Source: Candidatus Latescibacterota bacterium (lineage in GTDB: Bacteria; Krumholzibacteriota; Krumholzibacteriia; WVZY01). Taken from it: DNA of 64,000 nucleotides. Both the position numbers and the translations under genes were made by a program. The stretch is taken from the NCBI GenBank assembly GCA_011772205.1, contig WVZY01000057.1, positions 6,190 through 70,189 of the forward strand. The letters run 5' to 3'. Below the pieces are notes generated by a model that did no database searches, was not told the DNA's origin, and was given only the letters and a program-made list of their open reading frames with translations. Positions 1 to 64,000 of this stretch are shown here, piece by piece; positions within the stretch are counted from its first letter, which is position 1, and each line of letters begins with the position of its first letter.

Positions 1-1
1 G

Positions 2-1462
2 TCGGTGCCCCTGTGGCTGAGGAAGAAGCTGTGGATCCCCCAGCTCATTCGAAAAGAGCTCGACTATGAGGGCGAAGTTCTAATGATCGAGCACCACATG
101 TCCCACGCGGCCAGTTCATTTCTCGTTTCCCCGTTTGAAGAGGCGGCGATCGTGACGGTCGATGGAGTTGGAGAGTGGGCCACAGCGACCATTGGAAAAG
201 GAGAAGGAAAAAAGATCACCCTCATCAAGGAGATCAAATTTCCCCATTCGCTCGGGCTTTTGTACAGCGCGTTCACGTACTACCTGGGCTTCAAAGTGAA
301 CAGTGCCGAGTACAAAGTCATGGGGCTGTCTCCATACGGAAAACCTGTCTACTACGATAAAGTGAGAGAACTGATCAGTTTCGAGAAAGACGGCAGTTTC
401 AAAATGAACATGAAATACTTCGCGTATGATTACGGTCTCACCATGACGAATTCGCGCTTCGAGAAACTTTTCGGACAGCCAAGGCGGGAGCCCGAGAGCC
501 GGCTGGATCAATTCCACAAGGATGTGGCGGCAAGCGTGCAGAAAGTCACCGAGGAAGTCGTCCTTGGGATGGCGAAATATGCCTACGAAAAGACAGGAAG
601 CAAGCATCTGTGTTTGGCGGGTGGCGTGGCGCTGAATTGCGTGGCGAACGGACTTGTGCTGCGAGAAGGTCCTTTCGAGGAACTATTCATCCAGCCGGCG
701 GCGGGTGACGCGGGCGGCGCCGTGGGTGTTGCCGCGTATATTTACTACTCGCTCCTAGGGAACGAACGACGCTACGACATGTGGAAGCACGCTTACCTGG
801 GGCCCGGATATTCGACGGAAGAGATCAAGAATTTTCTCGATTCACACGATATCCGGTACAAGGAGCTGTCCAAAGATGCTCTCCTCGAGAAGACAGCTCA
901 GGCAATCATCGACCAGAAGGTCATCGGCTGGTTCCAGGGGCGAATGGAATTCGGCCCCAGGGCTCTCGGCAATCGCTCGATCCTTGCCGATGCAAGAAAT
1001 CCGGCCAATAAAGACGTGGTCAATCTGAAGATCAAATTCCGGGAAAGCTTCCGGCCTTTTGCTCCCACTGTACTCGAAGAGAGGTGCGGCGAATATTTCG
1101 ATCTGGATGCGCCCAGCCCGTATATGCTCCTCGTTGCGCAAGTGAGGGAGGACAAGCGCGAGATCCCTTCGGTGACCCACGTGGATGGATCGGCCCGCAT
1201 CCAGACGGTGAGAAGGGAAGTGAATCCTTTATACTATGACCTGATAAGCAGGTTCGATGAAATGACGGGCTGCCCGGTCATCATCAATACATCGTTCAAC
1301 GTTCGTGGGGAGCCAATCGTGTGCACGCCCTACGACGCGTATCTTTGCTTCATGCGAACGAAGATGGATGTCCTCGTAATGGACCGATTCTACATGGAAA
1401 AGTCGGAGCAGGAACCTATGGAAGAGGATGTTGACTGGCGGGCTCATTTCGAACTCGATTGA
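2..1462 (+). CDS. Carbamoyltransferase (NodU/CmcH/NovN family), 5'-truncated at window edge
   Basis: ORF 5..1462 continues in frame to position 2 with no upstream stop. Family-typical motifs (FGPRALGNRSIL, VTHVDGSARIQTV, NTSFNVRGEPIVCTP). TGA stop at 1460-1462. Confidence 0.8.
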   Translation, partial: SVPLWLRKKLWIPQLIRKELDYEGEVLMIEHHMSHAASSFLVSPFEEAAIVTVDGVGEWATATIGKGEGKKITLIKEIKFPHSLGLLYSAFTYYLGFKVNSAEYKVMGLSPYGKPVYYDKVRELISFEKDGSFKMNMKYFAYDYGLTMTNSRFEKLFGQPRREPESRLDQFHKDVAASVQKVTEEVVLGMAKYAYEKTGSKHLCLAGGVALNCVANGLVLREGPFEELFIQPAAGDAGGAVGVAAYIYYSLLGNERRYDMWKHAYLGPGYSTEEIKNFLDSHDIRYKELSKDALLEKTAQAIIDQKVIGWFQGRMEFGPRALGNRSILADARNPANKDVVNLKIKFRESFRPFAPTVLEERCGEYFDLDAPSPYMLLVAQVREDKREIPSVTHVDGSARIQTVRREVNPLYYDLISRFDEMTGCPVIINTSFNVRGEPIVCTPYDAYLCFMRTKMDVLVMDRFYMEKSEQEPMEEDVDWRAHFELD

Positions 1463-1640
1463 TTCCGGAAGCTGCCTTTTCGTATGATATTTGCGGACGC
1501 GCGGGCGAAAAGCGAGCCGAACCGGAATCATTTGATTGTCGACCTGGCGGGTCTTATCATTTATCATGGAGAAGCGGTAGGGACGAGGTATTCTGCCAAA
1601 ATCCCCCTGCATGATCATTCATTGATTTTTTCCGTAAATA

Positions 1641-1646
1641 AGGAGA
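1641..1646 (+). promoter_or_regulatory. Shine-Dalgarno AGGAGA for Lon-like protease gene
   Basis: AGGAGA lies 5 nt upstream of ATG 1652. Confidence 0.5.
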
Positions 1647-1651
1647 ACCGA

Positions 1652-4078
1652 ATGGCCGCTCTTTCACGTTTAGAGTTGAAAGCAAACGATCTCCGCTGGA
1701 AATGCGATCCAGATAAGCTTGGTTTCGAGACGACGGACGAGCTGACGTGCTGCAGCGAAATCATCGGCCAGGATAGGGCGTTGAACGCCATCAAACTTGG
1801 ACTCGAAGTACGGAGCGAGGGTTATAACATCTTCGTTTCGGGCCTTACAGGGACGGGTAGGTCCACTACCATTCAGCGGCTTCTCCGCGGTATGGATCAT
1901 GGGGATAAAGAGCTTCTTGATATCTGCTATGTGTACAACTTTCAGACACCTGACATTCCGATCTGCATCTGCCCCCCTGCGGGGACAGGCGCGAAGCTGA
2001 AGAAAAACTTGAAAGAGGTCCTTCGCACCCTCAGGACGCACATTCCGAAGGCGTTGCAGAGCGATCCATACAAGGAGAGGCAAAAAGCGATTCTGGAAGA
2101 TGTGAAGAAGCGCCGGGCAGAGTTTGCAGTAGAGTTCGATAAGGCCATAGAGGAAAAAGGCTTCCAGGTTGTTGAAGTGCAATACGGTCCTTTTACGAGA
2201 CCCGAAATCCTTCCCGTGGTTGATGGGACTCCGACCGGTATGGATAAGGTCGCCGCGCTCGTCGATGAAGGGAAGATGTCGAAGGAAGATTTCGAAAAAC
2301 TCCGGGAAGATCACAGCGAGCTCGTTGAGAAAATGGAAGCGTTTCTTGCAAGTACACGCGAGCTGGAAAAGGAATATGCCGAAAGGATCTCTGAGCTTGA
2401 AAAAGAATGTGTTGTTCCTATAGCAAGAATAACGATAGATGAGGCCAAAGGGAACTATCAGGAAGAGAGGATTCTCAATTTCCTGGAAAACATGAGGGAA
2501 TACTTAGTAGACAACATCGATATTTTCAAGACGTCGGAAGATCAGGACGAATCCGACAAGGGTGAAGAAGAAGGTTTCATCGCATTCGAGGTAAATGTAG
2601 TTGTCGATAATGCTCGTACAACAGACGTTCCGGTGATAACGGAAACGACACCGAGCTATGCGAACGTATTTGGGACGATAGAACGGATCAGTGATGCGAG
2701 AGGTGAGTACAGGACGGATTTCACCAAAATTCGGGCCGGTTCGCTGCTGCGGGCAAACGGTGGGTTTCTGGTGCTCAACCTCAATGACCTCCTTTACGAA
2801 CCGGCCGTTTGGCCTGCGTTGAAGCGTGCATTGAAGAACCAGCAGGTCACCATCCAAGGATTCGATGCCTTCTTCATGCTGGCCATCAGCGCTCTGAAAC
2901 CTGAGCCGATAAACATCGATGTCAAAGTTGTTTTGATCGGTGACGCATATTCTTACCAGATTCTTTATAACTACGATGAGGAGTTCAGGAAAATCTTCAA
3001 AGTAAAAGCCGATTTCGATAACGTGATGGAAAATGAAGCAGGAAACTTGGCAAAATACACACAGTTCATAAAGTATATCTGCGACGAGGAAAAGCTTCTG
3101 CCTTTTCATAAGACCGGAGCTGCGGCCCTCGTTGAAGAGGGAGTAAAAATTGCGGGCAGGCAGGACAAACTGTCCACCAGATTCAGTGATATTGCCGATG
3201 TGATCCGGGAAGCGAGCTACTGGGCTGAAAAGGATAATTCGAAAGTCGTCGAAGATCATCATGTGGAAAAAGCGATCGATGAGCGGACGAATAGAGTCAA
3301 TCTCATCGAGGATAAGATACAGGAGATGATCGAAGACGGTACCATTCTACTGGACATCGACGGCGAAAAGATCGGACAAGTGAACGGCCTGTCCGTGTAC
3401 GATCTTGGCGACCATTCCTTTGGAAAACCCGCACGTATCACCGCCGAAGCCGCCATTGGGCGAGCGGGAATTATTAATATCGAGCGGGAAGCAGATCTCA
3501 GCGGAAGGACGCATAACAAGGGAGTGCTGATCATAGAGGGGTACCTGAGGAGAAAGTATGCACAGGACAAACCTCTGACAATGAGCGCGAGCATTTGTTT
3601 CGAACAGTCTTACAGCGGGATAGATGGTGACAGCGCCTCGTCGACGGAGATATACGCGCTTCTCTCCAGCTTGTCCGAAATCCCACTGAGACAGGATCTC
3701 GCCGTTACGGGCTCTGTGAATCAAAAGGGAGAGATACAGCCAATTGGAGGAGTGAATCAAAAAATAGAAGGGTTCTTCGAGGTCTGCAAGGCAAAAGGAT
3801 TGACAGGAAAGCAGGGAGTCATCATACCAAGCCTCAACAAACGGGATCTGATGCTCCGAAAAGATGTTATTAAAGCGATTGAATCAGGAAAGTTTCACAT
3901 CTACGCGATCGACACGATCGATCAGGGTGTCGAGCTTCTTAGCGGCAGGAAAGCCGGCAAGAAACTTTCGAACGGGAAATTCGAAAAGGACAGCGTCAAC
4001 GCGCTGGTCGATGAAAAGCTCAAAAACTATGCGGATCAGATTCGCGAATTCTATGAATCCGAGGAAGAAAAGGGGTAG
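1652..4078 (+). CDS. Lon-like ATP-dependent protease (COG1067, YcbZ/LonB-type): AAA+ ATPase plus Lon S16 proteolytic domain
   Basis: Walker A GLTGTGRST. N-terminal LRW-C-DP...FETTDEL motif typical of the YcbZ family. C-terminal Lon protease domain (DGDSASSTEIYALLSSL, Ser-Lys dyad context). ATG 1652 is in frame within ORF 1484..4078 and preceded by an RBS. Confidence 0.8.
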   Translation: MAALSRLELKANDLRWKCDPDKLGFETTDELTCCSEIIGQDRALNAIKLGLEVRSEGYNIFVSGLTGTGRSTTIQRLLRGMDHGDKELLDICYVYNFQTPDIPICICPPAGTGAKLKKNLKEVLRTLRTHIPKALQSDPYKERQKAILEDVKKRRAEFAVEFDKAIEEKGFQVVEVQYGPFTRPEILPVVDGTPTGMDKVAALVDEGKMSKEDFEKLREDHSELVEKMEAFLASTRELEKEYAERISELEKECVVPIARITIDEAKGNYQEERILNFLENMREYLVDNIDIFKTSEDQDESDKGEEEGFIAFEVNVVVDNARTTDVPVITETTPSYANVFGTIERISDARGEYRTDFTKIRAGSLLRANGGFLVLNLNDLLYEPAVWPALKRALKNQQVTIQGFDAFFMLAISALKPEPINIDVKVVLIGDAYSYQILYNYDEEFRKIFKVKADFDNVMENEAGNLAKYTQFIKYICDEEKLLPFHKTGAAALVEEGVKIAGRQDKLSTRFSDIADVIREASYWAEKDNSKVVEDHHVEKAIDERTNRVNLIEDKIQEMIEDGTILLDIDGEKIGQVNGLSVYDLGDHSFGKPARITAEAAIGRAGIINIEREADLSGRTHNKGVLIIEGYLRRKYAQDKPLTMSASICFEQSYSGIDGDSASSTEIYALLSSLSEIPLRQDLAVTGSVNQKGEIQPIGGVNQKIEGFFEVCKAKGLTGKQGVIIPSLNKRDLMLRKDVIKAIESGKFHIYAIDTIDQGVELLSGRKAGKKLSNGKFEKDSVNALVDEKLKNYADQIREFYESEEEKG

Positions 4079-4084
4079 TCTTGG

Positions 4085-5071
4085 ATGTTGACGCCGGACT
4101 CTCCCGAATCCCTGATAAAGAAGACGGCATACGAAATCGGTTTCTCCCTCGTCGGCATAACTGACCTCTCACCTTGCCCTGAATCCGATAGTGCATTCGA
4201 AAATTGGCTGGAGGCGGGTAATCACGGGGAGATGCATTACCTCGAGCGATGGAAAGAAAAACATTGCAATCCCTCACTTCTTCTCGAGGATGCAAAATCT
4301 GCCGTCTGTGTCGCTTTGAACTACTACACGAAAGCGTTAGCACGAAATTTGGCCCTCGATGGCAGTGATGGAAGGGGTATCTTTTCGATCTATGCTCACG
4401 GCCGGGATTATCACGACGTCATGGGAGAGATGCTCTCGGCCCTTTCGATGAAGCTTGCAGAGCTTTTCCCGGGGTGGCGGTCGGTTGCATGTGCGGACAC
4501 GAAGCCCGTATCCGACAGGGCGTTTGCGATTCGATCCGGTATCGCCTGGCTGGGAAAGAACACGAACGTCATCTCTCCAAAGTATGGTTCTTGGATCTTT
4601 CTGGGAGAGCTGATCACGAATCTCGAAATGACGCCGGATGCACCGCTAGAGAGCCTTTGTAGTGACTGCACGCTTTGCATCGATGCCTGTCCCGCAGGCG
4701 CTCTTGGACAGGAATATAGTATGGATGCCCGGAAGTGCATATCCTATCTCACCATCGAAAAGCGCGGGGAAATACCGAAAGACTTTCACGGTGCGATCGG
4801 TCTCAATGTTTTCGGTTGTGATGAATGCCAGCGCGTTTGTCCGTATAACGCTGTGGCAGTGGAATCGATTTTATTTTCGAGCGAGGAACGAAACCGGATG
4901 ATCGACATGGAGCTTCAACAACTTGCAGAAATAGGGGACAAGGATTTCAAAAAACTGGCCGTTGGAAGCGTGATAAGCAGGTGCGGAACGGAGGGTCTGA
5001 GAAGAAATGCGGCGATCGCGCTAGCCAATATTGCATCTGGACGTTTTACCTCAAAGGGAAAAAAACGGTAA
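4085..5071 (+). CDS. queG: tRNA epoxyqueuosine(34) reductase QueG
   Basis: Two 4Fe-4S ferredoxin motifs (CSDCTLCIDACP, CDECQRVCPYN), YAHGRDYHDV motif, C-terminal HEAT-like AAIALANI. Confidence 0.8.
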   Translation: MLTPDSPESLIKKTAYEIGFSLVGITDLSPCPESDSAFENWLEAGNHGEMHYLERWKEKHCNPSLLLEDAKSAVCVALNYYTKALARNLALDGSDGRGIFSIYAHGRDYHDVMGEMLSALSMKLAELFPGWRSVACADTKPVSDRAFAIRSGIAWLGKNTNVISPKYGSWIFLGELITNLEMTPDAPLESLCSDCTLCIDACPAGALGQEYSMDARKCISYLTIEKRGEIPKDFHGAIGLNVFGCDECQRVCPYNAVAVESILFSSEERNRMIDMELQQLAEIGDKDFKKLAVGSVISRCGTEGLRRNAAIALANIASGRFTSKGKKR

Positions 5072-6488
5072 AAGTCGTTCCTTCCCCCTCTTTGCTCTTG
5101 CAGTAGATCTGCCCGCCACAGCTCGACAGTATCTTTTGAGAAACAGTCAGTCCCAATCCCTTCCCCTTCACCCCGACGTCTGGAGAATTGGACGCCTGCT
5201 GGAATGGCTCGGTCAATAGCGGAATCTCAGAGGCCGGTATGCCGATTCCCCCATCCGTAACTTTGAATACGACATAAAGTTGCCGGATTTCTGGTGGCTG
5301 AATATCTGATTTTCTCGGACCTATTTTCGGGGTGTCGGAGGGCTCTACCATCAATTCGAGATCGGTCATTTTGTTGTATTCGGCAACGCGCGCTTCGAAT
5401 TGCTCGTTCCAGTCCGGCAGCCAGATCCCATCGATATCGCTAACGGGCGCGCGGGGTTTTTCTTCGAATTCCAATACGACTGAAGCGGATTCGTTCGAGA
5501 ACTTTATCGCATTATCGATCAAATTATTGATGACTTTACGAAATTTAGCAGGCGTCAGCTTCAACTGAGGTAGCACATTGTTTGGGATTTCTATGGTTTC
5601 GATGGATATTTTCCTCTCGGCTGCTATGAGGGTATAGGTTGAGACGACCTCATGAACAATGCTCAAAGGGTTCCAGTCGGTGAGGGGCATGCTCATGTCG
5701 TCAAAATAGGCTTCATTCAAGTCCAGAAGAGAGGTAATGAGATTTTCCAGGCGCGCGACGGATTCGGTGACCCATTTGGCAACTTCACTCTTATCGTCTT
5801 GTAATTCGAGAGCGGAAAGTCCGCTCTTTATTACAGTGAGAGGCGTTCGGAATTCGTGAGTGATCCGGCTCATGATGTCGGTTCTAACGTCGTTCAATTT
5901 TTGGAGCTCTGTCAAAGAAAGCTTGGCATTGAGGAACAGCCTGGCGTGATTGAATGTCATCGCTGAAACAGCGCAGAATGAGTGGAGGAGCGTCGCATCG
6001 GATTCGGAGTAGGACTGAGATGATATCTTTTTCCCAAGAAAAACTATCCCCAGCAGCCTTCCCTTGATATAGAGAGGTGATAAAATTGCAAAGCTATCCA
6101 ATAGTGGTTTGATATTGTTTTCTGCAAGGATGTCTTTTGGCAGATTCGACAGAGCGATTGGGAAGGGGGTTGCATTCAAATATGAAACAAAGGGGGAGGC
6201 TAAGCCAATCACAGGGAAGTTCTTCAAATCAACCTTCCCAAAGCTCACTGCAGGTTCGAGAACGCCGATATCCTCTTTGGCGGAGTAATAGCAGCTTTCG
6301 CCCGAAAGAAACTGTCCCATAATGGTCAACAAAAATTCTCTCTGGAGTGTTTCGAGATCCAATGAACTCCCGTACTTGTTCAAGAGAGATATGAGAGAAT
6401 CGGTCAGGAGTCGCTGTTTCTGGTACTTATTCTTCCATAGTGCCACTTGGGTTCGCGAGCTAGATTCTTTTGTGCTGGTCTTGCTCAT
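5046..6488 (-). CDS. GAF-domain sensor histidine kinase (HisKA plus HATPase_c with a long insertion)
   Basis: H-box HEFRTPLTVIKSG. N-box IDNAIKF. G-boxes DGGIGI and GKGLGL. N-terminal roughly 190-aa GAF-like region. Convergently overlaps queG by 26 nt. Confidence 0.8.
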   Translation of the reverse strand: MSKTSTKESSSRTQVALWKNKYQKQRLLTDSLISLLNKYGSSLDLETLQREFLLTIMGQFLSGESCYYSAKEDIGVLEPAVSFGKVDLKNFPVIGLASPFVSYLNATPFPIALSNLPKDILAENNIKPLLDSFAILSPLYIKGRLLGIVFLGKKISSQSYSESDATLLHSFCAVSAMTFNHARLFLNAKLSLTELQKLNDVRTDIMSRITHEFRTPLTVIKSGLSALELQDDKSEVAKWVTESVARLENLITSLLDLNEAYFDDMSMPLTDWNPLSIVHEVVSTYTLIAAERKISIETIEIPNNVLPQLKLTPAKFRKVINNLIDNAIKFSNESASVVLEFEEKPRAPVSDIDGIWLPDWNEQFEARVAEYNKMTDLELMVEPSDTPKIGPRKSDIQPPEIRQLYVVFKVTDGGIGIPASEIPLLTEPFQQASNSPDVGVKGKGLGLTVSQKILSSCGGQIYCKSKEGEGTTFTVFFPLR

Positions 6489-6512
6489 CTTGATTCTGAT
6501 TTCTAAATCGCG

Positions 6513-7640
6513 TTACACCTTGATCGTGTTTTTCAGCTCTTCGATGCTTCCAACGATCACGAAATAATCGCTGATGTTGAGAATTTCGAAGATGTCGCTA
6601 ATCTCTGAAGGAATTTTCATAAATATGAGATCTCCACCCCGCTGCCTCAGAGATGAGACAGTGCCCAGCAATATTCCTATTCCGGCACTGCTTATGAATG
6701 AAACTTCCGAAAAATCAATGATTATAAACTTCGTTTCGCTGTTGAGAAGGTTCGTTAAGTATTCCTCAACATTCTGTGTAGAGACCGAATCGATACTACC
6801 GATCAATTTGACGATTGTGGCGCCCTCAATATCGCAGGACTCCGATTTAATCGAAAACGTGTTCATACGAATCCTCCTTTGTTTCTCGTGTTGCTCGTGA
6901 GCTCCGCTCTCTTTTTTTGCGACTTTGAAAGATGTGACGTTCCAAGATCCGAGACGTTTGTATTCCGTATCAACACTCAGTTGGTTCATTATAAACAGGC
7001 CAAGGCCTCTAGTTTCTCTTTCTTTGATTTTATCGCTTATGTTCACATGTAACTCGGTTTTGGTAAGAAATACATCTGCATTATCTCTATAGCGGACAGT
7101 GACATAAGCATCGTTTGCTGTTATAGAGAGGACTATTGAAGGTTGATCTGTTTGGAATGTTCCATGCTCGACCGTGTTTATAGCGAGTTCGTAAATGCAC
7201 AACTGAAGTCGTGATAGAGTGCTGTCATCAAGTTCCAGGGCTCGCCCAATGAGGGTTACGGCCAAATTTATTTCGGCAAGGGCTGCGCTGAGGTCCAAAA
7301 AGCTCAAGCAATATTCAATATTATTCGATCTGTCGGATTCTCCAGCTGCCACATTCCGGTATTCGAATCGTGTCGATTTTGACATTTTGAGCTTGTTGCC
7401 ACTTTTACTGGCTTCACTGACATCCTTTGATCCAGTTTGTTTTGAAATTGTCTTGATTGCTTCTTGCGATCGTTTCGATAACGTCTCAGAGTAAAGTATG
7501 TCTATATTGTTTATGCCGATATCCTGGCATATTTTTATGTATCTGGTGAGGCGCTTGGTTGAACGCCGGTCGATCTCGCCATTGATACGGATTGCTATAG
7601 AACCGTCTGTGAAGTTGATATCCTCAATGATCATCAGCAA
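6513..7640 (-). CDS. Fusion protein: STAS-like domain, RsbW/SpoIIAB-type anti-sigma serine kinase (HATPase), and C-terminal STAS anti-sigma-antagonist domain
   Basis: Central LCIYELAINTVEHG (N-box) and RGLGLFIMNQL (G-box). C-terminal STAS with FISSAGIG (phospho-Ser motif). Confidence 0.7.
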   Translation of the reverse strand: MLMIIEDINFTDGSIAIRINGEIDRRSTKRLTRYIKICQDIGINNIDILYSETLSKRSQEAIKTISKQTGSKDVSEASKSGNKLKMSKSTRFEYRNVAAGESDRSNNIEYCLSFLDLSAALAEINLAVTLIGRALELDDSTLSRLQLCIYELAINTVEHGTFQTDQPSIVLSITANDAYVTVRYRDNADVFLTKTELHVNISDKIKERETRGLGLFIMNQLSVDTEYKRLGSWNVTSFKVAKKESGAHEQHEKQRRIRMNTFSIKSESCDIEGATIVKLIGSIDSVSTQNVEEYLTNLLNSETKFIIIDFSEVSFISSAGIGILLGTVSSLRQRGGDLIFMKIPSEISDIFEILNISDYFVIVGSIEELKNTIKV

Positions 7641-7644
7641 GGAG

Positions 7645-9210
7645 CTAAACCTCCATACTTATACGCCTTGACGGCATTTTCATCTCAGCGCTCAAAGCGA
7701 GTAGCGTAATATCGTCTGTTTGAGGGGAGGATTTTCTGAAATTCGCCTCTGCTTCCACTAGCTTTGATACCAGCGCTTTTGCCCCATCTCGAGCGTAGTA
7801 TTTGCAGATTCTAAGAATGCGTTCAAATGTGAATTGCGCGCCTGTTTCATTTTTCGATTCGTTGAGTCCGTCAGTATACCCCAGTATAAGATCCCCCGGC
7901 TTCAGGTAGGCGCGATACTGGGTAAGTTGCCTTTCGAAAGTGGCATCGGCCAATATTCCCAACGGCAGACCTTTCATTTTCACGAGGCGGCACGTGCCGA
8001 TTGAATGCTCATATATCAACAGGGGATTGTGGCCTGCATTCGAACAAGCCAGTTCTGAGTTGCTCTCATCGAAAATTGCAAATAGAAGCGTAACAAACAT
8101 GTTTTGCTTGGTCGTATTCACAAGGGATTCGTTCAATCTTTGTATAACCTCTGTTGGGGCAAGTCCTTTCAATGCGAATTCCTGCACCATGATCTTTACC
8201 ATCGCCATGACAACTAGCCCGGGAACGCCTTTTCCTGAGACATCTGCCATCACCAAAGCGGTCCTGTCATCGTCTATCGGAATCACATCCATGTAGTCGC
8301 CACCCACTTCGTAAGCGGATTGGTAATAATGGCCTATCTCGAAACCACTGGGTTCGCGGATTTTTTTGGGAAGCAACGTGCTTTGGATCTCCCTGGCGAT
8401 CTCGAGCTCTCTTTCCATACGCTCTTTGATGACGAGTTCACGCTGCGCCGCTGCTATCTTGGATGCCATTTCGTTGAAAGATGAAGCTAGCATGCGCAGC
8501 TCATTCTTGGCTTTTATATGTATTTCAGCCTCGAGATTCCCTTCTCCAAATTCGCGAACGCCTCGCATCAAGATATCGAGAGGACGCGAAATGCGTTGGA
8601 AGAGCAGCAGTGAAAAAACAATGCCCAGTAGCAAAGCTGCTAGAGCACAAATCAAGGTGATCGTAATAGCCCGGGTAATGGAATAGTGGAACTCTTCTTT
8701 CGAATATAAGAGATGCACCTTTCCAACAGGTATGTCGAGACTTTTGACAGGCGTCGTAAAGAAATAGTATTGATCATTCTGATACAGTTTATCACCCGGC
8801 CCAAGATGCACCGATCGCACAGGTTGAAATCCTTTTATCTTAAGGCGGTGAGGTGTTCCGATGTTTTGAAGAGTGTTGTCGCCTTGGATGATGCCATTCG
8901 CATCTGTTATTACAACGGAGACGATATCGGAACTTCTATTTGTTAATTGGCTGAGCAATGGGTAAAGCTCGAATTCGGGATCGGGTCTTAGCAATGCTTT
9001 AGTACTGGAGAGAGCGATGTTTTTCCCCTGAAGCACCACAGACCTCTCGATTTCATTTTTCAATATCTTTTTTTCGTGGATAATCAGCAAATAGCTGATC
9101 GAAGCTACTGTAATACCCAAAAGGAATATCGTCCCAAAACACATTTGAGTCTTGAGAGATCGGAAATGGCTTATGCCGAGAGACGGCCTACTCATTCGAG
9201 ACACCACCAA
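7645..9210 (-). CDS. Membrane-bound sensor serine phosphatase (two TM helices, periplasmic domain, HAMP, PP2C/SpoIIE domain; RsbU-like)
   Basis: Two hydrophobic helices flank a roughly 150-aa extracytoplasmic segment. HAMP (NLEAEIHIKAKNELRMLASSFNEMA). PP2C motifs (GGDYMDV, ADVSGKGVPG, GYTDGLNE). Confidence 0.8.
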   Translation of the reverse strand: MVVSRMSRPSLGISHFRSLKTQMCFGTIFLLGITVASISYLLIIHEKKILKNEIERSVVLQGKNIALSSTKALLRPDPEFELYPLLSQLTNRSSDIVSVVITDANGIIQGDNTLQNIGTPHRLKIKGFQPVRSVHLGPGDKLYQNDQYYFFTTPVKSLDIPVGKVHLLYSKEEFHYSITRAITITLICALAALLLGIVFSLLLFQRISRPLDILMRGVREFGEGNLEAEIHIKAKNELRMLASSFNEMASKIAAAQRELVIKERMERELEIAREIQSTLLPKKIREPSGFEIGHYYQSAYEVGGDYMDVIPIDDDRTALVMADVSGKGVPGLVVMAMVKIMVQEFALKGLAPTEVIQRLNESLVNTTKQNMFVTLLFAIFDESNSELACSNAGHNPLLIYEHSIGTCRLVKMKGLPLGILADATFERQLTQYRAYLKPGDLILGYTDGLNESKNETGAQFTFERILRICKYYARDGAKALVSKLVEAEANFRKSSPQTDDITLLALSAEMKMPSRRISMEV

Positions 9211-11203
9211 GCTTCTCTATTTCACCTTTGGTCTTCATCAAGAAACGCTTAGCCTTGATATTGTTTGGTTCGATCTTCAGAGCCTTTTCCCAGCTTTCGA
9301 TAGCTTTATCGTATTGCTCCTGAGAGTAGAATTGCATTCCCACGAGAAGATATGCCTTTGTTAGTATGTTCGATACATCGTGAAAATCGGGATCAATGGT
9401 CCACAGCTCCAATAGTGAGCGAGTCGCTCTATCGAAATCACCTGCTTCAAAATAATCCATGCCTCTCTTATATCTCGTCTCCATCGCCGCAAGATCGACA
9501 TGTGGCTTTTCGCGCTCGACGGTGTCAGGCTTTCGTGGTATCTTCTGCTGCTCCTTACTTTGCGCCTCTGCGAGTGCTTCTTTATGCTTTTGCCTCAAGA
9601 TCTCGATCTCGGACATGATCATCTGGTCATTCGGTACATACATGAGAGCTTGCTCCAGGGCTTTGATGGCTTCATAGTACTCTTCCTTGCTCGCCAATGT
9701 CCTGGACCGCAGAGTGAGGCGCTGCTTGACATTCGCAATATTTACTTGAGCTTTCTGTCTGTACTCCTGAGCGAGAATATTCGTCGGCTGAATCTTCAGG
9801 ATCTCTTCGAAGGCAAGGAGAGCGTCCGAGAACCTTTGGTATGCGTACAGGTCGATCCCTTTCCTGAGGAGCTGATCGATTAGGAGCGCTTGATCTCGCG
9901 ATTCGGATAACCTCTGCTCGCAGGCTCGAATATGAGATGCTGCTGTCGAATCACCGGGGATGCTCATGAGCGCCTGCCTGAAATGATAGATAGCCTGCAA
10001 GCAGTCCGCTTCTTTCATGAAAGCGAGACCTTTGTTCAGGGAGATGTTGTATTTCGCTTTGACCAGGCGGTCGCGGGCATGTTCGTTTTCGGGATCCCAG
10101 TAAAGAACGATTTCGTATGATCCAATTGCATTTTCGTAATCTTTTTGTACAAAGAATCTGTCAGCTTTCTCGATGGAGCTGGTTATTTGTTCCTGCTCGA
10201 TCGAATCCATTTTTCTATTTATCTCGGCATTGATCTCTTCCTCAAGTTCTCGCCTTGCTTTTTCTCTCGTCTCATCCGTGGAAAGGCCGAATGATACCGA
10301 TAGAGAAATACGATGATTCGATCCGAGGTCTTCGTCTCTAAACGCATAGTCCACGGTGAGCATCCGATATGCCGCGCCGAGTCCGAAGGTAGGTGTCGTA
10401 TCGTCGATGCCCGCGCGCAGGAAGAAGCGGTCGAGTATTGTAATTTCCTCCCCGAACCTGAAAGAAAATGGGGAATACCTCGGATTTACCAAATCGATGG
10501 AGGTGATGAAGCTGACCTTGTCGAATTCTGATAGTGCGGATACTCCGAATACCACCCGCATTGGATCGGAGACTTTTTCCTGATCGAGTTTGACGGAAGG
10601 TTCTATGATGTTCTGTATGGCAAGGCCTTCTCGGAGTTCTTTGATGAAGCGCGTATTCTTGATCTGTTGGCTCGATGCTAATCCGACATCTATACCGACG
10701 CCTGAGCCGCTGAGTTCTCCGAAAGATTGATTGTCTATTTTCAAGTTAAAGCCGGCCGAGAAGCCAGAATGCACATTCTTGGCATATCCCAGCAAGATGC
10801 GGGTCTGGCTGTTTTTCAAATCACTTGACAATAGCTGATTGTTATCGTCTCTCTCTTCTATCCCGCTGATGTCCAGTCTGAGAATGCTTATACCCAGAGT
10901 GCCATAGTTCAGGGTGGGATGTGTGTAACTCACGGTATGGTAAAGTGACTTCGAGTCGAAAAGAACCGTACGGAAGAACTGAAACTGCTTCCACTTAATA
11001 TCGGCCAGCAATGCGGGATTGAAATACTGCACGGCGGGATCTCCCTTGAGGCTCGTATAGGCGAGTCCCATGCCGGAGGCCCTGGCTCCCACTCCGATAA
11101 CAAAAGGCAGCTCGGTCCCGTAAGAGTCGGCATGAGGCGCCCTCGGCATAGCTGCTGCCAAGATGACGCTGAGCCAGGCGACGCAAAGAGAGCGCTTTTT
11201 CAT
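9188..11203 (-). CDS. Outer-membrane PorV/PorP(SprF)-like FadL-superfamily beta-barrel fused to a C-terminal TPR-repeat domain
   Basis: Start ATG at 11203 (MKKRSLCVAWLSVILAAA signal peptide) overlaps the stop of the giant upstream gene by 4 nt (ATGA). N-terminal about 300 aa carry GARASGMGLAY...DPAVQYFNPALLA, characteristic of the PorV/PorP family. About 400 aa of TPR/Sel1-like helical repeats follow. Confidence 0.6.
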   Translation of the reverse strand: MKKRSLCVAWLSVILAAAMPRAPHADSYGTELPFVIGVGARASGMGLAYTSLKGDPAVQYFNPALLADIKWKQFQFFRTVLFDSKSLYHTVSYTHPTLNYGTLGISILRLDISGIEERDDNNQLLSSDLKNSQTRILLGYAKNVHSGFSAGFNLKIDNQSFGELSGSGVGIDVGLASSQQIKNTRFIKELREGLAIQNIIEPSVKLDQEKVSDPMRVVFGVSALSEFDKVSFITSIDLVNPRYSPFSFRFGEEITILDRFFLRAGIDDTTPTFGLGAAYRMLTVDYAFRDEDLGSNHRISLSVSFGLSTDETREKARRELEEEINAEINRKMDSIEQEQITSSIEKADRFFVQKDYENAIGSYEIVLYWDPENEHARDRLVKAKYNISLNKGLAFMKEADCLQAIYHFRQALMSIPGDSTAASHIRACEQRLSESRDQALLIDQLLRKGIDLYAYQRFSDALLAFEEILKIQPTNILAQEYRQKAQVNIANVKQRLTLRSRTLASKEEYYEAIKALEQALMYVPNDQMIMSEIEILRQKHKEALAEAQSKEQQKIPRKPDTVEREKPHVDLAAMETRYKRGMDYFEAGDFDRATRSLLELWTIDPDFHDVSNILTKAYLLVGMQFYSQEQYDKAIESWEKALKIEPNNIKAKRFLMKTKGEIEKLGGVSNE

Positions 11204-14200
11204 CGGAGCACCCCTACTTTTCGTTTGAGGGTCGATTGTTGGCCACCCACAGCCCGAATCTCGAGGACGAGGTAATAAACTCCGTTGTTCACCACGTCTC
11301 CCTCGTCGTTTCGTCCATCCCATACGACATCCTGATGGAGCCCTGGATTCGAGAGTTTGTTGGACAGCAGCGTCTTAACCGGTGCTCCCCAAAGCGTGTA
11401 AAGCTCCAAAGTCACATAGGACTGATTGTCCAAGTAATAAGTGATCCTTGTTTCCTCTCTTCCAGCAGCAAATGGATTGGGATAATTGGTGAAGCCTTCT
11501 TTGTTGTCCGCACCGAGGATGTGCGCGGTCCCGCTCTTGAGTGGGTACCCCGTTCCACCGATCGTTCCAACCGACATCACCCCGCTCGTAGTTGCGTCTT
11601 CTACTGCAACGGAAGCGCTGTCCTCAATGACGAACCTGATATTCTCTCCGGCTGATTGTGTGCTAACATCCACATCGAAGAACAGCGTGTCGGTTGTGCC
11701 AGCGGTAACAACAATCAGTCCCGCTGGAATCGTGATCGATATCTCGCTATTGGTGATCTGACCGGTGGCGATCACGCTATCCTTGCTGGACAGATACGCG
11801 CCGGAAAGGAGTTGCGAAGGATCCAAAATTCGTCCCTTTATATTTTCGATTCTCACAGTGAGGGACCGGAATTCGATATCCGTTGAACCTTCCGGGTTAC
11901 CGTTTTGGATGAGGAGATCAAAAGCAGGAATCCCGGGTTGCACGGTGCTGATGTTACTCGGAAGTTTGGATTCCAGTCCGCAGAGGGCGAGGCTGCTCGG
12001 CAATCGTAACGCTCCGGGATTGGTGACGAGCGGGAAAGAGCCCGAGATCTCATAGATCCTGGAGCGGTCGTTCGAATCGAACAGCACAAGCTGATCTTTG
12101 TTGATCCGCATTTCGAATACTGCCGGCGTGTAAGAGCTTTTGGTATCCAGTACGATCTGCAGTGTCTCGGATGCCGCAGGGGCAACGGTGAGCGGAGGAT
12201 TGAGCGTGAGCTCGGCGATTGCGAAGCTGCTGCTCAGGGAGGAGTTGGTGGATAAAGTGTCGCCATTGTGCAGCAAACGCAGGTTGCTGAAATATCCTCC
12301 AGGGAAGAGCGGCGTTCCGCCAAGTTCTGAGAAGATGACGGCAATAGAGTCGAGCTCCACTGATGATGCCGATGAAGTATCTGAGTGGGTTAGGGCGATA
12401 TCCATTACGGGAATGGATTGCATCGACGGCAGGAGCGTCGGCGGGAGCGTGCTGAGATGTGAAACGGCCACTCCGGAAGCGGGAGTTTGGAATAACATCA
12501 TGGAGGATAACAACGGGAAGCCAGGAGAACCGCTTTTGGGAACTACCTTGATCAATTGGCCCGAGTTGAAGTCACGCGCTATGATGGCGAGTGGATCGTT
12601 CACGCTGAGATAGAAACCATCCGTCAGGGGAAATGCCTTCAGATCCACCAGGATATCGATATATTTTTCGCTCTGAGGCTGAAGAACGAGCGGGCTTCCT
12701 AAATTACACACAAGCTGGTTACCGGTTACCGGAATATCCTCGGTTGTATAAATGACTGAGCCCGACGTTGACAGGGATATCTTGCGTATGACTGCATTCG
12801 GGGGAATAGTTGCACCCGTTGTATCGTAAAAGCTCAGGGTTAGACGCGTCAGCAGCTCACTGGCTGATGTGAGATCACCACCGTTTAGCAACTCAAGCTG
12901 TAGTGGGGCGACGTTGTCCTGAGCAACGTTGGCGAAAACAGTGTCCGCTGCTGCGGCAGACACGAATAGTGTTTCGGCGGGTGCGTTGATATCGATATCG
13001 TTTGTTACCCATGGGAAAGACGCCTGCGAGGAAAGCGTGACGGCGGCGGAATCGTTCGAATCGATCACCCTGATATCATCGATTTGATCGATCCTGATTC
13101 TGAATGATGTGAATGCGGCACTATCTGAAAGCTGACAGAAAGCATCCAGAACGAGATCGTCCCAAGGTAAAACCGAGATGGACGGCTCGACATCCAATGT
13201 CACTGGATTCGTAGAAGAATCCACGAGCACGAACGTATGCTGGCCACTATTCGGATTTATGAGCGATAAGCTTTTGAGAATACTATTTGGTGGTAGAGGA
13301 GAAGCGGCACCATCTTCGAAGCTCAGAGTAAGTTTATCAAGCAAGGTGGTAGCGGAAAGGCTGTCGATAACGTCGTGTTTGCATTGAAGCTCGAACAGAT
13401 GCACGTTTTCCTGGCCGCGATTGGCACTGGTAGGGCTGAGATCGTTGAGAGCGATAAAAATATCGTGAGGTCTATTTTGGATTTGAGCGTCGTTCGAACA
13501 TGAAAATTCGGATATTTCCAAACTATCGCCGGTGAAAGCATTGCCGCAGAAGCTGATGTCGCCTGTGGATGCGGCCACATAGGTCCAAATGACCGTAGTA
13601 TCGGTTCCCGCTGGGAGATCGAATGAGCTGGCGGACGGACCGGTTTGGTAATTAACGACACCGGAGCCGGTTGTGCTTATGATCGAGGGTGAGATTTCTG
13701 ACAGAGGTGTTGCCCCCTCATTTCGAACCCTCATGGAAAGGACAATACTTTGACCCATGCTATAACTTGAGCGATCGGTATGGAGGGACGTGAGCAGGGG
13801 ATCTGTCGATATTGTTTGCTCGAACGGATTGACAATAGCAGCATCGATTGGACCGTCGTTTCCAGACGCCACCTGGATGCTATTAGTAGGGATTCTTGCC
13901 TGGAAAGTAGATTCGTCGGTAGCTACATTCGATACCGAGAACGTAACGTAGCATTTGAGACCCGATGACGGAATCGCCTCAGACAGTCCCGTAGGATTCT
14001 GCCAAGCGCTTCCATTCCAAACGAGGATGGAGAGGAATCGATCATCGGAAGAACTGAATCCCAAGGGATTCCCTCCGTCTTCCGCCCACAGCTTCAAAAT
14101 TATAATGTCCTGACCTGTCACCGCTGTCCCATTGTTCTGCACTGCGACAGACTTGAGGACATCAGTCAGCGTTCCGTTTGACGGAATAGTAAATGCAAGG

Positions 14201-17200
14201 GCAAGAACATCATCTTCGCCAAGGGCGGCGCGGTAAGGGGGAACCGGATCTGTGTTAATTTGCGCGGCAATCATCCCATCGGTGAAGTCCACACCGGGAG
14301 AATTGATCGGGAATTCACCTTGGATTTCGATCGAGCTGCTGGATAGGGTGATGTCAGCGCTTGAGTTTAGCTGAAGATTGAAGCTGACAGAATCCCTGAC
14401 TGCAAGGATCGCATCGTATGAGACGAACAGGTAGGTTATCCGTTTCGGACTCAGAGCCAGTCCGAGTGTATCGAGAGTGTAATAGTTGTTGTCGTGATGT
14501 CCAATTGCGAGGAGGCTGTCTGATGCAGGATCGAACAGTCCGTTCGAATCGATATCAGCAAAAGCATGAACCACCTCGATCTCACTGTTCACAACGGTTC
14601 CGGTCTGGAAAAGTTTGAGCGTCTCGACATTGAACGATGACGAATATCCGTTGTAAAAGCCTATACCAAAGTTGAGTTCATTCTTCGCGCCGGGATACAC
14701 GTATTTGTCACCTACGGAATAGGGGAATACCGTGAGCTCATTGGGCTTGGGTATCAATTGGATCGAGGGATTGATAACGGATGCATCGATAGGACCATCA
14801 TTTCCGGACGCCACCTCAATGCCTGAAGTAAGAATCTCGAACTGGATCGATGCACTGGTGGAGTACGTCGTATGGAGATCGGCCGCGGCGAAAAATCTCG
14901 TACGCTGCCCGCAAGGCATGGTGAGCGGTACGGCCATTGCTGGCATCAAATAAGTTTTGCTGCCCATATCAACAAAGTCGCCGAGGTAGCTGTCGTCACC
15001 CGAGCCTGTGTCGAATGTTCCATTGCCTCCATCGGCATACAAAGCCAGACGAGAGAAATGTTCCGAGTTCGCACTGCCCTGGTTGAAGATCTCGATGGAT
15101 TTCAACGTATCCAATTCGTAACCATTTGCCGGGATCGAGAAGTCGAGGACGAGAATATCGGTAATCTCAGTAACGATGAGACTGTCGGCAGTCGGAAAGA
15201 CTTTGATCTGATGAGCCAGCATGCCATTTATAACTAGCGGCTCCGGCGTTTCCAAGGGGAAGAACCCGACAATTGGCTTAGATGCGTCGAAATGCAGTGA
15301 TGAAGCGGATGGTATTTCTATTTTGAGCGTGTCGCCGTCACGTGCGCATGAGGAGTCGATGTCGCATGCAAAGAGTAGGTGGATGGTTTCACCGGCTGAG
15401 AGTGTCTTGGTGATGTTGCGAGCAACAAGAGATCCTCCCGAGAAAAGGAGGCTATCAGCCAGCAATTGATCCCATGCGTCTACGTTCCCATTGCCGTCGT
15501 CCGAATAGATCTTCAATCGCGCGATCTCTCCGTCCAGTTCGGCCGGTGCACCTGCGCCCGACGACATGTTCGACACGGACAACGAATCCAGCGTAAGGCT
15601 CTGCAGGGTGTTGTTATTGATGCTCGCCATTAAAATCGAAACATCCGCTGCACCAGGACGCGGCCAGCCGGCAGGGATCGGCTGGTTGGCAACTTCGATC
15701 TGTTCGATTCTTTTGATCGTATGAGTGGAATCTCCTGCTATTAGATAGTCGATGGGGCCGTCGTTTGCTGACATCACTCCAACGCCCTCGATGGGGATGG
15801 CCGGCCTGAAATGGTCTCCATCGTTTGCGTTGGTCGAGATGTCTGCAACGACGTAGAACTTGCGCGCAGCGCCCACAGGGATTTTGATCCCTGATATCTC
15901 GAAGCGGTCACCCGAGAAAACCATATTTCCAAGGGGGAGATCGACTCCAGGATCGAATACAGCATCCCCGTCATCCAGATAGAGCCGCAGCGCGCTGAAA
16001 TCTGCCGGAGAAAAATCTCCTGACACATCCATTACTGATAGTGCAGTGAGCGTATCCGCCTCATAACCGTTCTGCGGAAATGCAGCAGTGAGGAGCAGGT
16101 TGTCGGAAGCACCCGAACTAAGGGTGTCCAGGCTCGAAGGCGTCACAGAGATCTGATGCGAGACCATTCCGTCGATAACGAGGTACCCATAGGAGTTGAC
16201 GGGGTATAAAGGAGAAAAGTCCTCCAGTACATCGGTGCTATCCGTGAAAACGACATCGAAGGGAGATAGCAATATGGCATCCAGCTTGTCGCCGTCGCGG
16301 GCAAGAAAAGAGTCGATCGTCACTGCAACAAAGAGGTAGCTGGTATCCCCAGCAGGGATTGCCAATCCTCCGTTGATGGCGAAAGTAGTCCGCCCCGAAA
16401 CGAAGAAGGAAGTCGAAACGAGTGTGTCCGCTGCGGATAGCGTCCTGCTGGAATCCACATCATGATATAAAAAGAGCGAATCGAACTCGGCATCGAGTTC
16501 AAACTGCCCCCCTGGGCCGATAGTTGCATTCGTGACGATCAACGTGTCGAGGTAGCGGCTGCTTGAATATTGATTGTGGAATTCCAAAGCGAGAACCGCT
16601 TCATTGCTTGTTCCTGGATAAACGTCCTCCACGGATAGTGGAACCGCCTTGATGATGATCCTCGGGATATCGATATCGATGCTGTTCCGCCCGGCCGTTG
16701 ATATCGTATCGCTGTACGCTTTGCCATAGTCGTCCGTTCCGGCGAAGGTGATCGTGAGGTCGTATGTCGCGGGTGCAACAATTCCGGTTGGGACGGGAGA
16801 AGGGAGGAATGCGATGGTGAAATCATCCGCAGAAGGCGGTACATAAGTTGGATTCCCGAGCCTGGCCTGATATACTTTTGATCCATCCGTAAAGGAGATC
16901 GTCGAAGCGGTATCGAGCATCACGCCCACATTGGTCGAGTTGTCCATCCCGATGCGAAGCGCGAGCTGAGGATCCTCCACATTGGCTGTCGATGGGTACA
17001 GAGAATTGGGAGAATCTCTTAGAATCACGCGTTCTATCACGGTCACTTCGACGGAATCGCTGTTGTTGATAGTGTTCGGGTCTTCTTGATCAACGTTCGA
17101 GATCGAAGCGATGTTGGTGATCATGGAATCCACCGTTCCAGAATCGACGGTGGCCGTGATGATCAGCGTGGCGGTATCAGCGCCCGCGAGAACGCCCACG

Positions 17201-20200
17201 GTCCAGATCCCCGTGCCGCTAACATATGCCCCCTGGCTGGTTGTATCTGAATGGTATGTAACTCCCTGCGGAAGGAGATCCGTTACCTCGATTACTGCGG
17301 CGGTGTCCGGGCCATTGTTTATGAGCATGACGGTATAATTGAGAGAGTCGCCTTCATATGGCATCGTGACATCGGCTGATTTCACGATCTCGAGATCGGA
17401 GCTTTGAACGACGATATCGAACGACGCGATGTTGTTCGTCGTGTCTGGGTCGGCCTGATCGGCACCTAAGATTGTGGCGATATTTGTGATCGTTGAAGCA
17501 CCCGTTCCGGGATTGACAGTAGCGGTGAGCAGTAGAGTTGCGGAATCAGAGGAGGCCAGTGTGCCCACCGCCCAGACGCCCGTAGCACTCACATAGCTGC
17601 CCTGACTCGTTGTATCGGATTGGTACGTGATCCCAGCGGGCAAGAGGTCGGAAACTTCAATTCCCGTCGCAGTGTCCGGCCCCAGGCTGGCCAGCTTGAT
17701 GGTGTAAGTGAGCGTATCCCCAACACTTGGTGATGGGTTGTCGACGATCTTAGAGATTTCGAGATCCGCTCCTTGGACGGTGATGACTGTTGTGTCAATG
17801 TTGTTGATTGCATTCGTGTCAGGTTGATCGGAAGCTGTGATACCGGCAACATTGGTGATCATTGAACCGGCCGTTCCTGCATCGACGGTCCCATTGATTA
17901 CGAGTGTCGCGATTGCGGAATTCACGAGGGCGCCCACCGTCCAAAGCCCCGTACTGCTCGCGTACGTACCCTGGCTGGGGGCGTCGGCTAGATATGTCAC
18001 TCCCGCCGGTAGGAGGTCTGTTACTTCTACGCCCGTGGCATCGTCGGGTCCGTTGTTGGTTACTGTAATGGTGTAAGCGAGGGTGTCCCCTTCATTGGGT
18101 ATCGAGTCGTTCACCGCTTTTGCAATTGACAAATCCAGTGTTGCGGCATCGCGGAAGGCCACATAAAAATAAGCGTCGCCGTTTCTATTGACATCGTTGA
18201 GAGCTCCAATCTGGAAACCATCGGGCAGGAAGGTTTGAATGCCATCACTGAAAGCCGCACCGGGATCCATCGGCAGCGTATTGTCACCGGGTAGAGAAGA
18301 GGGTCGATGAACGGCCGGAGAGCCATTCGGACCACGCGTGAGGATCATATAACGGGGCTGCAGGCCAACTCCTGTAATATCTCGATTGTCCAACCCATTC
18401 CCCAGATACAGATTTTCGGCAATTCTGCCTGGTATTCTGTTCCATGCCACGCAGTGGTGGGCGATGCCTGTTTTATTGACCGTATTGTGACTGCCAATTT
18501 GGAATCCGGTTGGTTCGAAATTCTGTATCCTGTTGGTTCTTTCGTCGCTTGACTGGAAGGGTAGGCTTGCATCAAGCGGTTCGGAGGCAAACCGCTGCAT
18601 CGCATCTTCGCCATCCTCGCTCATTATGATCACATAAGCAGGGGAAAACCCGACGCTGCCGATGCTCCGGTTGTCCGTGCCGTTACCAACGTACGAATCC
18701 ACCACCATCTGCCCCGGAGCTGCGAGAAATGCGGTCCAGTAGTAGGTGACTCCTGGCGCGTTCACCTGTGCTCCCGAGCCAATCCTGAATCCATTCGGCA
18801 TAAAGGTGGTAATGAGATTGCTCAGCAACGCTGAGTTTGTCCCAAGCTCCTTGGAAACATCTCCGACCATCGTGGACGTCCTGGCCACCGCTGGTTCATC
18901 GTTGTCTCCTTTGATGATCACGAGATCTGGCCAAAACTGGAGGCCTGTTATCGGATGATTGTTGGATCCATCCCCCAGATAGCTGCCCGTGACTATCTGG
19001 AAGTCTTCATATTGAACAGAGATGTTGGCGGTGTCGAAGTTGTTGGCACTATTCGTATCTGCCTGATCAACGGCGATGAGTGTTGCCGTGTTGACAATGA
19101 TAGTCCCCAGCGTTCCCAAGTTCACGGTGGCGACAATATCCAACGTTGCGCTACCGCCGTTAGAGATAGCACCGACAATCCACCTGCCGGTAACGCTGCT
19201 GTAACCACCTTGGCTGGGAGTATCGGAGACATACGTAACTCCCGCCGGGAGCAGATCCAGGACTTCGACGCCTGTCGCATCGCCGGGGCCGTTATTTGTC
19301 AGTGTGACCGTGTAGGTGACGGTGTCCAATTCGCTGGGAACCGGATTATCGACGATCTTGGCGACCGCCAGGTCGAGGGCTGGTGCGGTGCGGAAAGCCA
19401 CCCAATAGAATTTTTCTCCATTATCATTGACGGCAACGTCCGAACCAATTTGGAACCCATCGGGCAAGAATGCCTGGATGCTGTTGCTAAGCGCGCTGTT
19501 CCCCGGAATAAGGAAACAAAAATCTCCTACGAGGGAGGCGGGACGATGAAAAGCCGCGTAATTGCTGCCGTCATGCTTGATTAGCATGTATTCGGGTTGA
19601 AAACCGACTCCGGTGATATCCCGGTCATCGGATCCATCTCCCGTGTAGTCATTGCCCGCTATTTTCCCCGGCGATACTTTCCAAGCCGCGTAATGGAAGG
19701 CGACCGACGATTGGTTGACATTTGGATGTGACCCAACCTGGAAGCCGCTGGGTTCGAATGCCTGGATCAAGTCGGGTTCTTCGGCGGCTGGAGTGAATTG
19801 TATGCTTCGATCGCCTGTCTGTGTGGGGAATCGCTGAATGGCCTGGCGTGGCGATTCACTCATTACGATTACGTAATCAGGTTGGAATCCGACGGTCGGG
19901 ATACTCCGATCGTCACTGCCATCACCAAGATAAGATCCGACTGCCAGCTCGTTCGGTGCTGCTTTGAACGCAATCCAGTAAAAGTCAATCCCCGGCTCGT
20001 TGACTTGGAAATCCGATCCAATCGTGAAGCCGTCGGGGTCCAGCGATTGAATTCTATTGCCCACTAGGCCTGTTCCGGCTCCGAGTGCTTTCGAAGTATC
20101 ACCCATCATGCTGGATGAGCGCGTGATAGTGGATTCGTTGTTATCTCCTTTGATGATAACGAGATCGGGCTTGAAGCCAATACCTGTTATAGGGGTGTTA

Positions 20201-20829
20201 TCTATGCCGGTTCCCGTATAGCTGCCCGTGTTCATCCGCATGCCGCTGCCGGCAGTGACAACCACCAGGCTGGGGCGCTGGCTTGGGAGCATCCATTCCC
20301 TGCTAAAATATTTGGACTCCGTATCGAATGACGTCGAGATGAACATCAGTCCTTCGTTGGAGTAAGTCCCCTCCACCCATTCACTCACGAGCGGTGTGAT
20401 GTCTACGGCTACTATCCCCGGTGAATTAGGAACAAAAGTCCCGTAGATAGTGGAATTGTCGTAGTCGTTGGCTGTATTGTTCCAGTTCACACCGCTTTCG
20501 GTCCAGCTGTCCGTAACGCGATAGATCGAAACGGGGCTGCCGCTGATATCCGGAGCAGATACATAGAAGAAGGCAACTGCGGTGGTGACAGTTTCACCGG
20601 CGGGAATTGGCGAGAGATCGTAACGGCAGACAACGCGGAAGCTGTCAGCGGGAGTGCTTTTATTGAATAATTCCAGGTCACTTCCGTGGTTTTCGAAAGG
20701 TGCCGCCTGCTTCAACCAGCTGTCCTGATCGAGATAGGCGGTATAAATGCCACCCTCCGCCCTCAATGGCAGCATTGTAAGAGCCGGGAAAATCAGCAGA
20801 AGCGCAATTTTTTTCGAATACATGCTCAC
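11200..20829 (-). CDS. Giant secreted surface protein (3209 aa): signal peptide, DNRLRE-like N-terminal domain, repeated about 95-aa beta modules, DUF11 repeats, long Ser/Thr-rich beta-rich region, T9SS-type C-terminal sorting domain
   Basis: Uninterrupted 9.6-kb ORF. N-terminal signal peptide. Six DUF11-like units (LTNNGPGDATGVEV..LLPAGVTY). C-terminal 85 aa match the Por_Secre_tail/FlgD-Ig-like CTD (NYPNPF...WDGRNDEGDVVNNGVYYLVL). Confidence 0.85.
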   Translation of the reverse strand: MSMYSKKIALLLIFPALTMLPLRAEGGIYTAYLDQDSWLKQAAPFENHGSDLELFNKSTPADSFRVVCRYDLSPIPAGETVTTAVAFFYVSAPDISGSPVSIYRVTDSWTESGVNWNNTANDYDNSTIYGTFVPNSPGIVAVDITPLVSEWVEGTYSNEGLMFISTSFDTESKYFSREWMLPSQRPSLVVVTAGSGMRMNTGSYTGTGIDNTPITGIGFKPDLVIIKGDNNESTITRSSSMMGDTSKALGAGTGLVGNRIQSLDPDGFTIGSDFQVNEPGIDFYWIAFKAAPNELAVGSYLGDGSDDRSIPTVGFQPDYVIVMSESPRQAIQRFPTQTGDRSIQFTPAAEEPDLIQAFEPSGFQVGSHPNVNQSSVAFHYAAWKVSPGKIAGNDYTGDGSDDRDITGVGFQPEYMLIKHDGSNYAAFHRPASLVGDFCFLIPGNSALSNSIQAFLPDGFQIGSDVAVNDNGEKFYWVAFRTAPALDLAVAKIVDNPVPSELDTVTYTVTLTNNGPGDATGVEVLDLLPAGVTYVSDTPSQGGYSSVTGRWIVGAISNGGSATLDIVATVNLGTLGTIIVNTATLIAVDQADTNSANNFDTANISVQYEDFQIVTGSYLGDGSNNHPITGLQFWPDLVIIKGDNDEPAVARTSTMVGDVSKELGTNSALLSNLITTFMPNGFRIGSGAQVNAPGVTYYWTAFLAAPGQMVVDSYVGNGTDNRSIGSVGFSPAYVIIMSEDGEDAMQRFASEPLDASLPFQSSDERTNRIQNFEPTGFQIGSHNTVNKTGIAHHCVAWNRIPGRIAENLYLGNGLDNRDITGVGLQPRYMILTRGPNGSPAVHRPSSLPGDNTLPMDPGAAFSDGIQTFLPDGFQIGALNDVNRNGDAYFYVAFRDAATLDLSIAKAVNDSIPNEGDTLAYTITVTNNGPDDATGVEVTDLLPAGVTYLADAPSQGTYASSTGLWTVGALVNSAIATLVINGTVDAGTAGSMITNVAGITASDQPDTNAINNIDTTVITVQGADLEISKIVDNPSPSVGDTLTYTIKLASLGPDTATGIEVSDLLPAGITYQSDTTSQGSYVSATGVWAVGTLASSDSATLLLTATVNPGTGASTITNIATILGADQADPDTTNNIASFDIVVQSSDLEIVKSADVTMPYEGDSLNYTVMLINNGPDTAAVIEVTDLLPQGVTYHSDTTSQGAYVSGTGIWTVGVLAGADTATLIITATVDSGTVDSMITNIASISNVDQEDPNTINNSDSVEVTVIERVILRDSPNSLYPSTANVEDPQLALRIGMDNSTNVGVMLDTASTISFTDGSKVYQARLGNPTYVPPSADDFTIAFLPSPVPTGIVAPATYDLTITFAGTDDYGKAYSDTISTAGRNSIDIDIPRIIIKAVPLSVEDVYPGTSNEAVLALEFHNQYSSSRYLDTLIVTNATIGPGGQFELDAEFDSLFLYHDVDSSRTLSAADTLVSTSFFVSGRTTFAINGGLAIPAGDTSYLFVAVTIDSFLARDGDKLDAILLSPFDVVFTDSTDVLEDFSPLYPVNSYGYLVIDGMVSHQISVTPSSLDTLSSGASDNLLLTAAFPQNGYEADTLTALSVMDVSGDFSPADFSALRLYLDDGDAVFDPGVDLPLGNMVFSGDRFEISGIKIPVGAARKFYVVADISTNANDGDHFRPAIPIEGVGVMSANDGPIDYLIAGDSTHTIKRIEQIEVANQPIPAGWPRPGAADVSILMASINNNTLQSLTLDSLSVSNMSSGAGAPAELDGEIARLKIYSDDGNGNVDAWDQLLADSLLFSGGSLVARNITKTLSAGETIHLLFACDIDSSCARDGDTLKIEIPSASSLHFDASKPIVGFFPLETPEPLVINGMLAHQIKVFPTADSLIVTEITDILVLDFSIPANGYELDTLKSIEIFNQGSANSEHFSRLALYADGGNGTFDTGSGDDSYLGDFVDMGSKTYLMPAMAVPLTMPCGQRTRFFAAADLHTTYSTSASIQFEILTSGIEVASGNDGPIDASVINPSIQLIPKPNELTVFPYSVGDKYVYPGAKNELNFGIGFYNGYSSSFNVETLKLFQTGTVVNSEIEVVHAFADIDSNGLFDPASDSLLAIGHHDNNYYTLDTLGLALSPKRITYLFVSYDAILAVRDSVSFNLQLNSSADITLSSSSIEIQGEFPINSPGVDFTDGMIAAQINTDPVPPYRAALGEDDVLALAFTIPSNGTLTDVLKSVAVQNNGTAVTGQDIIILKLWAEDGGNPLGFSSSDDRFLSILVWNGSAWQNPTGLSEAIPSSGLKCYVTFSVSNVATDESTFQARIPTNSIQVASGNDGPIDAAIVNPFEQTISTDPLLTSLHTDRSSYSMGQSIVLSMRVRNEGATPLSEISPSIISTTGSGVVNYQTGPSASSFDLPAGTDTTVIWTYVAASTGDISFCGNAFTGDSLEISEFSCSNDAQIQNRPHDIFIALNDLSPTSANRGQENVHLFELQCKHDVIDSLSATTLLDKLTLSFEDGAASPLPPNSILKSLSLINPNSGQHTFVLVDSSTNPVTLDVEPSISVLPWDDLVLDAFCQLSDSAAFTSFRIRIDQIDDIRVIDSNDSAAVTLSSQASFPWVTNDIDINAPAETLFVSAAAADTVFANVAQDNVAPLQLELLNGGDLTSASELLTRLTLSFYDTTGATIPPNAVIRKISLSTSGSVIYTTEDIPVTGNQLVCNLGSPLVLQPQSEKYIDILVDLKAFPLTDGFYLSVNDPLAIIARDFNSGQLIKVVPKSGSPGFPLLSSMMLFQTPASGVAVSHLSTLPPTLLPSMQSIPVMDIALTHSDTSSASSVELDSIAVIFSELGGTPLFPGGYFSNLRLLHNGDTLSTNSSLSSSFAIAELTLNPPLTVAPAASETLQIVLDTKSSYTPAVFEMRINKDQLVLFDSNDRSRIYEISGSFPLVTNPGALRLPSSLALCGLESKLPSNISTVQPGIPAFDLLIQNGNPEGSTDIEFRSLTVRIENIKGRILDPSQLLSGAYLSSKDSVIATGQITNSEISITIPAGLIVVTAGTTDTLFFDVDVSTQSAGENIRFVIEDSASVAVEDATTSGVMSVGTIGGTGYPLKSGTAHILGADNKEGFTNYPNPFAAGREETRITYYLDNQSYVTLELYTLWGAPVKTLLSNKLSNPGLHQDVVWDGRNDEGDVVNNGVYYLVLEIRAVGGQQSTLKRKVGVLR
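11203..11460 (-). other. Region encoding the T9SS-type C-terminal sorting domain (CTD) of the giant protein
   Basis: Last roughly 85 residues: GFTNYPNPFAAGREETRITYYL...GVYYLVLEI. Confidence 0.6.
17035..18138 (-). repeat. Four tandem DUF11 (conserved repeat domain) coding repeats inside the giant gene (aa about 898-1265)
   Basis: Divergent but clearly homologous protein repeats of roughly 120 aa: LxxxNNGPD.ATGxEVxDLLPxGxTYxSDxxSQGxY. Confidence 0.7.
19390..20223 (-). repeat. Triplet of roughly 95-aa beta-repeats (GSYxGDGSDDRxIxGxGFxPD...FxIGSxxxVNxxGxxYxxxAF), set 1. A second triplet lies at about 18145-18991, separated from set 1 by a DUF11 unit at about 19012-19380.
   Basis: Seen in the translated giant ORF, aa about 203-480 and 613-895. 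Confidence 0.55.
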
Positions 20830-21140
20830 TACTCAAGCGCACTGCCGCAAAGGCAGGAAAAAATTTCCCACTTCTCACCGTTGGCTTTTCGGGGAGCCCG
20901 ATCCCCTCCGACAGCGTCTTGCAATTTGCAATGGTTGATGATTTCCGATCGCTCCGTCTCGTAACTCAAAATGTGTCAGCAAGGTGCATGCCATCCCGGG
21001 TGGGCGTGGGAGATCGTTCCTGGGGAGTGAGAAGGCTGTCAGAATTGCACTTGGGTGGCTGATTTTACAAGCAGCTTGCGAACGCTTTGCCGTTCTGTTC
21101 GGACCTTGCACATGGCATTCCGTTTGTTTGCCAAACTGCG

Positions 21141-21183
21141 GATAAAAAACCGGCTATCGATGCTGCCATGATTCGATAGCCGG
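21141..21183 (-). terminator. Rho-independent terminator downstream of the aconitase gene (minus strand)
   Basis: Perfect 11-bp inverted repeat CCGGCTATCGA-N12-TCGATAGCCGG followed on the minus strand by TTTTTTAT. Lies 57 nt past the aconitase stop. Confidence 0.55.
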
Positions 21184-21239
21184 GCTCGAATGATCGAGGG
21201 CGCGAACAGGGGCTGATCGACTTCGGTTGTGCAGCCGTG

Positions 21240-23180
21240 TTACGACACGCCTGCTTTCGTATAATTCAGTAGTCCGCCGGCTTTGATGATATCAATCTGC
21301 CGTTCGCTGAGGTTATGCCTGCAGATGATATCGAGGCCTTTCGTTTCGTTTCGGACCGCCACGGGCTTATCCACAGCCAGGCGTTCATGCAGGCCCTCGA
21401 TTTTGAGAACGTCACCTTGGGCAATGCCGTCGTACTGAGTTGGATCGTCGAACACCAGCGGTACGATTCCAAAGTTGATGAGATTTGCCCGGTGAATTCT
21501 CGCAAACGATCTGGCAATGACGCCTCTGAGGCCGAGGTACATTGGGACGAGTGCAGCGTGCTCGCGGCTCGACCCTTGGCCATAGTTGTCGCCGCCCACG
21601 ATAAAACCGCCGCCCTTCTCCTTTGCCCGGGAGGGAAACTCAGGATCCACACCGGCATACACATACTCGGACATGGCGGGAATGTTCGATCGAAGCGGCA
21701 ATATCTTCGCGCCGGCCGGCATGATGTGGTCGGTGGTGATGTTGTCTTCGACTTTGAGAAGCACTTCGCCCGACAGATCTCCGGGGAGCGGCTTTTGGAC
21801 CGGTACCGGCTTGATGTTCGGTCCTCGGATGATCTGTATCTTTTCTGCTTCATCCGCAGCGGGAGGTGCAATGATCATCCTGTCATCGATCAGGAACTCT
21901 TCGGGGAGCTCGACGCGCTCATAATCGCCCAGTTCTCTGGGATCTGTGATCTCCCCGGTAATGGCGCTGGCCGCGCACACCTCCGGGCTGGCGAGGTACA
22001 CCTGACCGCTTGCGGTGCCGCTCCGGCCTTTGAAATTTCTGTTGAAGCTGCGGATCGATGCTCCTTCAGTAGGAGGCGCCTGGCCCATCCCGATGCACGG
22101 TCCGCAGGCCGATTCGAGAATCCGCGCACCGGCACTGATAAGATCGGCAAGGGCGCCGTTTCTCGAAGTCATCTCGAACACCTGGCGGGAACCCGGGGAA
22201 ATCGCCAGGCTCACGCGTGGGTGGACCGTTTTCTCTCTGAGAATGTTCGCCACGGCCATGAGATCGCTGAATGAGGAGTTCGTGCAGCTTCCAATGGCCA
22301 CCTGCACGACGGGAGTTCCTTTGAGTTCTGCTGCGGTACACACGTTGTCCGGGCTGTGTGGTTTTGCGATGAGGGGTACCATGTCATCCAGATTGATCTC
22401 CTCCACGTCATCGTATGCAGCATTCTCATCCGGTCCCATTTCGCGATAGGCGCTTTCTCTCCCTTGTGCTTTCAAGTAAGAGTGGGTGACGTCGTCTGAG
22501 GGAAAAATCGACGTGGTGGCGCCGAGTTCTGCCCCCATGTTGGTGATCGTCGACCTGGCGGGCACATTCAAACTCTTTATCCCGGGTCCGGTGTACTCGA
22601 CGATCTTGCCGACGCCGCCTTTTACAGTGCGTCTCCGGAGCACCTCGAGAATGATATCCTTCGCCGTCACCCATGGCGGGAGTGTGCCGGTCAAACGAAC
22701 GTTCAATATTTGCGGCATCGTCGTGACGAAAGGTCCTCCACCCATTGCAACGGCCACATCCAAGCCTCCGGCTCCGATGGCGATCATTCCCAGGCCGCCG
22801 CCTGTGGGTGTATGGCTGTCCGAGCCCAGAAGGGTCTTGCCGGGCGCGCCAAATCTTTCCAGATGCACCTGGTGGCAGATGCCGTTTCCGGGTCTTGAAA
22901 AATAGATCCCGTATTTTGCGGCGATGCTCTGGAGAAATTGGTGATCGTCTGCGTTCTCGAAACCGGTTTGGAGGGTGTTGTGATCGACGTAGCTCACTGA
23001 GAGTTCCGTCTTCACGCGGGGAATCCCCATTGCTTCGAACTGCAGATACGCCATCGTTCCTGTGGCATCCTGCGTGAGCGTTTGATCGATTCGGATCGAA
23101 ATCTCTTCGCCGGGCTCCAATTTTCCGGAAACAAGATGTTCCGACAATATCTTTCTAGCCAAATTGGTACCCATTCTCAT
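21240..23180 (-). CDS. acn: Aconitate hydratase (aconitase family, about 650-aa single-chain type)
   Basis: Aconitase-family Fe-S ligand context (GSCTNSS, CGPCIGMGQAP) and SFNRNFKGRSG. The long +-strand ORFs inside are antisense artefacts. Confidence 0.7.
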   Translation of the reverse strand: MRMGTNLARKILSEHLVSGKLEPGEEISIRIDQTLTQDATGTMAYLQFEAMGIPRVKTELSVSYVDHNTLQTGFENADDHQFLQSIAAKYGIYFSRPGNGICHQVHLERFGAPGKTLLGSDSHTPTGGGLGMIAIGAGGLDVAVAMGGGPFVTTMPQILNVRLTGTLPPWVTAKDIILEVLRRRTVKGGVGKIVEYTGPGIKSLNVPARSTITNMGAELGATTSIFPSDDVTHSYLKAQGRESAYREMGPDENAAYDDVEEINLDDMVPLIAKPHSPDNVCTAAELKGTPVVQVAIGSCTNSSFSDLMAVANILREKTVHPRVSLAISPGSRQVFEMTSRNGALADLISAGARILESACGPCIGMGQAPPTEGASIRSFNRNFKGRSGTASGQVYLASPEVCAASAITGEITDPRELGDYERVELPEEFLIDDRMIIAPPAADEAEKIQIIRGPNIKPVPVQKPLPGDLSGEVLLKVEDNITTDHIMPAGAKILPLRSNIPAMSEYVYAGVDPEFPSRAKEKGGGFIVGGDNYGQGSSREHAALVPMYLGLRGVIARSFARIHRANLINFGIVPLVFDDPTQYDGIAQGDVLKIEGLHERLAVDKPVAVRNETKGLDIICRHNLSERQIDIIKAGGLLNYTKAGVS

Positions 23181-23351
23181 TCCTCCTCAACTGTGCGTTT
23201 CCGCTTGGGTGTGTTGTGCATTCTTGTGGTTATGCGGCAAGCTTACATTGGGCAGCGAGAATCCCGGCCACGTTGTCGCTCTTCACTACTGGAGTTCCAC
23301 TGCCGGAAAGCTCTCTCTGATTTTCGGACTGAGCGGCGCTTGACGAGGCAG

Positions 23352-23978
23352 TTATCCCTTGGAGATTTTTCGGATGAGATCGTTGAATATCTCCGATGAG
23401 GCCTTTGCGATCGTCTTGTGAAGGCTGTTTCCATGGCTGTCCATGGTGACCACGGCGTCGAAGTCCTTCACCCGGATGACCCAGAACGCTTCGGGAACTC
23501 CAAACTCCTCCTTCATATAGACGTCGATCACATCGACGACCGAATTGGCAAGGAGACTCGCAGCACCTCCGACGGCGTGCAGGTAAACGGATTTGAATTT
23601 CTTGCACGCCTCCAGCGTCTGATCTCCCATTCCCCCTTTTCCGATAATCCCGCGGACGCCGAATTTCTCGATGACGTGCGATTCGTATGGTTCTTCTCTG
23701 CTACTCGTCGTGGGGCCTGCTGCGACAAAACGATATTTCCCGTTTTCCTCGGCAACGACAGGGCCGCAGTGGTAGATCATCCCGTCTTTGAGCACGGAGG
23801 AGAGCTTGTCGTAGAGGTCTTTCTCTTCGGGGGCGGGGGACCGTTCGATGAAGTGTTCGATGAGAAATTTATGCGCTGCATCGCGCGCCGTCACCATGAC
23901 CCCCGAAATCTTCACGACATCCCCCGTTTTCAGTTCCGAAATCTTTTCAGCGCTTACCGGTAATTCCAATCTAGTCAA
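23352..23978 (-). CDS. fumB: Fumarate hydratase class I (Fe-S hydro-lyase, tartrate/fumarate subfamily), beta subunit
   Basis: IYHCGPVVAEENG, GIIGKGGMG motifs. 8-nt overlap with the alpha-subunit gene. Confidence 0.8.
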   Translation of the reverse strand: MTRLELPVSAEKISELKTGDVVKISGVMVTARDAAHKFLIEHFIERSPAPEEKDLYDKLSSVLKDGMIYHCGPVVAEENGKYRFVAAGPTTSSREEPYESHVIEKFGVRGIIGKGGMGDQTLEACKKFKSVYLHAVGGAASLLANSVVDVIDVYMKEEFGVPEAFWVIRVKDFDAVVTMDSHGNSLHKTIAKASSEIFNDLIRKISKG

Positions 23979-24849
23979 TTCTCATCTCCCCGTTCTTGAT
24001 CCACATGTCCCTGCGGCGACACGCCCAGCACATGTAGGATACCGAAACAAAAAAGCAAGCGGGAAGCCTGTGGAGATAGCTACCCTTGACACCCAGTACC
24101 GTTGTTTTACCGCCGAATCCCATCGGGCCGATGGAAAGCGTATTGGCTTTTTCATAAAGACGCTCTTCGAGAGCCCTCAGTTCGGGGACCTCATTCGCCT
24201 CATCGAGTTTTTTGAAGTGCTGCTTCTTGGCTTCCGAAAGCGAGCTTGCGCGATCGCCCCCAACGCAGAATCCGATGAAACCGGGGCCACATCCGAGACC
24301 TTGGGCGTTGTTGATAGCATCCAATACAACGATCTCAATCCCTCTGAGGTCCCTGCCCGCTTTCAAGCGGCGGTCGGGTAGGGCATATTGCGTTCCGCAG
24401 TTTTCGCATCCCCCACCCTTCAGCATGAGGCGGATCCAGACATCGTCCCGGTTCCATTCTTCGAAGTGTATCCATGGCTGGGCTCTTCCGACGCCGTTGC
24501 CGCTGTTTTTGTTGGTCAATGAATCGACCGCGTTAGGCCTGAGGTAGCTTCGTTTCGTCGCTTCTTTGCAGGCCTCAACGATGTCCTCGCTCATCTCGCG
24601 AGTGGAAGGACCGGCAGGATGATAGACGTAGAATACATTGGTGCCGGTATCCTGGCACAAGGGCGTGGACTGTTCTCTCGAAATCCGAATATTCTCCTTG
24701 ATAACGTTCAGGACGTTATCGGCAGGGGATCCCGGATCTTCGGCCCCTTTCGCCACGTCGATAGCATTTTCCACGTCCACCGGGAGGTCCACAGATGTGC
24801 GGCGAATGAATTCCACAACCCATTCACAAAATTCAGGGTACGTTTTCAT
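23971..24849 (-). CDS. fumA: Fumarate hydratase class I, alpha subunit
   Basis: CQDTGTNVFYVY motif typical of the FumA/TtdA catalytic N-domain. Translationally coupled to the beta subunit. Confidence 0.8.
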   Translation of the reverse strand: MKTYPEFCEWVVEFIRRTSVDLPVDVENAIDVAKGAEDPGSPADNVLNVIKENIRISREQSTPLCQDTGTNVFYVYHPAGPSTREMSEDIVEACKEATKRSYLRPNAVDSLTNKNSGNGVGRAQPWIHFEEWNRDDVWIRLMLKGGGCENCGTQYALPDRRLKAGRDLRGIEIVVLDAINNAQGLGCGPGFIGFCVGGDRASSLSEAKKQHFKKLDEANEVPELRALEERLYEKANTLSIGPMGFGGKTTVLGVKGSYLHRLPACFFVSVSYMCWACRRRDMWIKNGEMRID

Positions 24850-25151
24850 AATGGTTTGATCCTCACATCACTAGCAGTTGGAACTGCAGCAGAAAAAACT
24901 CATTGCAGGATTTGTTCAAGATGCCTCCCATCCTACCATCGAGCTTCGCGCATGTCAAGAACGGTGGCAGCCTTCATGATCGTGGCCTGTGTTGCGGACA
25001 ACCGCCGGGGTGAGGTGGCTCATACCATCCAAATCCATGAGCTAGTTCACGTATCTGCTAGAGGTACAACCACTAGAATATCGATGAAAATAAAGATAGT
25101 TCTCGCTATACTGGCTTTGATATTTGGTCCGAGTTACAGCGGGAGGATCCA

Positions 25152-25628
25152 ATGCAGAGCACGATCCGGTTCGCAGTAGACGGCATGCTGGGCAGGCTCG
25201 CGAAGTATCTGCGCGCACTTGGATACGACACCGTCCATCGTCGAACGCCGAGTGCAGAATTTCTGAGAGAAGCAAGGAGAGAAGGGAGGGTATTCATCAC
25301 TCTCCGGAAAAACATACGGGAAAAGCATGGCTGCAAGGTATTCGATCCGGGTGAGGCACCCGTGGAGGCGCAGCTCTACAGAGTCGTACACGGTCTGAAT
25401 CTCGAACCGAGCAGGGATCAAATACTCACGATCTGCCTCGGCTGCAATGAGCCAACACTTGAAGTTTCCGTCGAGGAGGTCGCTGCCAAGGTGCCGGAGA
25501 GGGTGAGAGAAAAGATCTCGGATTATCGGATCTGTCCGAAGTGCGGCAAAATCTTCTGGTGGGGGAGCCATGCGGATCGTATGATGAATGTAATCGAAAA
25601 AAGCGGTGTGTTCGAATCCGCCGAGTGA
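25152..25628 (+). CDS. Mut7-C RNase domain protein (PIN-like, PF01927)
   Basis: RFAVDGMLGRLAKYLRALGYDT N-terminal motif and C-terminal CxxC...CPKCG zinc ribbon. Confidence 0.7.
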   Translation: MQSTIRFAVDGMLGRLAKYLRALGYDTVHRRTPSAEFLREARREGRVFITLRKNIREKHGCKVFDPGEAPVEAQLYRVVHGLNLEPSRDQILTICLGCNEPTLEVSVEEVAAKVPERVREKISDYRICPKCGKIFWWGSHADRMMNVIEKSGVFESAE

Positions 25629-25651
25629 TTTTTATCGAGGAGAGAAGGTTG

Positions 25652-27856
25652 ATGAATATCTTCCGTGCCAATAGATGGTTGATGATCGGAGGTAGAGCGG
25701 GGGTGCTCCTGTGGCTTTTCTGGTTTCTGGGTGCGGTCTTGCCGGTTGAATCCGCAGGTGCCGAAGGAGCTATCGACATCCTGCGGCATGACTTGAGCCT
25801 GACGATCCGACCATCATCCCATGTGGCCGAAGCTGTCGACCGGTTGACCGTCGAGATCCCCCACCCCGGACGGTATGTGCTTCGGCTTGGCGCAGACTTC
25901 GTAATCCAGAAGCTCTTTCTGGATGGGAAAAAGATATCTTTCGAGGAAATCGACGAAGCCGCACTGCTCGCTCACTACCAGGCTGCCGGCATCGATGAGG
26001 AGGATGCAAAGCGCGCAATAGGTGTGAGCTTCCACATCGGAGGTGATCCGAAGCATGTTGTCGAAGTGCGCTACCGCGGGATCGTCTACGATACGCTCAA
26101 AGTTCCCGAATATTCTCGGGGTACGCTGGCGGAGGAAACGACCGGAATCATCGGCGAAGAGGGCGTTTTTCTGAGCCCAGAGACCCGCTGGTATCCGGAT
26201 AATCCGGGCGATTACGCGTTCTTTTCGATCAAAGTGTCGAGCCCGCCTGGATTCGAATCTGTTACAGAGGGAAGACTGGTTGCAAGGAGCGTGAGCGAAG
26301 CATCCATCGATACCGAGTGGGATGTGAGCTACCCGACCAAAGGAGTTTATCTCGTAGCGGGCAATTACATCATAAAAGAGTTCGAAGCCGAAGGTGTCAA
26401 GATCATGGGGTACTTTTTCCCCTCCGAGGAGAACCTCATCGATCAATACCTCGAAGCTTCCGCTCGGTATATCACCCTGTACAACAGGATTATCGGGCCC
26501 TATCCGTTTTCCAAGTTTGCAGTGGTAGAAAACTTCTTCCCCACGGGCTATGGGATGCCATCCTATACGTTACTGGGCAGGAGGGTCATTCGTCTTCCGT
26601 TCATTGTTCGGACATCGCTGGGCCACGAAGTCGCACACAACTGGTGGGGAAATTGTGTATATGTAGACTACGACAAAGGCAACTGGTGCGAGGGGCTCAC
26701 AGTGTATTTCGCCGATTATCGTTATAAAGAGGCGATCAGCGATTCGGCGGCCGTTTCCTACCGGAGTTCGCAGAACATCGACTACACATCCTATGTGAGC
26801 GAGGAAAACGATTTTCCTCTCTCGGTCTTTCACGAAAGAACGACACCGGCTTCCCGGGCGATCGGGTACGGCAAATCGGCGATGGTCTTCCACATGTTGA
26901 AGCGGCTGGTTGGTGAAGAGACATACTATCGGGCGCTCCGTACTTTTTATCAGGATTTTAGATTCCAAGAGGCCTCCTGGGATGATATTCAAAGAACCTT
27001 CGAGCGTGTTTCCGGCCGCGACCTTGCGTCTTTTTTCGATCAGTGGGTCCGGCGCAAAGGGGCGCCTACCGTATCGATCGGCACTGCCAATCTGGAAGAA
27101 ATGCCCGATTGGCACTTTCGCATCCACCTGGTACTCGAGCAAGATCCTGTATATGAACTCCTTGTTCCTGTGGCGATCATTGGAGAGGATACGACTTTTC
27201 AAACAGATGTGACGTTATCATCCATGATTGATTCCTTCACCTTCGATGTCGATTTCAGACCCACGGCCATCGCCGCAGATCCCTCGCACGATGTGTTCAG
27301 GAGACTCGAACCACTGGAGATCCCTCCGACGATCAGCTGGGCGCTGGGCGATAAAGAGGCAGTGATCGCGCTGCCTTCGCAAGCTGGCGAGGAGAAACGT
27401 GCCGCGTTCGAAGCTCTGGCGGACCAACTCGGCAGAACTGGAGAAGGGCGCGTGGTGCAGGATATCGAGGTGTCGGAAGCAGATGTTCGAGCCGGCGCCG
27501 TGATCGTTCTCGGTAATCCTGAAGAGAATGCTGTCCATTCATTATTCGAGGTCCCTCCGGACATTGCCCTCGCCCCGGATCACTTTTCCGTTGGGGGCGT
27601 GGAATACGCAGGGCCGGGGCACAGCGCATTTGTCACGTTCAGGAATCCATTTAACGTTGCCTCCTGCGTCTGCGTGGTGATAGGCAACAGCGCGGAGAGC
27701 ATCAAGAAGTCGGGTTATAAGATCATCCATTACGGGAAATACAGCTATGTTACTTTCCTCGACGGAAATCGGCAACAAGCCGGGGTATTTCCCATTGAAA
27801 AAAATCCACTGCTCTACTCCTTCAGTTCGCCGCATAAGGCGTCGAGATCTCATTAG
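25652..27856 (+). CDS. M1-family zinc metallopeptidase (aminopeptidase N-like), secreted or membrane-anchored
   Basis: HEVAHNWWGN plus downstream E. N-terminal hydrophobic segment. ATG 25652 with RBS GAGGAGAGAAGG. In frame with ORF 25541..27856. Confidence 0.75.
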   Translation: MNIFRANRWLMIGGRAGVLLWLFWFLGAVLPVESAGAEGAIDILRHDLSLTIRPSSHVAEAVDRLTVEIPHPGRYVLRLGADFVIQKLFLDGKKISFEEIDEAALLAHYQAAGIDEEDAKRAIGVSFHIGGDPKHVVEVRYRGIVYDTLKVPEYSRGTLAEETTGIIGEEGVFLSPETRWYPDNPGDYAFFSIKVSSPPGFESVTEGRLVARSVSEASIDTEWDVSYPTKGVYLVAGNYIIKEFEAEGVKIMGYFFPSEENLIDQYLEASARYITLYNRIIGPYPFSKFAVVENFFPTGYGMPSYTLLGRRVIRLPFIVRTSLGHEVAHNWWGNCVYVDYDKGNWCEGLTVYFADYRYKEAISDSAAVSYRSSQNIDYTSYVSEENDFPLSVFHERTTPASRAIGYGKSAMVFHMLKRLVGEETYYRALRTFYQDFRFQEASWDDIQRTFERVSGRDLASFFDQWVRRKGAPTVSIGTANLEEMPDWHFRIHLVLEQDPVYELLVPVAIIGEDTTFQTDVTLSSMIDSFTFDVDFRPTAIAADPSHDVFRRLEPLEIPPTISWALGDKEAVIALPSQAGEEKRAAFEALADQLGRTGEGRVVQDIEVSEADVRAGAVIVLGNPEENAVHSLFEVPPDIALAPDHFSVGGVEYAGPGHSAFVTFRNPFNVASCVCVVIGNSAESIKKSGYKIIHYGKYSYVTFLDGNRQQAGVFPIEKNPLLYSFSSPHKASRSH

Positions 27857-27867
27857 GAGATTCGCAA

Positions 27868-29520
27868 ATGACCAAACGAGAGCGCATCGTCGCATTGTTC
27901 TTTTGTCTCTTCAGCGCTTTCAGTGCGTCCATAACCCACGGAGTGGATGTATCGGAGCAAGCTTTGATGGCCCACGTCCACTTTCTTACGTCCGATCACC
28001 TCGAGGGGCGCCGCGCGGCTCGAGCGGGCGATCTCGTCACGGAAGAGTACGTGAGATCGATCTTCGTGCAGGCGGGACTGAAGCCCCTTCCCGGGCTGGG
28101 TGATTACAGGCAGGAGATCGTTGCCATCGAAGCGACAATGGACAGGCAAGGCACGTCACTCGGAGTGGTGAGGGATGAAGAGGTGCCCTATTTCCGTGTG
28201 GATCGGGAGGTATTTTGCCTCTTGAATGGTCGTTCCGATCTCAATATCAGAGCTCCATTGGTGTTCGCGGGTTTTGGAATTACAGCGCCTGAATATGAAT
28301 ACGATGACTATGCCGGAATCGATGTGGAGGGAAAAGTCGTCCTGGTGCTGAACAACGAGCCCGGGGATACATCCGATGGTGACAAATTCAGGGGACGCGC
28401 ACCAACGCGCTACTCCTTTCCGAAAATGAAAGAAGAGATTGCAAGAAGGCACGGCGCTGTGGGGATGATCATCGTTAACAATGCTGCGAGCGGTCACCCG
28501 GATCTCGACGTTAGCGTACCTAAGCGCTATGGACGTGAGCTTCGAGAGCCCTACTTCGGTTTGGAAGTTGATGAGGAGCGAATTCCGATATTCTTTGCGA
28601 CAAAGCCGGTGGTCGATGCGATGCTGGGGGGCACGAACGTCGATATCATCGAGCGTCAGGAGCGCATCGATAAAAGAATGAAGCCGGTTTCGGCAAGCGT
28701 TCAAGGCCGGGAAGTCATCCTCAATGTTCAAATTGCTTCGGTGGAGAGAAAAGAAATCGCTAACATCATCGGTTACCTCGAAGGGGGCGACGCGGCGTTG
28801 AAGCACGAGTTTATAGTGATTGGGGCACATCATGACCACCTCGGCGTAGGCGAGGATGGAGCAATATTTTATGGGGCGGATGACAACGCATCCGGCACGG
28901 CAGGGCTTCTCGAATCGGCCCGGATTCTTGCTGGAGAAGCTGGCAGGCTCAAACGGTCCATCTTATTCGTCTCATTCTGTGCGGAAGAAAGGGGTCTTTT
29001 GGGATCGAAATATTTTATCATGCAACCTCCAATCTCGGAGGAAAGTCTTTGTGTGATGATCAATATGGATATGATCGGACGCAACAATATGGATAAAACC
29101 GAGAACGAAAACATGTTCATTGTGTTCACGTCAGCCCAAACGCCTGCTCTCGAGAGGGCGGTGAGGTCGGAGGCGAAGGCATTGGATCTGGACGTCCGCG
29201 TCGCTCCGTATGTCCGCTTTCGCGGCGCCAGTGATCACTCTTTGTTTCATAATCGGGGAATACCCGTTGTATTCTACTTCAGCGGATTTCATAAGGATTA
29301 CAACCGCTCGACGGATACGATTGATAAAATTGTGCCAAACAAGATAGTCAAGGTTGTGAGTCATCTTTGCAGGTTTGCTGAGGCACTGAGTGAGGATCGC
29401 GGGATCGATCTGAAATTCGATCGGGCAATAACTGTCGAGCCCGAGAAGGATCCGTTCGAGAATCCATATTCGGTTCGTGCTAGTCGCCAGGAGGAGGATC
29501 GGTCTCAAAATCGCCGGTGA
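27868..29520 (+). CDS. M28-family zinc peptidase with PA-like domain, secreted
   Basis: HHDHLGVGEDG...GADDNASGTAGLLE and NMDMIG motifs. Signal peptide. Confidence 0.8.
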   Translation: MTKRERIVALFFCLFSAFSASITHGVDVSEQALMAHVHFLTSDHLEGRRAARAGDLVTEEYVRSIFVQAGLKPLPGLGDYRQEIVAIEATMDRQGTSLGVVRDEEVPYFRVDREVFCLLNGRSDLNIRAPLVFAGFGITAPEYEYDDYAGIDVEGKVVLVLNNEPGDTSDGDKFRGRAPTRYSFPKMKEEIARRHGAVGMIIVNNAASGHPDLDVSVPKRYGRELREPYFGLEVDEERIPIFFATKPVVDAMLGGTNVDIIERQERIDKRMKPVSASVQGREVILNVQIASVERKEIANIIGYLEGGDAALKHEFIVIGAHHDHLGVGEDGAIFYGADDNASGTAGLLESARILAGEAGRLKRSILFVSFCAEERGLLGSKYFIMQPPISEESLCVMINMDMIGRNNMDKTENENMFIVFTSAQTPALERAVRSEAKALDLDVRVAPYVRFRGASDHSLFHNRGIPVVFYFSGFHKDYNRSTDTIDKIVPNKIVKVVSHLCRFAEALSEDRGIDLKFDRAITVEPEKDPFENPYSVRASRQEEDRSQNRR

Positions 29521-29749
29521 TCGCAAGATCGATCTCGCGCTGGGCCTTGGCGGCCTCGAGCAGATTTATCAGATTTCTCTTGTGATTGACTTCCTCCTCG
29601 GCAAGTCTGAGGAGGAGTCTTTTTTGGGCAGGAGTGCAAACGCAAGAAGCGGCCTCTATATAGAAAGCTCTTGTCTCTTCTTCTCTTTTGATGCCTTGCT
29701 CCAGGATTTCAATTAGGGACTCGTTCTCTAATTTGCCTTGAGAACTCAT
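29480..29749 (-). CDS. Small ferritin-like/rubrerythrin-like domain protein (tentative)
   Basis: Helical E/A-rich pattern EILEQGIKREEETRAFYIEAA...LAEEEVNHKRNL resembles a half-ferritin diiron motif. Convergently overlaps the M28 gene by 41 nt. Confidence 0.35.
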   Translation of the reverse strand: MSSQGKLENESLIEILEQGIKREEETRAFYIEAASCVCTPAQKRLLLRLAEEEVNHKRNLINLLEAAKAQREIDLAITGDFETDPPPGD

Positions 29750-29903
29750 GGGTCAACCCTCCCTTCTTTATTGCGCGATTATAGCGCACCATTGGGCGTA
29801 TCGTAAACGAAAACCGAACGTCTTCGAGCCTTTGAAGCTGGGATGACGCTCGAGACCCTTCTTCGCGCTGGTCTTCGGCTATTTGCTTGGATACTGTTGT
29901 GGA

Positions 29904-31673
29904 TCAGTCCAGTGTCCTGGGAGCGTAGACGAGGACGGATGGGGTGATATCGGACTCGCCTTTTGACAGCCGCTCATAAAACCGCTTTCTTGCTTTTATC
30001 AGCATGTCAATGAGAAATTCCTCGTGATAATAGTCGAGTGATTTATCCAGATACTTCTCGGCGCTCTTATAATCCTGCTGCACGCCTTTGATCTCTGCGA
30101 GCCTTACTGCGGAGAGAAGCTGGTAGGCCTGGGAGCAGCTTGGGACTTCCTGATCGAGTGCGCTGAGAAACCGATTGGAAGCCTCCTCAAGATCTCCGGC
30201 AAGGAGGAGCGCTTCACCGGAGTAGAAATCGTAAAGCACGGTTGCACCTTTGCGCTCGCGGTAATCTTCAAGGCCGTTCTTCGCCCACGCTTGCTCGAGG
30301 ATATAAATGTGGCGTATAAAACCCGCGTCGGCTTCGAGAATGGAATTTTCTATCAGGTGATTTCCCTCCAACATTTCTTCAGCGACATCATGGAACCGCT
30401 TCATCCCCTTGTCCTCAAGGATCCTGTTGCAGGCGTCAGTCGCCTTGTCAGCCTCCCCTAAGTTCGCATAGATACAGCCCAGATTCATTAGCGAGAGCGG
30501 CACGAGCCAATCGGGTCTATCCGGAGCTTCGTCGACCAAGGCACGGAACTCCTGGATTGCCGCAGAGGGCGATTCGAAAAACATGCTGGAATACGACCGG
30601 TGATAACGCAATCGGTGGATGGTGTCCCAATCCACTCCTTCTCGTTGCTCCGCCATGTGCCTATCCAAGGCCGAGTTCTCGATTTGCATTAGCTGCCAGA
30701 GCTTGCTGGGGTAGAAGGTCCTGACGACTCCCAAAGGCTCTACCAGACGGAGATAACTCGGATACTTTTCGAGAAGATCCATGAACCTCGAAACCCCGTC
30801 TTCGAAGCGTCCTTCAAAGAGCGTATAGATGGCCGCGAGTATGATTTTATGGTCGGTGGCCAGCAATCCACCTTCGGCGCACGCATCGTTGAGATACGCC
30901 AATCCCTTTTCCCGGTCTCCTCCCGGGATGAAGAAAAGGGTCTTCACGAATTTGATTACGGCCGGCAGGGTATCGGCGAAGTATAAAAACGTCCCCATGA
31001 TCCCTTTTGCATCGGGATCCTCGGGGTGCTCCGAAAGGTATTTTTTGAGGTCTTGGTTGCCTTTGGCCGCAGATCTTCCAGCGCTCCAGTAGCTCCCGCC
31101 CAGTGCATGGAGCTGCGCTTTGAACATCCAGGCCCAGCCACGGTAGAATCTGTGCTCCGAGTCGTCTTCGGCGGCTTTCATCCTCGTTTCGCAGAGGTCG
31201 ATAACCTTGTCCAGGATATCATGCATTGGGGCGGCATTTTTGCGGATGAGCTCCTTGTTGTCGTCCTGCTCTGGGAGCGCTTCCCGGAGCACCCTGGCTT
31301 TTATCAGGTAGGGAAGCGGGTGATCTTGATTGGCCTCTATGTAGCGTTCGGTCTGCTCGAGGGCGAGATCGGACTTACCCCTGTAAAGGTTGTCGAGAAT
31401 GCTCCGCGCCTCCCCCGCTACCGAGGGCTCTAACAGTGTGTCCGGATCCTGGGACCCGAGAGAAGTCGCTCCGGCTGGAACGTTGCGTGCAATCGGAGAG
31501 AGGGTGAGAAAAGCTAGTGCAAATATTAGCAGAATGTTCCGGGCCAACTTGAGCCTTTCCCGTGCGTTTAATAACCTGCGGCGTTGATGAATTAATATGC
31601 ACAAATCGGGCCCAACGTAAAAGCAAAATCTTGCCTCCACGGGCGCCTCAATATACGCCTGAAATACGGCCAT
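29904..31673 (-). CDS. Secreted TPR-repeat protein
   Basis: Multiple TPR-like helical repeats. Hydrophobic N-terminal segment NILLIFALAFLTLSPIA. The real start may be TTG at 31547 (RBS GGAAAGG) rather than ATG 31673. Confidence 0.55.
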   Translation of the reverse strand: MAVFQAYIEAPVEARFCFYVGPDLCILIHQRRRLLNARERLKLARNILLIFALAFLTLSPIARNVPAGATSLGSQDPDTLLEPSVAGEARSILDNLYRGKSDLALEQTERYIEANQDHPLPYLIKARVLREALPEQDDNKELIRKNAAPMHDILDKVIDLCETRMKAAEDDSEHRFYRGWAWMFKAQLHALGGSYWSAGRSAAKGNQDLKKYLSEHPEDPDAKGIMGTFLYFADTLPAVIKFVKTLFFIPGGDREKGLAYLNDACAEGGLLATDHKIILAAIYTLFEGRFEDGVSRFMDLLEKYPSYLRLVEPLGVVRTFYPSKLWQLMQIENSALDRHMAEQREGVDWDTIHRLRYHRSYSSMFFESPSAAIQEFRALVDEAPDRPDWLVPLSLMNLGCIYANLGEADKATDACNRILEDKGMKRFHDVAEEMLEGNHLIENSILEADAGFIRHIYILEQAWAKNGLEDYRERKGATVLYDFYSGEALLLAGDLEEASNRFLSALDQEVPSCSQAYQLLSAVRLAEIKGVQQDYKSAEKYLDKSLDYYHEEFLIDMLIKARKRFYERLSKGESDITPSVLVYAPRTLD

Positions 31674-31723
31674 TTTGGCATATCTGTTGCTTAAGTTTCT
31701 CTAAAATCGTGAGGTAAATACCA

Positions 31724-33565
31724 ATGAGCGAAACAGAGGGAAAACATCCACCTGCAGAGATCGCAGATGAGGAGTCGGCGCCGGATCTCCAGAAGGTGAT
31801 GACTGTCATGAAATGCCTCACGAAGTATGTGGCAGGGATGAAGATATACGCCAAGAACAATCCCACCCTCGCCAAATTCGCCGGCGAATTCCGCGATGCT
31901 ATGCAGGAATTTTTCGAAGATGAGGACGAGCTCGTTCTTTCCATCGAGCAGTTTGCCGTCAAATGGCAAGATGAAATCGTTTATGAGAACGAAAAGCGGG
32001 ACGAAAGTCTCGCTTTTATCTTCTTCCGCGATGGCATAGGCGAAGTGACATTAACGAAAGGAGTCACCGAGGAAGAATTGGACAGGTTTGTCGAAATCAT
32101 CAAGCAGGAATTTCACAGTACCGCGGATGAGGAGGACATCGTCACGAAGCTTTGGAAAACTGACTTCAGGTTCATTGCATACCGCGTTCTCGAGGAATAT
32201 CTTTCCGGCGAGTACGGTGACGGGGAGGGGCAAGAACACGAAAGAAAGCCTTCCCGCCTGGATTTCGACGATCACGAGGAGAGCCGGCCCAGCTTGGAAG
32301 ATAGAGGAAGGGTTATTGTCGAACCTGACGATCCGATCCAGTCTATCGATGGCTATATGAGAAGTCTGGCGCAAAAGGAATGTCAGTCGGGGGATGAAGT
32401 GGAAAAAGAAGCGGCTTTTCAACGTATTGCTGAAGATCTCTTGAAAGTGGCCGAAGAAGATCTTAACGATCGCCATGAGCAACTCCGTTTTGAAAAAGGT
32501 TCTGAGTCGCTCATGGACTTTATGGATGCATTCCTGTCGTTCACTTTGCTATCGCATAATCCCGCGGCTGTACGCGACGTAACGAATGTTACGGAGCGAT
32601 TCGTGGATTATGTTCTCGAAGAGCGCCGCTTAAAAACGCTTGCAGGGACGCTGGCCTTGATCCGGGAGTTCATGGGTGGGCAATCCATTCCAGACGATAT
32701 CGCATCCCTTTGCCGGAGTTTCGAAGACCGGCTTTGCGATGACGCGTTGCTAAGCGATCTCGCACATGAAATCAAGGAGTGGAATAAGAAGAGCAATGAT
32801 ATCGTCGAATACTTATTAATGGCCGGACAAAAATCACTTACTCCACTTTGCGAGGTTCTACGACAGGTCGAGGGGCAGAAAGTTCACAGGGAGATCTGCA
32901 ATGCAATTGTTACGATCGCGGGTAAGAACATAGCGGCCATTGTTGACCGGTTCGAAGTCGATAGTGCTGCGATCGCATTCGACATCATTTATATGCTCAG
33001 TATGGCCAATCCAGAAGGGGTATCGCCGAAGATACGTGAACTCATTCACTACCCGGATTCACTTGTAAAAGCGGAAGTTATCGAATATCTCGGTGGGCTC
33101 GAAGGGGAAGAAGTAATTCCGATTCTGTTCGAGGCGCTCGAAGACCCTGAAAAGACTATCCGCCTGAAGGCACTCGAGGCTTTGGAGCGAATAAAGTCTC
33201 CCAGTGTGCTCGACAAGATTAGCATGATAGCGTTCGGTAAAGAATTCACCCAGAAAAGCATGGATGAGCAGGAAGCAGTTTTCAAGACGCTCGGCCGGCT
33301 AGGGAACGAGGAAACGGTGGATCGCATAGGCAAGATGCTGGAAAAGAGGCACCTGCTTCATTTCAGCAAGAATCGGGGTAACAAATATCTTGCGATTCAC
33401 GCGCTGGAAAACATCTGTACTGACAGCTCGCAAAAGCTCCTGGAGAAGCTTTCGAAAGATTCCAGCAGCCAAGTAAGGGGCCGCGCCTACCGCGCACGGA
33501 AGCATTTGAGGAAGCTCATGGAAAACCCCCAAGATAACGCCGGAAAGGCAGATAGTCATGACTGA
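31724..33565 (+). CDS. HEAT-repeat (PBS-lyase-type) protein
   Basis: C-terminal HEAT-like repeats (EVIEYLGGLEGEEVIPILFEALEDPEKTIRLKALEAL). 8-nt overlap with the downstream HD-GYP gene. Confidence 0.55.
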   Translation: MSETEGKHPPAEIADEESAPDLQKVMTVMKCLTKYVAGMKIYAKNNPTLAKFAGEFRDAMQEFFEDEDELVLSIEQFAVKWQDEIVYENEKRDESLAFIFFRDGIGEVTLTKGVTEEELDRFVEIIKQEFHSTADEEDIVTKLWKTDFRFIAYRVLEEYLSGEYGDGEGQEHERKPSRLDFDDHEESRPSLEDRGRVIVEPDDPIQSIDGYMRSLAQKECQSGDEVEKEAAFQRIAEDLLKVAEEDLNDRHEQLRFEKGSESLMDFMDAFLSFTLLSHNPAAVRDVTNVTERFVDYVLEERRLKTLAGTLALIREFMGGQSIPDDIASLCRSFEDRLCDDALLSDLAHEIKEWNKKSNDIVEYLLMAGQKSLTPLCEVLRQVEGQKVHREICNAIVTIAGKNIAAIVDRFEVDSAAIAFDIIYMLSMANPEGVSPKIRELIHYPDSLVKAEVIEYLGGLEGEEVIPILFEALEDPEKTIRLKALEALERIKSPSVLDKISMIAFGKEFTQKSMDEQEAVFKTLGRLGNEETVDRIGKMLEKRHLLHFSKNRGNKYLAIHALENICTDSSQKLLEKLSKDSSSQVRGRAYRARKHLRKLMENPQDNAGKADSHD

Positions 33566-35066
33566 CGGCGAACGCAAGCCAGATGCACCCTCCACGGCGA
33601 CCCAACAGGCAGCCAGGCCTCAAGATGATGAGAAGCAGTTGGGTGGTGAGAGCTTCATCAAAGAGGCAGGTTCCGCCTTGATTCACAGTTTCTTCACGGC
33701 GTCCAAGACGATTCAGCTCTATGAGCTGAATAATGAAGCTGTTAAACGCAGCCTGTCGGAATTTGTCGAGGCCACGAAAAGGATCATACGTAACGAAGGA
33801 AAGGCGTCTCTTCGGATCTCTGCGGAGTTCCTATATATAAATGATGTACGGATTCCAATGGATTCCCAAACCGCCGGGCCGTATCTCTATCTGATCGAGG
33901 AGATGAAAAAACGGGGAGTGGAAGCTTTCGAATTTCATCCCGACCTGGAAGTGGAAGAAGTGGGATCATTTTTGAAGACTTTCTTCGAGATCGATGAGGC
34001 AGAAGATGCTTTCGAGGAGCTCCAGGATCGTATGCGGCAATCATCTATCCGGAACCTCGACGCTATGCCCTGGATCGAAAGAGAAAGACGTCTCACTGAT
34101 GCGAAACAGGAGCGGAAGGACATCCGCTCCGAGAGCAATATGATCTTTTTCAGGACCGTTCACCTGATGAGAGGAATCCTTCAGGCTATAGAAGAAAAAC
34201 ATGTAATCCAGGTGAAGAAGGCGAAGCGACTGACACAACAGATGACGGATATCATTCAAACGGACGAATCCATCCTCGTTGGTTTGACAAGTATCAAGGA
34301 TTTCGATGAGTACACATACGCGCATTCAGTGAATGTGTGCATTCTTTCGATGCTCACCGGCGACCGGTTGAAGCTTTACAAGCAGGAACTCGCTAGGCTC
34401 GGACTCGCCGCTCTCTTTCACGATATCGGCAAAGTTCACATACCCTCGTCCATTGTTTACAGCACCACGACGCTATCGGAAAGTGATTGGGAATTGATGA
34501 AATACCACACATTTTTCGGTGTTGTCGAACTTGCTCGCGTCAAAGCATTGAATGAAATCGTTGATGCGATGTTCGTCGCCCTGCAGCATCACGTTCATTA
34601 CGATATGAATGGATACCCACAGAAGCCCGAGGGTTGGGAGCTGCGGCTCTTCACAAAAATCGTGACTGTCGCCGATTATTACGACGCAATGACGTCTTCG
34701 CGCAGCTATCGCAAAGTTCCGGTGACGCCTGATAAAGCTCTGCGGTTTATCATGGAGAAAAGCGGTAAGATTTTCGATCCCGTTATTGCAAAGACGTTCG
34801 TTCAAGCTATGGGGATCTATCCGATCGGCACGGTAGTCGAGCTCGATACGGGGGAAAGAGGTGTCGTGGTCAAACAGAATCCCCAGAGCCGCTATATCCA
34901 CCGGCCCTCTGTTCAAATAATAGATCCCGGGACAGAGGAGAAAGGACCGCTTGTCAATCTTACCGAGCGAGCAGATGGAGAATGTCGCTATCGCCGCTCG
35001 ATCCTCCGGGCCCTCTATGATCTCGATGCTGGCGTAGACAAGCACTCCTACTTCATCACGGAGTAG
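33558..35066 (+). CDS. HD-GYP domain phosphodiesterase (cyclic-di-GMP signalling)
   Basis: HDIGKVHIP, HH..YDMNGYP (HD...GYP motif), N-terminal regulatory region. Confidence 0.8.
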   Translation: MTDGERKPDAPSTATQQAARPQDDEKQLGGESFIKEAGSALIHSFFTASKTIQLYELNNEAVKRSLSEFVEATKRIIRNEGKASLRISAEFLYINDVRIPMDSQTAGPYLYLIEEMKKRGVEAFEFHPDLEVEEVGSFLKTFFEIDEAEDAFEELQDRMRQSSIRNLDAMPWIERERRLTDAKQERKDIRSESNMIFFRTVHLMRGILQAIEEKHVIQVKKAKRLTQQMTDIIQTDESILVGLTSIKDFDEYTYAHSVNVCILSMLTGDRLKLYKQELARLGLAALFHDIGKVHIPSSIVYSTTTLSESDWELMKYHTFFGVVELARVKALNEIVDAMFVALQHHVHYDMNGYPQKPEGWELRLFTKIVTVADYYDAMTSSRSYRKVPVTPDKALRFIMEKSGKIFDPVIAKTFVQAMGIYPIGTVVELDTGERGVVVKQNPQSRYIHRPSVQIIDPGTEEKGPLVNLTERADGECRYRRSILRALYDLDAGVDKHSYFITE

Positions 35067-35184
35067 CAGGCCGGTATTTTTCGGAAATCCCTGGATGATG
35101 TTGATAAGGGGCGATCGAGCCGCGACGGAAAAGCGTCTACTCACATCGCCTTATGCTACGACGCAAAGGTCGGCGCAGCATGGA

Positions 35185-36324
35185 TCAGTATCTGGGAATA
35201 TCAGAATCGATTTCCGCCGCCCAGGCGTTGATTCCACCTTTGAGTTTCCAGACTTTTCGGAAGCCGGCATTCCTGAGAAGATCAACAGCGGTTGCGGAGC
35301 GCACCCCCGTTCTGCAGTAGACGACAATTTCCCTCGTTGGCTCCAGCTCGTGGATGCGAGTTGCGAACTCTCCCAAGGGGATTTTCCGTCCACCGAGATT
35401 GCTGATTTGCGATTCGTACGGCTCGCGAACGTCCAGGAGAAGGATATTCTCGCCAGCCTCGAGCTTGCTTTTGAGCTCTGCTGGAGCTATTTCGGAAACA
35501 TCCACTGCGAGTTGAGTCTCGTCTCCATGCGCACCGCAAAACGCTTCGTAGTCGATGAGTTCTTTTATTGTCGGCTGCTCGCCGCAGACCGGACAATTCG
35601 GGTTCTTTGGTAGCTTGAGTTCGTTGAACCGTATCTTCAACGCATCGAACAGAAGCAGTCGCCCCTTGAGGCTTTCGCCAACGCCGAGAATGATTTTGAT
35701 CGTTTCGTTCGCCTGGATCGTACCGATGATTCCTGGGAGGACACCGAGGATTCCGCTCTCGGAGCAGCTCGGAGCAAGGCCGGGAGGGGGTGGCTCGGGA
35801 TAGAGACAACGATAGCAGGGACCGTCCTCCAAGCTGAAGACCGTTGCCTGGCCCTCGAATCGAAACACGCTGCCGTAAACGTTCGGCTTCCGCAGAAGCA
35901 CGCAGGCGTCGTTGACGAGGTAACGAGTGGGGAAATTATCCGAACCGTCCACTATGATGTCGTACCCGGAAAGGAGGTCGAGGGCGTTGCGGTTTGTCAA
36001 ATGCGTCTTGTGTGCGACGATTTCAATTTCGGGATTCAGCGCCCGAAGGCGATCCCTGCTTACATCGCATTTTGGATGGCCAATTTCTCCCGTCTCGAAC
36101 ATCACCTGGCGCTGGAGATTTGGGAGGTCCACTTCATCGGAGTCGATGAGCCCGATTCGCCCGACTCCGACGGCAGCAAGGTAAAGCCCCAGCGGTGATC
36201 CCAGACCGCCTGCGCCCACCAGAACCACTCTCGCAGCTTTCAGCTTGAGCTGGCCTTCGAGGGCCACCTCCGGCAGAATTAGGTGGCGGCTGTATCGGAG
36301 AATTTCTTCGTGACAAAGCATCAT
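35185..36324 (-). CDS. MoeZ/MoeB-type E1-like adenylyltransferase (ThiF family) with C-terminal rhodanese domain
   Basis: GAGGLGSP nucleotide loop, CxxC...CxxC zinc motif, C-terminal rhodanese with active-site CRTGVRS. Confidence 0.8.
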   Translation of the reverse strand: MMLCHEEILRYSRHLILPEVALEGQLKLKAARVVLVGAGGLGSPLGLYLAAVGVGRIGLIDSDEVDLPNLQRQVMFETGEIGHPKCDVSRDRLRALNPEIEIVAHKTHLTNRNALDLLSGYDIIVDGSDNFPTRYLVNDACVLLRKPNVYGSVFRFEGQATVFSLEDGPCYRCLYPEPPPPGLAPSCSESGILGVLPGIIGTIQANETIKIILGVGESLKGRLLLFDALKIRFNELKLPKNPNCPVCGEQPTIKELIDYEAFCGAHGDETQLAVDVSEIAPAELKSKLEAGENILLLDVREPYESQISNLGGRKIPLGEFATRIHELEPTREIVVYCRTGVRSATAVDLLRNAGFRKVWKLKGGINAWAAEIDSDIPRY

Positions 36325-36808
36325 GGTCTCCCGAGTCTGATCTTATTCCCGCGCTACCCCGAGGCTCGTGATGAGCATGACAGGTCTTGAGCGGAATATC
36401 ATTTAAAAGACCTTGTCTCAAACTGCGCAAGTATAGCATACAGCGCGGATTCAGTGACGCCGATGTCTCGGAATAGGCGATTTCCCCCATGGATCAATAT
36501 AAGACCCACCGGGTCGCATATCCACTCCGAAATTGCCTCCTGAGCTGCATAACCCTTGGCTTGCGAATTGCTTACGCGTTTTCATAAACATGTGGAACTT
36601 TATGATGCCAGTGAGTATAATACGTTAGAGAATGTGCATTTGGCGTTGCCGGGCGCGAAAAGATAAATCCCGAGCCGTTTAGGCAGGGAGTTTTTTGATT
36701 CTTTGTTTCTCGAGTTCAGAGAGAAGGGGACGCGAATCGGATTGTACGTTAAAGGCTTCCGAAGTTCAGAAGACGATCCTCCATAATCCTAGGCACAAGC
36801 CTCGCATC

Positions 36809-36817
36809 GGAAGGAGG
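36809..36817 (+). promoter_or_regulatory. Shine-Dalgarno GGAAGGAGG for the DUF1573 gene
   Basis: Ends 6 nt upstream of ATG 36824. Confidence 0.5.
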
Positions 36818-36823
36818 GGCAGC

Positions 36824-37840
36824 ATGTTTGCCCGCATCATCGTCGTTTTCCTGCTTGTTTGTTCATTCTCTTCCATCGCCCTCGCACAGGATAGCGAGGG
36901 GAACCAGCCGATAGCATATATAAATACACTAGTGCAAGATCTAGGGAATGTCTATGAGCAGGATGTTTATAAGTACACGTTCGTTGTAGAGAACCGCGGC
37001 AAGGCAGAATTGATCATAGAAAATGTCAAGCCGGGGTGAGGCTGCACGGTGGCCAAATACGATAAGGTCATCCCTCCTGGTCAGAAGGGAACAATAGAGT
37101 TCGAAATCGATGGGAAAAGGGTAAGAGGCAGGTTTACAAAGGGTGCAACTATTTACACGAACGATCCCAATCATAGGAAAATGACGGTTACATTGAATGC
37201 CCATATCAAACCTTACATCTTGATAGAACCCGCTTCGAAAGTATTTCTAAAAGGATCCTATGGAGAGCAGGTCGAAAGGGAGATCATTATCTCCTCGAAC
37301 GATGAAAATCTCAGCGAGCCATTCGAAATCACCAAAGTAGAGTCAGATATGGATGACAAGATTACCTACAAAGTGATTTCTGCCGAGGAGCAAGGGAAGT
37401 TCAAACTGAAAGTGATGAAAAACCCAAAGCTCACCGTGCAAAACGCGTTTGGCAGTCTCTTCGTTTACACGAACAACGATAGAGCTCCCAGGAATGTTAT
37501 TCAGGTCCAGGTAACGACAAAGGGCGAAATGGTTGTCAGACCTTCCATCCTCAACTTTGGATTTGTCCCTGAGGCCCGTAAGCACAATGAGGAATCGCCC
37601 GTGCAAAGATCACTTACCATATCAAATTCCAAACATGAATTCGAAATCGAAGACATCACATTTTCAATCGAAGGGTACAGGGCAAAGGTGGATCCCATTG
37701 AGGATGGAAAAAGCTATAGAGTTACAGTCGATTTCTTTCCTCAAAGCGGCGGCAGGAACTATATTGGACAAATGGTAATTCATACCAGCGATCCTCGTGA
37801 ACCATTGGTAAACGTCCGTCTCATCGCCCGATTTCGATAA
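36824..37840 (+). CDS. Secreted multi-repeat DUF1573 protein whose frame contains one in-frame TGA (37037-37039) at the first Cys of the conserved CGCT motif. Candidate selenoprotein (U-G-C-T); alternatively a recent nonsense pseudogene.
   Basis: ORF 36695..37039 and ORF 37049..37840 are in the same frame, separated only by the TGA. The translated junction ELIIENVKPG-[TGA]-GCTVAKYDKVIPPGQKGTIEFEID aligns with the DUF1573 core motif (...SCGCTVPEWPK.PI.PG..G.I.V.F). Signal peptide MFARIIVVFLLVCSFSSIALA. Further DUF1573-like Ig repeats lie downstream. Confidence 0.5.
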
Positions 37841-37852
37841 ATCGGATGGTGA

Positions 37853-38938
37853 TTGGCAAATGAGTATGCGCATTTCCGGCGGCCCGGTACCTTTAAACGT
37901 CAGCCAGAGGAAAACACTGTGAGAAAGTCGCTGCTTGTTACTCTCGTCGCCTGCATGGCAGCCTTACTGATTAGCATCGCATGTGCCGAGAAATCTCCAG
38001 CAGAGGAACCGGTTGCGAATAAGTCTTCCGGCATGGAATCCTCCTCGGAGAATTCGCCTGCACAGGATTACGAATCGGAGCTGTCGTCCGAGAAGGCGTA
38101 CGAGAGGGTTATGAGGGAAATCAGAGATATCGAAAAAAGCCCGCTCGCCAAGCGAGAACCGATCAAAGCAATCGAGAAGATCGAAGGAAAGTTCCGGGCG
38201 TTTATAGAGGAATATCCGGGATCAAAAGAATCGCATGATGCGATGTTCCAGCTTGGAGTGCTTTACAACCACCTCCAAAAACCTGAGAAAGCGATACTGC
38301 ATTTGGAAAAATATCTGTCTTCAGCCTCCGATGCTGATGAGAACAAAGTAGCCTTTGCTCATTATTCTATCGCAGAGGCATACAAGAACGCCGGTAACTT
38401 CGATGCAGCGAAAAAGCATTATCGGATCGTCGTAGATCGGTATGCGAGTGTAAACACTCAGCTCTTGGGAATGGCTCGCACGAATCTCGAGGACATGGAT
38501 GTCATTCAAAGGCTTGCCATAGGGAAAGAACCGATTCCCTTTGAGGTGACGGACCTCAATGGGTCCTCCCTGTCTTTAGAGAAGTACAAGGGCAAGGTGG
38601 TTCTGCTAGATTTTTGGGCAACCTGGTGCGCACCGTGTTTGCAGGAAATGCCGAATGTAAAGCGGATCTATAAGCAGTATCATCAGCAAGGCTTTGAGAT
38701 AATAGGGATTTCGCTCGATAGCAACCGTAATGCTCTGGAGAAATACGTAAGGAGGAACGATATCAAGTGGCCGCAGCACTTCGATGGAAAAGCCTGGAAC
38801 AATGAAGTCGCAAAGAAGTACAAGGTGCGGTCAATCCCGGCAACATTCCTCCTGGATCGAAGCGGGAAGATTCGCTATAAATCCGTGAGAGGTTCTCGGC
38901 TTGCCCAGGCTGTTGAGAAGCTAGTGAAAGAAAAATAG
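37853..38938 (+). CDS. TPR-containing TlpA/ResA-like thiol-disulfide oxidoreductase (thioredoxin fold, WCAPC active site), membrane-anchored or secreted
   Basis: C-terminal VVLLDFWATWCAPCLQEMP redoxin motif. N-terminal hydrophobic anchor. Likely start is GTG 37919 (RBS AGAGGAAAA) rather than ATG 37853. Confidence 0.75.
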   Translation: MANEYAHFRRPGTFKRQPEENTVRKSLLVTLVACMAALLISIACAEKSPAEEPVANKSSGMESSSENSPAQDYESELSSEKAYERVMREIRDIEKSPLAKREPIKAIEKIEGKFRAFIEEYPGSKESHDAMFQLGVLYNHLQKPEKAILHLEKYLSSASDADENKVAFAHYSIAEAYKNAGNFDAAKKHYRIVVDRYASVNTQLLGMARTNLEDMDVIQRLAIGKEPIPFEVTDLNGSSLSLEKYKGKVVLLDFWATWCAPCLQEMPNVKRIYKQYHQQGFEIIGISLDSNRNALEKYVRRNDIKWPQHFDGKAWNNEVAKKYKVRSIPATFLLDRSGKIRYKSVRGSRLAQAVEKLVKEK

Positions 38939-38973
38939 AATAACTGATCCTGCTTAATCGCGCATTCGTTTCT

Positions 38974-40257
38974 TCACGATGTCGCGCGACTTGCGCGAAC
39001 CCAACTGTCAATAATCTCCAGCTCTTTATCTGTTCGTTCGTCCCAGCTCGTAAAATTCTCCATCGCATACTTCTTTGCATTGAGGCCGAGCGCCGCTCGC
39101 TTCTCCTCGTTGTTCGCAAGATCTGTAATTGCTCTGGCAAGAGCTTCGATATCACCGTCAGGGACTGTGCAGCCCGTTTCATTCTCCTTGACCGCTTTCT
39201 TGGTGTCCCCAACATCGAAAGCGACAACCGGTACTCCGCAGACAAATGCCTCGAATGTCGGGATCGCCATATTTGTAAGATTGCTCGTGGAAATAAATAT
39301 GTCTGAAGCGCAAAACACGTCCGGAACACGTGAATGAGGAACCGGTCCCATGAACCGCGTGTGCTCTGCAACTTTCGAGCGAGCAGCCAGCGCGACGCTC
39401 GAGGCCTTCAATGGACCGCCGCCGACGAAAAGGAAGATCGCCTCTCTCTCGGCAAGCTCCAGGACACGGGGGATCGAACGTATAACGGCTTCAGGTCTCT
39501 TTGATGGTACGAAGCGGGAGAGAAAAAGCACCACGCATGCATCTCGAGGAATGCGCATTTCCTTTCGTATCTTCTCCCGGTTGCATGCATGATCCGCCCA
39601 CTCGAGGTTTATGCCGTTCGGGAGAAAGTGAATTTTTTCGTTACTTACACCGTGCCGTAGAAGGGCTTCGCGTCCTTTTGTGCCGTCGTCCAAGACGATC
39701 CATAAATCCTGAGGAAACTTGAGCGCCAGCATCTGCTCGGCGTTTTTATACAGGTACTTCCACCGCGGCCATTGCGTATGGACGAGGTCCATCACACCGA
39801 ATAGCTTGACTCCGGTGGGCAACGATCGGAGCTTTCGTAGCATGAACGTTGCAGCTGTGCTGTAGTGGGAATGGCCAAGCACGAAGTCGGGTTTGAGAGC
39901 GCGGGCGAGAAGGAGTGCTCTTGGAATGACAACGGAGTTGAAAAGAAAAGGAAGGAGCAAACGCCTCAGGAATGTCGGCAAGTTTGAAATCGCCTTGAAA
40001 AAGTTGGGATATGTGTGCGTGTGAAAGTTTTCGATGTCGGGTTGGCTTCCCGGTTCACCTTTTGGGATAAGGAAATGAAGTTCGTAATCGTGCTTCGTGA
40101 ACTTGTTGACAAACTCGTAGTCATCCGATACACCTGCGTCGCCTCCGAGCGACCACATGCTCTCCCATGGGGATATTACCAGGAGCTTTTTTCTGCAGCT
40201 ATTTTTCTCTTTGCTTATTTCCACTGAAATGCGGTGCACGTGCCGGTGCGGTGCCAC
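38974..40257 (-). CDS. Glycosyltransferase family 4 (GT-B fold)
   Basis: EAFVCGVPVVAFDVGD C-terminal GT4 signature. About 425 aa. Confidence 0.7.
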   Translation of the reverse strand: MAPHRHVHRISVEISKEKNSCRKKLLVISPWESMWSLGGDAGVSDDYEFVNKFTKHDYELHFLIPKGEPGSQPDIENFHTHTYPNFFKAISNLPTFLRRLLLPFLFNSVVIPRALLLARALKPDFVLGHSHYSTAATFMLRKLRSLPTGVKLFGVMDLVHTQWPRWKYLYKNAEQMLALKFPQDLWIVLDDGTKGREALLRHGVSNEKIHFLPNGINLEWADHACNREKIRKEMRIPRDACVVLFLSRFVPSKRPEAVIRSIPRVLELAEREAIFLFVGGGPLKASSVALAARSKVAEHTRFMGPVPHSRVPDVFCASDIFISTSNLTNMAIPTFEAFVCGVPVVAFDVGDTKKAVKENETGCTVPDGDIEALARAITDLANNEEKRAALGLNAKKYAMENFTSWDERTDKELEIIDSWVRASRATS

Positions 40258-40268
40258 TTGGGAGTCTC

Positions 40269-41126
40269 TCAGGCAATGGGATTAGTAAGTGTTCCCAGGA
40301 GTTCGATAGTCGCTTTGAGCACATCTCCTCTTTTCAAAAACCTCTGGGGGGTGGCGAACACCCCGACGCCAGCAGGAGTTCCCGTTGCAACGATGTCTCC
40401 CGGTTCGAGCGTCATGCTGTGCGAGAGGTAATGGACCAGGTAATCGATTTTGAAGGTCATTTCCCCGGTGTTGCTCGATTGCCTCGCTTTACCGTTTACT
40501 TCGAGAGAAATCTTGAGGCTGTGTGGATCGCTCACTTCGTCGGACGTCACCAAGAAAGGTCCAAATGGGGCGAAGCCGTCGAAGCTCTTCGCTCTGAACC
40601 ACTGCTTCTCGCGAAATTGGATGTCCCTCGCGCTGATATCCATGAACACGGCGTAACCGGCGATATGCTCCGCCGCATCGTCGGCCGCAACATTTTTGGC
40701 GCGCTTCCCAATAACAAAAGCAAGCTCGACCTCATGGTCCAGCTGAGTAACGCCATGAGGTATCGGGATTGGGTCTCCCTCGCCGATCAGCGCGCTCGGT
40801 GCTTTGGCGAATGTCAGCGGCCAATCGGGTACGCTTCTGCCTTGTTCTTTTGCGTGGTCTCTGTAGTTGAGGCCCAGGCAAACGATCTTGGAAGGATTCG
40901 TGACTGGCGGCCCTAGGCGCACACTTGAGAGCGCGAGCACGGCCTTCGGATCCAAAGAGGATGCGTTGTCCAGAATCCTAGCGATGCGGAAAATTCCGTC
41001 AGCCTCGAGGATGCCGCGTACGGTTTGAGGAAGGGACGTATCCACTGCGAGGAGGTCGATTACCTGATCACCGTGGAGGACACCAGGCTTCTCCTGTTCT
41101 TTGGGACCAAAACTGACGATCTTCAT
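40269..41126 (-). CDS. Fumarylacetoacetate hydrolase (FAH) family protein
   Basis: CLGLNYRDHA, ELAFVIGK motifs typical of FAH/HpaG-type hydratases. Confidence 0.8.
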   Translation of the reverse strand: MKIVSFGPKEQEKPGVLHGDQVIDLLAVDTSLPQTVRGILEADGIFRIARILDNASSLDPKAVLALSSVRLGPPVTNPSKIVCLGLNYRDHAKEQGRSVPDWPLTFAKAPSALIGEGDPIPIPHGVTQLDHEVELAFVIGKRAKNVAADDAAEHIAGYAVFMDISARDIQFREKQWFRAKSFDGFAPFGPFLVTSDEVSDPHSLKISLEVNGKARQSSNTGEMTFKIDYLVHYLSHSMTLEPGDIVATGTPAGVGVFATPQRFLKRGDVLKATIELLGTLTNPIA

Positions 41127-41260
41127 TTCACTTCAATTATAAACCGGCCGCTCTTGGGAAGTCACTCGTAAAGAAGTATTTTTTTAAGGAACGAACAAGG
41201 CGGGGGACTTCATGATGAATGACATTGATGTTTCCTTCGGATGGAGAGGGGGGATCCCTT

Positions 41261-43114
41261 CTAAATGGCCTCGGCTTTCAAACTGTGGAGGCGCGAGAGA
41301 AACTCTTTCGCATCTACAAAACCGACGACGCGAAGATCTTCTCTCTCATTTCCGTCCTGGTCGACGAAGATCACAGTGGGGACACCGCGTATCCGGAATA
41401 TTTTCCTCAGTCGCACGTTCGCTTCGGAGCCTGCTTGAGTCAAATCGGCCTTCAATCTGACGAACTCCTCCGTCGCTTTGACCACATCGTCTTGCGAAAA
41501 GGTCTTATGGTCGAGTTCTTTACAAGGGATGCACCAGTCCGCGGAGAAGTCGATTAGGACAAAGCGGCCTTCCACCTTGGCTTTGGCCAGCATGTCATCG
41601 CTGTACGGCTCCCACTTGATTCCTATTTCCTCGGCCGTTCCGAATAAGATAGTAGATGAGAAGATGATGTATAATCCCAGGATCGGGCCGATGATGCCTA
41701 TGGCACGTCGAAGCGCGCGGAAAAAAGGCGCTGTACTTTCTGATCTGACCACGAATCCAAGAACGATTCCACAGGCGATGATAACAAGCCCTAACACGAG
41801 CGCGTACAGCCAGCTTGCCATGATCGGCTTCAGGAAATACACGGCCATTGCAAGAAGTATCCCGCCGAACAACTTTCTCACCCACTCCATCCATTCGCCG
41901 GATTTTGGCAGCTTCGAGATGCTTCCGGATATCACGGCGAGGACAACGAAAGGCAAACCGAGGCCGACGGCAAGAGTAAAGAACAGGGAAAATCCGAGAG
42001 CCGGGTTGCCGCTCTCGCCGACGAATGTGAGAAGACCCAGGACGAATGGACCGATGCAGGGTGCTGCGACGATTCCAACGGTAAGGCCCATGAAAAAAGC
42101 TCCCATCGCGCCCTGCTTCGATGTTCCGGCAACATTGCTTAATTTTGCAGGAATACGGATCTCATAAAAGCCGAACATCGACAGGGCCAATCCGACGAGC
42201 ACGAGGGCGACGAAAGCGAGCACATATGGGTTTTGGAGCGCTGAGCCGAACAGACTTCCCGTCAACGATGCGATCAGCCCCAACGAGGAATACATGATAG
42301 CCATGCCGAGCAGATACAGTATTGCGAGAAAAACCGTTCTCGAGCTCTTTCCTCTGCTCTGTCCTCCGAAGTAGCTCACAGTTATTGGAATCATCGGATA
42401 CACGCAGGGAGTGAGATTGAGCGCCATACCGGCGATGAAAACGGTGAGAAAAGCGAGTAGCAAACCTTTCGTTGCGATCAAGCGGCTCAGCGTGCCCTCG
42501 CGTATGCCTGCTCCATCGTCGGATGTGGTAGGGGGGGATGTGAGGCCGAAATTTATTTTGGAAAATATTTCCGTGTGGATCGCGTCGATCGCCTCCGTTG
42601 GGGGAGATACCCTGAACGGAATCACAAGCGGTTCATTCACCGGTGCAATGCACTTCTCGTTGTCGCATGCTTGGTAGGTGAGTGTGGCCACAACCGTGGT
42701 ATCCCCCAGAGGGAAATCTTTTGCCACCCCAATAAGAACGCCTACAAACACTTCACCTTCGTATAGGGCCAGCGGTTTGTCCGAAAACGAAAGGCGCTTT
42801 TCGGTCGCATTCGGATAGATGATCTTCCGGACGTCTATTCCGGGAGCGGTTTCAAGAGATATCGATGTGGGAATCAGGTATTCGTCGTTCACCTCATGGG
42901 CGTTGATGTGCCAGTGACCGCCGATGCGGACTGCCACGGCGACAGGTATGGTACCTCCTTGCGAAACGCTGCTAAAACCGGTGTAGGCGCGCAGGGTAAC
43001 CGGGTCCTCGATATAATCGAGGTTGAATTCGCTCGATCTTGCGATCGACACAAGTGCAAGCATAGCTACGAAGACCCCGAGCACCCAATAGATGAATCGC
43101 ATTCGTGACAGCAT
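41261..43114 (-). CDS. dsbD: Thiol:disulfide interchange protein DsbD (alpha domain, cytochrome c biogenesis TM core, C-terminal thioredoxin)
   Basis: N-terminal Cys pair (CDNEKC), TM-core cysteines (CVYPMIP, APCIGPF), C-terminal WCIPC thioredoxin motif. Confidence 0.85.
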   Translation of the reverse strand: MLSRMRFIYWVLGVFVAMLALVSIARSSEFNLDYIEDPVTLRAYTGFSSVSQGGTIPVAVAVRIGGHWHINAHEVNDEYLIPTSISLETAPGIDVRKIIYPNATEKRLSFSDKPLALYEGEVFVGVLIGVAKDFPLGDTTVVATLTYQACDNEKCIAPVNEPLVIPFRVSPPTEAIDAIHTEIFSKINFGLTSPPTTSDDGAGIREGTLSRLIATKGLLLAFLTVFIAGMALNLTPCVYPMIPITVSYFGGQSRGKSSRTVFLAILYLLGMAIMYSSLGLIASLTGSLFGSALQNPYVLAFVALVLVGLALSMFGFYEIRIPAKLSNVAGTSKQGAMGAFFMGLTVGIVAAPCIGPFVLGLLTFVGESGNPALGFSLFFTLAVGLGLPFVVLAVISGSISKLPKSGEWMEWVRKLFGGILLAMAVYFLKPIMASWLYALVLGLVIIACGIVLGFVVRSESTAPFFRALRRAIGIIGPILGLYIIFSSTILFGTAEEIGIKWEPYSDDMLAKAKVEGRFVLIDFSADWCIPCKELDHKTFSQDDVVKATEEFVRLKADLTQAGSEANVRLRKIFRIRGVPTVIFVDQDGNEREDLRVVGFVDAKEFLSRLHSLKAEAI

Positions 43115-43282
43115 AACTTATTACCTTATAATAGATTATAAATATTAGCGATGATTCTCCGCTTGCCAAAACGGTGCGGCAAGCAAGCTCTGACAAGATT
43201 CTCGACTATGTAATATACAACGGGAAGCGGCCTTCGGATGCATTTTTTTGCGATGAAAATAGCCGACCCGCGATGGTCGCCT

Positions 43283-44167
43283 CTACAACAACTTGTAAGT
43301 CACACCCAGGGACATTGTCTGCTTGAAGCGCCCGGCAAGATCGATCTCCTTGTCGTAGAGCACCTGCAGGTAGAAATTCATGATCAGGTACTTGGTGAGG
43401 TGGACGGTAAGAATGTTCTCGAAGTTTACGTCCGGATATTTCCAGTAATCCTCTTCCGGCAGACCTTTGAGTTCATCCGACTCCGTTGAATACACGGCCT
43501 GAAACACGGTGAGCTTGCTGGTAAATGCGAGTTTTTCCTTTGCCAGGGGCGTGGTGAAGTCGTTAACGAATTCGAATCCGCCAATTGTGGCCGTTTCCGT
43601 ATCTCGAGTGCCCGTATCCGGATCGAGCACGTCCCTGTATATTAACTCTCTAAAACCGGCTCCCAGACGCGCCATCCACTCGCGCTTTTCATCTTTGATG
43701 AAGACCTTTGCAATCCCCAACGTCTCGGTGATATCCAGCGGGTTCAACCAGCGGTCTTTTGCTGGGTCGCTCTGGTCGATAAATTGCGTGATCACTCTCA
43801 GGGCGAGGATGGGATCGACGAAGCCGCCTAGAGTAAAACGGAATGTGGACTCCAGATCTATGAGATCCGTCGATTTCACCGGCGACAGCCATTTTTTCGT
43901 ATCCGGGTCTTGATTGTGCGTCTGACCGAAGAGCAGTTTTAGCGTATTCTTGTTGTGGATCCAATTGTTCAGCTGTTTCTCGGCCAGCGTGTTGGAGTTG
44001 AACTGCCAGGTCAGTGAGCCGGATTCCCCTCCCACCCAGTTATCACTGTAAGCATTTTGCGCGAGCGTGAGATTCAAATCCGCGGAGAGATTCCAATCCT
44101 CTGCAGCCGCATCCATGGAACTGGTCATGATAACAGAAAAAGAGAGTAACAAAACAAGGGTCTTCAT
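43283..44167 (-). CDS. Outer-membrane beta-barrel protein (DUF3078-like), signal peptide
   Basis: Signal peptide, alternating amphipathic beta pattern, C-terminal LGVTYKLL. Family assignment from memory only. Confidence 0.45.
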   Translation of the reverse strand: MKTLVLLLSFSVIMTSSMDAAAEDWNLSADLNLTLAQNAYSDNWVGGESGSLTWQFNSNTLAEKQLNNWIHNKNTLKLLFGQTHNQDPDTKKWLSPVKSTDLIDLESTFRFTLGGFVDPILALRVITQFIDQSDPAKDRWLNPLDITETLGIAKVFIKDEKREWMARLGAGFRELIYRDVLDPDTGTRDTETATIGGFEFVNDFTTPLAKEKLAFTSKLTVFQAVYSTESDELKGLPEEDYWKYPDVNFENILTVHLTKYLIMNFYLQVLYDKEIDLAGRFKQTMSLGVTYKLL

Positions 44168-44200
44168 GATTCCTCCGATCTTTAGAGTAGAGGTGCGGTC

Positions 44201-44836
44201 TCATCGTTTGCATGCGAGGGTGATCCCATCTCTTATCGCCAGCATAACGGCGTCCACCCGCCGGTCGTTCCTTACGTGATTGTTAAAAGCGGCCAGCGCC
44301 CGATCGGATTTTTCCTTTGGCGCGAGCACGCGACCGCTCCATAACACGTTGTCCGCAATGATGACACCCCCCGAGCGGATTTTCGGCATGCATTCATCCC
44401 AGTAGCGGATATAGTTTTCCTTATCTGCATCGATGAACACCAGATCGAATGGACCTTCGATTTCCTCGATAGTCTGCAGGGCCGGTCCGAGTTTGAGTTC
44501 GATTTTCCTTCCGTGAGGACTCGAGTCCCAGTATCGACGCGCAATTCCCGTTGCTCTTGGGTCGATGTCGCATGTGATGAGCCGGCCGTCTTCTGGAAGC
44601 GCTTCGGCCATCATGAGCGCACTGTATCCGGTAAAACTTCCAATTTCGAGAATCCGTCGGGCACTCGTTATCTTTACTAGAAGTTTCAGGAATACTCCCT
44701 CCACGCGTCCGATGAGCATTTGGGGATTCGACATTGTGGCGTGTGTTTCCTCCGCCAGTTTTTTTAGTAGGGGGGATTCGGGGGAGGTGTTGTCGGCACA
44801 GTAGTCTTCGATTTTCTTGGGGATGAAGTTCAACAT
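44201..44836 (-). CDS. Class I SAM-dependent O-methyltransferase (caffeoyl-CoA OMT-like, PF01596)
   Basis: LEIGSFTGYSAL (motif I), FDLVFIDADKENY, metal-binding D residues. Confidence 0.8.
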   Translation of the reverse strand: MLNFIPKKIEDYCADNTSPESPLLKKLAEETHATMSNPQMLIGRVEGVFLKLLVKITSARRILEIGSFTGYSALMMAEALPEDGRLITCDIDPRATGIARRYWDSSPHGRKIELKLGPALQTIEEIEGPFDLVFIDADKENYIRYWDECMPKIRSGGVIIADNVLWSGRVLAPKEKSDRALAAFNNHVRNDRRVDAVMLAIRDGITLACKR

Positions 44837-45076
44837 TCCACTTTTTCTCCTTTACTGCGGATTGCGATGTGTGTTGGGAAAGGGTATTTGAATCCCATAG
44901 AAGAGATGAGTCAGTCTAGCATACGAAATCGTGCGGCGCGTGGCAAGGAAATGACCCGTAGATATTGCAATGAATAAGAAGGGCGCCTGATTGCAATCAG
45001 CCGGTGGCGGAGATCGGGGCAGGCAAGAGGGAAGCGTTTTGGCAAACCAATCCAAAATCCCAATGATCTGGGAGTC

Positions 45077-45904
45077 TCAACCTTTTCGCGCTGCGATGCT
45101 GACGCTCAGAACGGCTGCATTGGTGGCTTTCACATCATCTAATGTAATGGTCTCGTCTCCGATCATCGTCTGGACTGTTTGATCATTCGTAAACCAGTTG
45201 AGAGGGAAGTTTTTTTCGTTCATGATCTCGATTTGTCCAAATCCCGCTTCCTCGATCAGTGAGATGTAACTGTCCTTTAGCAAGGCGCCCGCAATACACC
45301 CCACGTAAGCCCTCTCGTTGTTCCTTACCGAATCGGGAATCTCTTTGGACAGAACGAGGTCCGAGATCATCAACCTCCCACCGGGCTTCAGCACGCGGTA
45401 TGACTCTCTGAAAACGATGGCTTTATCGGGAGAGAGGTTGATCACGCAGTTCGAAATGACCACGTCAACAGAATCATCGGGGAGCGGTATCTCCTCGATG
45501 TCTCCGAGCAAGAACTCCACGTTGCCATAACCGCCTTTTGTGGCGTTGCGTTTTGCCCTTGCGATCATTTCCGGAGTCATATCGAGGCCATATACTTTCC
45601 CGCCGGGAAGGACCTTTTTTGCAGCGAGAAAGCAGTCGAAACCGGCCCCGGACCCAAGATCCAGGACGATTTCCCCCGGCCTGAGCGAGGCAATCGCGGT
45701 CGGATTTCCGCAACCGAGACCAAGATTGGCCCCGTTCGGGGCGGACCGGATTTCTTCGGATGTGTAGCCGATATACCTGCTCGAATCCAGCTCGGGGCCG
45801 CAAACGCAGGAGTTCACTGGTCCGCAGCACCCGACTTCCCTGCGAGCAGCCTCTCCGTAACGCTCTTTCACGATTTTCTTTATGTCCTTTTTCATCCGTC
45901 TCAC
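45077..45904 (-). CDS. arsM: Arsenite S-adenosylmethionine methyltransferase ArsM-like
   Basis: N-terminal KERYGEAAR...CCGP...CVCGP cysteines plus UbiE-like MTase core (VLDLGSGAGFD) and a downstream conserved Cys (YVGCIAGA). Confidence 0.75.
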   Translation of the reverse strand: MRRMKKDIKKIVKERYGEAARREVGCCGPVNSCVCGPELDSSRYIGYTSEEIRSAPNGANLGLGCGNPTAIASLRPGEIVLDLGSGAGFDCFLAAKKVLPGGKVYGLDMTPEMIARAKRNATKGGYGNVEFLLGDIEEIPLPDDSVDVVISNCVINLSPDKAIVFRESYRVLKPGGRLMISDLVLSKEIPDSVRNNERAYVGCIAGALLKDSYISLIEEAGFGQIEIMNEKNFPLNWFTNDQTVQTMIGDETITLDDVKATNAAVLSVSIAARKG

Positions 45905-45910
45905 CTCCCA

Positions 45911-46201
45911 CTAGTCCTCAAGTGTCTCCTTGAGAACGGGCCCCAGTATATCTTTGACCTTCCCGGCCAGCTGATCCGCTTTAATCAAGGATATGCAGCA
46001 GATCTCTCCATTCGATTCATAGGCGATCAGCGCGAGCTTATCCCCTGCTTGAATCCCCGCTTTTTCCCGGATCTCCTTAGGAAGGACGATCTGGCCCCGG
46101 GCGTCGGTTTGGACCACCGATTCGATTCTGCAACAGGAGCTCTTCTTCTGAGAGGATCCCTCCTCGCAGCAAGAAGCATTGTCCGGCTCTTTGTTCGGCA
46201 T
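45911..46201 (-). CDS. AbrB/SpoVT-type DNA-binding domain protein with three vicinal Cys pairs (putative metalloid-responsive regulator)
   Basis: Swapped-hairpin motif GQIVLPKEIREKAGIQAGDKL. CC at three positions (ASCCEEG, SSCCRIE, ICCISL). 6 nt upstream of arsM, divergent from the permease gene. Confidence 0.55.
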   Translation of the reverse strand: MPNKEPDNASCCEEGSSQKKSSCCRIESVVQTDARGQIVLPKEIREKAGIQAGDKLALIAYESNGEICCISLIKADQLAGKVKDILGPVLKETLED

Positions 46202-46597
46202 ATCTTCCTTACCTCCTCGACAATTGGGTGTTGCGAACTATAAATATTCACTACTATCAGTATAATCAGAATAATCAGAATTGTCAACGAAAAATGTTAA
46301 TGCGCGCTAATTAATTTTTTAGTATGCAGTTAGGAGCATATTAACTCGCCGGTTGGGGCTTGGGAGACCCAAGTGAGGTTGACTGAGGCTCCACGCGAAT
46401 GAGCTCAGAGCCCGAAATGCCGGGAATGCGGCTTGCAAACCTTTGCCGCTGGTCCCTAGAATGGCGGATCGCAATGAGCGACGGGGAGGTCCGGCGGCCG
46501 CTGGTAACGGCATGGGCCGACCATGCGGACATCGATGAACGCATGTCCGAAGCCTGCCAGCCGGGTTTGAATTGTCTTTCCACAGTCTGGAAATCAG

Positions 46598-48892
46598 ATG
46601 GCGGAAGAAGCAAATAACTCAGGTCAGGACGTAAAGGTCTCGTTCGCGCGCGATCTCAGCATGTTCGACGCAAGTATGATCGGGATCGGTGCGATGATCG
46701 GGGCCGGGATTTTTGTACTCACGGGAATCGCCGCCGGCGAAGCGGGGCCAGCGTCCATTCTTGCCTTCGGGCTGAATGGGTTGGTCACCCTGTTGACTGC
46801 TCTGAGCTATGCGGAACTGTCGTCGGCATACCCTCAAGCAGGGGGCGGGTATGCGTTCATCAAGAAAGCCTTTCCGGGGCCGGTCGGATTCGCATCCGGT
46901 TGGATGCTTTGGTTTTCCTATATCGTCGCGTGCAGCTTGTATGCAATGGGTTTTGGCAGCTATTTCTGGGAGTTTATCAGGAGTTTCATTCCGTTTCTGT
47001 CCGATATCGCATTCGATTCTTTGGGGCCTCGGTTTCCCCTCGCCTTGATGACGGTCGTGGCGAGTCTCACCTTTATCGCGATCAACATGCGGGGCACCGC
47101 ACTCACGGGAAAAGTGGAAAACGTCATCACGATGGGGAAGATCGCGATCCTCGGCATATTCATTCTTTTCGGATTGAGGGTGGTTTTTGGATCACCGGCG
47201 GAGGCATTTTCCAGCTTCACCCCGTTTTTCCCACAGGGATTCGGGGGTGTCATTGTGGCGATGGGGCTTACGTTTATCGCTTTCGAAGGGTATGACCTCA
47301 TTGCGACCGTCGCAGAGGAGATAAAGGAGCCAACGAAGAACATACCGCGGGCAACGTTGATCTCTCTCTGCGTTGCCGTGCTGATTTACCTCCTCGTTCT
47401 GTTCGTGAGTATTGGAGCGATCCGGCCCGAGACCGGTGCCTCATGGGAATTCCTGGGGAAATACCAAGAGACCGCGATCGTGAGAGCCGCAGAAAACTTC
47501 ATGCCGGTCTTTGGCATTGCGCTGATCATATTTGGCGGACTCCTGTCCACCACGTCGGCCCTGAATGCGACGATTCTCGCGTCGTCTCGGGTCGCCTTTT
47601 CGATGAGCCGGGATAAAATGCTGCCCACGCGAATGAGCCGAATCCACCCGGATCGGCGTACCCCGCACATTGCCGTTGCAGCAACAGGGGCAATCGTCCT
47701 GGTACTCGCATTGATTTTCCCAATCCATGTCATCGGATCATCGGCAAGCTTGATGTTTCTTCTGACATTCGCTCTTGTGAACCTGTCCGTGATTGCGTTG
47801 AGGAGGAAATTCCCGGAGTTGAAAGGCGGCTTCCGGGTTCCACTCTACCCGGTCACCCCCATTATTGCGATTTCGCTCAATTTGTTTCTTGCGATTTACC
47901 AGTACAATTTCGATGCAAGATCCTGGTACATCACTGCAACGTGGATCGGCATCGGACTGTTTCTCTATTTTGTTTACGTCGAAAAAGCGGCCATTTCGGA
48001 AATACCACAAGTCATCGATGTGGCCCAGCCAAAGCCCACTTCGCAGCACAAGTACCGGATTCTAATCCCCCTGCACAATCCCGATCATGTGATTCCGTTG
48101 ATGCAGCTGGGTGCTCCGATCGCGAGGGCCAATGAAGCCGAAATCATCGTGCTCGGTGTCATCGAGGTCCCCCAGAGTCTTCCCATCCATGAGGGGATGC
48201 GGTTCATACATCACAAAGCGCCGCTGCTGAAGCAAGCCGTCCAATACGGGAAGAAGGTCGACGTTCCGACACGAACCGCTCTCCGGATTGCGCATCGTGT
48301 TTCGGACGGCATCCTGACGGCGGCCGTGGAACACAAAGCCTCGCTCGTTCTCATGGGGTGGAAAGGATACACGACGAACCGCGACCGGATTTTCGGCGAG
48401 GTGGCCGACCGGGTCGTTCGCCAGGCACCGTGCGACCTCATCACGGTGAAGCTGATGGGGGAATGGCCGATCAAGAAGATCCTGCTACCAACATCCGGGG
48501 GTCCGCATGCGCTCCTCGCAACGGAATTCGTCGCGCTATTCCAAAGGGAGTTCGATGCGGATGTAGCCTGTTGCTATGTGGTCAAAAAAGAGCACACCGA
48601 GCGGGACGCGGAAATCGGGCTCGAATGGATCGACAAAACCATCCATCGAAGCGGTCTCGAAGGAAAGGTCGACAAGCGCATAATCGAAGCCAACAATGTT
48701 GCCGCGGGTCTTATAAGAGCCGCAGCCGATTATGATCTCCTCGTTTTGGGCGCCTCTAAAGAAGGACTTTTCTCGAGCGTGCTCTTTGGGGAAATACCGG
48801 AAAAAGTGGCGAGATTCTCGAAATGCCCCGTCATGATCGTCAGACGGTATGAGGGAATTGTGAAGTCCGTCGTGAAAAAAGTATTGGGGTAA
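46598..48892 (+). CDS. APC-family amino-acid permease fused to two C-terminal universal stress protein (UspA) domains
   Basis: 12-TM permease core plus two Usp-like alpha/beta domains (YRILIPLHNPDHV..., KKILLPTSGGPHA...). Confidence 0.8.
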   Translation: MAEEANNSGQDVKVSFARDLSMFDASMIGIGAMIGAGIFVLTGIAAGEAGPASILAFGLNGLVTLLTALSYAELSSAYPQAGGGYAFIKKAFPGPVGFASGWMLWFSYIVACSLYAMGFGSYFWEFIRSFIPFLSDIAFDSLGPRFPLALMTVVASLTFIAINMRGTALTGKVENVITMGKIAILGIFILFGLRVVFGSPAEAFSSFTPFFPQGFGGVIVAMGLTFIAFEGYDLIATVAEEIKEPTKNIPRATLISLCVAVLIYLLVLFVSIGAIRPETGASWEFLGKYQETAIVRAAENFMPVFGIALIIFGGLLSTTSALNATILASSRVAFSMSRDKMLPTRMSRIHPDRRTPHIAVAATGAIVLVLALIFPIHVIGSSASLMFLLTFALVNLSVIALRRKFPELKGGFRVPLYPVTPIIAISLNLFLAIYQYNFDARSWYITATWIGIGLFLYFVYVEKAAISEIPQVIDVAQPKPTSQHKYRILIPLHNPDHVIPLMQLGAPIARANEAEIIVLGVIEVPQSLPIHEGMRFIHHKAPLLKQAVQYGKKVDVPTRTALRIAHRVSDGILTAAVEHKASLVLMGWKGYTTNRDRIFGEVADRVVRQAPCDLITVKLMGEWPIKKILLPTSGGPHALLATEFVALFQREFDADVACCYVVKKEHTERDAEIGLEWIDKTIHRSGLEGKVDKRIIEANNVAAGLIRAAADYDLLVLGASKEGLFSSVLFGEIPEKVARFSKCPVMIVRRYEGIVKSVVKKVLG

Positions 48893-49010
48893 TGTGAACT
48901 CAAAAGCCCGCCGGTTCACTAGCTACATTTTCCCCCAGCGGCCATTCTATTTTTTCCCAGCAGCTTAAAGAGGAATTCCGGGTACGGACGGTTTGCTTTG
49001 CCACATCGGT

Positions 49011-50153
49011 TCAGCGGCACCATGTTGGAAAGAGGCAACGCCCCTCCGCTGTCAAAGGCCGCCATCCGGATCCATCCGTCGCCGCAACGAAAACTTTTTC
49101 AAAGCTTCTCGCTGGCCTGGAAATAAACGCCACGAACCGGCCGTCGGGGGAAAGAGAGGGGGATGCCATCCGAACATCGAGCCGAGACTCGTGAAAGATT
49201 TCGACAACAGCCTTGTCGCTGATAGATACGGATAAGAGCCGGTAATGCCCGCTCATTATTCCAGCTGTCAGGGTCGCACGCATCGGGCCAACCTCTCTAT
49301 CGGGGAGACCGCTGAGGAACACGATTCCATCACTCGAGGGGAGCCAGGCAATCCAGTGGATTGGGAATTGGGAATCGCAAATCTCGGTGATCTCGCTCGA
49401 AGCCAGATTCAGGATCCAGAGCTTGTTGTTCCCCCCACAGGCGAGCCGGGATCCATCGGGAGAGCACGCGAGGACGTTTATCCCATCAACATCCTGCTCG
49501 GAGAGGGGCCGCGGCGGCAACTGGAATACTTCTCCCTCTATATCCACCGAGAAAACGTCTATCCCGTTGGTATAGTAGACAGTCCTGCCGTCGGGTGACC
49601 AATCGCTCGCCAGTAGGCGATCCTCAGCCACGAGCTGCACCTTATCACCCAAAGCCTCCACAAGGAAAAGGCCGGATTGGTTGGTGACAAGTAATTTTCG
49701 GCCGCTTGGCGACCACCTGGGCGGGATGATGCGAAAATTCCGTAGCCGCTTTGGCCCCGAATGAACGACTGGAGATGCAAACGTTCCCGGATCGACGGGA
49801 TCTCCTCGATCGATATCGGCGACAATCAAGTGGGCGCTGCTGTTCGATAGCTCCCACCAAGGAAAATAGCGGGCGTGGTTGCCTTTTTTCTCGAACGAAT
49901 AGAAGGCAATCGATCGCCCATTGGGTGAGCAGGTGGGCGCAACGATCGACGCATCAAGATCGATAATCGTTTTCGCGGTGTTCCCGAGCGCGTCAATGCC
50001 CCAGATTGCGTGCTCCCTGACGTAAACGATTCTATCATAGGGATCTAAAGCCTCACGGGAGAGCGTAGGGAGTGGGGCGGCGCAGCCGCCGAGGAGGCAG
50101 CAAAGGAAGAGTTCTCCAATCGGAAAAATGAGCCGGGTGAGCATGTCTGACAC
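49011..50153 (-). CDS. TolB-like WD40/PD40 beta-propeller lipoprotein
   Basis: Lipobox LLGGC. Repeated DWSPDG / SPDGR PD40 motifs. Confidence 0.6.
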   Translation of the reverse strand: MSDMLTRLIFPIGELFLCCLLGGCAAPLPTLSREALDPYDRIVYVREHAIWGIDALGNTAKTIIDLDASIVAPTCSPNGRSIAFYSFEKKGNHARYFPWWELSNSSAHLIVADIDRGDPVDPGTFASPVVHSGPKRLRNFRIIPPRWSPSGRKLLVTNQSGLFLVEALGDKVQLVAEDRLLASDWSPDGRTVYYTNGIDVFSVDIEGEVFQLPPRPLSEQDVDGINVLACSPDGSRLACGGNNKLWILNLASSEITEICDSQFPIHWIAWLPSSDGIVFLSGLPDREVGPMRATLTAGIMSGHYRLLSVSISDKAVVEIFHESRLDVRMASPSLSPDGRFVAFISRPARSFEKVFVAATDGSGWRPLTAEGRCLFPTWCR

Positions 50154-50474
50154 TTATTCGGAAAATCCACTTATTCTCGAACCGCTGTCATGATCTGTTT
50201 GGCTTCGTTCGCCTTTTCGATGACGGTCGTGCAATGATGGCCGTCATGCAGGGAGTATAACTGACAGAACGACCGAATGGGAATGTCTTTCCGGGTAGGC
50301 ACGAGGCTTTGCGGCGCGGGATGAATAGCCAAAGTCTCTCACCGGGGACGAGGTGGGAGACGTTCGTTTGGCGGACTAGCTGCAACAAACGGCTCTGCAG
50401 CGCGACAATGTGCTGTAAAGTTACCAATTAAATAAGACTTATCAGAGCATACAAGTTTTAGGGTTATAAGGGTT

Positions 50475-50775
50475 ATGGACATGGTGAGAATGTATTCAGG
50501 AATTTGGAATGAGGGCGATAGATCTGAAGACTCAACGGCTACCAGGGAGTCTCAAATCGCGATGAAGAATTTTGCTATGTTCCTAATCCTTGCTTTGTTT
50601 TGCGCGTTTGTGTTTTTTGCATCGCTTTTCGGGTTCGCACACGCGAGTGGTGGCTTGGATTCGAATGAGGCAATCCTGGACTGCCACGAAGACTACGACG
50701 CTCTGCTATAGTTGCCATACACTATCTGAGTCACATGTTGTGTTCTTCGAATCCAACATTTCGGACTTCTTATGA
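50475..50775 (+). pseudogene. Remnant of a multihaem c-type cytochrome gene (signal peptide plus first CxxCH, then frameshift)
   Basis: ORF 50475..50711 is a signal peptide plus LDCHEDYDALL (paralogous to LDCHEEYDRSL of the downstream decahaem). CYSCH continues in the +1 frame (ORF 50590..50775). Confidence 0.45.
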
Positions 50776-50862
50776 CGACTTGTCTTGAATAAACCTTGAC
50801 AGTGTGGAGCTGGATGCTAAAATGCTTGAGGGTGCCAACGACCCAGCGTACGGGAGGTGATA

Positions 50863-51801
50863 ATGCGATTCACTAACCAGCTTTTCACAATGTCTTTCTT
50901 CGTTTCCCTTCTCCTTGTTATCCTCCTCACTTTTCCAGCATCGATGGTGGCGCAAGAGGCCGTTGTGGATGATGAAACGTGCCTGGACTGCCATGAGGAA
51001 TACGACCGATCGCTCGCTTCGAGTTCCCATAGGCTGGTGGCGCAAACAGACACCCGAACTGTTCAAATCCGCTGTGTTAGTTGTCACCGGGGAGCAGAAC
51101 TCCACGTTGAAGATCCTTCCACTGAGAACATTGGGAATCCCGCGAGTCTTATCGGATTTGATGTGATCGAGATTTGTTCGCAATGTCACTCGGCCCACTC
51201 CGAGCTCGACAACTACGGTTTCGATGCACATACGGTGGAGCAGTTGAACTGCTCGGAGTGCCACAAGGTTCATACTTTTGGCACGGTTCCCCTTCTCGAT
51301 GAGAGGGCGGAGTTCTGTTTCGGGTGTCATCAGGAAAAGAGAGCCAACTTCCTCAAAAACTCTAACCATCCGGTACTCCAACAGAACGTCACGTGCTTGA
51401 GCTGCCATCAATTTACAAAACGGCAGGATCAAAATCTCGCCTATGAATTGTCGAGCCATTGCCGCGATTGTCATCCTGAGCAGGGGGGACCGTTTCTCTT
51501 CGAGCACGAGGCAGTCAATGCTTATTCGGTCGAGGGGAGCGGGTGCATCGAATGCCATGATCCTCATGGAAGCGAAAATAACCGACTGATGAGGCAGCCC
51601 GGGAATCAGCTTTGTCGACAATGTCATTTCCCTGCGGGTCACACGGCGGCACATGGCGGGATCTGGGCTGCTTACGACTGTCAGATTTGCCACACGGAAA
51701 CACACGGCTCCTTCGTAAGTAACCTGTATCTCGATCCGAATTTGCCCGCCAAACTGGGCGGCAGCTGTTACAACCCTGGCTGTCATAGCCTAAATAGGTA
51801 G
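50863..51801 (+). CDS. Periplasmic decahaem c-type cytochrome (MtrA/PioA/MtoA-like)
   Basis: Ten CxxCH motifs in about 310 aa. Signal peptide. ATG 50863 with RBS GGGAGG. Confidence 0.8.
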   Translation: MRFTNQLFTMSFFVSLLLVILLTFPASMVAQEAVVDDETCLDCHEEYDRSLASSSHRLVAQTDTRTVQIRCVSCHRGAELHVEDPSTENIGNPASLIGFDVIEICSQCHSAHSELDNYGFDAHTVEQLNCSECHKVHTFGTVPLLDERAEFCFGCHQEKRANFLKNSNHPVLQQNVTCLSCHQFTKRQDQNLAYELSSHCRDCHPEQGGPFLFEHEAVNAYSVEGSGCIECHDPHGSENNRLMRQPGNQLCRQCHFPAGHTAAHGGIWAAYDCQICHTETHGSFVSNLYLDPNLPAKLGGSCYNPGCHSLNR

Positions 51802-51812
51802 CGAGGTTCACA

Positions 51813-53375
51813 ATGAGATGCCATAGGCGTGCAATGCTGGGTCTCTTGTTTGGAATATTCGTATGCTCGGCGAATGGGGCGGTATCGAAAGAAGGGACCG
51901 GCAGGTTCGAGTTGGGCTACGTTTATACGGACGAGGAAGGCAACCTCGCAGTCAACCAGGAGACCCACAACCTGTATGACGGATTGACAATCTCGCTCCG
52001 AGATGCCCGTTATTCGCTGGATAACGGGATTAATATAGGGGCGAATTTGAGGTACATCTCCCTGGACAATAGGAACATCGATTTCTCCGCCTCCAAAGCT
52101 CAGCTTTTTTCTCTCTCGTTCCATCACGATCAATATCGGCGAATTTACGAATCCGGAGGAAGAGGGTCCACCGATCGGAAATCAACAGGAGGGCAAGTGT
52201 CCGTTTCTCCTGTGAAGTATGTCACACTCTTCGGAGGGTATAGCTGGACAGATAAGGGAGGGACCAATTTGTTCTTGTTCCAACCTATCTCCGATCCGGT
52301 GGTTTTTACCAGCGACTATACCCATCGATTTTTCAACATCGGAGGGCAAGGATTCTTCAAGGGCAGGAGTGTTCGATTGGAGTATCGACAATCTGATTTT
52401 GATGATGAGGCAAAAGGTCACGGCGATCGCAAAGGACAAATGTTCAGAACCAGCGCTTCGACTCCGTTTCCCAGATACGAGCGTGTGGTACTGGCAGGAG
52501 GGTATGATTACCGACTTGATGAAATGGAGGGAAGTAGCGTTGAGCTGGAAACGAACCAGGCATGGGGCGCTACGAAAGCTAGGCTGCCCGGACAGATTAC
52601 CGTCGATTACCGGTTTGTTTTCGCACGCACCGACCATAAAGGCAACGGGATCGAAACGGATAACTTTCTGAACACGGTCTCGGTGGGAAGACGTTGGAAC
52701 CGACATGGAGGGTTTCGCGTTGGATACGAAAACCGTATCGTCGACGATCTCATCGATCGGAGCGAGTCCAATGGATTTTTGTTCAGTGGTTGGATCAATT
52801 ACCTCGACAAGCTTTTTGTAAGAACTTCGACGGCGACGCGGGATAAGAATATCGTCACGGGATCGACGCTGATTGGGGATGAAGATTTCACCCGCTATCG
52901 GGTCGCAGCCAGATATGTAGATGAGCGGTTTGGGGAGTTATCCGCACAGGTGCGAGCGCGTGTCAAAGAAAACGATGATATCGGGAGTGAAGCAGAATAC
53001 ACATCCTTCTCAACCGGCTTCAAGCTCTCCAGGCAAAAATACGGTCGGCTATCCATTTTTTACACATACTATGTTGGAGAATACGAGAGCCGTTCCGCGG
53101 ACTTCGAGTTGTCCGACCATGTGGTCAGGGGAAAGATCACGCCTGTGAAGTATCGGAAAGTAAGCGTCACCGCAGGAGGAACGTATTACCGGAGCCGAAG
53201 GGACCTAGATGTTGAAAAATCCAGTTTGAATTTGGGCATTTCCTATGAACTCCCGGAAGATTTTCACGTGGAGGCGAAGTATTCGGTGTTCAACTACGAC
53301 GACTTCCAGGCGATCGATTTGTTCTATACGGGAAATGTTGTGGAGGTGAGTATCGCAAGAGATTTTTCCATATAA
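51813..53375 (+). CDS. Outer-membrane beta-barrel porin partner of the decahaem cytochrome (MtrB/PioB-like by position)
   Basis: Signal peptide. About 500 aa of alternating amphipathic beta-strands rich in Y/R/D/G. Sits between two multihaem cytochrome genes. No detectable primary-sequence signature, so the call is contextual. Confidence 0.5.
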   Translation: MRCHRRAMLGLLFGIFVCSANGAVSKEGTGRFELGYVYTDEEGNLAVNQETHNLYDGLTISLRDARYSLDNGINIGANLRYISLDNRNIDFSASKAQLFSLSFHHDQYRRIYESGGRGSTDRKSTGGQVSVSPVKYVTLFGGYSWTDKGGTNLFLFQPISDPVVFTSDYTHRFFNIGGQGFFKGRSVRLEYRQSDFDDEAKGHGDRKGQMFRTSASTPFPRYERVVLAGGYDYRLDEMEGSSVELETNQAWGATKARLPGQITVDYRFVFARTDHKGNGIETDNFLNTVSVGRRWNRHGGFRVGYENRIVDDLIDRSESNGFLFSGWINYLDKLFVRTSTATRDKNIVTGSTLIGDEDFTRYRVAARYVDERFGELSAQVRARVKENDDIGSEAEYTSFSTGFKLSRQKYGRLSIFYTYYVGEYESRSADFELSDHVVRGKITPVKYRKVSVTAGGTYYRSRRDLDVEKSSLNLGISYELPEDFHVEAKYSVFNYDDFQAIDLFYTGNVVEVSIARDFSI

Positions 53376-53594
53376 AGATCGGTATGGGGCGCGGATTACC
53401 ACGAATATGTGGCAACGGGAATTGAGAAAGGCTCACTAAGAGCATAATGCGGGGATAGTAAACCAATACGTTTGACCCCCGGTTGGCAAACAAGAAGAGA
53501 AAACGGTAGCAGAACTTGGCCTTAGAGCAACGCCAAAGCCTCTTGCCATCCTTGCGTGTGAGGCGAATTGTTGCAAAGAAGGAGGTGCGTTTCT

Positions 53595-54713
53595 ATGAAA
53601 ACTGCAGCCCGAGTATTTTTGCTGGGGCTGTTGGCACCGCTAGTCGCTATGGGCTGCGAGCGAAAAGTGACCAATGAGGTGACCGAGATCGTTTCCCCGG
53701 ATGTATCTTTTTATGTGGGGAGCGACGCCTGCCAGGCATGCCATCCCAGCTTGCATGCGAGCTTCATGAAAACCGGGCATCCCTTCAAGTTGAACGACGC
53801 AGACGACGTTCAGGATCCCAACTACTATCCCTTCTCCACGGTTCAGAATCCGCCGGATCTGGCTTGGAGCGAAATCGATCTCGTCATCGGTGGATTCTGG
53901 TGGAAGGCACGATATATCAGGGCAGATGGGAGGATATATACGGGGCCAAACCGGCAGTATAACCTGCGGCCTGATAATCTCGCGCCTCCGGAATTCGTCA
54001 AGTACGAAACGGATACCCCAGGGACAAAAGACTACGATTGCGGTCGCTGCCATACAACCGGCTACAAGGCGCAGGGGAACCAGGATGGGAAACCCGGCCT
54101 GATCGGCACCTGGGCGTCAAACGGGATCCAGTGTGAAGCATGCCATGGTCCCGGAGGAGTTCATGCGAACTCTCCCTATGACGTCCGCATGGTTATTGAC
54201 AGGTCAAACGAGCTGTGCGGCAAGTGCCATGTTCGCGGCGCGGTTAACACGATCCCAGCGCAAGGCGGCTTTATTCGTCATCACGAGCAGTGGAACGAGA
54301 TGTTCACGACGAAGCATAGCGGGATCCAATGCGTCACTTGCCACGATCCGCATATAGGGCTACACCCGAGTAATCCAGATCGGGATATGGCGATCAGGCT
54401 CCAGTGCGAAAACTGCCACATGAAAGAGACGAAGAGTTTCGAGAATTCCTCGATCCTTCATTACGATGCGGGCATAACCTGCGAGGACTGCCACATGCCG
54501 AAAGCGAGCAAATCGGCCGTAGCGATCGGAACGTACGAAGCGGATGTCGCCACACATCTGTGGCGGATCAATACGGACGCGAATGCCGAAATGTTCACTC
54601 CCGACGGGAAGTTCGCAAACGGGTACCTAACACTCAATTTTGCCTGCAGTAGGTGTCATCCAGCAAAGACATTGGGTGAGCTTTCCTCCGACGCAGCGAA
54701 CGTGCACGAGTAG
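53595..54713 (+). CDS. Octahaem c-type cytochrome lipoprotein (outer-surface partner, MtrC/OmcA-analogue by context)
   Basis: Eight CxxCH motifs. Lipoprotein signal LAPLVAMGC. ATG 53595 with RBS GGAGGTG (ORF 53568 extension unlikely). Confidence 0.8.
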   Translation: MKTAARVFLLGLLAPLVAMGCERKVTNEVTEIVSPDVSFYVGSDACQACHPSLHASFMKTGHPFKLNDADDVQDPNYYPFSTVQNPPDLAWSEIDLVIGGFWWKARYIRADGRIYTGPNRQYNLRPDNLAPPEFVKYETDTPGTKDYDCGRCHTTGYKAQGNQDGKPGLIGTWASNGIQCEACHGPGGVHANSPYDVRMVIDRSNELCGKCHVRGAVNTIPAQGGFIRHHEQWNEMFTTKHSGIQCVTCHDPHIGLHPSNPDRDMAIRLQCENCHMKETKSFENSSILHYDAGITCEDCHMPKASKSAVAIGTYEADVATHLWRINTDANAEMFTPDGKFANGYLTLNFACSRCHPAKTLGELSSDAANVHE

Positions 54714-54756
54714 AGCCCGGAAAACGCGGATTCGAACCTCCTCGTCCTCAGATGTA

Positions 54757-54795
54757 AGAAAGCCCCTTTCCTGTGGGAAAGGGGCTTTATTTTAA
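54757..54795 (+). terminator. Rho-independent terminator of the cytochrome operon
   Basis: AAAGCCCCTTTCC-TGTG-GGAAAGGGGCTTT stem-loop followed by ATTTTAA, 44 nt after the stop. Confidence 0.7.
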
Positions 54796-55292
54796 GCATC
54801 TCTCTGCTTGGCTGCCAAGTAACCATTCCCGTAAGATGATGGTGGCGGATATTTTCAAATATCAATACTTCCTCGATGGTGATCGCGAGCACAGATGAGA
54901 TCTACATCGAAGCATGGACCGCGTAACTTCCAGTAACCTAGCGGCTTAGCCAATTTATCTTCATGCACGATATCTCAGAGTTTTATCATACAAATGTTCT
55001 ATTGGAGTGGTTGGCATTCTGTGTTTGAATGTTGTTATCTTCACAAGCGATTTGTTTCGCACGCGTCAGGAACCGCGTGGCCGCAGGCTGGCCTTGAGCC
55101 AGATTGCAGTGATGGCTTCCACAGCAGAAACAATTGTGAGAGATACCACAATTTTGTCTGCACGGCACACCCAGGGGGCAGCAACAACGGGTTTGCCAAG
55201 CTGTGAGGGGGGCGTATAGTGGTGCAACTAGTTTTTCCAAGGCCAAAACGACCTGAACTCCATATTCTATCCATCTTCGCTCTCTCGGTTAG

Positions 55293-55500
55293 CCGTTATC
55301 CCCGTCCGTTGCACGGGACAATTGCGAAACATGTCTCTGCTGCCTCGGTGACACGGCGCTCACGACGATCAAAAACGGCGTCCTGCGATCGGTGTATGTC
55401 AGCTCCCACACCCTAGACACATCCGTGCATGAAGGTGTTGATTGCATCGCTTGCCATGTCGATCTCGAGGGCATGGAGATAATCTGCTCGAGCTCTTCCT
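55293..55500 (+). pseudogene. Start-less fragment with a CxxCH haem motif (degraded cytochrome gene?)
   Basis: 69 stop-free codons with no start: ...NCETCLCC...SVHEGVDCIACHVDLEGME. Confidence 0.3.
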
Positions 55501-55593
55501 AAAACGTTTCGACAACTAGGCACTGAACAGGTTGCGCTTCCCGCATGTCCCCGTTATATTCAGTCCTATCTAAAACACGGTGAGTGTGACAGC

Positions 55594-56241
55594 ATGCAGA
55601 CGATTATTCTCATCCGTCATGGCGAGAGCGAGTGGAACCTCGAAGGCCGAGTTCAAGGATATTTGGACTCGCCCTTGAGCAACCTCGGCGTGGAGCAGGC
55701 GCACCGCATCGGTGAACGGCTCAAACGCGAGTCGATCGACCATGTGGTGTCCAGTACGGCCTCCCGTGCGATAGATACGTGCCGGATTGCTCTTGGCTCC
55801 CATATGCATGTCGAAACGAGCGATGCCCTCCGAGAAATCAACCTGGGAATCTGGGAGGGCCGCAGATCTACCGATCTCAAGCTCGAATACCCCAGAGAAG
55901 TGGAGATGTGGTACCGGATGCCTTCCCGGGTAAAGATCGATCGCGGCGAATCCCTGCGAGCATTCAGATTGAGGGTAACCAGGGAGTTGGATCGTATCCG
56001 CGCGGAGCAAGCCGACAAAACATTCGCCGTATTTACCCACGGCGGAGTAATTTGCACTTACCTCACCAGCCTGTTGGGCATGAAACTCGATGACCTCTGG
56101 CGCTTCAAGATACGGAACGGATCCATCACGACGATCATTTTTCCCAAAGAACAGCCCAGGATCGCGCTCCTCGGTGATACTCACCATCTCGATGGCTGCG
56201 AACGCATTGATTCACAAGCGGCCACGCGTTTCTTCCCCTGA
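55594..56241 (+). CDS. Histidine phosphatase family protein (phosphoglycerate mutase-like)
   Basis: LIRHGESEWN catalytic motif. Confidence 0.8.
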   Translation: MQTIILIRHGESEWNLEGRVQGYLDSPLSNLGVEQAHRIGERLKRESIDHVVSSTASRAIDTCRIALGSHMHVETSDALREINLGIWEGRRSTDLKLEYPREVEMWYRMPSRVKIDRGESLRAFRLRVTRELDRIRAEQADKTFAVFTHGGVICTYLTSLLGMKLDDLWRFKIRNGSITTIIFPKEQPRIALLGDTHHLDGCERIDSQAATRFFP

Positions 56242-56350
56242 TCCTACGATCGTGTTGCTTAGAGTTCATATAGCAGCCGACCAGTGCTCCCATGCTGGAA
56301 TGTTTCATATTTGAATTTCATCGAGTGGGCTGTATCCGTCGGGAAGGCAC

Positions 56351-57067
56351 TTAACCTCTCGAATACCGTCTTCCCAGCGTGAGTTTGAGATACATTGCCC
56401 CCGCAACGAAGCCTCCGATGTGGGCGAACCAGGCCACACCCCCTTGGGAAAGACCCGTAGACAAGGATGCAATCCCGCTGAATGCTTGCAGAACGAACCA
56501 GAAGACGAGAAGGAATGCAGCGGGGAGCTCTACCAAACGGATAAAGATCCCCAGAAACACCAGAGTCAGCACCCGCGCCCTTGGAAATGCGATCAGGTAT
56601 GCGCCGAGAACGCCGGCAACGGCCCCGCTGGCACCCACTGTGGGAATAGGTGAGTTCGGTTGAAAGGCAATATGCGTGAGTGATGCGATGAGTCCGCAGA
56701 CGAGATAGAAAAGCAGAAACCGGAATGATCCGAGGATATCCTCTACGTTGTTTCCAAAAATCCAGAGGAAAAGCATGTTTCCGAAGATATGAAAGAAACT
56801 TCCGTGAAGGAACATCGAAGTAAAAAGGGTGAGATGGATGATCGGAGGTCCTGGGGTATGAATAATTGGCACGCCTGCGTATCGGCCGATGAGGTCGGTG
56901 TTCCTGACGATTTCATAAGGAGTCGCTCCGTAAGAAGCGACGAACGAGCTGAGTTGCGGTCCAAGCATGAGCTCATAAATAAATACGGCGAGATTTGCAC
57001 CAATGAGAGCGATGGTGACGGCGGGAAAGTGAATCGTTGGGTTTCTATCTTTGATTGGGAAAAACAT
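56351..57067 (-). CDS. Rhomboid family intramembrane serine protease
   Basis: GASGAVAGVLG (GxSG) and downstream AHIGGF His. Six TM helices. Confidence 0.8.
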   Translation of the reverse strand: MFFPIKDRNPTIHFPAVTIALIGANLAVFIYELMLGPQLSSFVASYGATPYEIVRNTDLIGRYAGVPIIHTPGPPIIHLTLFTSMFLHGSFFHIFGNMLFLWIFGNNVEDILGSFRFLLFYLVCGLIASLTHIAFQPNSPIPTVGASGAVAGVLGAYLIAFPRARVLTLVFLGIFIRLVELPAAFLLVFWFVLQAFSGIASLSTGLSQGGVAWFAHIGGFVAGAMYLKLTLGRRYSRG

Positions 57068-57115
57068 TGCTTGCCGTGTCTCTTCTCACCAACGTGTAAC
57101 TGGAAAGTTAAAGCG

Positions 57116-57805
57116 TCACCTGTCGCCGCGGCGCTTATGAATCTTCGCGAATACGGACTCGATGGCAGTGAGTCTCCCGCTTTTTTCGATCCGTTTCGCA
57201 AGCATCATCGTCTCGAGGTGCTCGAGGGATCTCATCGTGTCGACGTCGTACCACAGCGGAAGTAAGGATAGACTCAGGTTTTCCGAGGCGATTCGGTCGA
57301 GTGTTTCTCTTAAGACGGTGTCTTCACCCCACTGCACCTTTTCAAAAAGGCTGGGAAACAGTGCCCGCAGTCCAATGAGGTAGTAGCCCCCATCTGCCGA
57401 CGGACCGAGAACGACGTCCTTATGCTTGAGCTTCTGATAGGCGCGCTTGATGGCGCTCAAGGGAATATCGGGGCTGTCCGTCCCGATGATCACGGCGAAG
57501 CTCCCCTCGTCCTCGAGCAGTTTGGCGAATGCATTCTGGAGCCGCTCTCCCAGGTTTGTTCCAACCTGTGGAAGAAGCAGGTAGCCTGCGGGAGAAATCG
57601 CGCGAATCGGCTCGGGATTCTCGCCCGCGTAAAATATCGTTCCCGAGACCTTCTTGATTTTGGCGATCCTCGCAAAGAGATCCTTCAAAAACGCCCCGTA
57701 AAGCTCGCAGGCTTCGCCATTGGAAAGCGGGGGAACGAGCCTCGTTTTCACTTGCCCCTCCACCGGCACCTTCACGAATACGCCCAGTTTCTTATAGTAG
57801 CCCAT
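57116..57805 (-). CDS. DUF2064/TIGR04282-family nucleotidyltransferase-like glycosyltransferase
   Basis: N-terminal VFVKVPVEGQVKTRL and a family-typical alpha/beta pattern. Assignment from memory. Confidence 0.55.
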   Translation of the reverse strand: MGYYKKLGVFVKVPVEGQVKTRLVPPLSNGEACELYGAFLKDLFARIAKIKKVSGTIFYAGENPEPIRAISPAGYLLLPQVGTNLGERLQNAFAKLLEDEGSFAVIIGTDSPDIPLSAIKRAYQKLKHKDVVLGPSADGGYYLIGLRALFPSLFEKVQWGEDTVLRETLDRIASENLSLSLLPLWYDVDTMRSLEHLETMMLAKRIEKSGRLTAIESVFAKIHKRRGDR

Positions 57806-58337
57806 CGGGAAATCCAGTCTCTGGAACTAAGGGGTTCTTCATGGCGGATATCTCTCATTATAATAAACTCGGTGCCGAGGACAAATTTCAAATTCCTTTC
57901 TCGTAAAAAGAAATACTGCGGAATTTCTCGATTCTGCTGCTGGTTCCTTTGGATCGCAGGTCTTTACATCCTCCAAATATACCTGTTTCGAGCTGGGAGA
58001 GGCCTATGTTTGTCTTGATTTTCGAGGGGATTCAAGTCAATATAAGCATAAGGAACCTGTATGGAATAGGTCCGGCACGGTGTTTGAACTCAATCCCGCA
58101 CTCCTGGTGGCGCTCCGGGTGACAGCAGGATTTCGATCTTATTCCACGGCAAAAGGAATGGCGCACCACGGTATCGGTTCGTATGATTCATCCCTCAAAA
58201 TGACGCTCGTGCAAAATAGAGTATCCACACATATATGGCAATTGTGCTGTGACGCATCGTCGTCCACTCTAATTGCCATAAGCAACGCCGCTGCGGATTG
58301 GTGTTAATATAATCACTCGATTAACTTTTGCAGAATC

Positions 58338-58342
58338 AGGAG
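58338..58342 (+). promoter_or_regulatory. Shine-Dalgarno AGGAG for the PFOR gene
   Basis: Lies 7 nt upstream of ATG 58350. Confidence 0.5.
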
Positions 58343-58349
58343 CGAAATC

Positions 58350-61300
58350 ATGCGTGCTTCGGAAACCAGATTGCAAGATGAAGAAGTGAGGCGGACTATG
58401 AGAAGAAAACGAGTCACGATCGACGGGAACGAGGCGGCCGCTTACGTTGCACACAAGACGAACGAAGTAATCGCCATATACCCTATCACACCGTCGTCTC
58501 CAATGGGCGAGTTGTCCGACGCATGGTCGAGTGGCGGGCGTCCCAATATATGGGGGACCATTCCCCACGTGGTCGAGATGCAAAGCGAGGGAGGAGCATC
58601 AGGTGCTGTTCATGGGGCGCTTCAGACGGGAGCTCTCACGACGACATTCACTTCGTCACAGGGTCTTTTATTAATGATACCGAACATGTTCAAAATCGCC
58701 GGTGAGCTGACACCTACGGTGTTCCACATTGCCGCCCGTACCGTTGCAACGCATGCTCTATCGATTTTTGGCGATCATTCCGATGTGATGGCCGCTCGCA
58801 CAACTGGATTTGCGTTTCTCGCTTCGGCTTCCATTCAGGAGGTTATGGATTTCGCATTGATCGCCCAAGCTGCTTCGCTCGAGGCACGGGTTCCTTTCCT
58901 TCATTTCTTCGATGGATTTCGGATGTCACATGAAACATCGAAAATCGAGCAGCTCAGCGATGAAGACATGCTGGCGATGCTCGATGAGGAATTGATCATG
59001 TCCCACCGGGCGCGTGCGCTCTCACCGGATCATCCGGTGCTGCGCGGCTCGGCTCAGAACCCTGATGTGTTCTTCCAAGCGCGGGAAACGGTGAACCCGT
59101 ATTATGCGGCTTGTGCCGATATCGTTCAGAAGGTCATGGATAAGTTCGCTCGTGTCGTTGGGCGTGAATACAAGCTTTTCGATTATTTTGGAGCACCCGA
59201 TGCCGAGCGTGTCATCGCCATAATGACTTCCGGTGGAGAGGCAGTGCACGAGGCGGTCAATGATCTTGTGGATCGGGGGGAGAAAGTGGGAGTCGTAAAA
59301 GTGCGGCTCTACCGGCCGTTTTCGACCCATCATTTTCTCAGCGCAATTCCAAAATCGGTCCGCGTGATTGCCGCGCTCGACCGGACCAAAGAGCCGGGAA
59401 GCGCAGGCGAGCCGTTGTATATGGACGTAGTAAATGCATTCGTCGAAGGCGGCGCTGAAGCTGGATTCAAAACAGCCCCGCGTATCATTGGGGGAAGGTA
59501 CGGGCTCTCCTCCAAAGAGTTCACTTCTGCGATGGCCAAAGGTGTCTTCGATGAAATGAAAAAAGAGAGCCCAAAAAATCATTTCACCATAGGGATCGAA
59601 GATGATGCGACGGGGACGAGCCTGGATTACGACCCGGACTATTCGACCGAGGCGGACGATGTAATTCGTTCCGTCTTCTACGGTCTCGGCTCAGATGGCA
59701 CGGTGAGCGCCAACAAGAACTCGATCAAAATCATCGGTGAGGGAACGGATAACTTTGCACAGGGGTACTTTGTGTACGATTCGCGAAAGGCAGGCTCTGT
59801 GACGATTTCCCATCTACGTTTCGGCCCGCGGCTCATCCGCTCGACGTACCTCGTCAGCAAAGCGAACTTCGTTGGGTGTCACCAGTTTGTGTTTCTCGAG
59901 AAGTACGACGTGTTGGAGCCGCTTGTTGAAGGCGGAACTTTCCTGCTCAACAGTCCGCACGGTCCGGATGAGGTTTGGGACCGCCTCCCGCGCCAGGTCC
60001 AGGAGCAAATGATCGAAAAGAAGGTTCGGTTCTTCGTCATAGACGCCTATAAAATAGCCCGCGAGACTGGGATGGGAGTCATCATCAACACGATCATGCA
60101 AACTTGTTTCTTCGCGATCTCGGGTGTGTTACCCAAAGACGAAGCAATCGCGGCGATCAAAGATTCAATCCTGAAGACGTACGGGGGGAAAGGCGAGGAC
60201 ATCGTCAATATGAACTTCAACTCGGTGGATCGAGCGCTTGAGAATCTGCATGAAGTGCCCTATCCGGACAAAGCAACGAGCAAAATCGAAATTCCACCAA
60301 CGGTTCCGGAAGAGGCTCCAGATTTCGTACGTGAGGTTACCGCACGTATCATCGCTGGAAAGGGCGATGATATTCCAGTCAGCAAAATGCCGATCGACGG
60401 TACGTTCCCATTGGGAACGACAAAATGGGAAAAGCGCAACATCGCACTAGAAATTCCCGTCTGGGACGAGAAAGTCTGCATTCAGTGCGGGAAATGCTCC
60501 ATGGTGTGCCCGCACGGCACGATCCGATTCAAGGTCTACGATTCGAAATGCCTCGACGGCGCTCCTGCTACTTTCAAGTCTACCGATGCGCGGGATAAGG
60601 AGTGGAAGGGGTTGAAATATACGCTCCAGGTAGCCCCGGAAGACTGCACGGGGTGTGGGCTGTGTGTGGATGTCTGTCCAGCGAAAAACAAAGCAGAAAC
60701 AAGGCTCAAGGCAATCAACATGCAACCTCAGGCTCAGCTGCGCGAGCCGGAGAGTGAGAACTGGGAGTTCTTCCTCGAACTACCCGAGATGGACCGGAAC
60801 AATGTCAAGATGAACGTCCGCCAATCCCAGGTTTTTGAACCGCTCTTCGAGTTCTCCGGCGCTTGTGCGGGCTGTGGTGAAACGCCGTATGTCAAGCTCC
60901 TAACGCAGCTATTCGGTGATCGGGCGATCATCGCGAACGCAACCGGTTGCTCTTCGATTTATGGTGGCAATCTTCCCGCGACCCCTTACGCAGCGAACAA
61001 AGAAGGGCGCGGCCCTGCGTGGTCGAACTCGCTCTTCGAGGATAACGCAGAGTTTGGCTTTGGATTTCGGCTGGCCATCGACAAACATGCGGAATTTGCT
61101 ACCGAGCTGGCGAAAAAGCTGAAATCGGAGCTTGGGTCCGAACTGGTCGACGGGCTCGTTAATGCGGAGCAGAAAGACGAAGCGGGTATCTACGAACAGC
61201 GCCAGCGAGTCGCTAAATTGAAAGAAAAGCTCAAAACGATCGATTCCCGCGAAGCCAGGCAGCTCGAGTCCGTTGCTGATATGCTCCTTAAGAAGAGCGT

Positions 61301-61967
61301 CTGGGTTCTCGGGGGGGACGGCTGGGCTTTTGATATCGGCTTTGGAGGTCTCGATCACGTGCTTGCCTCAGGAAGAAACGTGAACGTGCTCGTTCTCGAT
61401 ACCGGGGTTTATTCGAACACGGGAGGCCAAATGTCGAAGGCAACACCCCGTGCGGCGGTGGCAAAGTTCGCCGCGGGGGGAAAACCGACTCCGAGAAAAG
61501 ATCTCGGTATGATTGCCATGACGTACGGCAGCGTATATGTCGCTCAGGTAGCAATGGGCGCCAAAGACGAGCATACACTCAAGGCATTTCTCGAAGCGGA
61601 GGCCTACGACGGTCCTTCGCTCATTATTGCATACAGCCATTGCATCGCTCATGGAATCAATATGACCATGGGTATGCATAACCAGAAGGCGGCGGTTCAA
61701 TCGGGTGCCTGGCCGCTTTACCGCTATAACCCGGATCTTGCTGCAGAGGGGAAGAATCCTCTTGTTCTCGATTCGGCGGCGCCGAAGATCCCCCTGGAAG
61801 AATACATGTACCGCGAGAACCGCTTCAAAATGCTGACGAAGAGCAACCCGAGGGAAGCGAAACGGCTACTGAAAATCGCAAAACAAGAAGTAATGGCTCG
61901 ATGGAAACTGTACGAACACATGGCTTCGATGACGTACGGCTCCGATAGCGATCAGGATGGTGGATGA
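58350..61967 (+). CDS. nifJ: Pyruvate:ferredoxin (flavodoxin) oxidoreductase, single-chain PFOR (NifJ/PorA type)
   Basis: 1205 aa. N-terminal VTIDGNEAAAYVA. Two 4Fe-4S motifs (CIQCGKCSMVCPHG, CTGCGLCVDVCP). TPP-binding GDGWAFDIGFGG. Confidence 0.9.
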   Translation: MRASETRLQDEEVRRTMRRKRVTIDGNEAAAYVAHKTNEVIAIYPITPSSPMGELSDAWSSGGRPNIWGTIPHVVEMQSEGGASGAVHGALQTGALTTTFTSSQGLLLMIPNMFKIAGELTPTVFHIAARTVATHALSIFGDHSDVMAARTTGFAFLASASIQEVMDFALIAQAASLEARVPFLHFFDGFRMSHETSKIEQLSDEDMLAMLDEELIMSHRARALSPDHPVLRGSAQNPDVFFQARETVNPYYAACADIVQKVMDKFARVVGREYKLFDYFGAPDAERVIAIMTSGGEAVHEAVNDLVDRGEKVGVVKVRLYRPFSTHHFLSAIPKSVRVIAALDRTKEPGSAGEPLYMDVVNAFVEGGAEAGFKTAPRIIGGRYGLSSKEFTSAMAKGVFDEMKKESPKNHFTIGIEDDATGTSLDYDPDYSTEADDVIRSVFYGLGSDGTVSANKNSIKIIGEGTDNFAQGYFVYDSRKAGSVTISHLRFGPRLIRSTYLVSKANFVGCHQFVFLEKYDVLEPLVEGGTFLLNSPHGPDEVWDRLPRQVQEQMIEKKVRFFVIDAYKIARETGMGVIINTIMQTCFFAISGVLPKDEAIAAIKDSILKTYGGKGEDIVNMNFNSVDRALENLHEVPYPDKATSKIEIPPTVPEEAPDFVREVTARIIAGKGDDIPVSKMPIDGTFPLGTTKWEKRNIALEIPVWDEKVCIQCGKCSMVCPHGTIRFKVYDSKCLDGAPATFKSTDARDKEWKGLKYTLQVAPEDCTGCGLCVDVCPAKNKAETRLKAINMQPQAQLREPESENWEFFLELPEMDRNNVKMNVRQSQVFEPLFEFSGACAGCGETPYVKLLTQLFGDRAIIANATGCSSIYGGNLPATPYAANKEGRGPAWSNSLFEDNAEFGFGFRLAIDKHAEFATELAKKLKSELGSELVDGLVNAEQKDEAGIYEQRQRVAKLKEKLKTIDSREARQLESVADMLLKKSVWVLGGDGWAFDIGFGGLDHVLASGRNVNVLVLDTGVYSNTGGQMSKATPRAAVAKFAAGGKPTPRKDLGMIAMTYGSVYVAQVAMGAKDEHTLKAFLEAEAYDGPSLIIAYSHCIAHGINMTMGMHNQKAAVQSGAWPLYRYNPDLAAEGKNPLVLDSAAPKIPLEEYMYRENRFKMLTKSNPREAKRLLKIAKQEVMARWKLYEHMASMTYGSDSDQDGG

Positions 61968-62956
61968 TGGATCTTTCGACGACTTATATGGGAATCGAGC
62001 TGAGAAATCCGCTCGTTCATTCCGCTTCACCTTTAGCGGAGGACCTGGATAACATTCGCCGAATGGAGGATGAAGGCGTTGCTGCAATCGTCATGCACTC
62101 GCTGTTCGAAGAGCAGCTGAGACAAGAAACACGAGAGTTGTATTACCACCTCACTCACGGCACAGAATCCTACGCCGAGTCGCTGTCCTACTTTCCCGAA
62201 CCCGAGGCTTACAGCCTGGGGCCCGAAGAATATCTGGAGCATATCCAAGCGGCGAAGTCAGTCGTATCAATTCCCATAATAGGAAGCCTCAACGGTCATT
62301 CCGCCGGCGGGTGGACGGACTACGCAAAGCGCATCGAACAGGCGGGCGCTGACGCGCTGGAACTCAACATCTATTTTCTTCCCACACATCCGGGAGTTAC
62401 GGGTGCGGAGATCGAGGATACCCATCTAGAGATTTTGAAATCGGTAAAGACCAGCGTTTCGATTCCTGTGGCCGTGAAAGTCAGTCCGTTTTTCAGCGCC
62501 ATGGCCAACATGGCCAAGAAGATGGATGATGCGGGAGCCGATGGCCTCGTGTTGTTCAATCGTTTTTACCAGCCGGACATCGATCTCGAGAATCTCGAGG
62601 TGATTCCAAACGTCCTTTTGAGCACGCCCCAAGCCATGAGGCTGCCGCTGCGCTGGATAGCAATTCTCTACGGCCACGTGAAAGCAAGCCTCGCCGCCAC
62701 CAGCGGCATCCACACCGCACAGGATGTCTTGAAAATGCTAATGGCGGGCGCCAGTGTCACCATGCTCTGCTCTGTTCTGCTGATGAGCGGAATCGGAACG
62801 ATAAAGACAGTGCTCGAGGACATGCGGGTGTGGATGGAGAAGAACGAGTACGATTCGATTCATCTGATGCAGGGCAGCATGAGCCACCGGCGGTGCGAGA
62901 ATCCATCCGCATTCGAGCGCGCCAACTACATGAGAGCGCTCACGCAATACCGGTAA
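61964..62956 (+). CDS. Dihydroorotate dehydrogenase-like TIM-barrel protein (class 1 DHOD family)
   Basis: Start overlaps the PFOR stop (ATGATGG). About 330 aa with a DHOD-like N-terminus (GIELRNPLVHSASP). Confidence 0.65.
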   Translation: MMDLSTTYMGIELRNPLVHSASPLAEDLDNIRRMEDEGVAAIVMHSLFEEQLRQETRELYYHLTHGTESYAESLSYFPEPEAYSLGPEEYLEHIQAAKSVVSIPIIGSLNGHSAGGWTDYAKRIEQAGADALELNIYFLPTHPGVTGAEIEDTHLEILKSVKTSVSIPVAVKVSPFFSAMANMAKKMDDAGADGLVLFNRFYQPDIDLENLEVIPNVLLSTPQAMRLPLRWIAILYGHVKASLAATSGIHTAQDVLKMLMAGASVTMLCSVLLMSGIGTIKTVLEDMRVWMEKNEYDSIHLMQGSMSHRRCENPSAFERANYMRALTQYR

Positions 62957-63078
62957 AAGGATTTCCGCTCCCAGAATCCTCCCACGTTGCATCAGCGAAG
63001 AATGCCGGAAGCGTTTAGAATGGCGCGAAAAGATTTCATGACGCATCCAACTTGGACTGCACCAATGGGACGGTAGTC

Positions 63079-63294
63079 ATGATTGAGAGAAATACTCTGA
63101 TCGAAGATCTCGTCAGAGAACTTCCAAAAGCTGTCGGCTATTTGAGAAAAAGGGGCATCAAATGCCTCGCGTGCGGGGAGCCTATTTGGGGGACGATCGA
63201 GAGTTCAGGTAAGCAAAAAGGATTCACGGACGAAGAGGTTGATCGGATTGTGGAGGATTTGAGGGCGCTCCAAAAGGGCGGCAATGATCCATAA
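63079..63294 (+). CDS. DUF1858 domain protein (hybrid-cluster-protein-associated redox disulfide domain)
   Basis: TLIEDLVRELP...CLACGEPIWGTIE motif. Start could alternatively be ATG 63052. Confidence 0.6.
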   Translation: MIERNTLIEDLVRELPKAVGYLRKRGIKCLACGEPIWGTIESSGKQKGFTDEEVDRIVEDLRALQKGGNDP

Positions 63295-63325
63295 CGCGCA
63301 GCGCTCTATCCGCGCGCTCGGCGCA

Positions 63326-63420
63326 TTGGTTCGTCACCGTCGTCACGCAGCAATTCTCGCTCGCTCCACGTAATGGTTCGTCACTCTCATCTCGCAGCTA
63401 CCGTTTATAAATGGGAGATA
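63326..63420 (+). repeat. Two tandem imperfect 48-nt direct repeats upstream of the next gene
   Basis: TGGTTCGTCACCGTCGTCACGCAGC... and TGGTTCGTCACTCTCATCTCGCAGC..., spaced 48 nt apart. Confidence 0.4.
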
Positions 63421-63424
63421 TCAG

Positions 63425-63934
63425 GTGAAGCCTTTTGAAGAGTTATCTCGTGAGGATTTGATAAAGCTCATCAATGTATACGCCAAGAACTGGCTGGCGC
63501 ATGATGGGTGCTGGTTTTTGGCGGTGGAAGAGAGGTACGGCCTGGAAGAGGCGATAGAATTGGATGCGAATGCGTGGCATCGGTTCGCCGAAATCGAAGC
63601 GACGAGGATAATGAATGCTTTCGATATCCAACTGGGTGGAGGCCTCCAAGCGCTGGAGAAAGTGCTCCAGCACAGGCTTTACGCTGCCATCAACCGGCAA
63701 AACGTGGAATGGGTCGGTGACAAGAAATTTATTTTCAAGATGCTGGAATGCAAGGTTCAGCAGGCGCGCCGCCGCAAGAAGCTCCCTGATTTCCCATGCA
63801 AGCCCGTGGGAATGGTTGAGTTCAGCCGCTTCGCATGGGCCGTGGATCCTCGGATCAAGATGACGTGCATTTCATGCCCGCCCGATCCGGTGGGTGAATT
63901 CTTCTGCGGTTGGGAATTCACCATCGAAGACTGA
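63425..63934 (+). CDS. Conserved hypothetical cytosolic protein
   Basis: 169-aa ORF with RBS-like GGGAGATATCAGG upstream. No recognisable motif. Confidence 0.45.
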   Translation: MKPFEELSREDLIKLINVYAKNWLAHDGCWFLAVEERYGLEEAIELDANAWHRFAEIEATRIMNAFDIQLGGGLQALEKVLQHRLYAAINRQNVEWVGDKKFIFKMLECKVQQARRRKKLPDFPCKPVGMVEFSRFAWAVDPRIKMTCISCPPDPVGEFFCGWEFTIED

Positions 63935-64000
63935 CCCGACTATCCGCCTCCGGCGGGCGGTCTTTGCATAATTGCCGCGTGATAGGGGTTCTTCACCTGC

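Follow-up and report, generated by a model that had tools for sequence, protein, structure and literature searches.

A probable operon of Latescibacterota and relatives encoding a giant T9SS-type surface protein, a PorV-like barrel with a TPR arm and a partner-switching module

Why should genes for a serine-phosphorylation switch follow directly on those for a giant surface protein and its putative outer membrane carrier? The question is raised by a 64-kb stretch of DNA from an uncultured Latescibacterota bacterium (here called the window), for which a preliminary description had claimed five packed minus-strand genes at positions 5046 to 20829. All five open reading frames were recovered there, and encode a giant surface protein (11200-20829; 3209 aa, GTG start codon), a PorV-like barrel with a tetratricopeptide repeat (TPR) arm (9188-11203; 671 aa counted from ATG), a HAMP-PP2C sensor phosphatase (7645-9210; 521 aa), an RsbW-type kinase-STAS protein (6513-7640; 375 aa) and a GAF histidine kinase (5046-6488; 480 aa).

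Operon structure and conservation

The genes are flanked by an aconitase gene upstream of the giant gene and by a convergent queG downstream, which overlaps the 3' end of the histidine kinase gene by 26 nt. The gene junctions were largely as described: the stop codon of the giant gene and the start codon of the barrel gene have a common ATGA, 4 nt separate the PP2C and kinase genes (given the kinase TTG start at 7640, with GGAGG 5' of it), and 24 nt separate the kinase and histidine kinase genes, but the reported 23-nt overlap of the barrel and PP2C genes holds solely with a TTG start at 9210. An ATG at 9195 may be an alternative start codon of the PP2C gene and gives an 8-nt overlap with the barrel gene, like that in the closest relative (L003). 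As had been stated, neither a sigma factor nor a response regulator is encoded within the operon.

The claimed terminator 5' of the giant gene was confirmed. It is the intrinsic terminator of the aconitase gene (21144-21183, minus strand; 11-bp stem, 12-nt loop, U6; RNA fold of -19.3 kcal/mol, z = -3.0) and is the 5' boundary of the giant-gene transcription unit; it was absent from the output of an automatic scan because its loop exceeds 8 nt. A new feature, absent from the earlier account, is a predicted sigma-54-type -24/-12 promoter, TGGCATGCACCTTGCT, at 20978-20993 on the minus strand, 164 nt 5' of the GTG of the giant gene. Nowhere else in the window does TGGCAYGNNNNTTGCW match exactly. 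With at most one mismatch, the motif lies 100 to 240 nt 5' of the giant gene at six loci (L003, L004, L010, L016, L023 and L024), and these six sites are among only eight such matches on both strands of 837 kb of locus sequence, suggesting a conserved promoter. In a scan, promoter-like and terminator-like sites were scarcer within the operon than in shuffles, and the operon appears to be one terminator-bounded unit read from this putative promoter.

Synteny in relatives was strongly positive. Across 18 non-redundant loci from Latescibacterota, Krumholzibacteria and deeper lineages, in which PorV-TPR identity falls from 63% to 25%, the giant gene, the barrel-TPR gene and the HAMP sensor gene were adjacent in every case, the stop codon of one mostly overlapping the start codon of the next; an arrangement seen in so many non-redundant loci is beyond chance. 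Kinase and STAS modules stand alongside PP2C at all 16 assessable loci. The GAF histidine kinase occurs at 9 of the 18 loci, the most distant (L017) included, and is thus an optional member of the operon. We consider it very probable that the genes form an operon that is transcribed from a sigma-54 promoter, has been inherited vertically in Latescibacterota and relatives, and encodes the giant protein, the barrel-TPR protein, the PP2C sensor and the kinase-STAS module, with the GAF kinase present in half of the lineages. One genome (CP070677.1) holds three paralogous copies of the operon, in each of which the barrel has its own sensor copy. The signaling genes are absent beside PorV-like barrels that have no TPR arm (L019 and L020) and beside a truncated PorV-TPR-like relative (L014). 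Barrel, TPR, Cache and PP2C modules co-diverge (r = 0.73 to 0.96), a pattern that shared ancestry would produce by itself. No sigma factor, response regulator, enhancer-binding protein or cyclase was found in or beside any locus examined.

The signaling genes could have been retained simply at a stable core-genome position without any functional link, and the flanking housekeeping genes (fumarase/aconitase on one side, queG/lonC on the other) do keep their order in many loci, as in a generally syntenic region. This explanation is very improbable, given that the full gene set is retained in other neighborhoods at the paralogous copy L010, at L016 and at the distant L017, and that another paralogous copy (L002) keeps at least the giant-barrel-sensor core in a different neighborhood, the rest lying behind a 100-N scaffold gap. 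Also against it are junctions that overlap or span no more than 24 nt and cross-gene fusions of PP2C with kinase (L007) and of kinase with STAS (the window).

The giant protein and its barrel

The giant protein begins with a signal peptide (aa 1-25), followed by a DNRLRE/CBM96 module (aa 33-190) and by DUF7483 units with about six DUF11 repeats (aa 198-1315), both assigned with Pfam and NCBIfam. Self-BLAST revealed three repeats of about 320 aa (aa 1388-2363) and four of about 165 aa (aa 2445-3032), after which come tandem Ig-like domains and then a C-terminal sorting domain (CTD). AF2 modeled the final 300 aa (pLDDT 91.6) as all-beta tandem sandwiches, and a Foldseek search with the C-terminal model was not discriminating. 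The T9SS CTD-like domain itself (11203-11517, minus strand; aa 3105-3209; NYPNPF ... GVYYLVLE ... KRKVGVLR) scores under the Pfam cut-offs, with FlgD_ig at E = 5e-5 and 23 bits against a cut-off of 27 and CHU_C at E = 1e-3. Among 20 orthologous CTDs, FlgD_ig matched 19, CHU_C 11 and Por_Secre_tail 4. A profile of the CTD family matched residues 1061-1154 of the Porphyromonas gingivalis PorU CTD in the PDB (E = 3.7e-5), and the remote sequence matches were proteins carrying PF18962, two of which bear the source name "T9SS type A sorting domain-containing protein." The proposed T9SS-type CTD was thus borne out, in that the last ~100 aa share homology with C-terminal sorting domains of the T9SS. 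No gene for the T9SS core components SprA/Sov, PorK/L/M/N or PorU was found within the 64-kb window.

The neighboring gene product has a signal peptide, a conserved N-terminal segment (YGTELPF..G.GAR..G.G) and then a 14-strand outer membrane barrel of the PorV/PorQ family (10280-11128, minus strand; aa 26-308 out of 671). It scores 100.9 bits against NF033709 (PorV_fam; cut-off 90), and an AF2 model (pLDDT 81.6) shows the 14 strands. The top two Foldseek matches of the model in the PDB were chain F of 8gl6 and of 6h3i (E = 2e-11 and 1e-10; TM normalized to the target, 0.63 to 0.65), ranking above FadL, TodX and OmpG. These chains belong to Flavobacterium johnsoniae SprA-PorV translocon complexes, 6H3I being the SprA-PorV-PPI "PorV complex" (PMC10994853), and judging by size (345-367 residues), chain F is taken to be PorV. 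The preliminary description had named a PorV/PorP-like barrel with TPR: the PorV/PorQ type and the TPR stand, but the PorP/SprF type does not, as no PorP/SprF Pfam model matched and the PorV_fam score is above cut-off. Assignment as the PorV, PorQ or PorV2 equivalog was likewise rejected, with scores under the equivalog cut-offs.

Fused to the C terminus of the barrel are about 360 aa made up of a long helix (aa 309-352) and a TPR array (to aa 666; together 9191-10279, minus strand), as indicated by Pfam TPR matches, AF2 helices and Foldseek matches to TPR proteins. From this position, a periplasmic location of the arm is expected. The arm evolves fastest in the operon, with identities of 34 to 56% among close orthologues compared with 52 to 74% for the barrel.

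The sensor phosphatase and the cytoplasmic switch

Pfam bore out the reading of the third gene product as a HAMP-PP2C sensor phosphatase. It comprises TM1 (aa 23-46), a periplasmic single-Cache-like domain (aa 47-175), TM2 (aa 176-209), HAMP (aa 203-252) and PP2C/SpoIIE (aa 313-507), the classic receptor order of TM-Cache-TM-HAMP-output, and was predicted to reside in the inner membrane. Its hydrophobic segments and its metal-binding motifs (GGDYxD, DVSGKG, TDG and DD) are kept in each of the 12 PP2C orthologues whose sequence is readable at these motifs, suggesting a catalytically intact phosphatase. Orthology with SiaA was rejected (weak NCBIfam match at E = 9e-11, but 41 bits against the equivalog cut-off of 700).

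A distant locus, L013, has HD-GYP in place of PP2C as the output of its sensor, and neither kinase nor STAS follows; the periplasmic domain and HAMP of this sensor nevertheless align end to end with those of the PP2C-type sensors. What is conserved as the barrel's partner is therefore the sensor in the periplasm and not the cytoplasmic chemistry.

The kinase fusion contains an RsbW-type serine kinase (aa 119-231; N box ELAINTVEHG, DNADVF and RGLGL) and a STAS domain (aa 271-367; FISSAG) with Ser317 as candidate phospho-acceptor. Pfam HATPase_c_2 and STAS both match, TIGR00377 exceeds its cut-off, PDB matches include SpoIIAA, RsbV and TM1442, and the motifs are conserved in 13 to 16 orthologues. 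Of the STAS-RsbW-STAS fusion originally described, the kinase and the C-terminal STAS were recovered, whereas the N-terminal STAS was not (hhalign probability of 0.9% in the window protein); residues 1 to ~75 form a conserved domain, and a weak STAS_2 match (E = 5.7e-4) was seen in the distant orthologue at L017. Kinase and STAS lie on separate genes at L006, L007 (where the kinase is joined to PP2C), L011, L017 and L025. By hydropathy these proteins have no TM segments and are cytoplasmic.

In the histidine kinase, the previously proposed GAF and kinase domains were found, the GAF (~aa 35-190) through a family profile against the PDB only (GAF domains of DevS/DosT at E about 4e-6, compared with E = 0.11 for Pfam GAF_2 alone). 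HisKA with His211 (ITHEFRTP) and HATPase_c were assigned with Pfam, and alignment shows that an insertion of ~60 aa separates the N box of the latter from its G1 box. This protein is also cytoplasmic, without a TM segment or an adjacent response regulator.

Direction of signaling and related systems

We tentatively favor, at somewhat under even confidence, an outside-in signaling scheme in which the state of the adhesin and barrel is sensed in the periplasm and recorded by the cytoplasmic serine-phosphorylation switch. The giant protein would cross the outer membrane by a T9SS-like route and be kept on its dedicated barrel by an uncleaved CTD, as with PorU on PorV and PorZ on PorQ. The TPR arm would extend into the periplasm, where the Cache domain of the phosphatase could read the state of arm and barrel (cargo loaded or absent, ligand bound, or strained). 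HAMP would relay this state to PP2C, which would dephosphorylate a STAS serine kept phosphorylated by the kinase; unphosphorylated STAS would then re-bind the kinase (in cis when fused), freeing or engaging an output partner. That partner would be encoded outside the operon or might, where present, be the GAF kinase, and the ultimate output could be a sigma-54 activator or c-di-GMP turnover. Information would thus flow from the cell surface inward, a direction supported by the receptor layout of the sensor and by the HD-GYP swap in L013. Small molecules are the usual ligands of Cache domains, which counts against such a relay. Also against the scheme are the co-divergence of the modules, for which common descent would suffice, the CTD scores under the Pfam cut-offs, the lack of T9SS core genes in the 64-kb window and the lack of an output gene at the loci examined.

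The Cache domain might instead bind a soluble periplasmic ligand, such as a degradation product of a polymer bound by the CBM96/DNRLRE module and repeats and possibly entering through the FadL-like barrel, while the TPR arm serves secretion or assembly and the genes share one physiological program without protein contact. We regard this as possible but rather unlikely. The ligand-binding fold sCache_3_2 matched 5 of 15 orthologous sensors as well as database relatives, with no match in the window sensor itself; the sCache-HAMP-PP2C family is large (1940 representatives at E <= 1e-10, some fused to RsbW kinase); PorV groups structurally with FadL/TodX channels; and a module of carbohydrate-binding type stands at the start of the giant protein. 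A nonsignaling role of the TPR arm is also plausible given that SprE/PorW is a periplasmic TPR scaffold of the T9SS translocon (PMC10994853). What small-molecule sensing leaves unexplained is the overlap of sensor and barrel genes at all 18 loci down to 25% identity, the separate sensors that three paralogous barrels of a single genome each retain, and the other PorV-like barrels that stand beside giant cargo with neither TPR arm nor sensor.

Control could also run from inside out, with environmental input through Cache and GAF setting adhesin deployment and the partner switch governing how the giant protein is secreted, anchored or translated. As a precedent, Bordetella BtrU, BtrV and BtrW are all required for type III secretion, and BtrV acts posttranscriptionally (PMC8256260); a nontranscriptional target is plausible here because the locus has no sigma factor or DNA-binding output, and the conserved N-terminal domain of the kinase fusion could be an effector. 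We nevertheless judge this improbable. With STAS and kinase in the cytoplasm and the barrel and secretion step at the outer membrane, a direct target is hard to name, and L013 retains the giant gene, barrel-TPR gene and sensor without kinase or STAS, so that the phospho-switch is dispensable for cargo handling.

In the literature searched, no paper connected T9SS to partner switching, to RsbU or to anti-sigma antagonists, and none connected Latescibacteria to T9SS. This agrees with the claim of an undescribed arrangement, and no earlier account was found there of secretion and signaling parts coupled in one conserved operon. Known T9SS pairs (PorU-PorV, PorZ-PorQ, and type-B-CTD proteins with PorP/SprF, e.g., SprB-SprF) likewise place a large Sec/CTD surface protein beside a dedicated barrel. 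Cargo genes cluster with their cognate barrel genes, cognate barrels may retain uncleaved CTDs, and the PorU CTD stays uncleaved and bound to PorV (PMC10202324). The CTD family profile matches the PorU CTD, and the barrel is PorV/PorQ by score and fold. However, the best-matched PorV chains (345-367 residues) are barrel sized and have no TPR arm, unlike the window barrel with its ~360 aa; T9SS is described as a Bacteroidota system (PMC10202324), whereas the host here is a member of the Latescibacterota; and none of the known pairs is followed by signaling genes.

Bordetella BtrU/BtrW/BtrV likewise tie PP2C, an RsbW-like kinase and STAS genetically to a secretion system, and no sigma factor target has been identified for them (PMC8256260; PMC7498569). 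That system is a T3SS, whereas the parts here are of T9SS type and the phosphatase, unlike that of Btr, is a receptor that sits in the membrane, has a domain in the periplasm and is encoded by a gene overlapping the barrel gene. To our knowledge, no outer membrane component is encoded beside the Btr switch. Pseudomonas aeruginosa SiaABCD likewise combines a membrane HAMP-PP2C (SiaA) with the kinase SiaB and the switch protein SiaC, which is phosphorylated, and has a non-sigma output controlling aggregation and biofilm (PMC7647112, PMC8457831). In contrast to SiaABCD, the operon here contains no diguanylate cyclase. We know of no adhesin or outer membrane barrel gene linked to SiaABCD. In Chlamydia, the PP2C phosphatase spans the membrane as a receptor whose ligand-binding domain is periplasmic, and the Rsb components are encoded at separate places. 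This RsbU-RsbV1/2-RsbW system performs partner switching without a dedicated alternative sigma factor (PMC8256260). Unlike the operon here, it is not known to be tied to a secreted adhesin or outer membrane carrier.

The Vibrio fischeri syp locus has sigma-54 promoters. Through SypE-SypA, a STAS protein controlled by a kinase/phosphatase steers a surface-matrix program (PMC8256260). The protein families of syp and of FecA-FecR differ throughout from those described here, and both systems lack a PP2C receptor and a T9SS-type pair of cargo and carrier. In FecA-FecR, a barrel in the outer membrane that extends into the periplasm signals to a sensor in the inner membrane, the same logic as we propose for this operon.

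Operon architecture and its conservation across genomes

Five minus-strand open reading frames (ORFs) lie at exactly the coordinates given in the preliminary description: the giant surface protein gene (11200-20829, 3209 aa), the gene for a barrel protein with a C-terminal TPR arm (9188-11203, 671 aa), the sensor phosphatase gene (7645-9210, 521 aa), the kinase-STAS fusion gene (6513-7640, 375 aa), and the GAF histidine kinase gene (5046-6488, 480 aa). The stop codon of the giant gene and the ATG of the barrel gene share an ATGA, as described, and the reported gaps of 4 nt and 24 nt were found at the remaining junctions. The 23-nt overlap reported between the barrel and PP2C genes holds with a TTG start at 9210; with an ATG at 9195 the overlap is 8 nt, in agreement with the closest relative. 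The histidine kinase gene, the last in the operon, ends convergently against queG. The terminator noted upstream of the giant gene is an intrinsic one (21144-21183, -19.3 kcal/mol, z = -3.0) that ends the aconitase gene. Promoter-like and terminator-like sites are rarer inside the operon than in shuffled sequence, and Rfam searches of the 410-nt leader and of the whole window returned no match. Elsewhere the 64-kb window has a housekeeping character (Lon-like protease, queG, TCA enzymes, peptidases, PFOR, and thiol-redox and selenoprotein-related genes), and no T9SS core gene (SprA/Sov, PorK/L/M/N, PorU, PorW), sigma factor, or enhancer-binding protein was found within the window or the fetched flanks. 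The thiol-redox/selenoprotein-related cluster at 37049-43114 encodes an OS_HP2 family protein, a ResA-like thioredoxin, and a TsoB/DsbD-like protein.

Near-full-length relatives of the barrel-TPR protein number 74, at 40-63% identity, and those with an organism name are all from Latescibacterota or Krumholzibacteria metagenome-assembled genomes (MAGs). Synteny was compared across 18 non-redundant loci (the window and L001, L002, L003, L004, L006, L007, L009, L010, L011, L012, L013, L015, L016, L017, L023, L024, and L025), in which the order giant gene, barrel gene, HAMP sensor gene is kept. The linkage is invariant: a giant-protein homolog is encoded directly upstream of the barrel gene in every locus with upstream DNA, usually with a 4-nt overlap, and an overlapping HAMP sensor gene follows directly downstream in 18/18 loci (17 PP2C and 1 HD-GYP). 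Kinase and STAS come after PP2C in all 16 assessable loci, as one fused gene in some lineages and as two genes in others, and L007 has a PP2C-kinase fusion. The GAF kinase is present in half of the loci (9/18), including the most diverged one, L017 (25% identity). Many loci lie between fumarase/aconitase and queG/lonC, indicating a core-genome position; L010, L016, and L017 have different neighborhoods and retain the full gene set, and L002, also in a different neighborhood, has a scaffold gap that conceals its kinase/STAS region. That these genes stay together with no functional link among their products seems to us very improbable in view of this conservation. The co-divergence of all parts (r = 0.73-0.96), including TPR arm and Cache domain, is indistinguishable from shared phylogeny.

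Three paralogous copies of the locus are present in CP070677.1, the obvious genome in which to seek T9SS core genes, rpoN, and enhancer-binding proteins. This "complete" MAG chromosome has 100-N scaffold gaps at two of the paralogous loci. One lies inside the giant gene (L001 8993-9092), so that an apparent 301-aa "mini-cargo" there is an assembly artifact; the other lies inside the PP2C gene (L002 13235-13334, equivalent to L008 13223-13322) and mimics a loss of kinase and STAS. The same genome carries tandem genes for Hanks-type Ser/Thr kinase-TPR proteins, three upstream of L001 (1-6489) and two downstream of L010 (16330-21620), and nothing comparable occurs in the window. In L012 (CAWBQK010000006.1; 4788-7129 and 9860-10925), both the barrel-TPR gene and queG are broken into a pair of ORFs, probably by assembly frameshift errors rather than as pseudogenes.

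A PorV/PorQ-family barrel and its giant partner

Residues 36-305 of the barrel-TPR protein passed the cut-off of the NCBIfam PorV/PorQ family model NF033709 (100.9 bits versus 90) and failed the equivalog cut-offs for PorV, PorQ, and PorV2 (NF033710, NF033711, and NF052325; 31.3/250, 42.6/220, and 59.3/325 bits, respectively). A member of its cluster at >=90% identity is named [quoted passage not shown] by NCBI. An AlphaFold (AF2) model (35 homologs; pLDDT 81.6) has 14 strands, after which come a helix of 44 residues and a TPR array reaching the C terminus. The best two PDB matches of the barrel in Foldseek were 8gl6_F and 6h3i_F (E = 2e-11 and 1e-10; TM 0.63-0.65), with FadL, TodX, and OmpG ranking behind both. 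Entry 6H3I is the SprA-PorV-PPI complex (PMC10994853), and from chain size and complex composition we infer that chain F of both entries is PorV. The predicted fold is a 14-strand FadL-like barrel closest to PorV. Hence, of the "PorV/PorP-like" label originally applied to this protein, the PorV-like part is borne out by the family model and the structural matches, and the PorP part had to be dropped, as no PorP_SprF Pfam match was obtained at E <= 0.01. Because an even-stranded barrel puts its C terminus in the periplasm, we expect the TPR arm to lie there as well.

PorV-like barrels that lack the TPR arm (L019 and L020) have no signaling genes alongside, nor does L014, a shorter, truncated PorV-TPR-like relative from Elusimicrobia. 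At L020 (JAVHRY010000138.1, 1-9539), a 512-aa PorV-like barrel without the arm is preceded by a 9403-aa protein and by a PQQ-repeat protein that carries Por_Secre_tail. Outside Bacteroidota, it may be common for giant cargo to have a dedicated PorV-like barrel beside it.

The giant protein begins with an N-terminal Sec signal peptide, read directly from its sequence (MSMYSKKIALLLIFPALTMLPLRAEG), followed by a DNRLRE/CBM96 module, DUF7483 units, and about six DUF11 repeats; two more repeat series, one with three units of ~320 aa and one with four units of ~165 aa, have no family match. The last 300 aa form tandem beta-sandwiches in a confident structure model (pLDDT 91.6), and the final ~100 aa contain the motifs NYPNPF, GVYYLVLE, and KRKVGVLR. 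Taken alone, the window C-terminal sorting domain (CTD) narrowly missed the thresholds of Pfam (FlgD_ig, 23 bits versus 27; CHU_C, E = 1e-3) and had no match to Por_Secre_tail. Among 20 orthologous CTDs, FlgD_ig matched 19, the type IX CHU_C model 11, and Por_Secre_tail 4. The CTD family profile aligned over nearly its full length with the C-terminal domain of Porphyromonas gingivalis PorU in PDB (E = 3.7e-5), and the distant sequence relatives are PF18962-bearing proteins, among them two that their sources label "T9SS type A sorting domain-containing protein". Foldseek was not discriminating here: the C-terminal 300-aa model retrieved tandem-Ig adhesins of a generic kind, and PorU ranked only 31st. 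The tail of the giant protein is likely, by homology, a T9SS-type CTD, at scores that do not reach curated cut-offs.

Envelope receptor, phospho-switch, and a possible outside-in relay

The sensor phosphatase has the topology of a membrane receptor, in which two hydrophobic segments (aa 23-46 and 176-209) flank a 130-aa domain and are followed by HAMP and SpoIIE/PP2C. The 130-aa domain is kept in all sensor orthologs and was matched by sCache_3_2 in 5/15 of them, the window copy not being among these. A homolog search with the sensor N terminus returned only 4 partial proteins; an exhaustive profile search showed sCache-HAMP-PP2C to be a large family.

The claimed PP2C/SpoIIE, RsbW kinase, and STAS parts were all recovered, with SpoIIE at E = 1e-46, HATPase_c_2 at 45.6 bits (cut-off 27.4), and STAS at 72 bits in Pfam and 70 bits in TIGR00377 (cut-off 53). 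The catalytic motifs are intact: the metal-binding motifs GGDYxD, DVSGKG, TDG, and DD are kept in every PP2C ortholog with readable sequence, and the kinase N box, DNAxxF, and GLGL box are conserved among orthologs. We take DNAxxF, the G1 box of the window kinase, to be RsbW-like. The STAS domain resembles SpoIIAA, RsbV, and TM1442; the serine motif FISS(A/S)G occurs in 12/13 STAS sequences (FMNSSG in L011), and Ser317 of the fusion presumably aligns with the position of SpoIIAA Ser58. A second, N-terminal STAS domain had also been assigned to the fusion, and this assignment is not supported: the first ~75 residues gave an hhalign probability of 0.9% against the family's own STAS and no Pfam match in the window copy, with a weak STAS_2 match only in the L017 ortholog. 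This segment is nevertheless a conserved domain. No sigma factor or other candidate switch target was found in the operon or flanks of any locus examined.

One diverged locus, L013 (WJIQ01000337.1, 26% identity), encodes the giant protein, the barrel-TPR protein, and then an sCache_3_2-HAMP-HD-GYP sensor (5430-6878) that can be aligned with the window sensor along the entire TM-Cache-TM-HAMP portion. Here HD-GYP replaces PP2C, and neither kinase nor STAS follows downstream. The constant companion of the barrel is accordingly the periplasmic receptor, whereas the cytoplasmic chemistry is exchangeable. This output swap is also our best evidence that the signal begins in the envelope and runs inwards. 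The opposite direction, in which the switch governs deployment of the adhesin much as Btr governs a type III secretion system (PMC8256260), has that precedent in its favor, and in view of L013 we regard it as quite improbable.

We tentatively favor an outside-in relay, to which we would give something approaching an even chance as a whole. The giant protein would be exported by a T9SS-like route and held on its cognate barrel via the CTD, in the manner of PorU on PorV and PorZ on PorQ (PMC10202324). The TPR arm would then show the state of the barrel or its cargo to the Cache domain, HAMP would set PP2C activity, PP2C and the RsbW-type kinase would together set phosphorylation of the STAS serine, and the switch would act on a partner encoded outside the operon. 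A rather unlikely alternative has a small molecule as the ligand of the Cache domain and limits the TPR arm to a role in secretion; SprE, a TPR scaffold of the extended T9SS translocon (PMC10994853), is a precedent for such an arm. Against this alternative, the armless barrels of L019 and L020 stand without signaling genes.

An extension of the outside-in relay, which we put forward as doubtful, is a surface-contact or adhesin-load sensor built on the type IX secretion pathway, with the carrier barrel signaling via its TPR arm. The PorV-like carrier would keep the 3209-aa adhesin outside, and the periplasmic arm would signal to a Cache-HAMP receptor that the adhesin is present, has bound a ligand, or is under mechanical strain. 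The output module of this receptor could be swapped, being the PP2C partner switch in most lineages and HD-GYP in one. If true, this would represent an unknown class of trans-envelope signaling, in which a secretion carrier is the outer-membrane half of the transducer, and T9SS-type cargo-carrier pairs with their own regulation would exist outside Bacteroidota. A carrier barrel with a periplasmic arm, tied gene by gene to an inner-membrane receptor, offers a testable hypothesis for how a Gram-negative cell might monitor the deployment or engagement of a giant adhesin.

Regulation of T9SS is understood mainly via PorX/PorY/SigP in Bacteroidota. The window operon shares the cargo and cognate-barrel logic of T9SS pairs, and its phosphatase-kinase-STAS chemistry is that of Btr, SiaABCD, SypE/SypA, and chlamydial Rsb, partner switches with non-sigma outputs. 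What appears to be new is the combination, gene by gene and outside Bacteroidota, of a PorV-family barrel with a periplasmic TPR arm, a Cache-HAMP receptor, and a phospho-switch, which we have not found described; in our literature search, no paper connected T9SS to partner switching, RsbU, or anti-sigma antagonists, nor did any connect Latescibacteria to T9SS. The fused, split, and output-swapped variants of the operon provide a natural series for studying partner switches without a sigma-factor target.

Sigma-54 promoter and the GAF histidine kinase

A sigma-54-type -24/-12 promoter (TGGCATGCACCTTGCT, 20978-20993, minus strand), absent from the preliminary description, matches the consensus with correct spacing and is the sole exact match within the window. 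Allowing up to one mismatch, the motif TGGCAYG-N4-TTGCW also precedes the giant gene by 100-240 nt in L003 (the closest relative), L004, L010, L016, L023, and L024, and these six sites account for 6/8 such matches in 837 kb of fetched locus sequence; it is absent upstream of the giant gene in L001 and L015. The conservation of this promoter implies that the operon most likely requires an enhancer-binding activator, and neither rpoN nor an enhancer-binding protein gene was found in the window or the fetched flanks. In the uncultured Latescibacterota, the locus is a phylum-wide, core-genome feature that carries a sigma-54 promoter.

The histidine kinase is a soluble protein in which the H, N, G1, and G2 boxes are all intact. 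Its N-terminal domain matched the GAF domains of DevS/DosT and phosphodiesterases in profile searches against PDB (E about 4e-6), in keeping with its original naming as a GAF histidine kinase. A family-specific insertion of ~60 aa (aa about 346-405 of the protein encoded at 5046-6488) lies between the N box and G1 box of the ATP-binding domain; it is found in six close orthologs and not in the distant L017 copy. As first described, the operon contains no sigma factor or response regulator. None adjoins the kinase gene, and the nearest is a response regulator-HD-GYP-like ORF 27 kb from the operon. It would be speculation that the GAF kinase feeds the enhancer-binding activator.

That distant ORF (33558-35066, plus strand, 502 aa) has a weak match to a NosR-family response regulator/c-di-GMP phosphodiesterase model. 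Two further sigma-54-like sites, each with 1 mismatch, occur on the plus strand of the window, one at 31676-31691, 33 nt upstream of a HEAT-repeat ORF (31724-33565), and the other at 36557-36572, about 490 nt upstream of the ORF at 37049-37840.

Follow-up and report, generated by a model that had tools for sequence, protein, structure and literature searches.

A PorV/PorQ-family barrel with a C-terminal TPR arm is encoded between a CTD protein and a PP2C partner-switching cassette in Latescibacterota-type bacteria

In the window, the whole stretch of 64,000 nucleotides that was analysed, the gene at 9188..11203 on the minus strand is a single ORF of 671 aa, which encodes a PorV/PorQ-family barrel followed by a helical/TPR arm. 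We propose that this barrel-TPR protein is the outer-membrane part of a four-gene envelope module, in which it would hold the CTD protein encoded upstream while its arm would couple to the sensor of the phosphatase encoded downstream; the probability of this reading is put at about 0.45, a little short of even. The gene order suggests an undescribed signalling link from the surface to the cytoplasm in uncultured Latescibacterota-type bacteria.

The gene is joined to both of its neighbours. Its ATG at 11203, where the signal peptide MKKRSLCVAWLSVILAAAMPRAPHA begins, and the TGA that ends the 3207/3209-aa ORF upstream form an overlapping ATGA, which agreed with the translational coupling to the cargo gene claimed in the original prediction; a longer version of the ORF, to 11323, falls within the upstream gene. 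At the other end, the phosphatase gene starts with an ATG at 9195, so that its first 8 nt are within the 3' end of the barrel-TPR gene (ATGAGTAG), an overlap that was absent from the original prediction.

The barrel and its helical arm

The N-terminal domain (10286..11125, minus strand) was predicted by AlphaFold2 (pLDDT 82.7) to consist of a plug at residues 27-70, which carries the GARAxGMG and NPA motifs, and 14 β-strands at residues 72-305. Residues 37-67 (GVGARASGMGLAYTSLKGDPAVQYFNPALLA), with GARAxGMG...QYFNPA, matched the motif quoted in the original prediction, and in the homolog alignment N62 of the NPA hatch motif was invariant and P63 nearly invariant. The NCBIfam model NF033709 (PorV/PorQ family) gave 100.9 bits against a cutoff of 90 (E 1e-28) and aligned residues 36-305 onto positions 9-326 of 326, that is, onto the whole model; the match to this sequence profile is far above chance level. 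The best Foldseek matches of the barrel were the PorV chains 8gl6_F and 6h3i_F (E 4e-11, TM 0.63-0.68), both of which come from SprA translocon complexes, and 6h3i_F was also the sole barrel matched among the PDB sequences (E 3e-8). The profile search, the PDB sequence match and the predicted topology with its PorV-first Foldseek ranking all supported the earlier assignment of this domain as a PorV-type FadL-like barrel. Of the broader PorV/PorP(SprF)/UPF0164 grouping that had been suggested, the PorV/PorQ part held, while the PorP/SprF and UPF0164 parts found no support. No PorP/SprF model appeared among the 23 NCBIfam families listed to E = 1, a range in which most matches weaker than about 0.1 are removed by HMMER's filters, and UPF0164 (Pfam PF03687) stayed below threshold at 15.5 bits against a gathering threshold of 21.4 bits, with residues 32-107 only being covered. 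A precomputed UPF0164 match was present in a few homologs.

The barrel was not assigned to any of the orthologous groups within the family. The equivalog scores were 31.3 bits for PorV (NF033710, cutoff 250), 42.6 bits for PorQ (NF033711, cutoff 220) and 59.3 bits for PorV2 (NF052325, cutoff 325). Since the predicted surface loops were short, with 234 residues for the 14 strands in the AlphaFold2 model, a PorV-like CTD-binding surface was not evident.

The barrel-TPR protein has the superfamily fold of FadL/TodX and also their NPA hatch motif. The N-terminal hatch with N62 and P63 is also consistent with a channel of the FadL type, through which a small hydrophobic molecule would enter and be passed by the arm to the Cache sensor, the CTD protein being unrelated. 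The FadL-like barrels TP0548, TP0859 and TP0865 of T. pallidum also carry a C-terminal α-helical TPR extension, presumptively periplasmic, which was termed novel among FadL proteins by its authors (PMC8407342). In T. pallidum, however, three helices form a small bundle that contains a single TPR motif, compared with an arm of about 360 aa here, and for the treponemal proteins, unlike the present one, no CTD-protein or phosphatase context is described; UPF0164 is below threshold for the window protein. We regard such a channel as very unlikely: FadL, TbuX and TodX ranked after PorV in Foldseek (TM 0.45-0.50), the window protein has no match to Pfam PF03349 (Toluene_X), so that a FadL/TodX transporter was rejected, and a translationally coupled CTD gene is invariably located upstream.

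The remainder of the protein forms a putative periplasmic arm (9206..10279, minus strand). In 14-strand barrels both termini are located in the periplasm, as is established for the topology of outer-membrane proteins, and with 14 predicted strands the arm must therefore be periplasmic. In the AlphaFold2 model, a 44-residue helix (309-352) leads into TPR-like helical hairpins (356-540), and a disordered linker (541-571) is followed by canonical TPRs (572-666). TPR_2 (74.9 bits) and TPR_1 (62.4 bits) of Pfam were both above threshold. The TPR content of the half described earlier as about 400 aa of 'pure TPR' was thereby confirmed, but its purity and its length were not, the arm being about 360 aa of helix and TPR with one disordered linker. 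The last TPR block was almost as conserved as the barrel (mean identity 44% and 45%), and the proximal repeats were at 31%.

Our results also showed that the fusion of barrel and arm is genuine. More than 70 full-length homologs have the same architecture, the TPR end is alignable across 22-63% identity, and a profile of the barrel alone retrieved at least 316 clusters at 50% identity with E<1e-30, among which nearly all of the top 150 representatives were 600-730 aa long and came from independent assemblies. The fusion was thus neither a frameshift merger nor as rare as had been implied: it belongs to a large family, which already bears the NCBI label 'PorV/PorQ family protein'. A merger of two genes, through a frameshift or faulty assembly, might be suspected from P0145 (1259 aa), which joins barrel-TPR to phosphatase over a frameshifted-looking junction, and from the loci L017 and L027, where the gene is in two ORFs. 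A single ORF of about 665 aa nevertheless recurs in the homologs and cluster representatives, the alignment is unbroken across the barrel-helix junction, and AlphaFold2 was confident on both sides of it. Such an artefact has next to no probability and is already refuted by the conservation seen in the homologs.

A conserved order of four genes

The cargo gene upstream (11200..20823, minus strand) encodes a secreted protein of 3207 aa with a signal peptide, CBM96, DUF7483, many DUF11/CLIPPER repeats and a C-terminal CTD; the start is ATG at 20823 in the public 3207-aa gene call and GTG at 20829 in the ORF list. The CTD of about 100 aa (11203..11502, minus strand) runs from FTNYPNPFAAGREETRITYYL through VVWDGRNDEGDVVNNGVYYLVLEIR to TLKRKVGVLR and the stop codon, and the NCBIfam model that it matched best was PorU, at the C-terminus (E 3.5e-7). 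A T9SS type A CTD was defined by a match above cutoff to TIGR04183, PF18962 or FlgD_ig; the CTD in the window was just below for TIGR04183 (20.4 against 23) and FlgD_ig (23.5 against 27), and the CTD protein of the paralogous L002 locus reached 23.6, above the TIGR04183 cutoff. The NCBI name for a fragment with the same tail is 'T9SS type A sorting domain-containing protein'. No other element of the module was as conserved as the CTD, whose mean identity was 55% over 19 loci even where the protein bodies differed. These CTD proteins ranged from 301 to more than 3200 aa, and a giant cargo, as named in the original prediction, was not a requirement, as a paralogous module has the CTD protein of 301 aa. 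Pfam found no C25 sortase domain in the cargo, and the T9SS core genes SprA/Sov, PorU and GldKLMN were not seen within the 64-kb window.

The downstream gene (7645..9195, minus strand) encodes a membrane PP2C phosphatase of 516 aa, arranged as TM1, periplasmic sCache/PDC domain, TM2, HAMP and SpoIIE, with HAMP and SpoIIE (159.7 bits) being recognized by Pfam. Its AlphaFold2 model (pLDDT 82) best matched the WalK extracellular domain and the PDC domains of CitA and DcuS in Foldseek, and its homologs carry PF17203 (sCache_3_2). The periplasmic sensor domain comprises residues 41-175 (8671..9075, minus strand) and is the proposed, putative contact site of the TPR arm; over 19 modules its mean identity was 40%, compared with 44% for the catalytic PP2C domain. 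The following gene (6513..7640, minus strand) combines an RsbW/SpoIIAB-like kinase (HATPase_c_2, 45.6 bits) with an RsbV/SpoIIAA-like STAS domain (72.3 bits), which are two separate genes in L007/L008 and L009. The STAS domain keeps the phosphorylatable Ser, its FISSAGIG aligning with the phosphorylation site FMDSSGLG of SpoIIAA. By these domain assignments, the cassette has all three predicted parts of a partner switch of the RsbU/RsbW/RsbV type, namely a PP2C, a HATPase_c_2 kinase and a STAS domain whose Ser is conserved. The last gene on the strand (5046..6488, minus strand) encodes a HisKA/HATPase histidine kinase; it was present in L001 and absent in L002, L004 and L006, and is part of the module only in the closest relatives.

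The same order, consisting of a CTD protein of variable size, the barrel-TPR protein, the sCache-HAMP-PP2C phosphatase and the RsbW-like kinase with STAS, was fixed in about 35 of 36 loci that have a TPR-bearing barrel and readable downstream sequence. These loci come from Latescibacterota and Krumholzibacteriota at 27-63% identity, and the order was seen in 7 protein look-up loci, in 21/21 full-length genome loci and in 11 further metagenome loci. The recurrence of TPR-fused barrels beside CTD proteins, for which a survey had been suggested, was therefore evident. The four genes are tightly spaced or overlapping; most loci show an overlap between the phosphatase and barrel-TPR genes, and the phosphatase gene is kept down to 27% identity. 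Several copies are present per genome, each with its own cargo. One exception, L056, has the full-length barrel-TPR gene and the CTD gene with no phosphatase downstream. In about 32 loci with TPR-less relatives, including the Calditrichia porU-porV pairs, where the barrel relatives directly follow porU-like genes, no phosphatase or RsbW gene was found nearby. The L061 locus combines the special CTD with a 51%-identical barrel, and has neither a TPR arm nor a phosphatase. The gene context is the new point here.

Possible roles of the arm

The conserved operon is in keeping with the earlier suggestion that the arm may bind either the sensor of the phosphatase or the CTD of the cargo. In the reading that we prefer, the upstream protein would be exported and kept at the surface by a dedicated, uncleaved CTD bound to the cognate barrel, in a manner that would mirror PorU on PorV and PorZ on PorQ. 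The conserved distal TPRs of the periplasmic arm would contact the sCache domain of the phosphatase, and the occupancy, load or loss of the surface protein would alter the PP2C activity, which would set the phosphorylation of the STAS serine and thereby switch an output. The lack of the phosphatase cassette in the TPR-less relatives and in L061 supports this reading. A precedent comes from P. gingivalis, where the CTD of PorA, bound to PorV, activates PorY, a sensor of the inner membrane (PMC12152298). The L056 locus, the T9SS core genes not seen in the window, the CTD scores just below the cutoffs and the short loops of the barrel count against it. More tentatively, the module may be an undescribed trans-envelope sensor, in which the CTD of a giant surface protein would fix it to a PorV-like barrel wired by the TPR arm to a Cache domain, so that contact, load or loss becomes a partner-switching signal; several such modules in one genome, with different ectodomains, would then form a family of surface-contact receptors in Latescibacterota/Krumholzibacteriota. 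We consider this possible, but doubtful.

It is also conceivable, if rather unlikely, that the arm handles the cargo, either as a periplasmic acceptor of the upstream protein or of its CTD, or as a tether between the barrel and the secretion machinery or cell wall, while the cassette senses a separate ligand and is co-transcribed for regulation only. Periplasmic TPR domains are thought to act in this way in Slam, PgaA, BcsC and BamD, and the combination of TPR with an outer-membrane barrel is a recurrent theme in export. Weak matches to the TPR_Slam, BamD and PgaA profiles were found in the barrel-TPR protein or a homolog, the TPR_Slam match being faint and in a homolog. Cache/PDC domains usually bind small molecules, as those of CitA and DcuS among the fold matches, and L056 retains the CTD gene and barrel-TPR in the absence of an adjacent phosphatase. 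Because the special CTD is as strictly paired with the TPR form as the phosphatase is, co-occurrence fits a TPR-sensor contact and a TPR-CTD contact equally well. Against cargo handling, however, pairs of CTD protein and barrel without the arm exist in Calditrichia porU-porV, in Eisenbacteria loci and in L061, so the arm is dispensable for the partnership of CTD and barrel; the phosphatase gene, which overlaps in most loci and is kept in distant homologs, likewise counts against it.

The CTD itself might instead be the ligand of the sensor, in the manner of PorA and PorY. An unsecreted or recycled CTD would bind sCache and report the secretion load, and the arm would only sequester or present it. 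The activation of PorY by the PorA CTD from the periplasm (PMC12152298) is in keeping with this, as are the CTD's position as the most conserved element of the module and the 301-aa CTD protein, which has little beyond the tail. But this explanation leaves a permanently fused arm of 360 aa without a reason, and giant adhesin-like bodies are the rule; it seems improbable. Coupling of the arm to the phosphatase sensor stays our preferred reading.

Relation to known systems and significance

In the Bacteroidota type IX secretion system, PorV-type barrels are known to stand alone and to serve as CTD shuttles or anchors. PorV (LptO) of the T9SS (F. johnsoniae 6H3I and 8GL6; P. gingivalis) has the closest solved structure, with the same 14-strand FadL-like barrel and N-terminal plug, and its gene directly follows that of a CTD protein (porU-porV), as does the barrel-TPR gene. 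The present barrel differs in being compact with short loops and in bearing the 360-aa arm, which characterised PorV lacks; the gene upstream has no C25 sortase domain, and multiple copies occur, each with its own cargo. In PorQ-PorZ and PorU-PorV a cognate barrel holds a protein by its retained CTD, as would be the case here, but the known pairs have neither a TPR arm nor a signalling cassette. SprB-SprF and other pairs of type-B CTD and PorP-like protein similarly place a dedicated barrel gene after that of a giant repeat-rich surface protein (PMC9143113); the barrel found here differs in lacking a PorP/SprF match among the NCBIfam families listed, and the CTD is probably of the type A / FlgD-Ig type, with scores in the window just below the cutoffs.

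In Slam, a periplasmic TPR domain and a 14-strand barrel are encoded beside the surface protein served, which resembles the arrangement described here. Slam, however, has its TPR domain at the N-terminus, in contrast to the C-terminal arm of the present protein, its barrel is of DUF560 rather than of the PorV/PorQ family, and its substrates are lipoproteins, not CTD proteins; a Slam-type translocon was rejected for the reversed domain order and the different barrel. The PorA-PorXY-SigP system of P. gingivalis also ties a PorV-associated CTD protein to a sensor in the inner membrane that has a periplasmic domain (PMC12152298, PMC7712824), but PorY is a histidine kinase instead of a PP2C, PorV has no arm, and the genes do not share an operon. 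RsbU/SpoIIE switching, including SiaA-SiaB-SiaC of P. aeruginosa, shares the HAMP-PP2C protein with a periplasmic sensor, the HATPase_c_2 kinase and the STAS-type substrate with its Ser, whereas the present cassette is joined to a pair of barrel and CTD protein and its kinase and STAS are usually one polypeptide.

The TPR-armed branch of the PorV/PorQ family described by these results is large, conserved and so far unstudied, and it is genetically locked between a CTD protein and a PP2C cassette. For annotation, a 'PorV/PorQ family protein' or 'TPR repeat protein' of about 665 aa beside an sCache-HAMP-SpoIIE gene should be treated as a member of a distinct subfamily and not as a PorV ortholog. 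If the proposed contacts are real, the module would be a compact case of a surface protein signalling across two membranes, would extend the idea from PorA-PorY that T9SS CTDs double as signals, and would offer a defined four-gene system for CTD-barrel recognition outside Bacteroidota.

Domain architecture and family placement of the barrel-TPR protein

The barrel-TPR protein is the 671-aa product of a single ORF at 9188..11203 on the reverse strand. Position 11203 is the real start of the gene, because the alternative ATG at 11323 sits within the preceding gene and before the signal peptide. An identical protein is on record in NCBI assembly GCA_012975005.1 (contig JABAOC010002625.1). In the AlphaFold2 model, which was calculated from a 55-homolog alignment (mean pLDDT 82.7), the N-terminal signal peptide was followed by a plug carrying the GARAxGMG and NPA motifs (residues 27-70), a β-barrel of exactly 14 strands (residues 72-305), a 44-residue helix (residues 309-352), a series of helical hairpins (residues 356-540), a disordered linker (residues 541-571), and canonical TPRs (residues 572-666). 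Pfam also found strong TPR repeats within the C-terminal half. Outer-membrane barrels with an even number of strands have both termini in the periplasm, and by this topology rule the modelled barrel places the TPR arm in the periplasm.

The NCBIfam model of the PorV/PorQ family (NF033709, cutoff 90 bits) matched residues 36-305 over its full length with 100.9 bits. The scores against the equivalog models fell far short of the values required, with 31 bits for PorV (250 required), 43 bits for PorQ (220 required), and 59 bits for PorV2 (325 required), and Pfam PorV was sub-threshold at 13.6 bits. In the search of PDB sequences with the 55-homolog profile, the only barrel matched was Flavobacterium PorV (6h3i_F, E 3e-8). 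Foldseek ranked first the PorV chains of SprA translocon complexes, 8gl6_F and 6h3i_F (E ~5e-11, TM 0.63-0.68), and below them FadL, TbuX, and TodX at TM 0.45-0.50. The original prediction had assigned the barrel to a wider group of PorV, PorP/SprF, and UPF0164 proteins. The PorV/PorQ assignment was upheld by these results, while membership in the other two families was not, since no PorP/SprF model was matched in the NCBIfam search and the Pfam score for UPF0164 was sub-threshold (15.5 bits). The resemblance to FadL, TbuX, and TodX would fit a FadL-type small-molecule channel, but this function is less likely, as the match to PorV is better and a CTD protein is invariably the neighbour. An NCBIfam match of residues 297-392 to Myxococcus GltC (E 9e-4) was too weak to use.

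The fusion of barrel and TPR arm is genuine and widespread. End-to-end alignments with the barrel-TPR protein were obtained for over 70 database proteins (650-680 aa, 40-63% identity). Those that carry a name are listed as "PorV/PorQ family protein" or "TPR repeat protein" and derive from MAGs of Latescibacterota or Krumholzibacteria. The barrel alone, used as a profile against 1.84 billion cluster representatives, matched 316 clusters (E<1e-30). Of the top 150, almost all had lengths of 600-730 aa, and the distant members sampled carried TPRs at the C-terminus and aligned over the full length at 22-30% identity. The recurrence of the full-length architecture across homologs and clusters refuted a frameshift merger of two genes, which had been considered as an alternative origin of the ORF. 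The barrel-TPR gene was read as two ORFs at two comparison loci (L017:4713-7126 and L027:4728-6721), and the phosphatase and the RsbW-like kinase ran as one ORF at another (L009:9737-12082); these cases may reflect frameshifts or errors of assembly, or they may be true variants. FadL-like proteins of T. pallidum have a C-terminal helical extension with a TPR motif too, but there it is a small bundle (PMC8407342). No other characterised barrel of this superfamily with such an extension was found in the papers searched.

A conserved, translationally coupled four-gene module

The start codon of the barrel-TPR gene shares bases (ATGA) with the TGA of the preceding ORF, which encodes the CTD protein (11200..20823 on the reverse strand; 3209 aa in the ORF list versus 3207 aa as publicly annotated). 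At the other end, the ATG of the phosphatase gene, at 9195, lies 8 nt within the 3′ end of the barrel-TPR gene. Coupling thus extends to both neighbours, and the ATGA overlap at 11203 bears out the translational coupling to the CTD-protein gene that had been predicted. A promoter and terminator scan of the operon returned fewer sites than shuffled sequence did.

All seven loci obtained by exact-protein look-up showed the same gene order, in which the CTD protein and the barrel-TPR protein were followed by an sCache-HAMP-SpoIIE phosphatase of ~516 aa and by HATPase_c_2 and STAS domains, the last two fused or encoded by two genes depending on the locus. The bodies of the seven CTD proteins ranged from 301 to ~3200 aa with variable domain content. 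Two modules were present in the complete genome CP070677.1, and three in one MAG. Every fetched locus was scanned with purpose-built HMMs of the CTD, phosphatase, and kinase-STAS protein. Recurrence of the fusion beside CTD proteins, a question raised with the original prediction, was observed throughout: at 21/21 genome loci where the barrel-TPR match was full-length (27-56% identity), a CTD ORF lay directly upstream, with the phosphatase and kinase-STAS genes downstream wherever the contig continued, and 11 more loci from metagenomes had the same arrangement. The HMM scan found no phosphatase or RsbW match at ~32 loci with a TPR-less barrel, which belonged to Calditrichia, Eisenbacteria, Effluviviaceae, Wallbacteria, and unnamed MAGs.

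Two loci were exceptions. At L056:1244-4965 the barrel-TPR gene is full-length and the CTD gene is present, but a DEAD-box helicase gene follows in place of the phosphatase. At L061:7-1958 the special CTD was kept and the barrel was 51% identical, while the TPR arm and the phosphatase were both lost; this barrel ends just after its last strand. A 1259-aa database entry (P0145) joins barrel, TPR, sCache, HAMP, and SpoIIE in one ORF, but was rejected as a "Rosetta-stone" proof of fusion because it retains TM1 of the phosphatase, a segment that on topological grounds could not come after a periplasmic arm. The entry also looks frameshifted at its junction and at its C-terminus, and it counts as adjacency evidence only.

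Several features of the surroundings were also recorded. In the window and in L001, the next gene after kinase-STAS, 24 nt away, encodes a HisKA/HATPase histidine kinase (5046..6488, reverse strand); a GAF protein takes its position in L006, and the histidine kinase is absent from the other loci. Convergent to the module, at 1484..5071 on the forward strand, are genes for a LonC/LonB-like AAA protease and queG (epoxyqueuosine reductase), a synteny kept in L001, L002, L004, and L006, with topoisomerase VI A/B further on in three of these four. Directly upstream of the giant CTD-protein gene are genes for aconitase and a split class-I fumarase (21240..24849, reverse strand), and fumarase or aconitase is found upstream in L001 and L006 as well. 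The sensor of chlamydial RsbU reportedly binds TCA intermediates; the adjacency here is probably plain synteny. A DsbD-like protein (41261..43114, reverse strand) scored 512 bits against the NCBIfam model "rhodanese/DsbD fusion-like selenoprotein TsoB", under the cutoff of 805 bits.

The CTD and its PorU-PorV relatives

No element of the module was conserved more strongly than the CTD, the last ~100 aa of the upstream protein, which had a mean identity of 55% among 19 loci, compared with 45% for the barrel, 44% for the distal TPRs, 31% for the proximal repeats, and 15% for the linker. T9SS type A and FlgD-Ig models scored at or slightly under their cutoffs, and the best-matching model was that of the PorU sortase, at its C-terminal end. 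A CTD profile search for further proteins of this subclass in each genome returned mostly contig-end fragments, and two "small complete" candidates (L047 and L048) came from long-read contigs that appear to contain many frameshifts.

The barrel-only relatives in Calditrichia lie directly after porU-like genes, whose products of ~1700 aa contain a C25 peptidase and a CTD and score 316 bits against the PorU model. Such pairs of a porU-like gene and a stand-alone PorV-family barrel were seen at L031-L039 and L046 (e.g. L034:4734-10954), and represent the classic porU-porV arrangement outside Bacteroidota. Seen against this arrangement, the module resembles an expanded version of a two-protein unit, a CTD protein and the cognate PorV-family barrel that holds it. 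The Eisenbacteria loci L040-L044 (e.g. L040:9824-11386) encode PorV/PorQ-family barrels of 521-542 aa (NF033709, 160 bits; PorQ model, 114 bits) with a C-terminal extension of ~200 aa that matches nothing in Pfam and does not resemble the TPR arm. Upstream of them is a gene whose product bears two FlgD_ig/CHU_C tails, and downstream is one for a TPR lipoprotein similar to BamD/YfiO.

The phosphatase sensor and a putative surface-to-cytoplasm relay

The phosphatase (7645..9195, reverse strand) has a periplasmic domain of ~135 aa between two TM helices. This sensor region was predicted by AF2 to adopt a PDC/sCache fold (pLDDT 82, from an alignment of 5 sequences), and the closest structures were the extracellular domain of WalK (TM 0.61-0.64) and the sensor domains of CitA and DcuS. 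Homologs of the phosphatase carry PF17203 (sCache_3_2), and the homolog search with the sensor region as query found 4 proteins. Sensor and catalytic domains were conserved about equally (mean identity 40% versus 44%). The kinase-STAS gene (6513..7640, reverse strand) encodes an RsbW-like kinase domain and a STAS domain that has kept its phosphorylatable serine, and together with the phosphatase these form a canonical partner-switching set.

By analogy with PorU-PorV, PorZ-PorQ, and PorV-CTD structures, the CTD of the surface protein would bind the barrel. The distal TPRs may touch the sCache domain of the phosphatase, and the state of the surface protein could thereby be relayed to the partner switch. 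There is a precedent in P. gingivalis, where the CTD of PorV-bound PorA activates the sensor kinase PorY (PMC12152298). Since the special CTD occurs together with both the TPR arm and the phosphatase, co-occurrence does not separate a contact of the TPRs with the sensor from one with the CTD. Two serious rivals therefore stand beside the relay through the TPRs: the TPR arm may handle the cargo, or the CTD itself may be the ligand of the phosphatase sensor.

No paper linking PorV-family proteins to partner switching, or Latescibacteria to T9SS, turned up in the literature searched. Within the broad PorV/PorQ family, the barrel-TPR protein belongs to a separate subfamily that is so far unstudied and that adds both a new domain and a new functional context, itself conserved.

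Follow-up and report, generated by a model that had tools for sequence, protein, structure and literature searches.

The window, by which we mean the whole stretch of 64,000 nucleotides that was analysed, contains a single reading frame that extends from an ATG at position 36824 to a stop codon at 37838-37840, the sole interruption being the TGA at 37037-37039. Translation across the junction reads ...ELIIENVKPG-*-GCTVAKYDKVIPPGQKGTIEFEID, which agrees with the first-pass annotation of this DNA in describing two adjacent open reading frames that share one frame and are split by this TGA alone. Public gene calls, including the tables for loci L001, L073 and L074 and the entries of database homologues, report fragments of ~62-71 and ~219-265 residues. 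Run ERR2564001 has been assembled separately in Logan, and the same TGA is present in that assembly, which was possibly built on the same reads. Across the window, TGA terminates 14 of 34 genes, and TAG and TAA terminate ten each, which confirms that TGA is an ordinary stop elsewhere in this DNA and excludes a reassigned genetic code in which UGA is a sense codon throughout the genome. A systematic scan of the window for other genes with an in-frame TGA returned only adjacent genes that happen to share a frame or frames that are non-coding. The features of the locus are collected in Table 1.

Table 1. Coordinates of genes and sequence features at the locus, numbered from the first letter of the window.
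Feature	Position	Strand	Description and basis
Shine-Dalgarno-like GGAGG	36813..36817	+	6 nt before ATG 36824; read from sequence
Predicted selenoprotein CDS, OS_HP2 / DUF1573 member	36824..37840	+	338 codons plus stop; UGA 37037-37039 is residue 72; translation, Pfam, NCBIfam, homologues
Putative Sec-type signal peptide	36824..36886	+	MFARIIVVFLLVCSFSSIALA, cleavage after A-L-A, before QD; inspection of translation
DUF1573 / HYDIN-VesB-CFA65-like Ig domain with U-G-C motif	36929..37198	+	residues 36-125; PF07610, PF22544, AF2
Predicted UGA Sec codon	37037..37039	+	first position of U-G-C motif (37037-37045); codon comparison, 71 genomes
SECIS-like hairpin CCCUCCU-GGUC-AGAAGGG	37072..37089	+	within CDS, codons I-P-P-G-Q-K-G; begins 32 nt after UGA
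Hairpin parts	5' arm 37072-37078; GGUC loop 37079-37082; 3' arm 37083-37089	+	mismatch C37076·A37085
Two further Ig-like beta-sandwich domains	37211..37837	+	residues ~130-233 and ~235-338; without CGC; AF2, Foldseek
TPR and TlpA/ResA-like thioredoxin-fold protein, WCAPC	37919..38938	+	Pfam AhpC-TSA, Thioredoxin_8, Redoxin, TPR; NCBIfam ResA/TlpA-like
MoeZ/MoeB-like ThiF adenylyltransferase with C-terminal rhodanese	35185..36324	-	divergently transcribed; Pfam ThiF, Rhodanese; NCBIfam MoeB/MoeZ; synteny in 19 loci
DsbD-type membrane thiol:disulfide electron transporter	41261..43114	-	DsbD_TM and Thioredoxin_7 (L001 gene table); synteny in 16 loci, L073 and L074

Profile searches assigned the translated product to a described family. 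With U replaced by C, residues 36-125 matched Pfam PF07610 (DUF1573) at 81.9 bits (E 3.6e-23), for which the gathering score is 26.1, and the HYDIN/VesB/CFA65-like Ig family PF22544 matched too (E 2.5e-15). The best NCBIfam match, again with U replaced by C, was NF041425, named 'OS_HP2 family (seleno)protein' (E 5.7e-28), at 97.1 bits, which lies 2.9 below the curated cutoff of 100 bits. Orthologues scored from 86.1 to 135.2 bits with this model, and four of ten passed its cutoff, among them a member from Thermodesulfobacteriota at 135.2, one on a Latescibacterota chromosome at 106.9 and a Cys form at 105.1. As judged from these scores, the predicted window protein is within the OS_HP2 family continuum, and it fits the definition in the literature, namely a PF07610 domain in which Sec takes the place of the first Cys in CGC.

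OS_HP2 was first reported as a new selenoprotein family in 2007, from the metagenome of Olavius algarvensis symbionts (PMC1976440), and the 2008 Global Ocean Sampling analysis listed 'OS_HP2, pfam07610, UxC' with two Sec sequences and 354 Cys homologues (PMC2398784); reviews from 2022 and 2026 also cover the family. The window gene resembles the OS_HP2 described by Zhang & Gladyshev (2007; PMC1976440) in its PF07610 domain, in the placement of Sec at the first Cys of C-G-C to give U-G-C and in the stem-loop downstream of the UGA, with Cys homologues being commoner in the family at large. It differs in scoring below the NF041425 cutoff and in its setting, as deltaproteobacterial symbionts of worms and ocean metagenomes were the sources of the original members, whereas the window gene occupies a syntenic block of the Latescibacterota/Krumholzibacteriia type. 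A literature search for selenocysteine in Latescibacteria returned nothing relevant. The first-pass annotation had presented the gene as a candidate for a new selenoprotein family, which does not hold in view of the 2007 publication and the existing NCBIfam model; positions 36824-37840 encode a member of this known selenoprotein family that had gone unannotated.

The structure of the product was modelled with AF2 using 20 homologues, which resulted in a mean pLDDT of 88.3, with values below 50 for residues 1-24 that correspond to a disordered signal peptide. The model comprises three beta-sandwich domains at residues ~30-129, 130-233 and 235-338, and in the first of these U72 occupies the tight turn that separates strands 63-70 and 74-79. 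Hydrophobic N-termini were observed in all full-length homologues, and the putative signal peptide suggests that the product is probably exported. Pfam detects one DUF1573 domain, and the remainder consists of two Ig-like domains that are visible only in the structure model and do not contain CGC, which replaces the earlier description of this region as further DUF1573-like repeats. A Foldseek search of the PDB returned only generic tandem proteins of the Ig/ASH type, such as ciliary central-apparatus proteins, an RTX adhesin and cadherins, and a PDB sequence search gave only matches at the level of chance (E of at least 0.43), so the fold supplies no catalytic clue. Some Sec forms from Blastocatellia (L062, L067, L071 and related loci) have ~190 residues after the Sec position rather than ~266, probably reflecting one fewer Ig-like domain.

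This architecture bears on whether the locus contains one gene or two. The public gene calls would correspond to a 71-residue DUF1573 fragment followed by an independent protein of 219-263 residues that initiates at GTG 37049 or at a later ATG. Such a split, however, cuts through a single beta-sandwich domain that is delimited by Pfam (residues 36-125) and by the AF2 model, leaves a downstream piece without a signal peptide of its own and is at odds with the Cys-type orthologues, which are single continuous proteins. We consider the probability that two separate genes lie here to be negligible, and we treat positions 36824-37840 as one gene.

We compared the codon homologous to the in-frame TGA across 71 GTDB species-representative genomes, which revealed TGA in 63 and TGC in eight. 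The 25 residues upstream are conserved in frame in all 71, and the TGA forms are present in Latescibacterota, Krumholzibacteriia, Blastocatellia and other Acidobacteriota, KSB1, Calditrichota and Thermodesulfobacteriota, with protein identity to the window dropping to ~22%. The closest relatives that were fetched, L073 and L074 (~60% identity), have TGA as well. One of the two DNA search patterns included PPGQ, which partly biases the locus set. The patterns for this DNA search were derived from nine closer homologues. A protein search returned 70 homologues, and the best 43 of these comprised 34 gene calls that are broken at the Sec codon and nine full-length proteins of 341-355 residues. The 34 broken calls begin just after the TGA position and are ~257-265 residues in length, with the exception of three that are shorter. 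C-G-C occupies the junction in all ten full-length homologues that were aligned, which were eight of those nine and two more distant ones. These comparisons bear out the original proposal that the stop coincides with the first Cys in the C-G-C motif of DUF1573: homologues have Cys in this column, and other genomes contain TGA at the same site.

The same comparisons weigh against the alternative that the gene is a pseudogene, in which a nonsense mutation within this lineage converted the TGC of a Cys-type DUF1573 gene to TGA. That conversion takes a single step. However, the TGA is shared by 63 species from several phyla, including the closest relatives, and the sequence is conserved on both sides, a pattern that a lineage-specific nonsense mutation cannot explain. 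Furthermore, the 266 codons that follow the TGA are open and conserved, with 58-61% identity to the nearest relatives. The distribution of TGA and TGC is what a selenoprotein family with Sec and Cys forms typically shows, and the in-frame TGA almost certainly specifies selenocysteine.

We also investigated the hairpin with a GGUC loop that had been proposed as a SECIS-like element downstream of the UGA. For this analysis, the 72 nt from the TGA on were aligned without gaps for all 64 TGA forms, which are the 63 genomes and the window. RNAalifold alone returned only a shifted helix of three pairs from this 64-sequence alignment, and therefore the named hairpin was examined by explicit pair counts and by an exhaustive helix scan. 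The scan, which considered helices of at least 4 bp that are paired in at least 80% of sequences, identified one real helix, formed by columns 36-42 with columns 47-53, which correspond to the two arms of the named hairpin (37072-37078 with 37083-37089). This hairpin is the only conserved helix within 81 nt after the UGA. Over the 64 TGA forms, 93.1% of the hairpin cells are paired, in comparison to at most 67% in controls with the 3' arm shifted by 1-3 nt. A separate hairpin, GGCUGC-ACG-GUGGCC at 37040-37054, was suggested by folding the single sequence and was rejected, as Blastocatellia and other members do not conserve it. The single-sequence fold of 37037-37110 was no better than shuffles (z = 0.31), which neither supports nor refutes a SECIS, and Rfam gave no match at gathering scores across the whole window or at E values up to 10 around the site.

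The helix shows compensatory changes. The pair between columns 39 and 50 is U-A in 41 sequences, G-C in eight and G-U in 14, and is thus switched in 22, and the pair between columns 42 and 47 is U-A in 50 sequences and C-G in two. None of 500 shuffles reached the covariation score. The switch at 39:50 combines a synonymous change of a Pro codon (CCU to CCG) with a change on the opposite arm of GAG to GCG or GUG, which alters the amino acid, a combination for which there is hardly an explanation other than RNA pairing. Of the 64 TGA forms, 54, including the window, have a GGUC loop and ten have GGGC. Mean folding energy of the hairpin was -10.9 kcal/mol for the Sec forms and -5.5 kcal/mol for the eight Cys forms, and the window hairpin gave -7.0 kcal/mol, a value that refers to a 24-nt segment and varies with the segment folded. 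At third codon positions, identity among the Sec forms reaches 0.73 within the hairpin in comparison to 0.45 beyond it, whereas the corresponding values for the Cys forms are 0.51 and 0.56. The proposed SECIS-like element is thus conserved in all 64 TGA forms and is not found in the Cys forms, and together with the codon counts (TGA in 63 of 71 genomes) the compensatory changes in this TGA-specific hairpin uphold the reading of UGA as a Sec codon at a redox-type Cys position.

The protein sequence encoded by the hairpin also differs between the two forms. Sec forms retain the motif (V/I)PPGQ(E/V/A)G, which spans 37067-37090 in the window and the homologous codons elsewhere, with PPGR in two members. 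In the aligned Cys forms, the hairpin has decayed and the segment mostly reads PPGG, APGK, MPGR or similar. The division between Sec and Cys forms with respect to PPGQ was also observed in the protein-search set, which is independent of the search pattern that included PPGQ. Because the putative SECIS lies within the coding sequence, it would impose the PPGQ(E/V/A)G motif on the Sec-form protein. Taken together, the comparative evidence strongly supports both the selenocysteine reading and the assignment of the hairpin as a SECIS, and we regard the two as very probably correct.

We next consider how the hairpin relates to the published consensus for bacterial SECIS elements. In the bSECISearch criteria, for which we follow the summary in PMC13188914 (Fig. 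2), the loop has 3-9 nt and sits on an upper stem of 4-16 bp, one or both of its first two positions are G (usually G[G|U]), 16-37 nt separate it from the UGA, and the folding energy is -7.5 kcal/mol or lower. The hairpin has a 4-nt loop and a stem of seven positions, of which the window forms six pairs and one C·A mismatch, and the GGUC loop of the window provides the G. As in the consensus, the stem-loop lies in the coding sequence downstream of the UGA, and the hairpin of OS_HP2 forms is present only where the codon is UGA. It departs from the consensus in spacing and, for the window, in stem mismatch and energy, which misses the -7.5 kcal/mol limit. Although the hairpin does begin 32 nt after the UGA, as first described, its loop lies not at the outer limit of the reported spacing but just beyond it, 39 nt from the UGA (37040-37078). 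This distance is identical in all 64 TGA forms, for which the helix scan detected no alternative conserved helix closer to the UGA, and it is therefore a feature of the family that does not point to decay. We take the GGUC loop of the window to resemble the SECIS loop of E. coli fdhF, with a 4-nt loop that starts with GG followed by U and a 7-bp stem.

The window hairpin is the weakest of the 64, which could be viewed as decay in a pseudogene. Its mismatch arises from a G-to-A change at 37085 that converts the codon at 37085-37087 from GAG to AAG (Glu to Lys), and A is found at this position only in the window among the 64 TGA forms; the closest relatives have a perfect stem with energies of -11.7 and -11.9 kcal/mol. 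However, four other members (L014, L039, L042 and L058) are also mismatched at this position of the stem, and the mismatch thus appears to be tolerated. Furthermore, the TGA-form-specific hairpin has been maintained with compensatory changes. A pseudogene would also accord with the lack of selA, selB, selD and tRNA-Sec within the 64-kb window; an ARAGORN search of the window and of 60 related loci detected no tRNA, and the flanks of those 60 loci contain no tRNA-Sec. With the same TGA found across several phyla, we judge the pseudogene alternative, which the first-pass annotation had raised, to be highly improbable.

A different possibility is that a near-cognate tRNA reads the UGA as Cys or Trp, with the Sec machinery perhaps lost and the gene functioning at a low level of read-through. 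This reading would accommodate a window hairpin whose energy and 39-nt spacing are beyond the limits of the published SECIS model. The spacing and the GGUC or GGGC loop are, however, common to all 64 TGA forms, and lineages that abandoned Sec have switched to TGC and lost the hairpin, which suggests that UGA is not tolerated for long without Sec decoding. We consider such read-through to be very unlikely, and selenocysteine remains our preferred reading of the codon. In the mechanism that we propose, this one gene would encode an OS_HP2 / DUF1573 selenoprotein, the UGA would be decoded co-translationally as selenocysteine and, based on the comparative data, the hairpin within the coding sequence would act as a bacterial SECIS that recruits SelB with Sec-tRNASec. 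The predicted product would have a signal peptide and three Ig-like beta-sandwich domains, with Sec-Gly-Cys in the tight turn of the first.

We also examined the genes surrounding the locus. The downstream gene was confirmed to encode a TlpA-like thioredoxin with a WCAPC motif, as first annotated, based on its Pfam matches (AhpC-TSA, Thioredoxin_8 and Redoxin) and on the motif in its translation. Its best NCBIfam matches are ResA and TlpA, all of which score under the equivalog cutoffs, and it contains CxxC in a thioredoxin fold. Three starts are possible for this gene, at TTG 37853, GTG 37919 and ATG 37955, and translation from the GTG begins MRKSLLVTLVACMAALLISIAC..., which includes a possible lipoprotein-type signal. 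The gene order at the locus is HD-domain, MoeZ-like ThiF/rhodanese (-), DUF1573, TPR-TlpA, GT4 (-), FAA hydrolase (-) and DsbD (-), and the order from the HD-domain gene to DsbD is conserved in loci of the Latescibacterota/Krumholzibacteriia type, whether they encode the Sec or the Cys form. In 30 related loci, again of both forms, TPR-TlpA is the gene that immediately follows DUF1573. No thioredoxin-like neighbour was seen in loci from Blastocatellia, KSB1, Calditrichota and others, and the TlpA-like thioredoxin is thus a lineage-conserved neighbour rather than a family-wide one. In two Acidobacteriota loci, L034 (6857-7927, minus strand) and L067 (7114-8145, minus strand), a gene with an N-terminal CNLDCxHC motif, which is radical-SAM-like (CxxxCxxC), closely follows the DUF1573 gene and is encoded on the other strand.

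The U-G-C motif most likely cycles between a selenol/thiol and a selenenylsulfide, or else binds a soft metal, as its predicted role. Sec adjoins Cys or lies one residue from it in ResA-like WAxxUGC selenoproteins (NCBIfam NF041054) and in the GCUG motif of thioredoxin reductase, and this similar proximity of Sec to Cys makes a selenenylsulfide couple plausible. Those proteins have a thioredoxin or flavoenzyme fold, in contrast to the Ig-like beta-sandwich of the DUF1573 protein. Based on synteny, a redox partnership is plausible in this lineage, in which the U-G-C selenenylsulfide would be reduced by the adjacent exported TlpA-like thioredoxin with electrons supplied by DsbD.

Other genes in the window were also observed. 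A giant ORF of 3209 residues (11200-20829, minus strand) contains DUF11 repeats, DUF7483 and CBM96 and is probably surface or adhesin-like. Two ORFs of 338 and 520 residues (50770-51786, minus strand, and 51813-53375, plus strand) showed no Pfam match at E values up to 1e-4, and the other strand contains a 314-residue ORF that overlaps the first of these. The window also encodes a multihaem c-type cytochrome (53568-54713, plus strand) and a pyruvate:ferredoxin oxidoreductase (58350-61967, plus strand), which are consistent with an anaerobic or microaerophilic lifestyle.

A broader interpretation, which we offer as speculation and consider unlikely as a whole, is that the OS_HP2 hairpin represents a distinct long-spacer class of SECIS, with 39 nt fixed across at least five phyla, and that the U-G-C protein of Latescibacterota and Krumholzibacteriia together with TPR-TlpA and DsbD would constitute a dedicated extracytoplasmic selenium redox relay. 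Because OS_HP2 is already present in selenoprotein catalogues, the value of the present analysis is mainly corrective, in that the gene deserves annotation as one selenoprotein instead of split calls. The analysis also adds modestly to what has been described for the family. The Sec form is widespread in Latescibacterota, Krumholzibacteriia and Acidobacteriota, as judged by the 63 TGA and eight TGC forms among the species sampled, and the OS_HP2 SECIS is clearly defined by covariation and by its fixed 39-nt spacing. Since this spacing is just outside the model used for prediction, SECIS-based tools could miss the OS_HP2 element. Finally, the PPGQ(E/V/A)G motif of the Sec forms would represent a clear case in which an RNA signal constrains protein sequence.

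Follow-up and report, generated by a model that had tools for sequence, protein, structure and literature searches.

A proposed MtrAB-type outer-membrane electron conduit with a compact barrel and an OcwA-like lipoprotein cytochrome in Candidatus Latescibacterota

Three neighbouring genes of a Candidatus Latescibacterota bacterium probably encode an MtrAB-type trans-outer-membrane conduit that would deliver electrons to extracellular acceptors, a reading to which we give a probability of roughly 0.78. The likelier direction of electron flow is outward, with minerals, humics or electrodes as acceptors. Such a conduit is only partly new, as "mtrAB" has already been reported in metagenome-assembled genomes (MAGs) of Zixibacteria and Ignavibacteria.

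The locus and its surroundings

The window, that is the whole stretch of DNA analysed, comprises 64,000 nt (GCA_011772205.1 WVZY01000057.1:6190-70189), with the focus on 50,863-54,713. A preliminary description had placed there a 10-haem cytochrome, a 520-aa barrel with a signal peptide and an 8-haem lipoprotein, with gaps of 11 nt and 219 nt between them, and all of these were recovered as three co-directional genes at the coordinates below.

50796..50823, + strand: sigma-70-like promoter candidate, TTGACA-16 nt-TAAAAT, TG-extended, 11/12, about 40 nt 5' of cytA
50863..51801, + strand: cytA, decahaem c-type cytochrome resembling MtrA, predicted to be periplasmic; the ATG start gives 312 aa (alternative GTG at 50857)
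51766..51786, + strand: C-terminal C-x4-C-H (CYNPGCH) of CytA, its C..C-H conserved in 46-48 of 48 orthologues
51813..53375, + strand: compact 26-strand outer-membrane beta-barrel of predicted MtrB fold, 520 aa with signal peptide
53376..53594, + strand: 219-nt spacer from barrel to cytC (usually 6-15 nt in relatives)
53595..54713, + strand: cytC, lipoprotein cytochrome with eight haems, OcwA-like, 372 aa, ATG with AAGGAGG upstream
53655..53681, + strand: lipidated Cys and conserved tether C-E-R-K-V-T-N-E-V, mature N-terminus of CytC
54759..54793, + strand: hairpin resembling an intrinsic terminator (perfect stem of 13 bp, TGTG loop), followed by ATTTT

The ATG at 50863 is the better start for cytA because a GGAGG Shine-Dalgarno sequence lies 5 nt upstream. 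An antisense 338-aa ORF (50770-51786, minus strand), called by one pipeline in place of cytA, was treated as a shadow ORF, being without a family match and overlapping a gene of strong homology. The promoter candidate is purely a match to the sigma-70 consensus, which may not be the consensus used by Latescibacteria. The downstream hairpin is strong (dG -25.3 kcal/mol, z -5.2, with none of 200 shuffles equally stable) and fits the earlier view of a terminated unit; a scan of the + strand of the 219-nt spacer gave no terminator or promoter match. Among all ORFs of the window just cytA and cytC contain two or more CxxCH motifs, and their clustering is therefore not a matter of chance. No other cytochrome was found in the 64-kb window, nor was the inner-membrane quinol dehydrogenase that the preliminary description had proposed as a search target. 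The neighbours of the triad encode an amino-acid permease/Usp fusion, a PD40/Tricorn-like lipoprotein, a His phosphatase, a rhomboid protein, DUF2064, PFOR and DHODH.

The decahaem cytochrome

CytA (312-314 aa) has 10 CxxCH motifs and one C-terminal CxxxxCH, together with a Sec signal peptide and no lipobox. Its best PDB match is MtrA (6r2q_A, E 6.7e-24, residues 40-264 against 65-289), with the haem motifs of the two proteins in register, and on this sequence evidence CytA is a clear MtrA homologue. Comparison with MtrA-like family models gave a divided result, since the alignment to TIGR03508 (DmsE family) is near full-length, covering model positions 3-256 of 258, but the score of 153.3 bits falls below the cutoff of 192.2. 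The top NCBIfam match, to the GSU2203 family NF041028, is likewise below its cutoff (160.8 against 325 bits). All 10 CxxCH motifs are kept in 48 orthologues, along with at least 9 further His residues, whose conservation is consistent with bis-His haems. The spacing of the C-terminal C..C-H varies among the orthologues (CX4CH, CX2CH, CX1CH), and this C-x(1-4)-CH is a candidate haem site (the 11th) or, alternatively, a disulfide/His element, which would lie at an outward-facing tip; the C-terminus of MtrA points outward (PMC7198977).

The outer-membrane barrel

The AF2 model of the barrel has 26 strands (pLDDT 86.7, pTM 0.76) and its top Foldseek match is MtrB (6r2q_B, E 8.3e-17, TM 0.72). The runner-up follows at E 1.6e-09 and TM 0.48 and the other listed barrels reach a TM of at most 0.52, MtrB leading the other solved matches by 7 orders of magnitude in E. 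The link to MtrB comes from the fold search, since sequence searches of the PDB, whether with the single sequence or with a 34-sequence profile, returned nothing even at E <= 10. Nor did the window barrel match any Pfam or TIGRFAM model, including PF11854 and the MtrB model TIGR03509 for which a check had been advised. Within the 34-member family, PF11854 was matched by five proteins, of which two passed the cutoff of 23 bits (with 33 and 31), and TIGR03509 by one, and some members weakly matched the generic OMP_b-brl. Thus the earlier remark that recognisable MtrB motifs are lacking holds for the window protein as judged by HMM, but the predicted fold is MtrB-like. An exhaustive profile search found the family to be tight and of constant length, with no bridge to canonical-length MtrB/PioB among the 150 matches listed.

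The N-terminal CXXC is a signature of metal-reducing gammaproteobacterial MtrB. It is absent from the barrel, which has two Cys in total, both within the signal peptide; NCBI and Logan start the protein at M8, giving 513 aa. As had been noticed before, the barrel is shorter than MtrB, by about 130-180 aa, and this is because its extracellular loops are trimmed: the inferred extracellular (odd-numbered) loops sum to 88 aa, the longest being 18 aa. MtrB forms a 26-strand sheath around MtrA, and its long (~45 A) extracellular loops cap the decahaem (PMC7198977). The barrel family is a compact and separate branch within the predicted MtrB fold and not a different architecture, so that the earlier suggestion of a distinct conduit type survives as regards the compact clade and its non-MtrC outer partner but not as regards the architecture.

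The octahaem lipoprotein and its tether

The product of cytC is identical to GenBank GTO51_08465, and its 8 CxxCH motifs and lipobox (...LVAMG-C) use up all of its Cys residues. It resembles OcwA both in sequence (6i5b, E 2.9e-17 by phmmer against the PDB) and in predicted fold, the AF2 model (pLDDT 91.4) retrieving OcwA (E 3.7e-13, TM 0.58) ahead of MccA and then OmhA. OcwA and OmhA are both cell-surface cytochromes of Gram-positives, and OcwA contains haems with open coordination and can reduce both nitrite and hydroxylamine (PMC6703420). Homologues of the CytC haem domain carry PGF-CTERM, collagen-like repeats or acidic LES-like lipoprotein leaders as extracytoplasmic anchors. For its 8 haems CytC has 7 conserved non-motif His residues, among which there is one conserved HH pair (H229/H230). 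Identity with MtrC or OmcA was rejected, there being 8 CxxCH motifs and not 10, no match to PF22113 and neither protein among the significant Foldseek matches (E <= 0.001: OcwA, MccA, OmhA). Assignment of either cytochrome to enzymes of the NrfA/HAO type, which the preliminary description had named as a result that would speak against it, was likewise not borne out, and for CytC the same applies to MccA: it has no CxxCK and no CX15CH, and Cytochrom_C552 (PF02335) scored 17.3 bits, below the cutoff of 24.1.

The tether that follows the lipidated Cys was found in 40 of 41 barrel-adjacent cytochromes, across all haem classes, and among the lipoprotein-like ORFs of the loci it is confined to these, a specificity on which a generic lipoprotein feature was rejected. 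In the CytC monomer model it is of low confidence and likely to be disordered. The Bacteroidetes lipoprotein export signal (LES) is C-x-K-(D/E)2 or S-D-D-D-D, net negative and directly after the lipidated Cys (PMC5080379); the tether C-E-R-K-V-T-N-E is net neutral without a (D/E)2 run, and was rejected as a canonical signal of this kind.

Related loci

The pairing of decahaem and barrel is invariant in 47 species-level genomes of the FCB superphylum (Zixibacteria, Ignavibacteria, Latescibacterota and Calditrichota) and occurs also in Eisenbacteria, all of the relatives being uncultured MAGs. In all related loci whose contig extends far enough, the decahaem gene precedes the barrel gene, the spacing is 0-15 nt in all 47 genomes, and the barrel adjoins cytochromes in every locus examined. 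A surface-type cytochrome is nearly always present, but is swapped among unrelated classes with 5-6, 8 or 12-16 haems, those with 16 being duplicated. In relatives the triad adjoins NrfD/Fe-S and CbcL-like quinol-oxidising modules. One locus (L004) contains a genuine GSU2203/2204 pair (308 and 461 bits) alongside the compact-barrel triad, and since both coexist there the two are separate paralogous systems.

The proposed conduit and alternative explanations

In the proposed scheme electrons would come from the quinone pool by way of a quinol dehydrogenase in the inner membrane and carriers in the periplasm, the genes for which would lie elsewhere in the genome. CytA, a decahaem wire of about the length of MtrA and exported by Sec, would sit within the 26-strand barrel with its C-terminal end outward, shielded from lipid by the barrel; the strict adjacency of the two genes in 47 genomes speaks indirectly for such threading. 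From its tip (haem 10, possibly extended by the C-x(n)-CH) electrons would pass to CytC at the cell surface, which may be held at the barrel through its lipid anchor and N-terminal tether. CytC would hand them on to extracellular acceptors, such as Fe(III)/Mn(IV) minerals, humic substances or electrodes, and might reduce some soluble substrates as well. The MtrAB/porin-cytochrome logic of the preliminary description is upheld by the homology of CytA to MtrA, the 26-strand MtrB-like barrel model and the surface-reductase-like lipoprotein partner. The conserved synteny of the related loci also speaks for the conduit.

Several observations were counted against the conduit. CytA and the barrel of the window fall below every curated family cutoff, and the barrel is without the long surface loops that in MtrB cap and trap MtrA. 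The gap before cytC contrasts with about 10 nt in relatives, which makes co-transcription less sure, and the 64 kb contain neither the quinol dehydrogenase nor other cytochromes.

A tentative extension, which we consider rather less probable than its converse, is that this is a plug-and-play FCB conduit. Here a fixed core, consisting of the decahaem with its extra C-terminal C-x(n)-CH and the loop-less 26-strand barrel, would take interchangeable, non-homologous surface cytochromes that share one N-terminal adaptor (lipid-Cys-E-R-K-V-T-N-E). The adaptor might dock with the barrel, either inside it or on its surface, perhaps by contributing a beta-strand, and so assume two roles that the long MtrB loops have in Shewanella, namely to keep the wire in place and to position the outer partner. 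If so, it would be a new and transferable targeting peptide for fixing proteins to an outer-membrane electron conduit.

The most serious alternative, albeit one that is distinctly improbable, is that the same hardware runs inward, taking up electrons outside the cell, be it from Fe(II), reduced minerals, cathodes or syntrophic partners, and passing them to the periplasm in the manner of MtoAB/PioAB. The lack of the CXXC signature of metal-reducing MtrB would fit this direction. In Sideroxydans and Rhodopseudomonas, MtrA/MtrB homologues serve to oxidise Fe(II) (PMC10654088, PMC6831781), reverse operation of the Mtr pathway is among the subjects of one study (PMC3032769), and Zixibacteria with mtrAB have been labelled possible iron oxidisers by another (PMC9769843). 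However, a dedicated outer cytochrome belongs to the reductive MtrCAB and none is listed in the Fe(II)-oxidising PioAB/MtoAB operons as described (PMC10654088, PMC6831781), whereas the related loci nearly always have such a multihaem partner, whose solved relatives are terminal reductases. Furthermore, no HiPIP, Cyc2 or cbb3-type genes were found near the triad, and the NrfD/CbcL-like modules adjacent to it in relatives fit quinol oxidation.

The placement of CytC has also to be considered, as it might be an outer-membrane lipoprotein that faces the periplasm and either collects electrons for CytA or acts as a catalytic octahaem reductase of a soluble substrate (nitrite, hydroxylamine, sulfite-like), with CytA in the barrel meeting the outside directly. 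In its favour, the fold of CytC is scarcely less similar to MccA, a periplasmic sulfite reductase, than to OcwA; OcwA has its open haems and its activities on nitrite and hydroxylamine (PMC6703420); CytC is one short of a conserved non-motif His per haem and has an HH pair resembling OcwA distal-pocket motifs; and the tether is unlike the experimentally defined Bacteroidetes surface-export signal (PMC5080379). Nevertheless this seems very unlikely, for CytC lacks CxxCK as well as any unassigned Cys from which an MccA-type CX15CH could be formed, MccA is twice as large, and homologues of CytC have unambiguously extracellular anchors; moreover, the filling of the partner slot by unrelated 5-haem or duplicated 16-haem cytochromes is better explained by interchangeable outlets than by a specific enzyme. 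A chance juxtaposition, with a generic porin or transporter lying beside two unrelated periplasmic electron carriers, is scarcely credible, even though the window protein has no direct family match and some of its family weakly match OMP_b-brl. The decahaem-barrel adjacency is kept at 0-15 nt across several phyla, the barrel family is tight, of constant length and beside cytochromes in every locus examined, and 26 strands far exceed diffusion porins; against the generic porin that had been named as a contrary outcome stands the fold search, where MtrB came far ahead of other solved barrels.

Significance

Bacteria of the Latescibacterota and the FCB superphylum are abundant in sediment and groundwater, uncultured, and usually viewed as fermenters or polymer degraders. 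Extending structurally supported conduits of the MtrAB type to them would make these bacteria candidates for mineral, humic or electrode respiration. The model suggests that an MtrB-type sheath can be reduced to a bare 26-strand cylinder, and the outer partner can apparently be an OcwA-type module that also occurs in Gram-positives, Chloroflexi and archaea, a link between envelope types earlier treated as having separate solutions to extracellular electron transfer (EET). The clade may be under-counted, since the general-purpose MtrB models of Pfam and NCBIfam/TIGRFAM miss the window barrel and any survey for which MtrC is obligatory leaves the clade out by design. For the engineering of modular conduits, the conserved tether is a handle that can be tested.

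Comparison with known systems

The locus shares with Shewanella MtrCAB (6R2Q) and its MtrAB core an MtrA-homologous periplasmic decahaem of about 310-330 aa, a 26-strand barrel that best matches MtrB, adjacent decahaem and barrel genes, and a third partner that is a lipoprotein multihaem cytochrome; MtoAB and PioAB are two-component relatives. It differs in gene order (A-B-C, against C-A-B in Shewanella), in the conserved C-terminal C-x(1-4)-CH that MtrA does not have, and in a shorter barrel, whose extracellular loops are very short and whose mature form contains no Cys. The outer cytochrome has 8 haems and an OcwA/MccA-like fold, in contrast to the ten haems and four domains of MtrC/OmcA. 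A survey of MtrCAB found it in 3 phyla (PMC8805035), and the FCB-superphylum host of the window lies outside these.

With Thermincola potens OcwA (6I5B) CytC shares sequence and predicted fold, and it conserves the CHMPK-type motif and an HH pair, other structural relatives being OmhA (6QVM) and MccA (4RKM). OcwA has nine haems, two of them open-coordination with HH distal motifs, and sits on a Gram-positive wall, whereas CytC has eight, is lipid-anchored and would be coupled to an outer-membrane barrel; it is also about 110-150 aa shorter, and its model is without an evident long C-terminal helical bundle. GSU2203/GSU2204 (NF041028/NF041027) likewise comprise a decahaem and a large (~580 aa) partner encoded side by side, but membership was rejected on scores of 160.8 against 325 and 13.9 against 350. 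Geobacter-type porin-cytochrome complexes, which have previously been reported in Ignavibacteria, share the logic of periplasmic cytochrome, porin and outer lipoprotein cytochrome (OmaB/OmbB/OmcB, ExtABCD), but no homology signal to these was seen, the window cytochrome being MtrA-type with 10 haems and not 8 or 12, and the barrel being of predicted MtrB fold.

Locus organisation

The preliminary description had proposed a porin-cytochrome conduit encoded by a terminated unit of three genes, separated by 11 nt and 219 nt, and the three genes and their spacing were confirmed on the + strand of the window.

Genes of the conduit (window positions)
50863-51801, +, cytA: decahaem c-type cytochrome of ~312 aa, Sec signal peptide, ten CxxCH, C-terminal CYNPGCH
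51813-53375, +, barrel gene: 520 aa, signal peptide
53595-54713, +, cytC: octahaem lipoprotein of 372 aa, lipobox LVAMG/C (cleavage before C), eight CxxCH

An ATG start is preferred for cytA because the alternative GTG in the same frame, at 50857, shares nucleotides with the Shine-Dalgarno sequence. Its product lacks a lipobox, the barrel protein has no Cys beyond the signal peptide, and CytC matches GenBank GTO51_08465, a protein of a Candidatus Latescibacteria MAG, in every residue. Within the 64-kb window cytA and cytC are the sole ORFs with at least two CxxCH motifs. A sigma-70-type site close to consensus stands ~40 nt 5' of cytA, and 3' of cytC there is a terminator-like element, a 13-bp perfect hairpin followed by a T-run (dG -25 kcal/mol, z -5.2). 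The spacer between the barrel gene and cytC (53376-53594) has no terminator or promoter match on the + strand, and it is 219 nt long; in almost every relative it spans about 6-15 nt.

An antisense ORF of 338 aa (50770-51786, - strand), for which there was no family match, overlaps the whole of cytA, and at least one public gene call, that of Logan assembly ERR2564001_816, has it instead of cytA. It is almost certainly a shadow ORF and its call in place of cytA an annotation error; automated annotation can therefore hide a cytochrome.

A compact barrel with a predicted MtrB fold

That the barrel is shorter than MtrB and lacks recognisable motifs, as first noted, was correct: the window protein has no Pfam match, only a noise-level NCBIfam match, and no match in the PDB by single sequence or profile. 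The family is small, with 35 clusters from a word-indexed search and 175 members from an HMM search that went exhaustively through 1.84 billion representatives, in which full-length members were all 504-557 aa and no canonical-length MtrB or PioB was reached among the 150 matches listed. Pfam MtrB_PioB was matched by five of 34 family members (two above the gathering cutoff, over an N-terminal third in register), and TIGR03509 by one. A confident AlphaFold2 model built from the family alignment (pLDDT 86.7, pTM 0.76) has 26 strands, and Foldseek against the PDB placed MtrB (6r2q_B) first (E 8.3e-17, TM 0.72), the next matches being TonB-dependent receptors and LptD with E from 1.6e-09 upward and TM of at most 0.52. 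Loop lengths in the model alternate, with twelve tight turns totalling 37 residues and thirteen loops, presumably extracellular, totalling 88 residues, the longest being 18. MtrB is a 26-strand sheath whose surface loops of ~45 A narrow the outer aperture and trap MtrA (PMC7198977), whereas the modelled window barrel would have the same fold without those long loops. The barrel is thus shorter because its loops are trimmed and not because its architecture differs, so that the earlier suggestion of a distinct conduit type holds for the compact, loop-trimmed form and fails for the architecture.

The decahaem cytochrome

The best solved relative of CytA is chain A of the Mtr complex 6R2Q (E 6.7e-24, with residues 40-264 aligned to 65-289 and the haem motifs staying in register), which we take to be MtrA, the deposited label being misleading. 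CytA can be aligned over the whole length of the DmsE/MtrA model TIGR03508 (153 bits) and of the GSU2203 decahaem model (161 bits), in both cases below the curated cutoff (192 and 325). Across 48 orthologues all ten CxxCH motifs are kept, together with no fewer than nine other His, as would be expected for bis-His haems. Essentially all 48 also keep a C-terminal C-x(1-4)-C-H of varying spacing (CYNPGCH, CFNCH, CWCH, CYCH), and because the outward-facing end of MtrA is its C-terminus (PMC7198977) this motif would sit at the extracellular tip, where it is a candidate for either an 11th-haem site or a disulfide/His element.

The outer cytochrome

Among solved structures CytC is closest in sequence to OcwA of Thermincola potens (6i5b, E 2.9e-17), and its confident model (pLDDT 91.4) matches OcwA in fold (E 3.7e-13), followed by MccA and, after it, the S-layer undecahaem OmhA. 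An MtrC-like identity was rejected. OcwA belongs to the NrfA superfamily and acts at the cell surface as a terminal reductase; two of its haems, under HH motifs, have open coordination (PMC6703420). CytC conserves an HH pair, and outside the motifs it offers just seven His to its eight haems, so that an open-site haem is possible; examination of all Cys found neither a CxxCK nor a Cys left over for CX15CH.

The octahaem family is large (1,239 matches), and its haem domain is found behind the CERKVTNE lipoprotein tether and a CEKTT variant, behind acidic C[ST]DDE leaders resembling the Bacteroidetes surface-export signal (LES; defined in PMC5080379), and behind collagen-like repeats (Anaerolineae), a PGF-CTERM archaeal surface anchor or plain signal peptides. 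The pairing of one haem domain with such different anchors supports a predicted extracytoplasmic, surface role, and the module appears to have been reused across very different cell envelopes. Homologues with such surface anchors lie at 6001-7203 of L054 and 6001-7275 of L055, two loci of relatives. PGF-CTERM stands in a context with HVO-type regulators, and the Anaerolineae copy, whose collagen-like repeats are N-terminal, adjoins a cytochrome b as well as a pair of large multihaem cytochromes.

Distribution, partner swapping and the tether

The barrel was sought in 185,579 species genomes and found in 47, all of them FCB-superphylum MAGs (Zixibacteria, Ignavibacteria/-ales, Latescibacterota, Calditrichota, Chitinivibrionia and GN15). 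A homologous triad occurs in Eisenbacteria (barrel hhalign 99.8%; decahaem 36% identical, including a C-terminal CX4CH), where locus L053 (CP070702.1, 3400-7122) encodes a decahaem, a 536-aa barrel and an octahaem with the variant tether G-C-E-K-T-T-K-V. Directly 5' of the barrel, every locus with enough contig has a gene of 306-373 aa with 10-11 CxxCH; the 3' partner varies.

Partners encoded 3' of the barrel
5-6 haems, about 340-390 aa: majority of loci
8 haems, about 380-393 aa: window and closest relatives (window CytC 372 aa)
12-16 haems, 685-734 aa: L009-L011, L013, L015, L021, L025, L027, L039 and L047
Absent or truncated: few loci

The 16-haem partner is a tandem duplication of the window octahaem, the halves of the L011 protein being 55% and 53% identical to CytC, and the duplicated partners of 12-16 haems keep a single N-terminal tether. 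The 5-haem partner is unrelated to the window octahaem except at its N-terminus. In Latescibacterota CP070677.1 (L001/L006) the third gene (L006, about 8700-9400) is truncated to 221 aa with one CxxCH, its lipobox and CERKT tether kept; it abuts DnaB-like and helicase genes, possibly through a mobile-element insertion. The same genome has a 261-aa partial octahaem homologue elsewhere (JSW58_13470).

What the partners share is the mature N-terminus G-C-E-R-K-[VI]-[TV]-[NE]-E, present in 40 of 41. Of 65 lipoprotein-like ORFs in these loci, only barrel partners have the motif (42 intact copies and one truncated), and all 22 others lack it. Variants of the tether in the family include CERKV, CEKTT, CDREI and CTRET. 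The tether was also considered as a Bacteroidetes LES and rejected, since it does not fit the definition (PMC5080379). It is of low confidence in the CytC monomer model. The tether and the C-x(n)-CH tip of CytA are the distinctive features of the clade, and we propose that they may stand in for the missing MtrB loops, positioning the partners and keeping them in place.

Neighbouring genes

In 17 of 48 loci the triad has extra multihaem ORFs beside it, and NrfD/Fe-S modules lie upstream in L004 and L053 (in L053, Fer4 and NrfD genes about 2 kb away). In L004 (1-6800 and 11222-13922) the genes directly 5' of the conduit encode a CbcL-like protein (cytochrome b joined to multihaem c), a multihaem cytochrome of 930 aa and a module of 4Fe-4S and NrfD. 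L004 is a dense EET island without equivalent in the window, where no quinol-oxidising modules or further multihaem genes were found around the triad within 64 kb.

Other genes of the window
5046-9210, -: HAMP-SpoIIE (PP2C) phosphatase, HATPase_c_2 and STAS fusion, HisKA/HATPase histidine kinase; a partner-switching-type regulatory cluster
11200-20829, -: giant 3,209-aa ORF carrying DUF11 in multiple copies, DUF7483 and a CBM96 carbohydrate-binding module; probably a very large protein of the cell surface, adhesin or glycan-binding
37853-38938, +: TPR and thioredoxin/AhpC-TSA-fold lipoprotein
41261-43114, -: DsbD-type thiol:disulfide transporter

Proteins of the thioredoxin-fold and DsbD types provide the reducing power with which c-type cytochromes mature; the two thiol-redox genes lie 8-13 kb 5' of the conduit, and a tie to maturation of its cytochromes is speculative.

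Mechanism and relation to known systems

The best-supported reading of the triad is an MtrAB-type insulated wire, in which CytA would be threaded inside the 26-strand barrel and would pass electrons at the cell surface to the lipid-anchored, OcwA-like CytC. It is possible that electrons flow inwards, the conduit oxidising Fe(II) or taking up cathode electrons. Outward flow, with minerals, humics or electrodes being respired, is the favoured direction because the loci almost always include a dedicated surface cytochrome, because the solved relatives of CytC are terminal reductases and because quinol-oxidising modules adjoin the triad in relatives.

Using FeGenie, mtrAB has already been reported in Zixibacteria MAGs, including Dive96 and Dive100 (PMC9769843), which are also among the loci found here, and an 'MtrB-like PCC' in one Ignavibacteria genome (PMC7399161). 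A systematic MtrCAB survey that required MtrC yielded three phyla, all outside FCB (PMC8805035). The open-access full-text literature searched held no description of the compact loop-less barrel clade, the OcwA-type partner, the partner swapping, the shared tether or the extra C-terminal motif. The interest of the conduit would rise if the tether proved to be a dedicated docking adaptor. The window triad is judged to be a real conduit and a variant of an already known type; it is a separate paralogue of the GSU2203/GSU2204 system, since a genuine pair of that family coexists with the triad in L004, adjoining it on the opposite strand.
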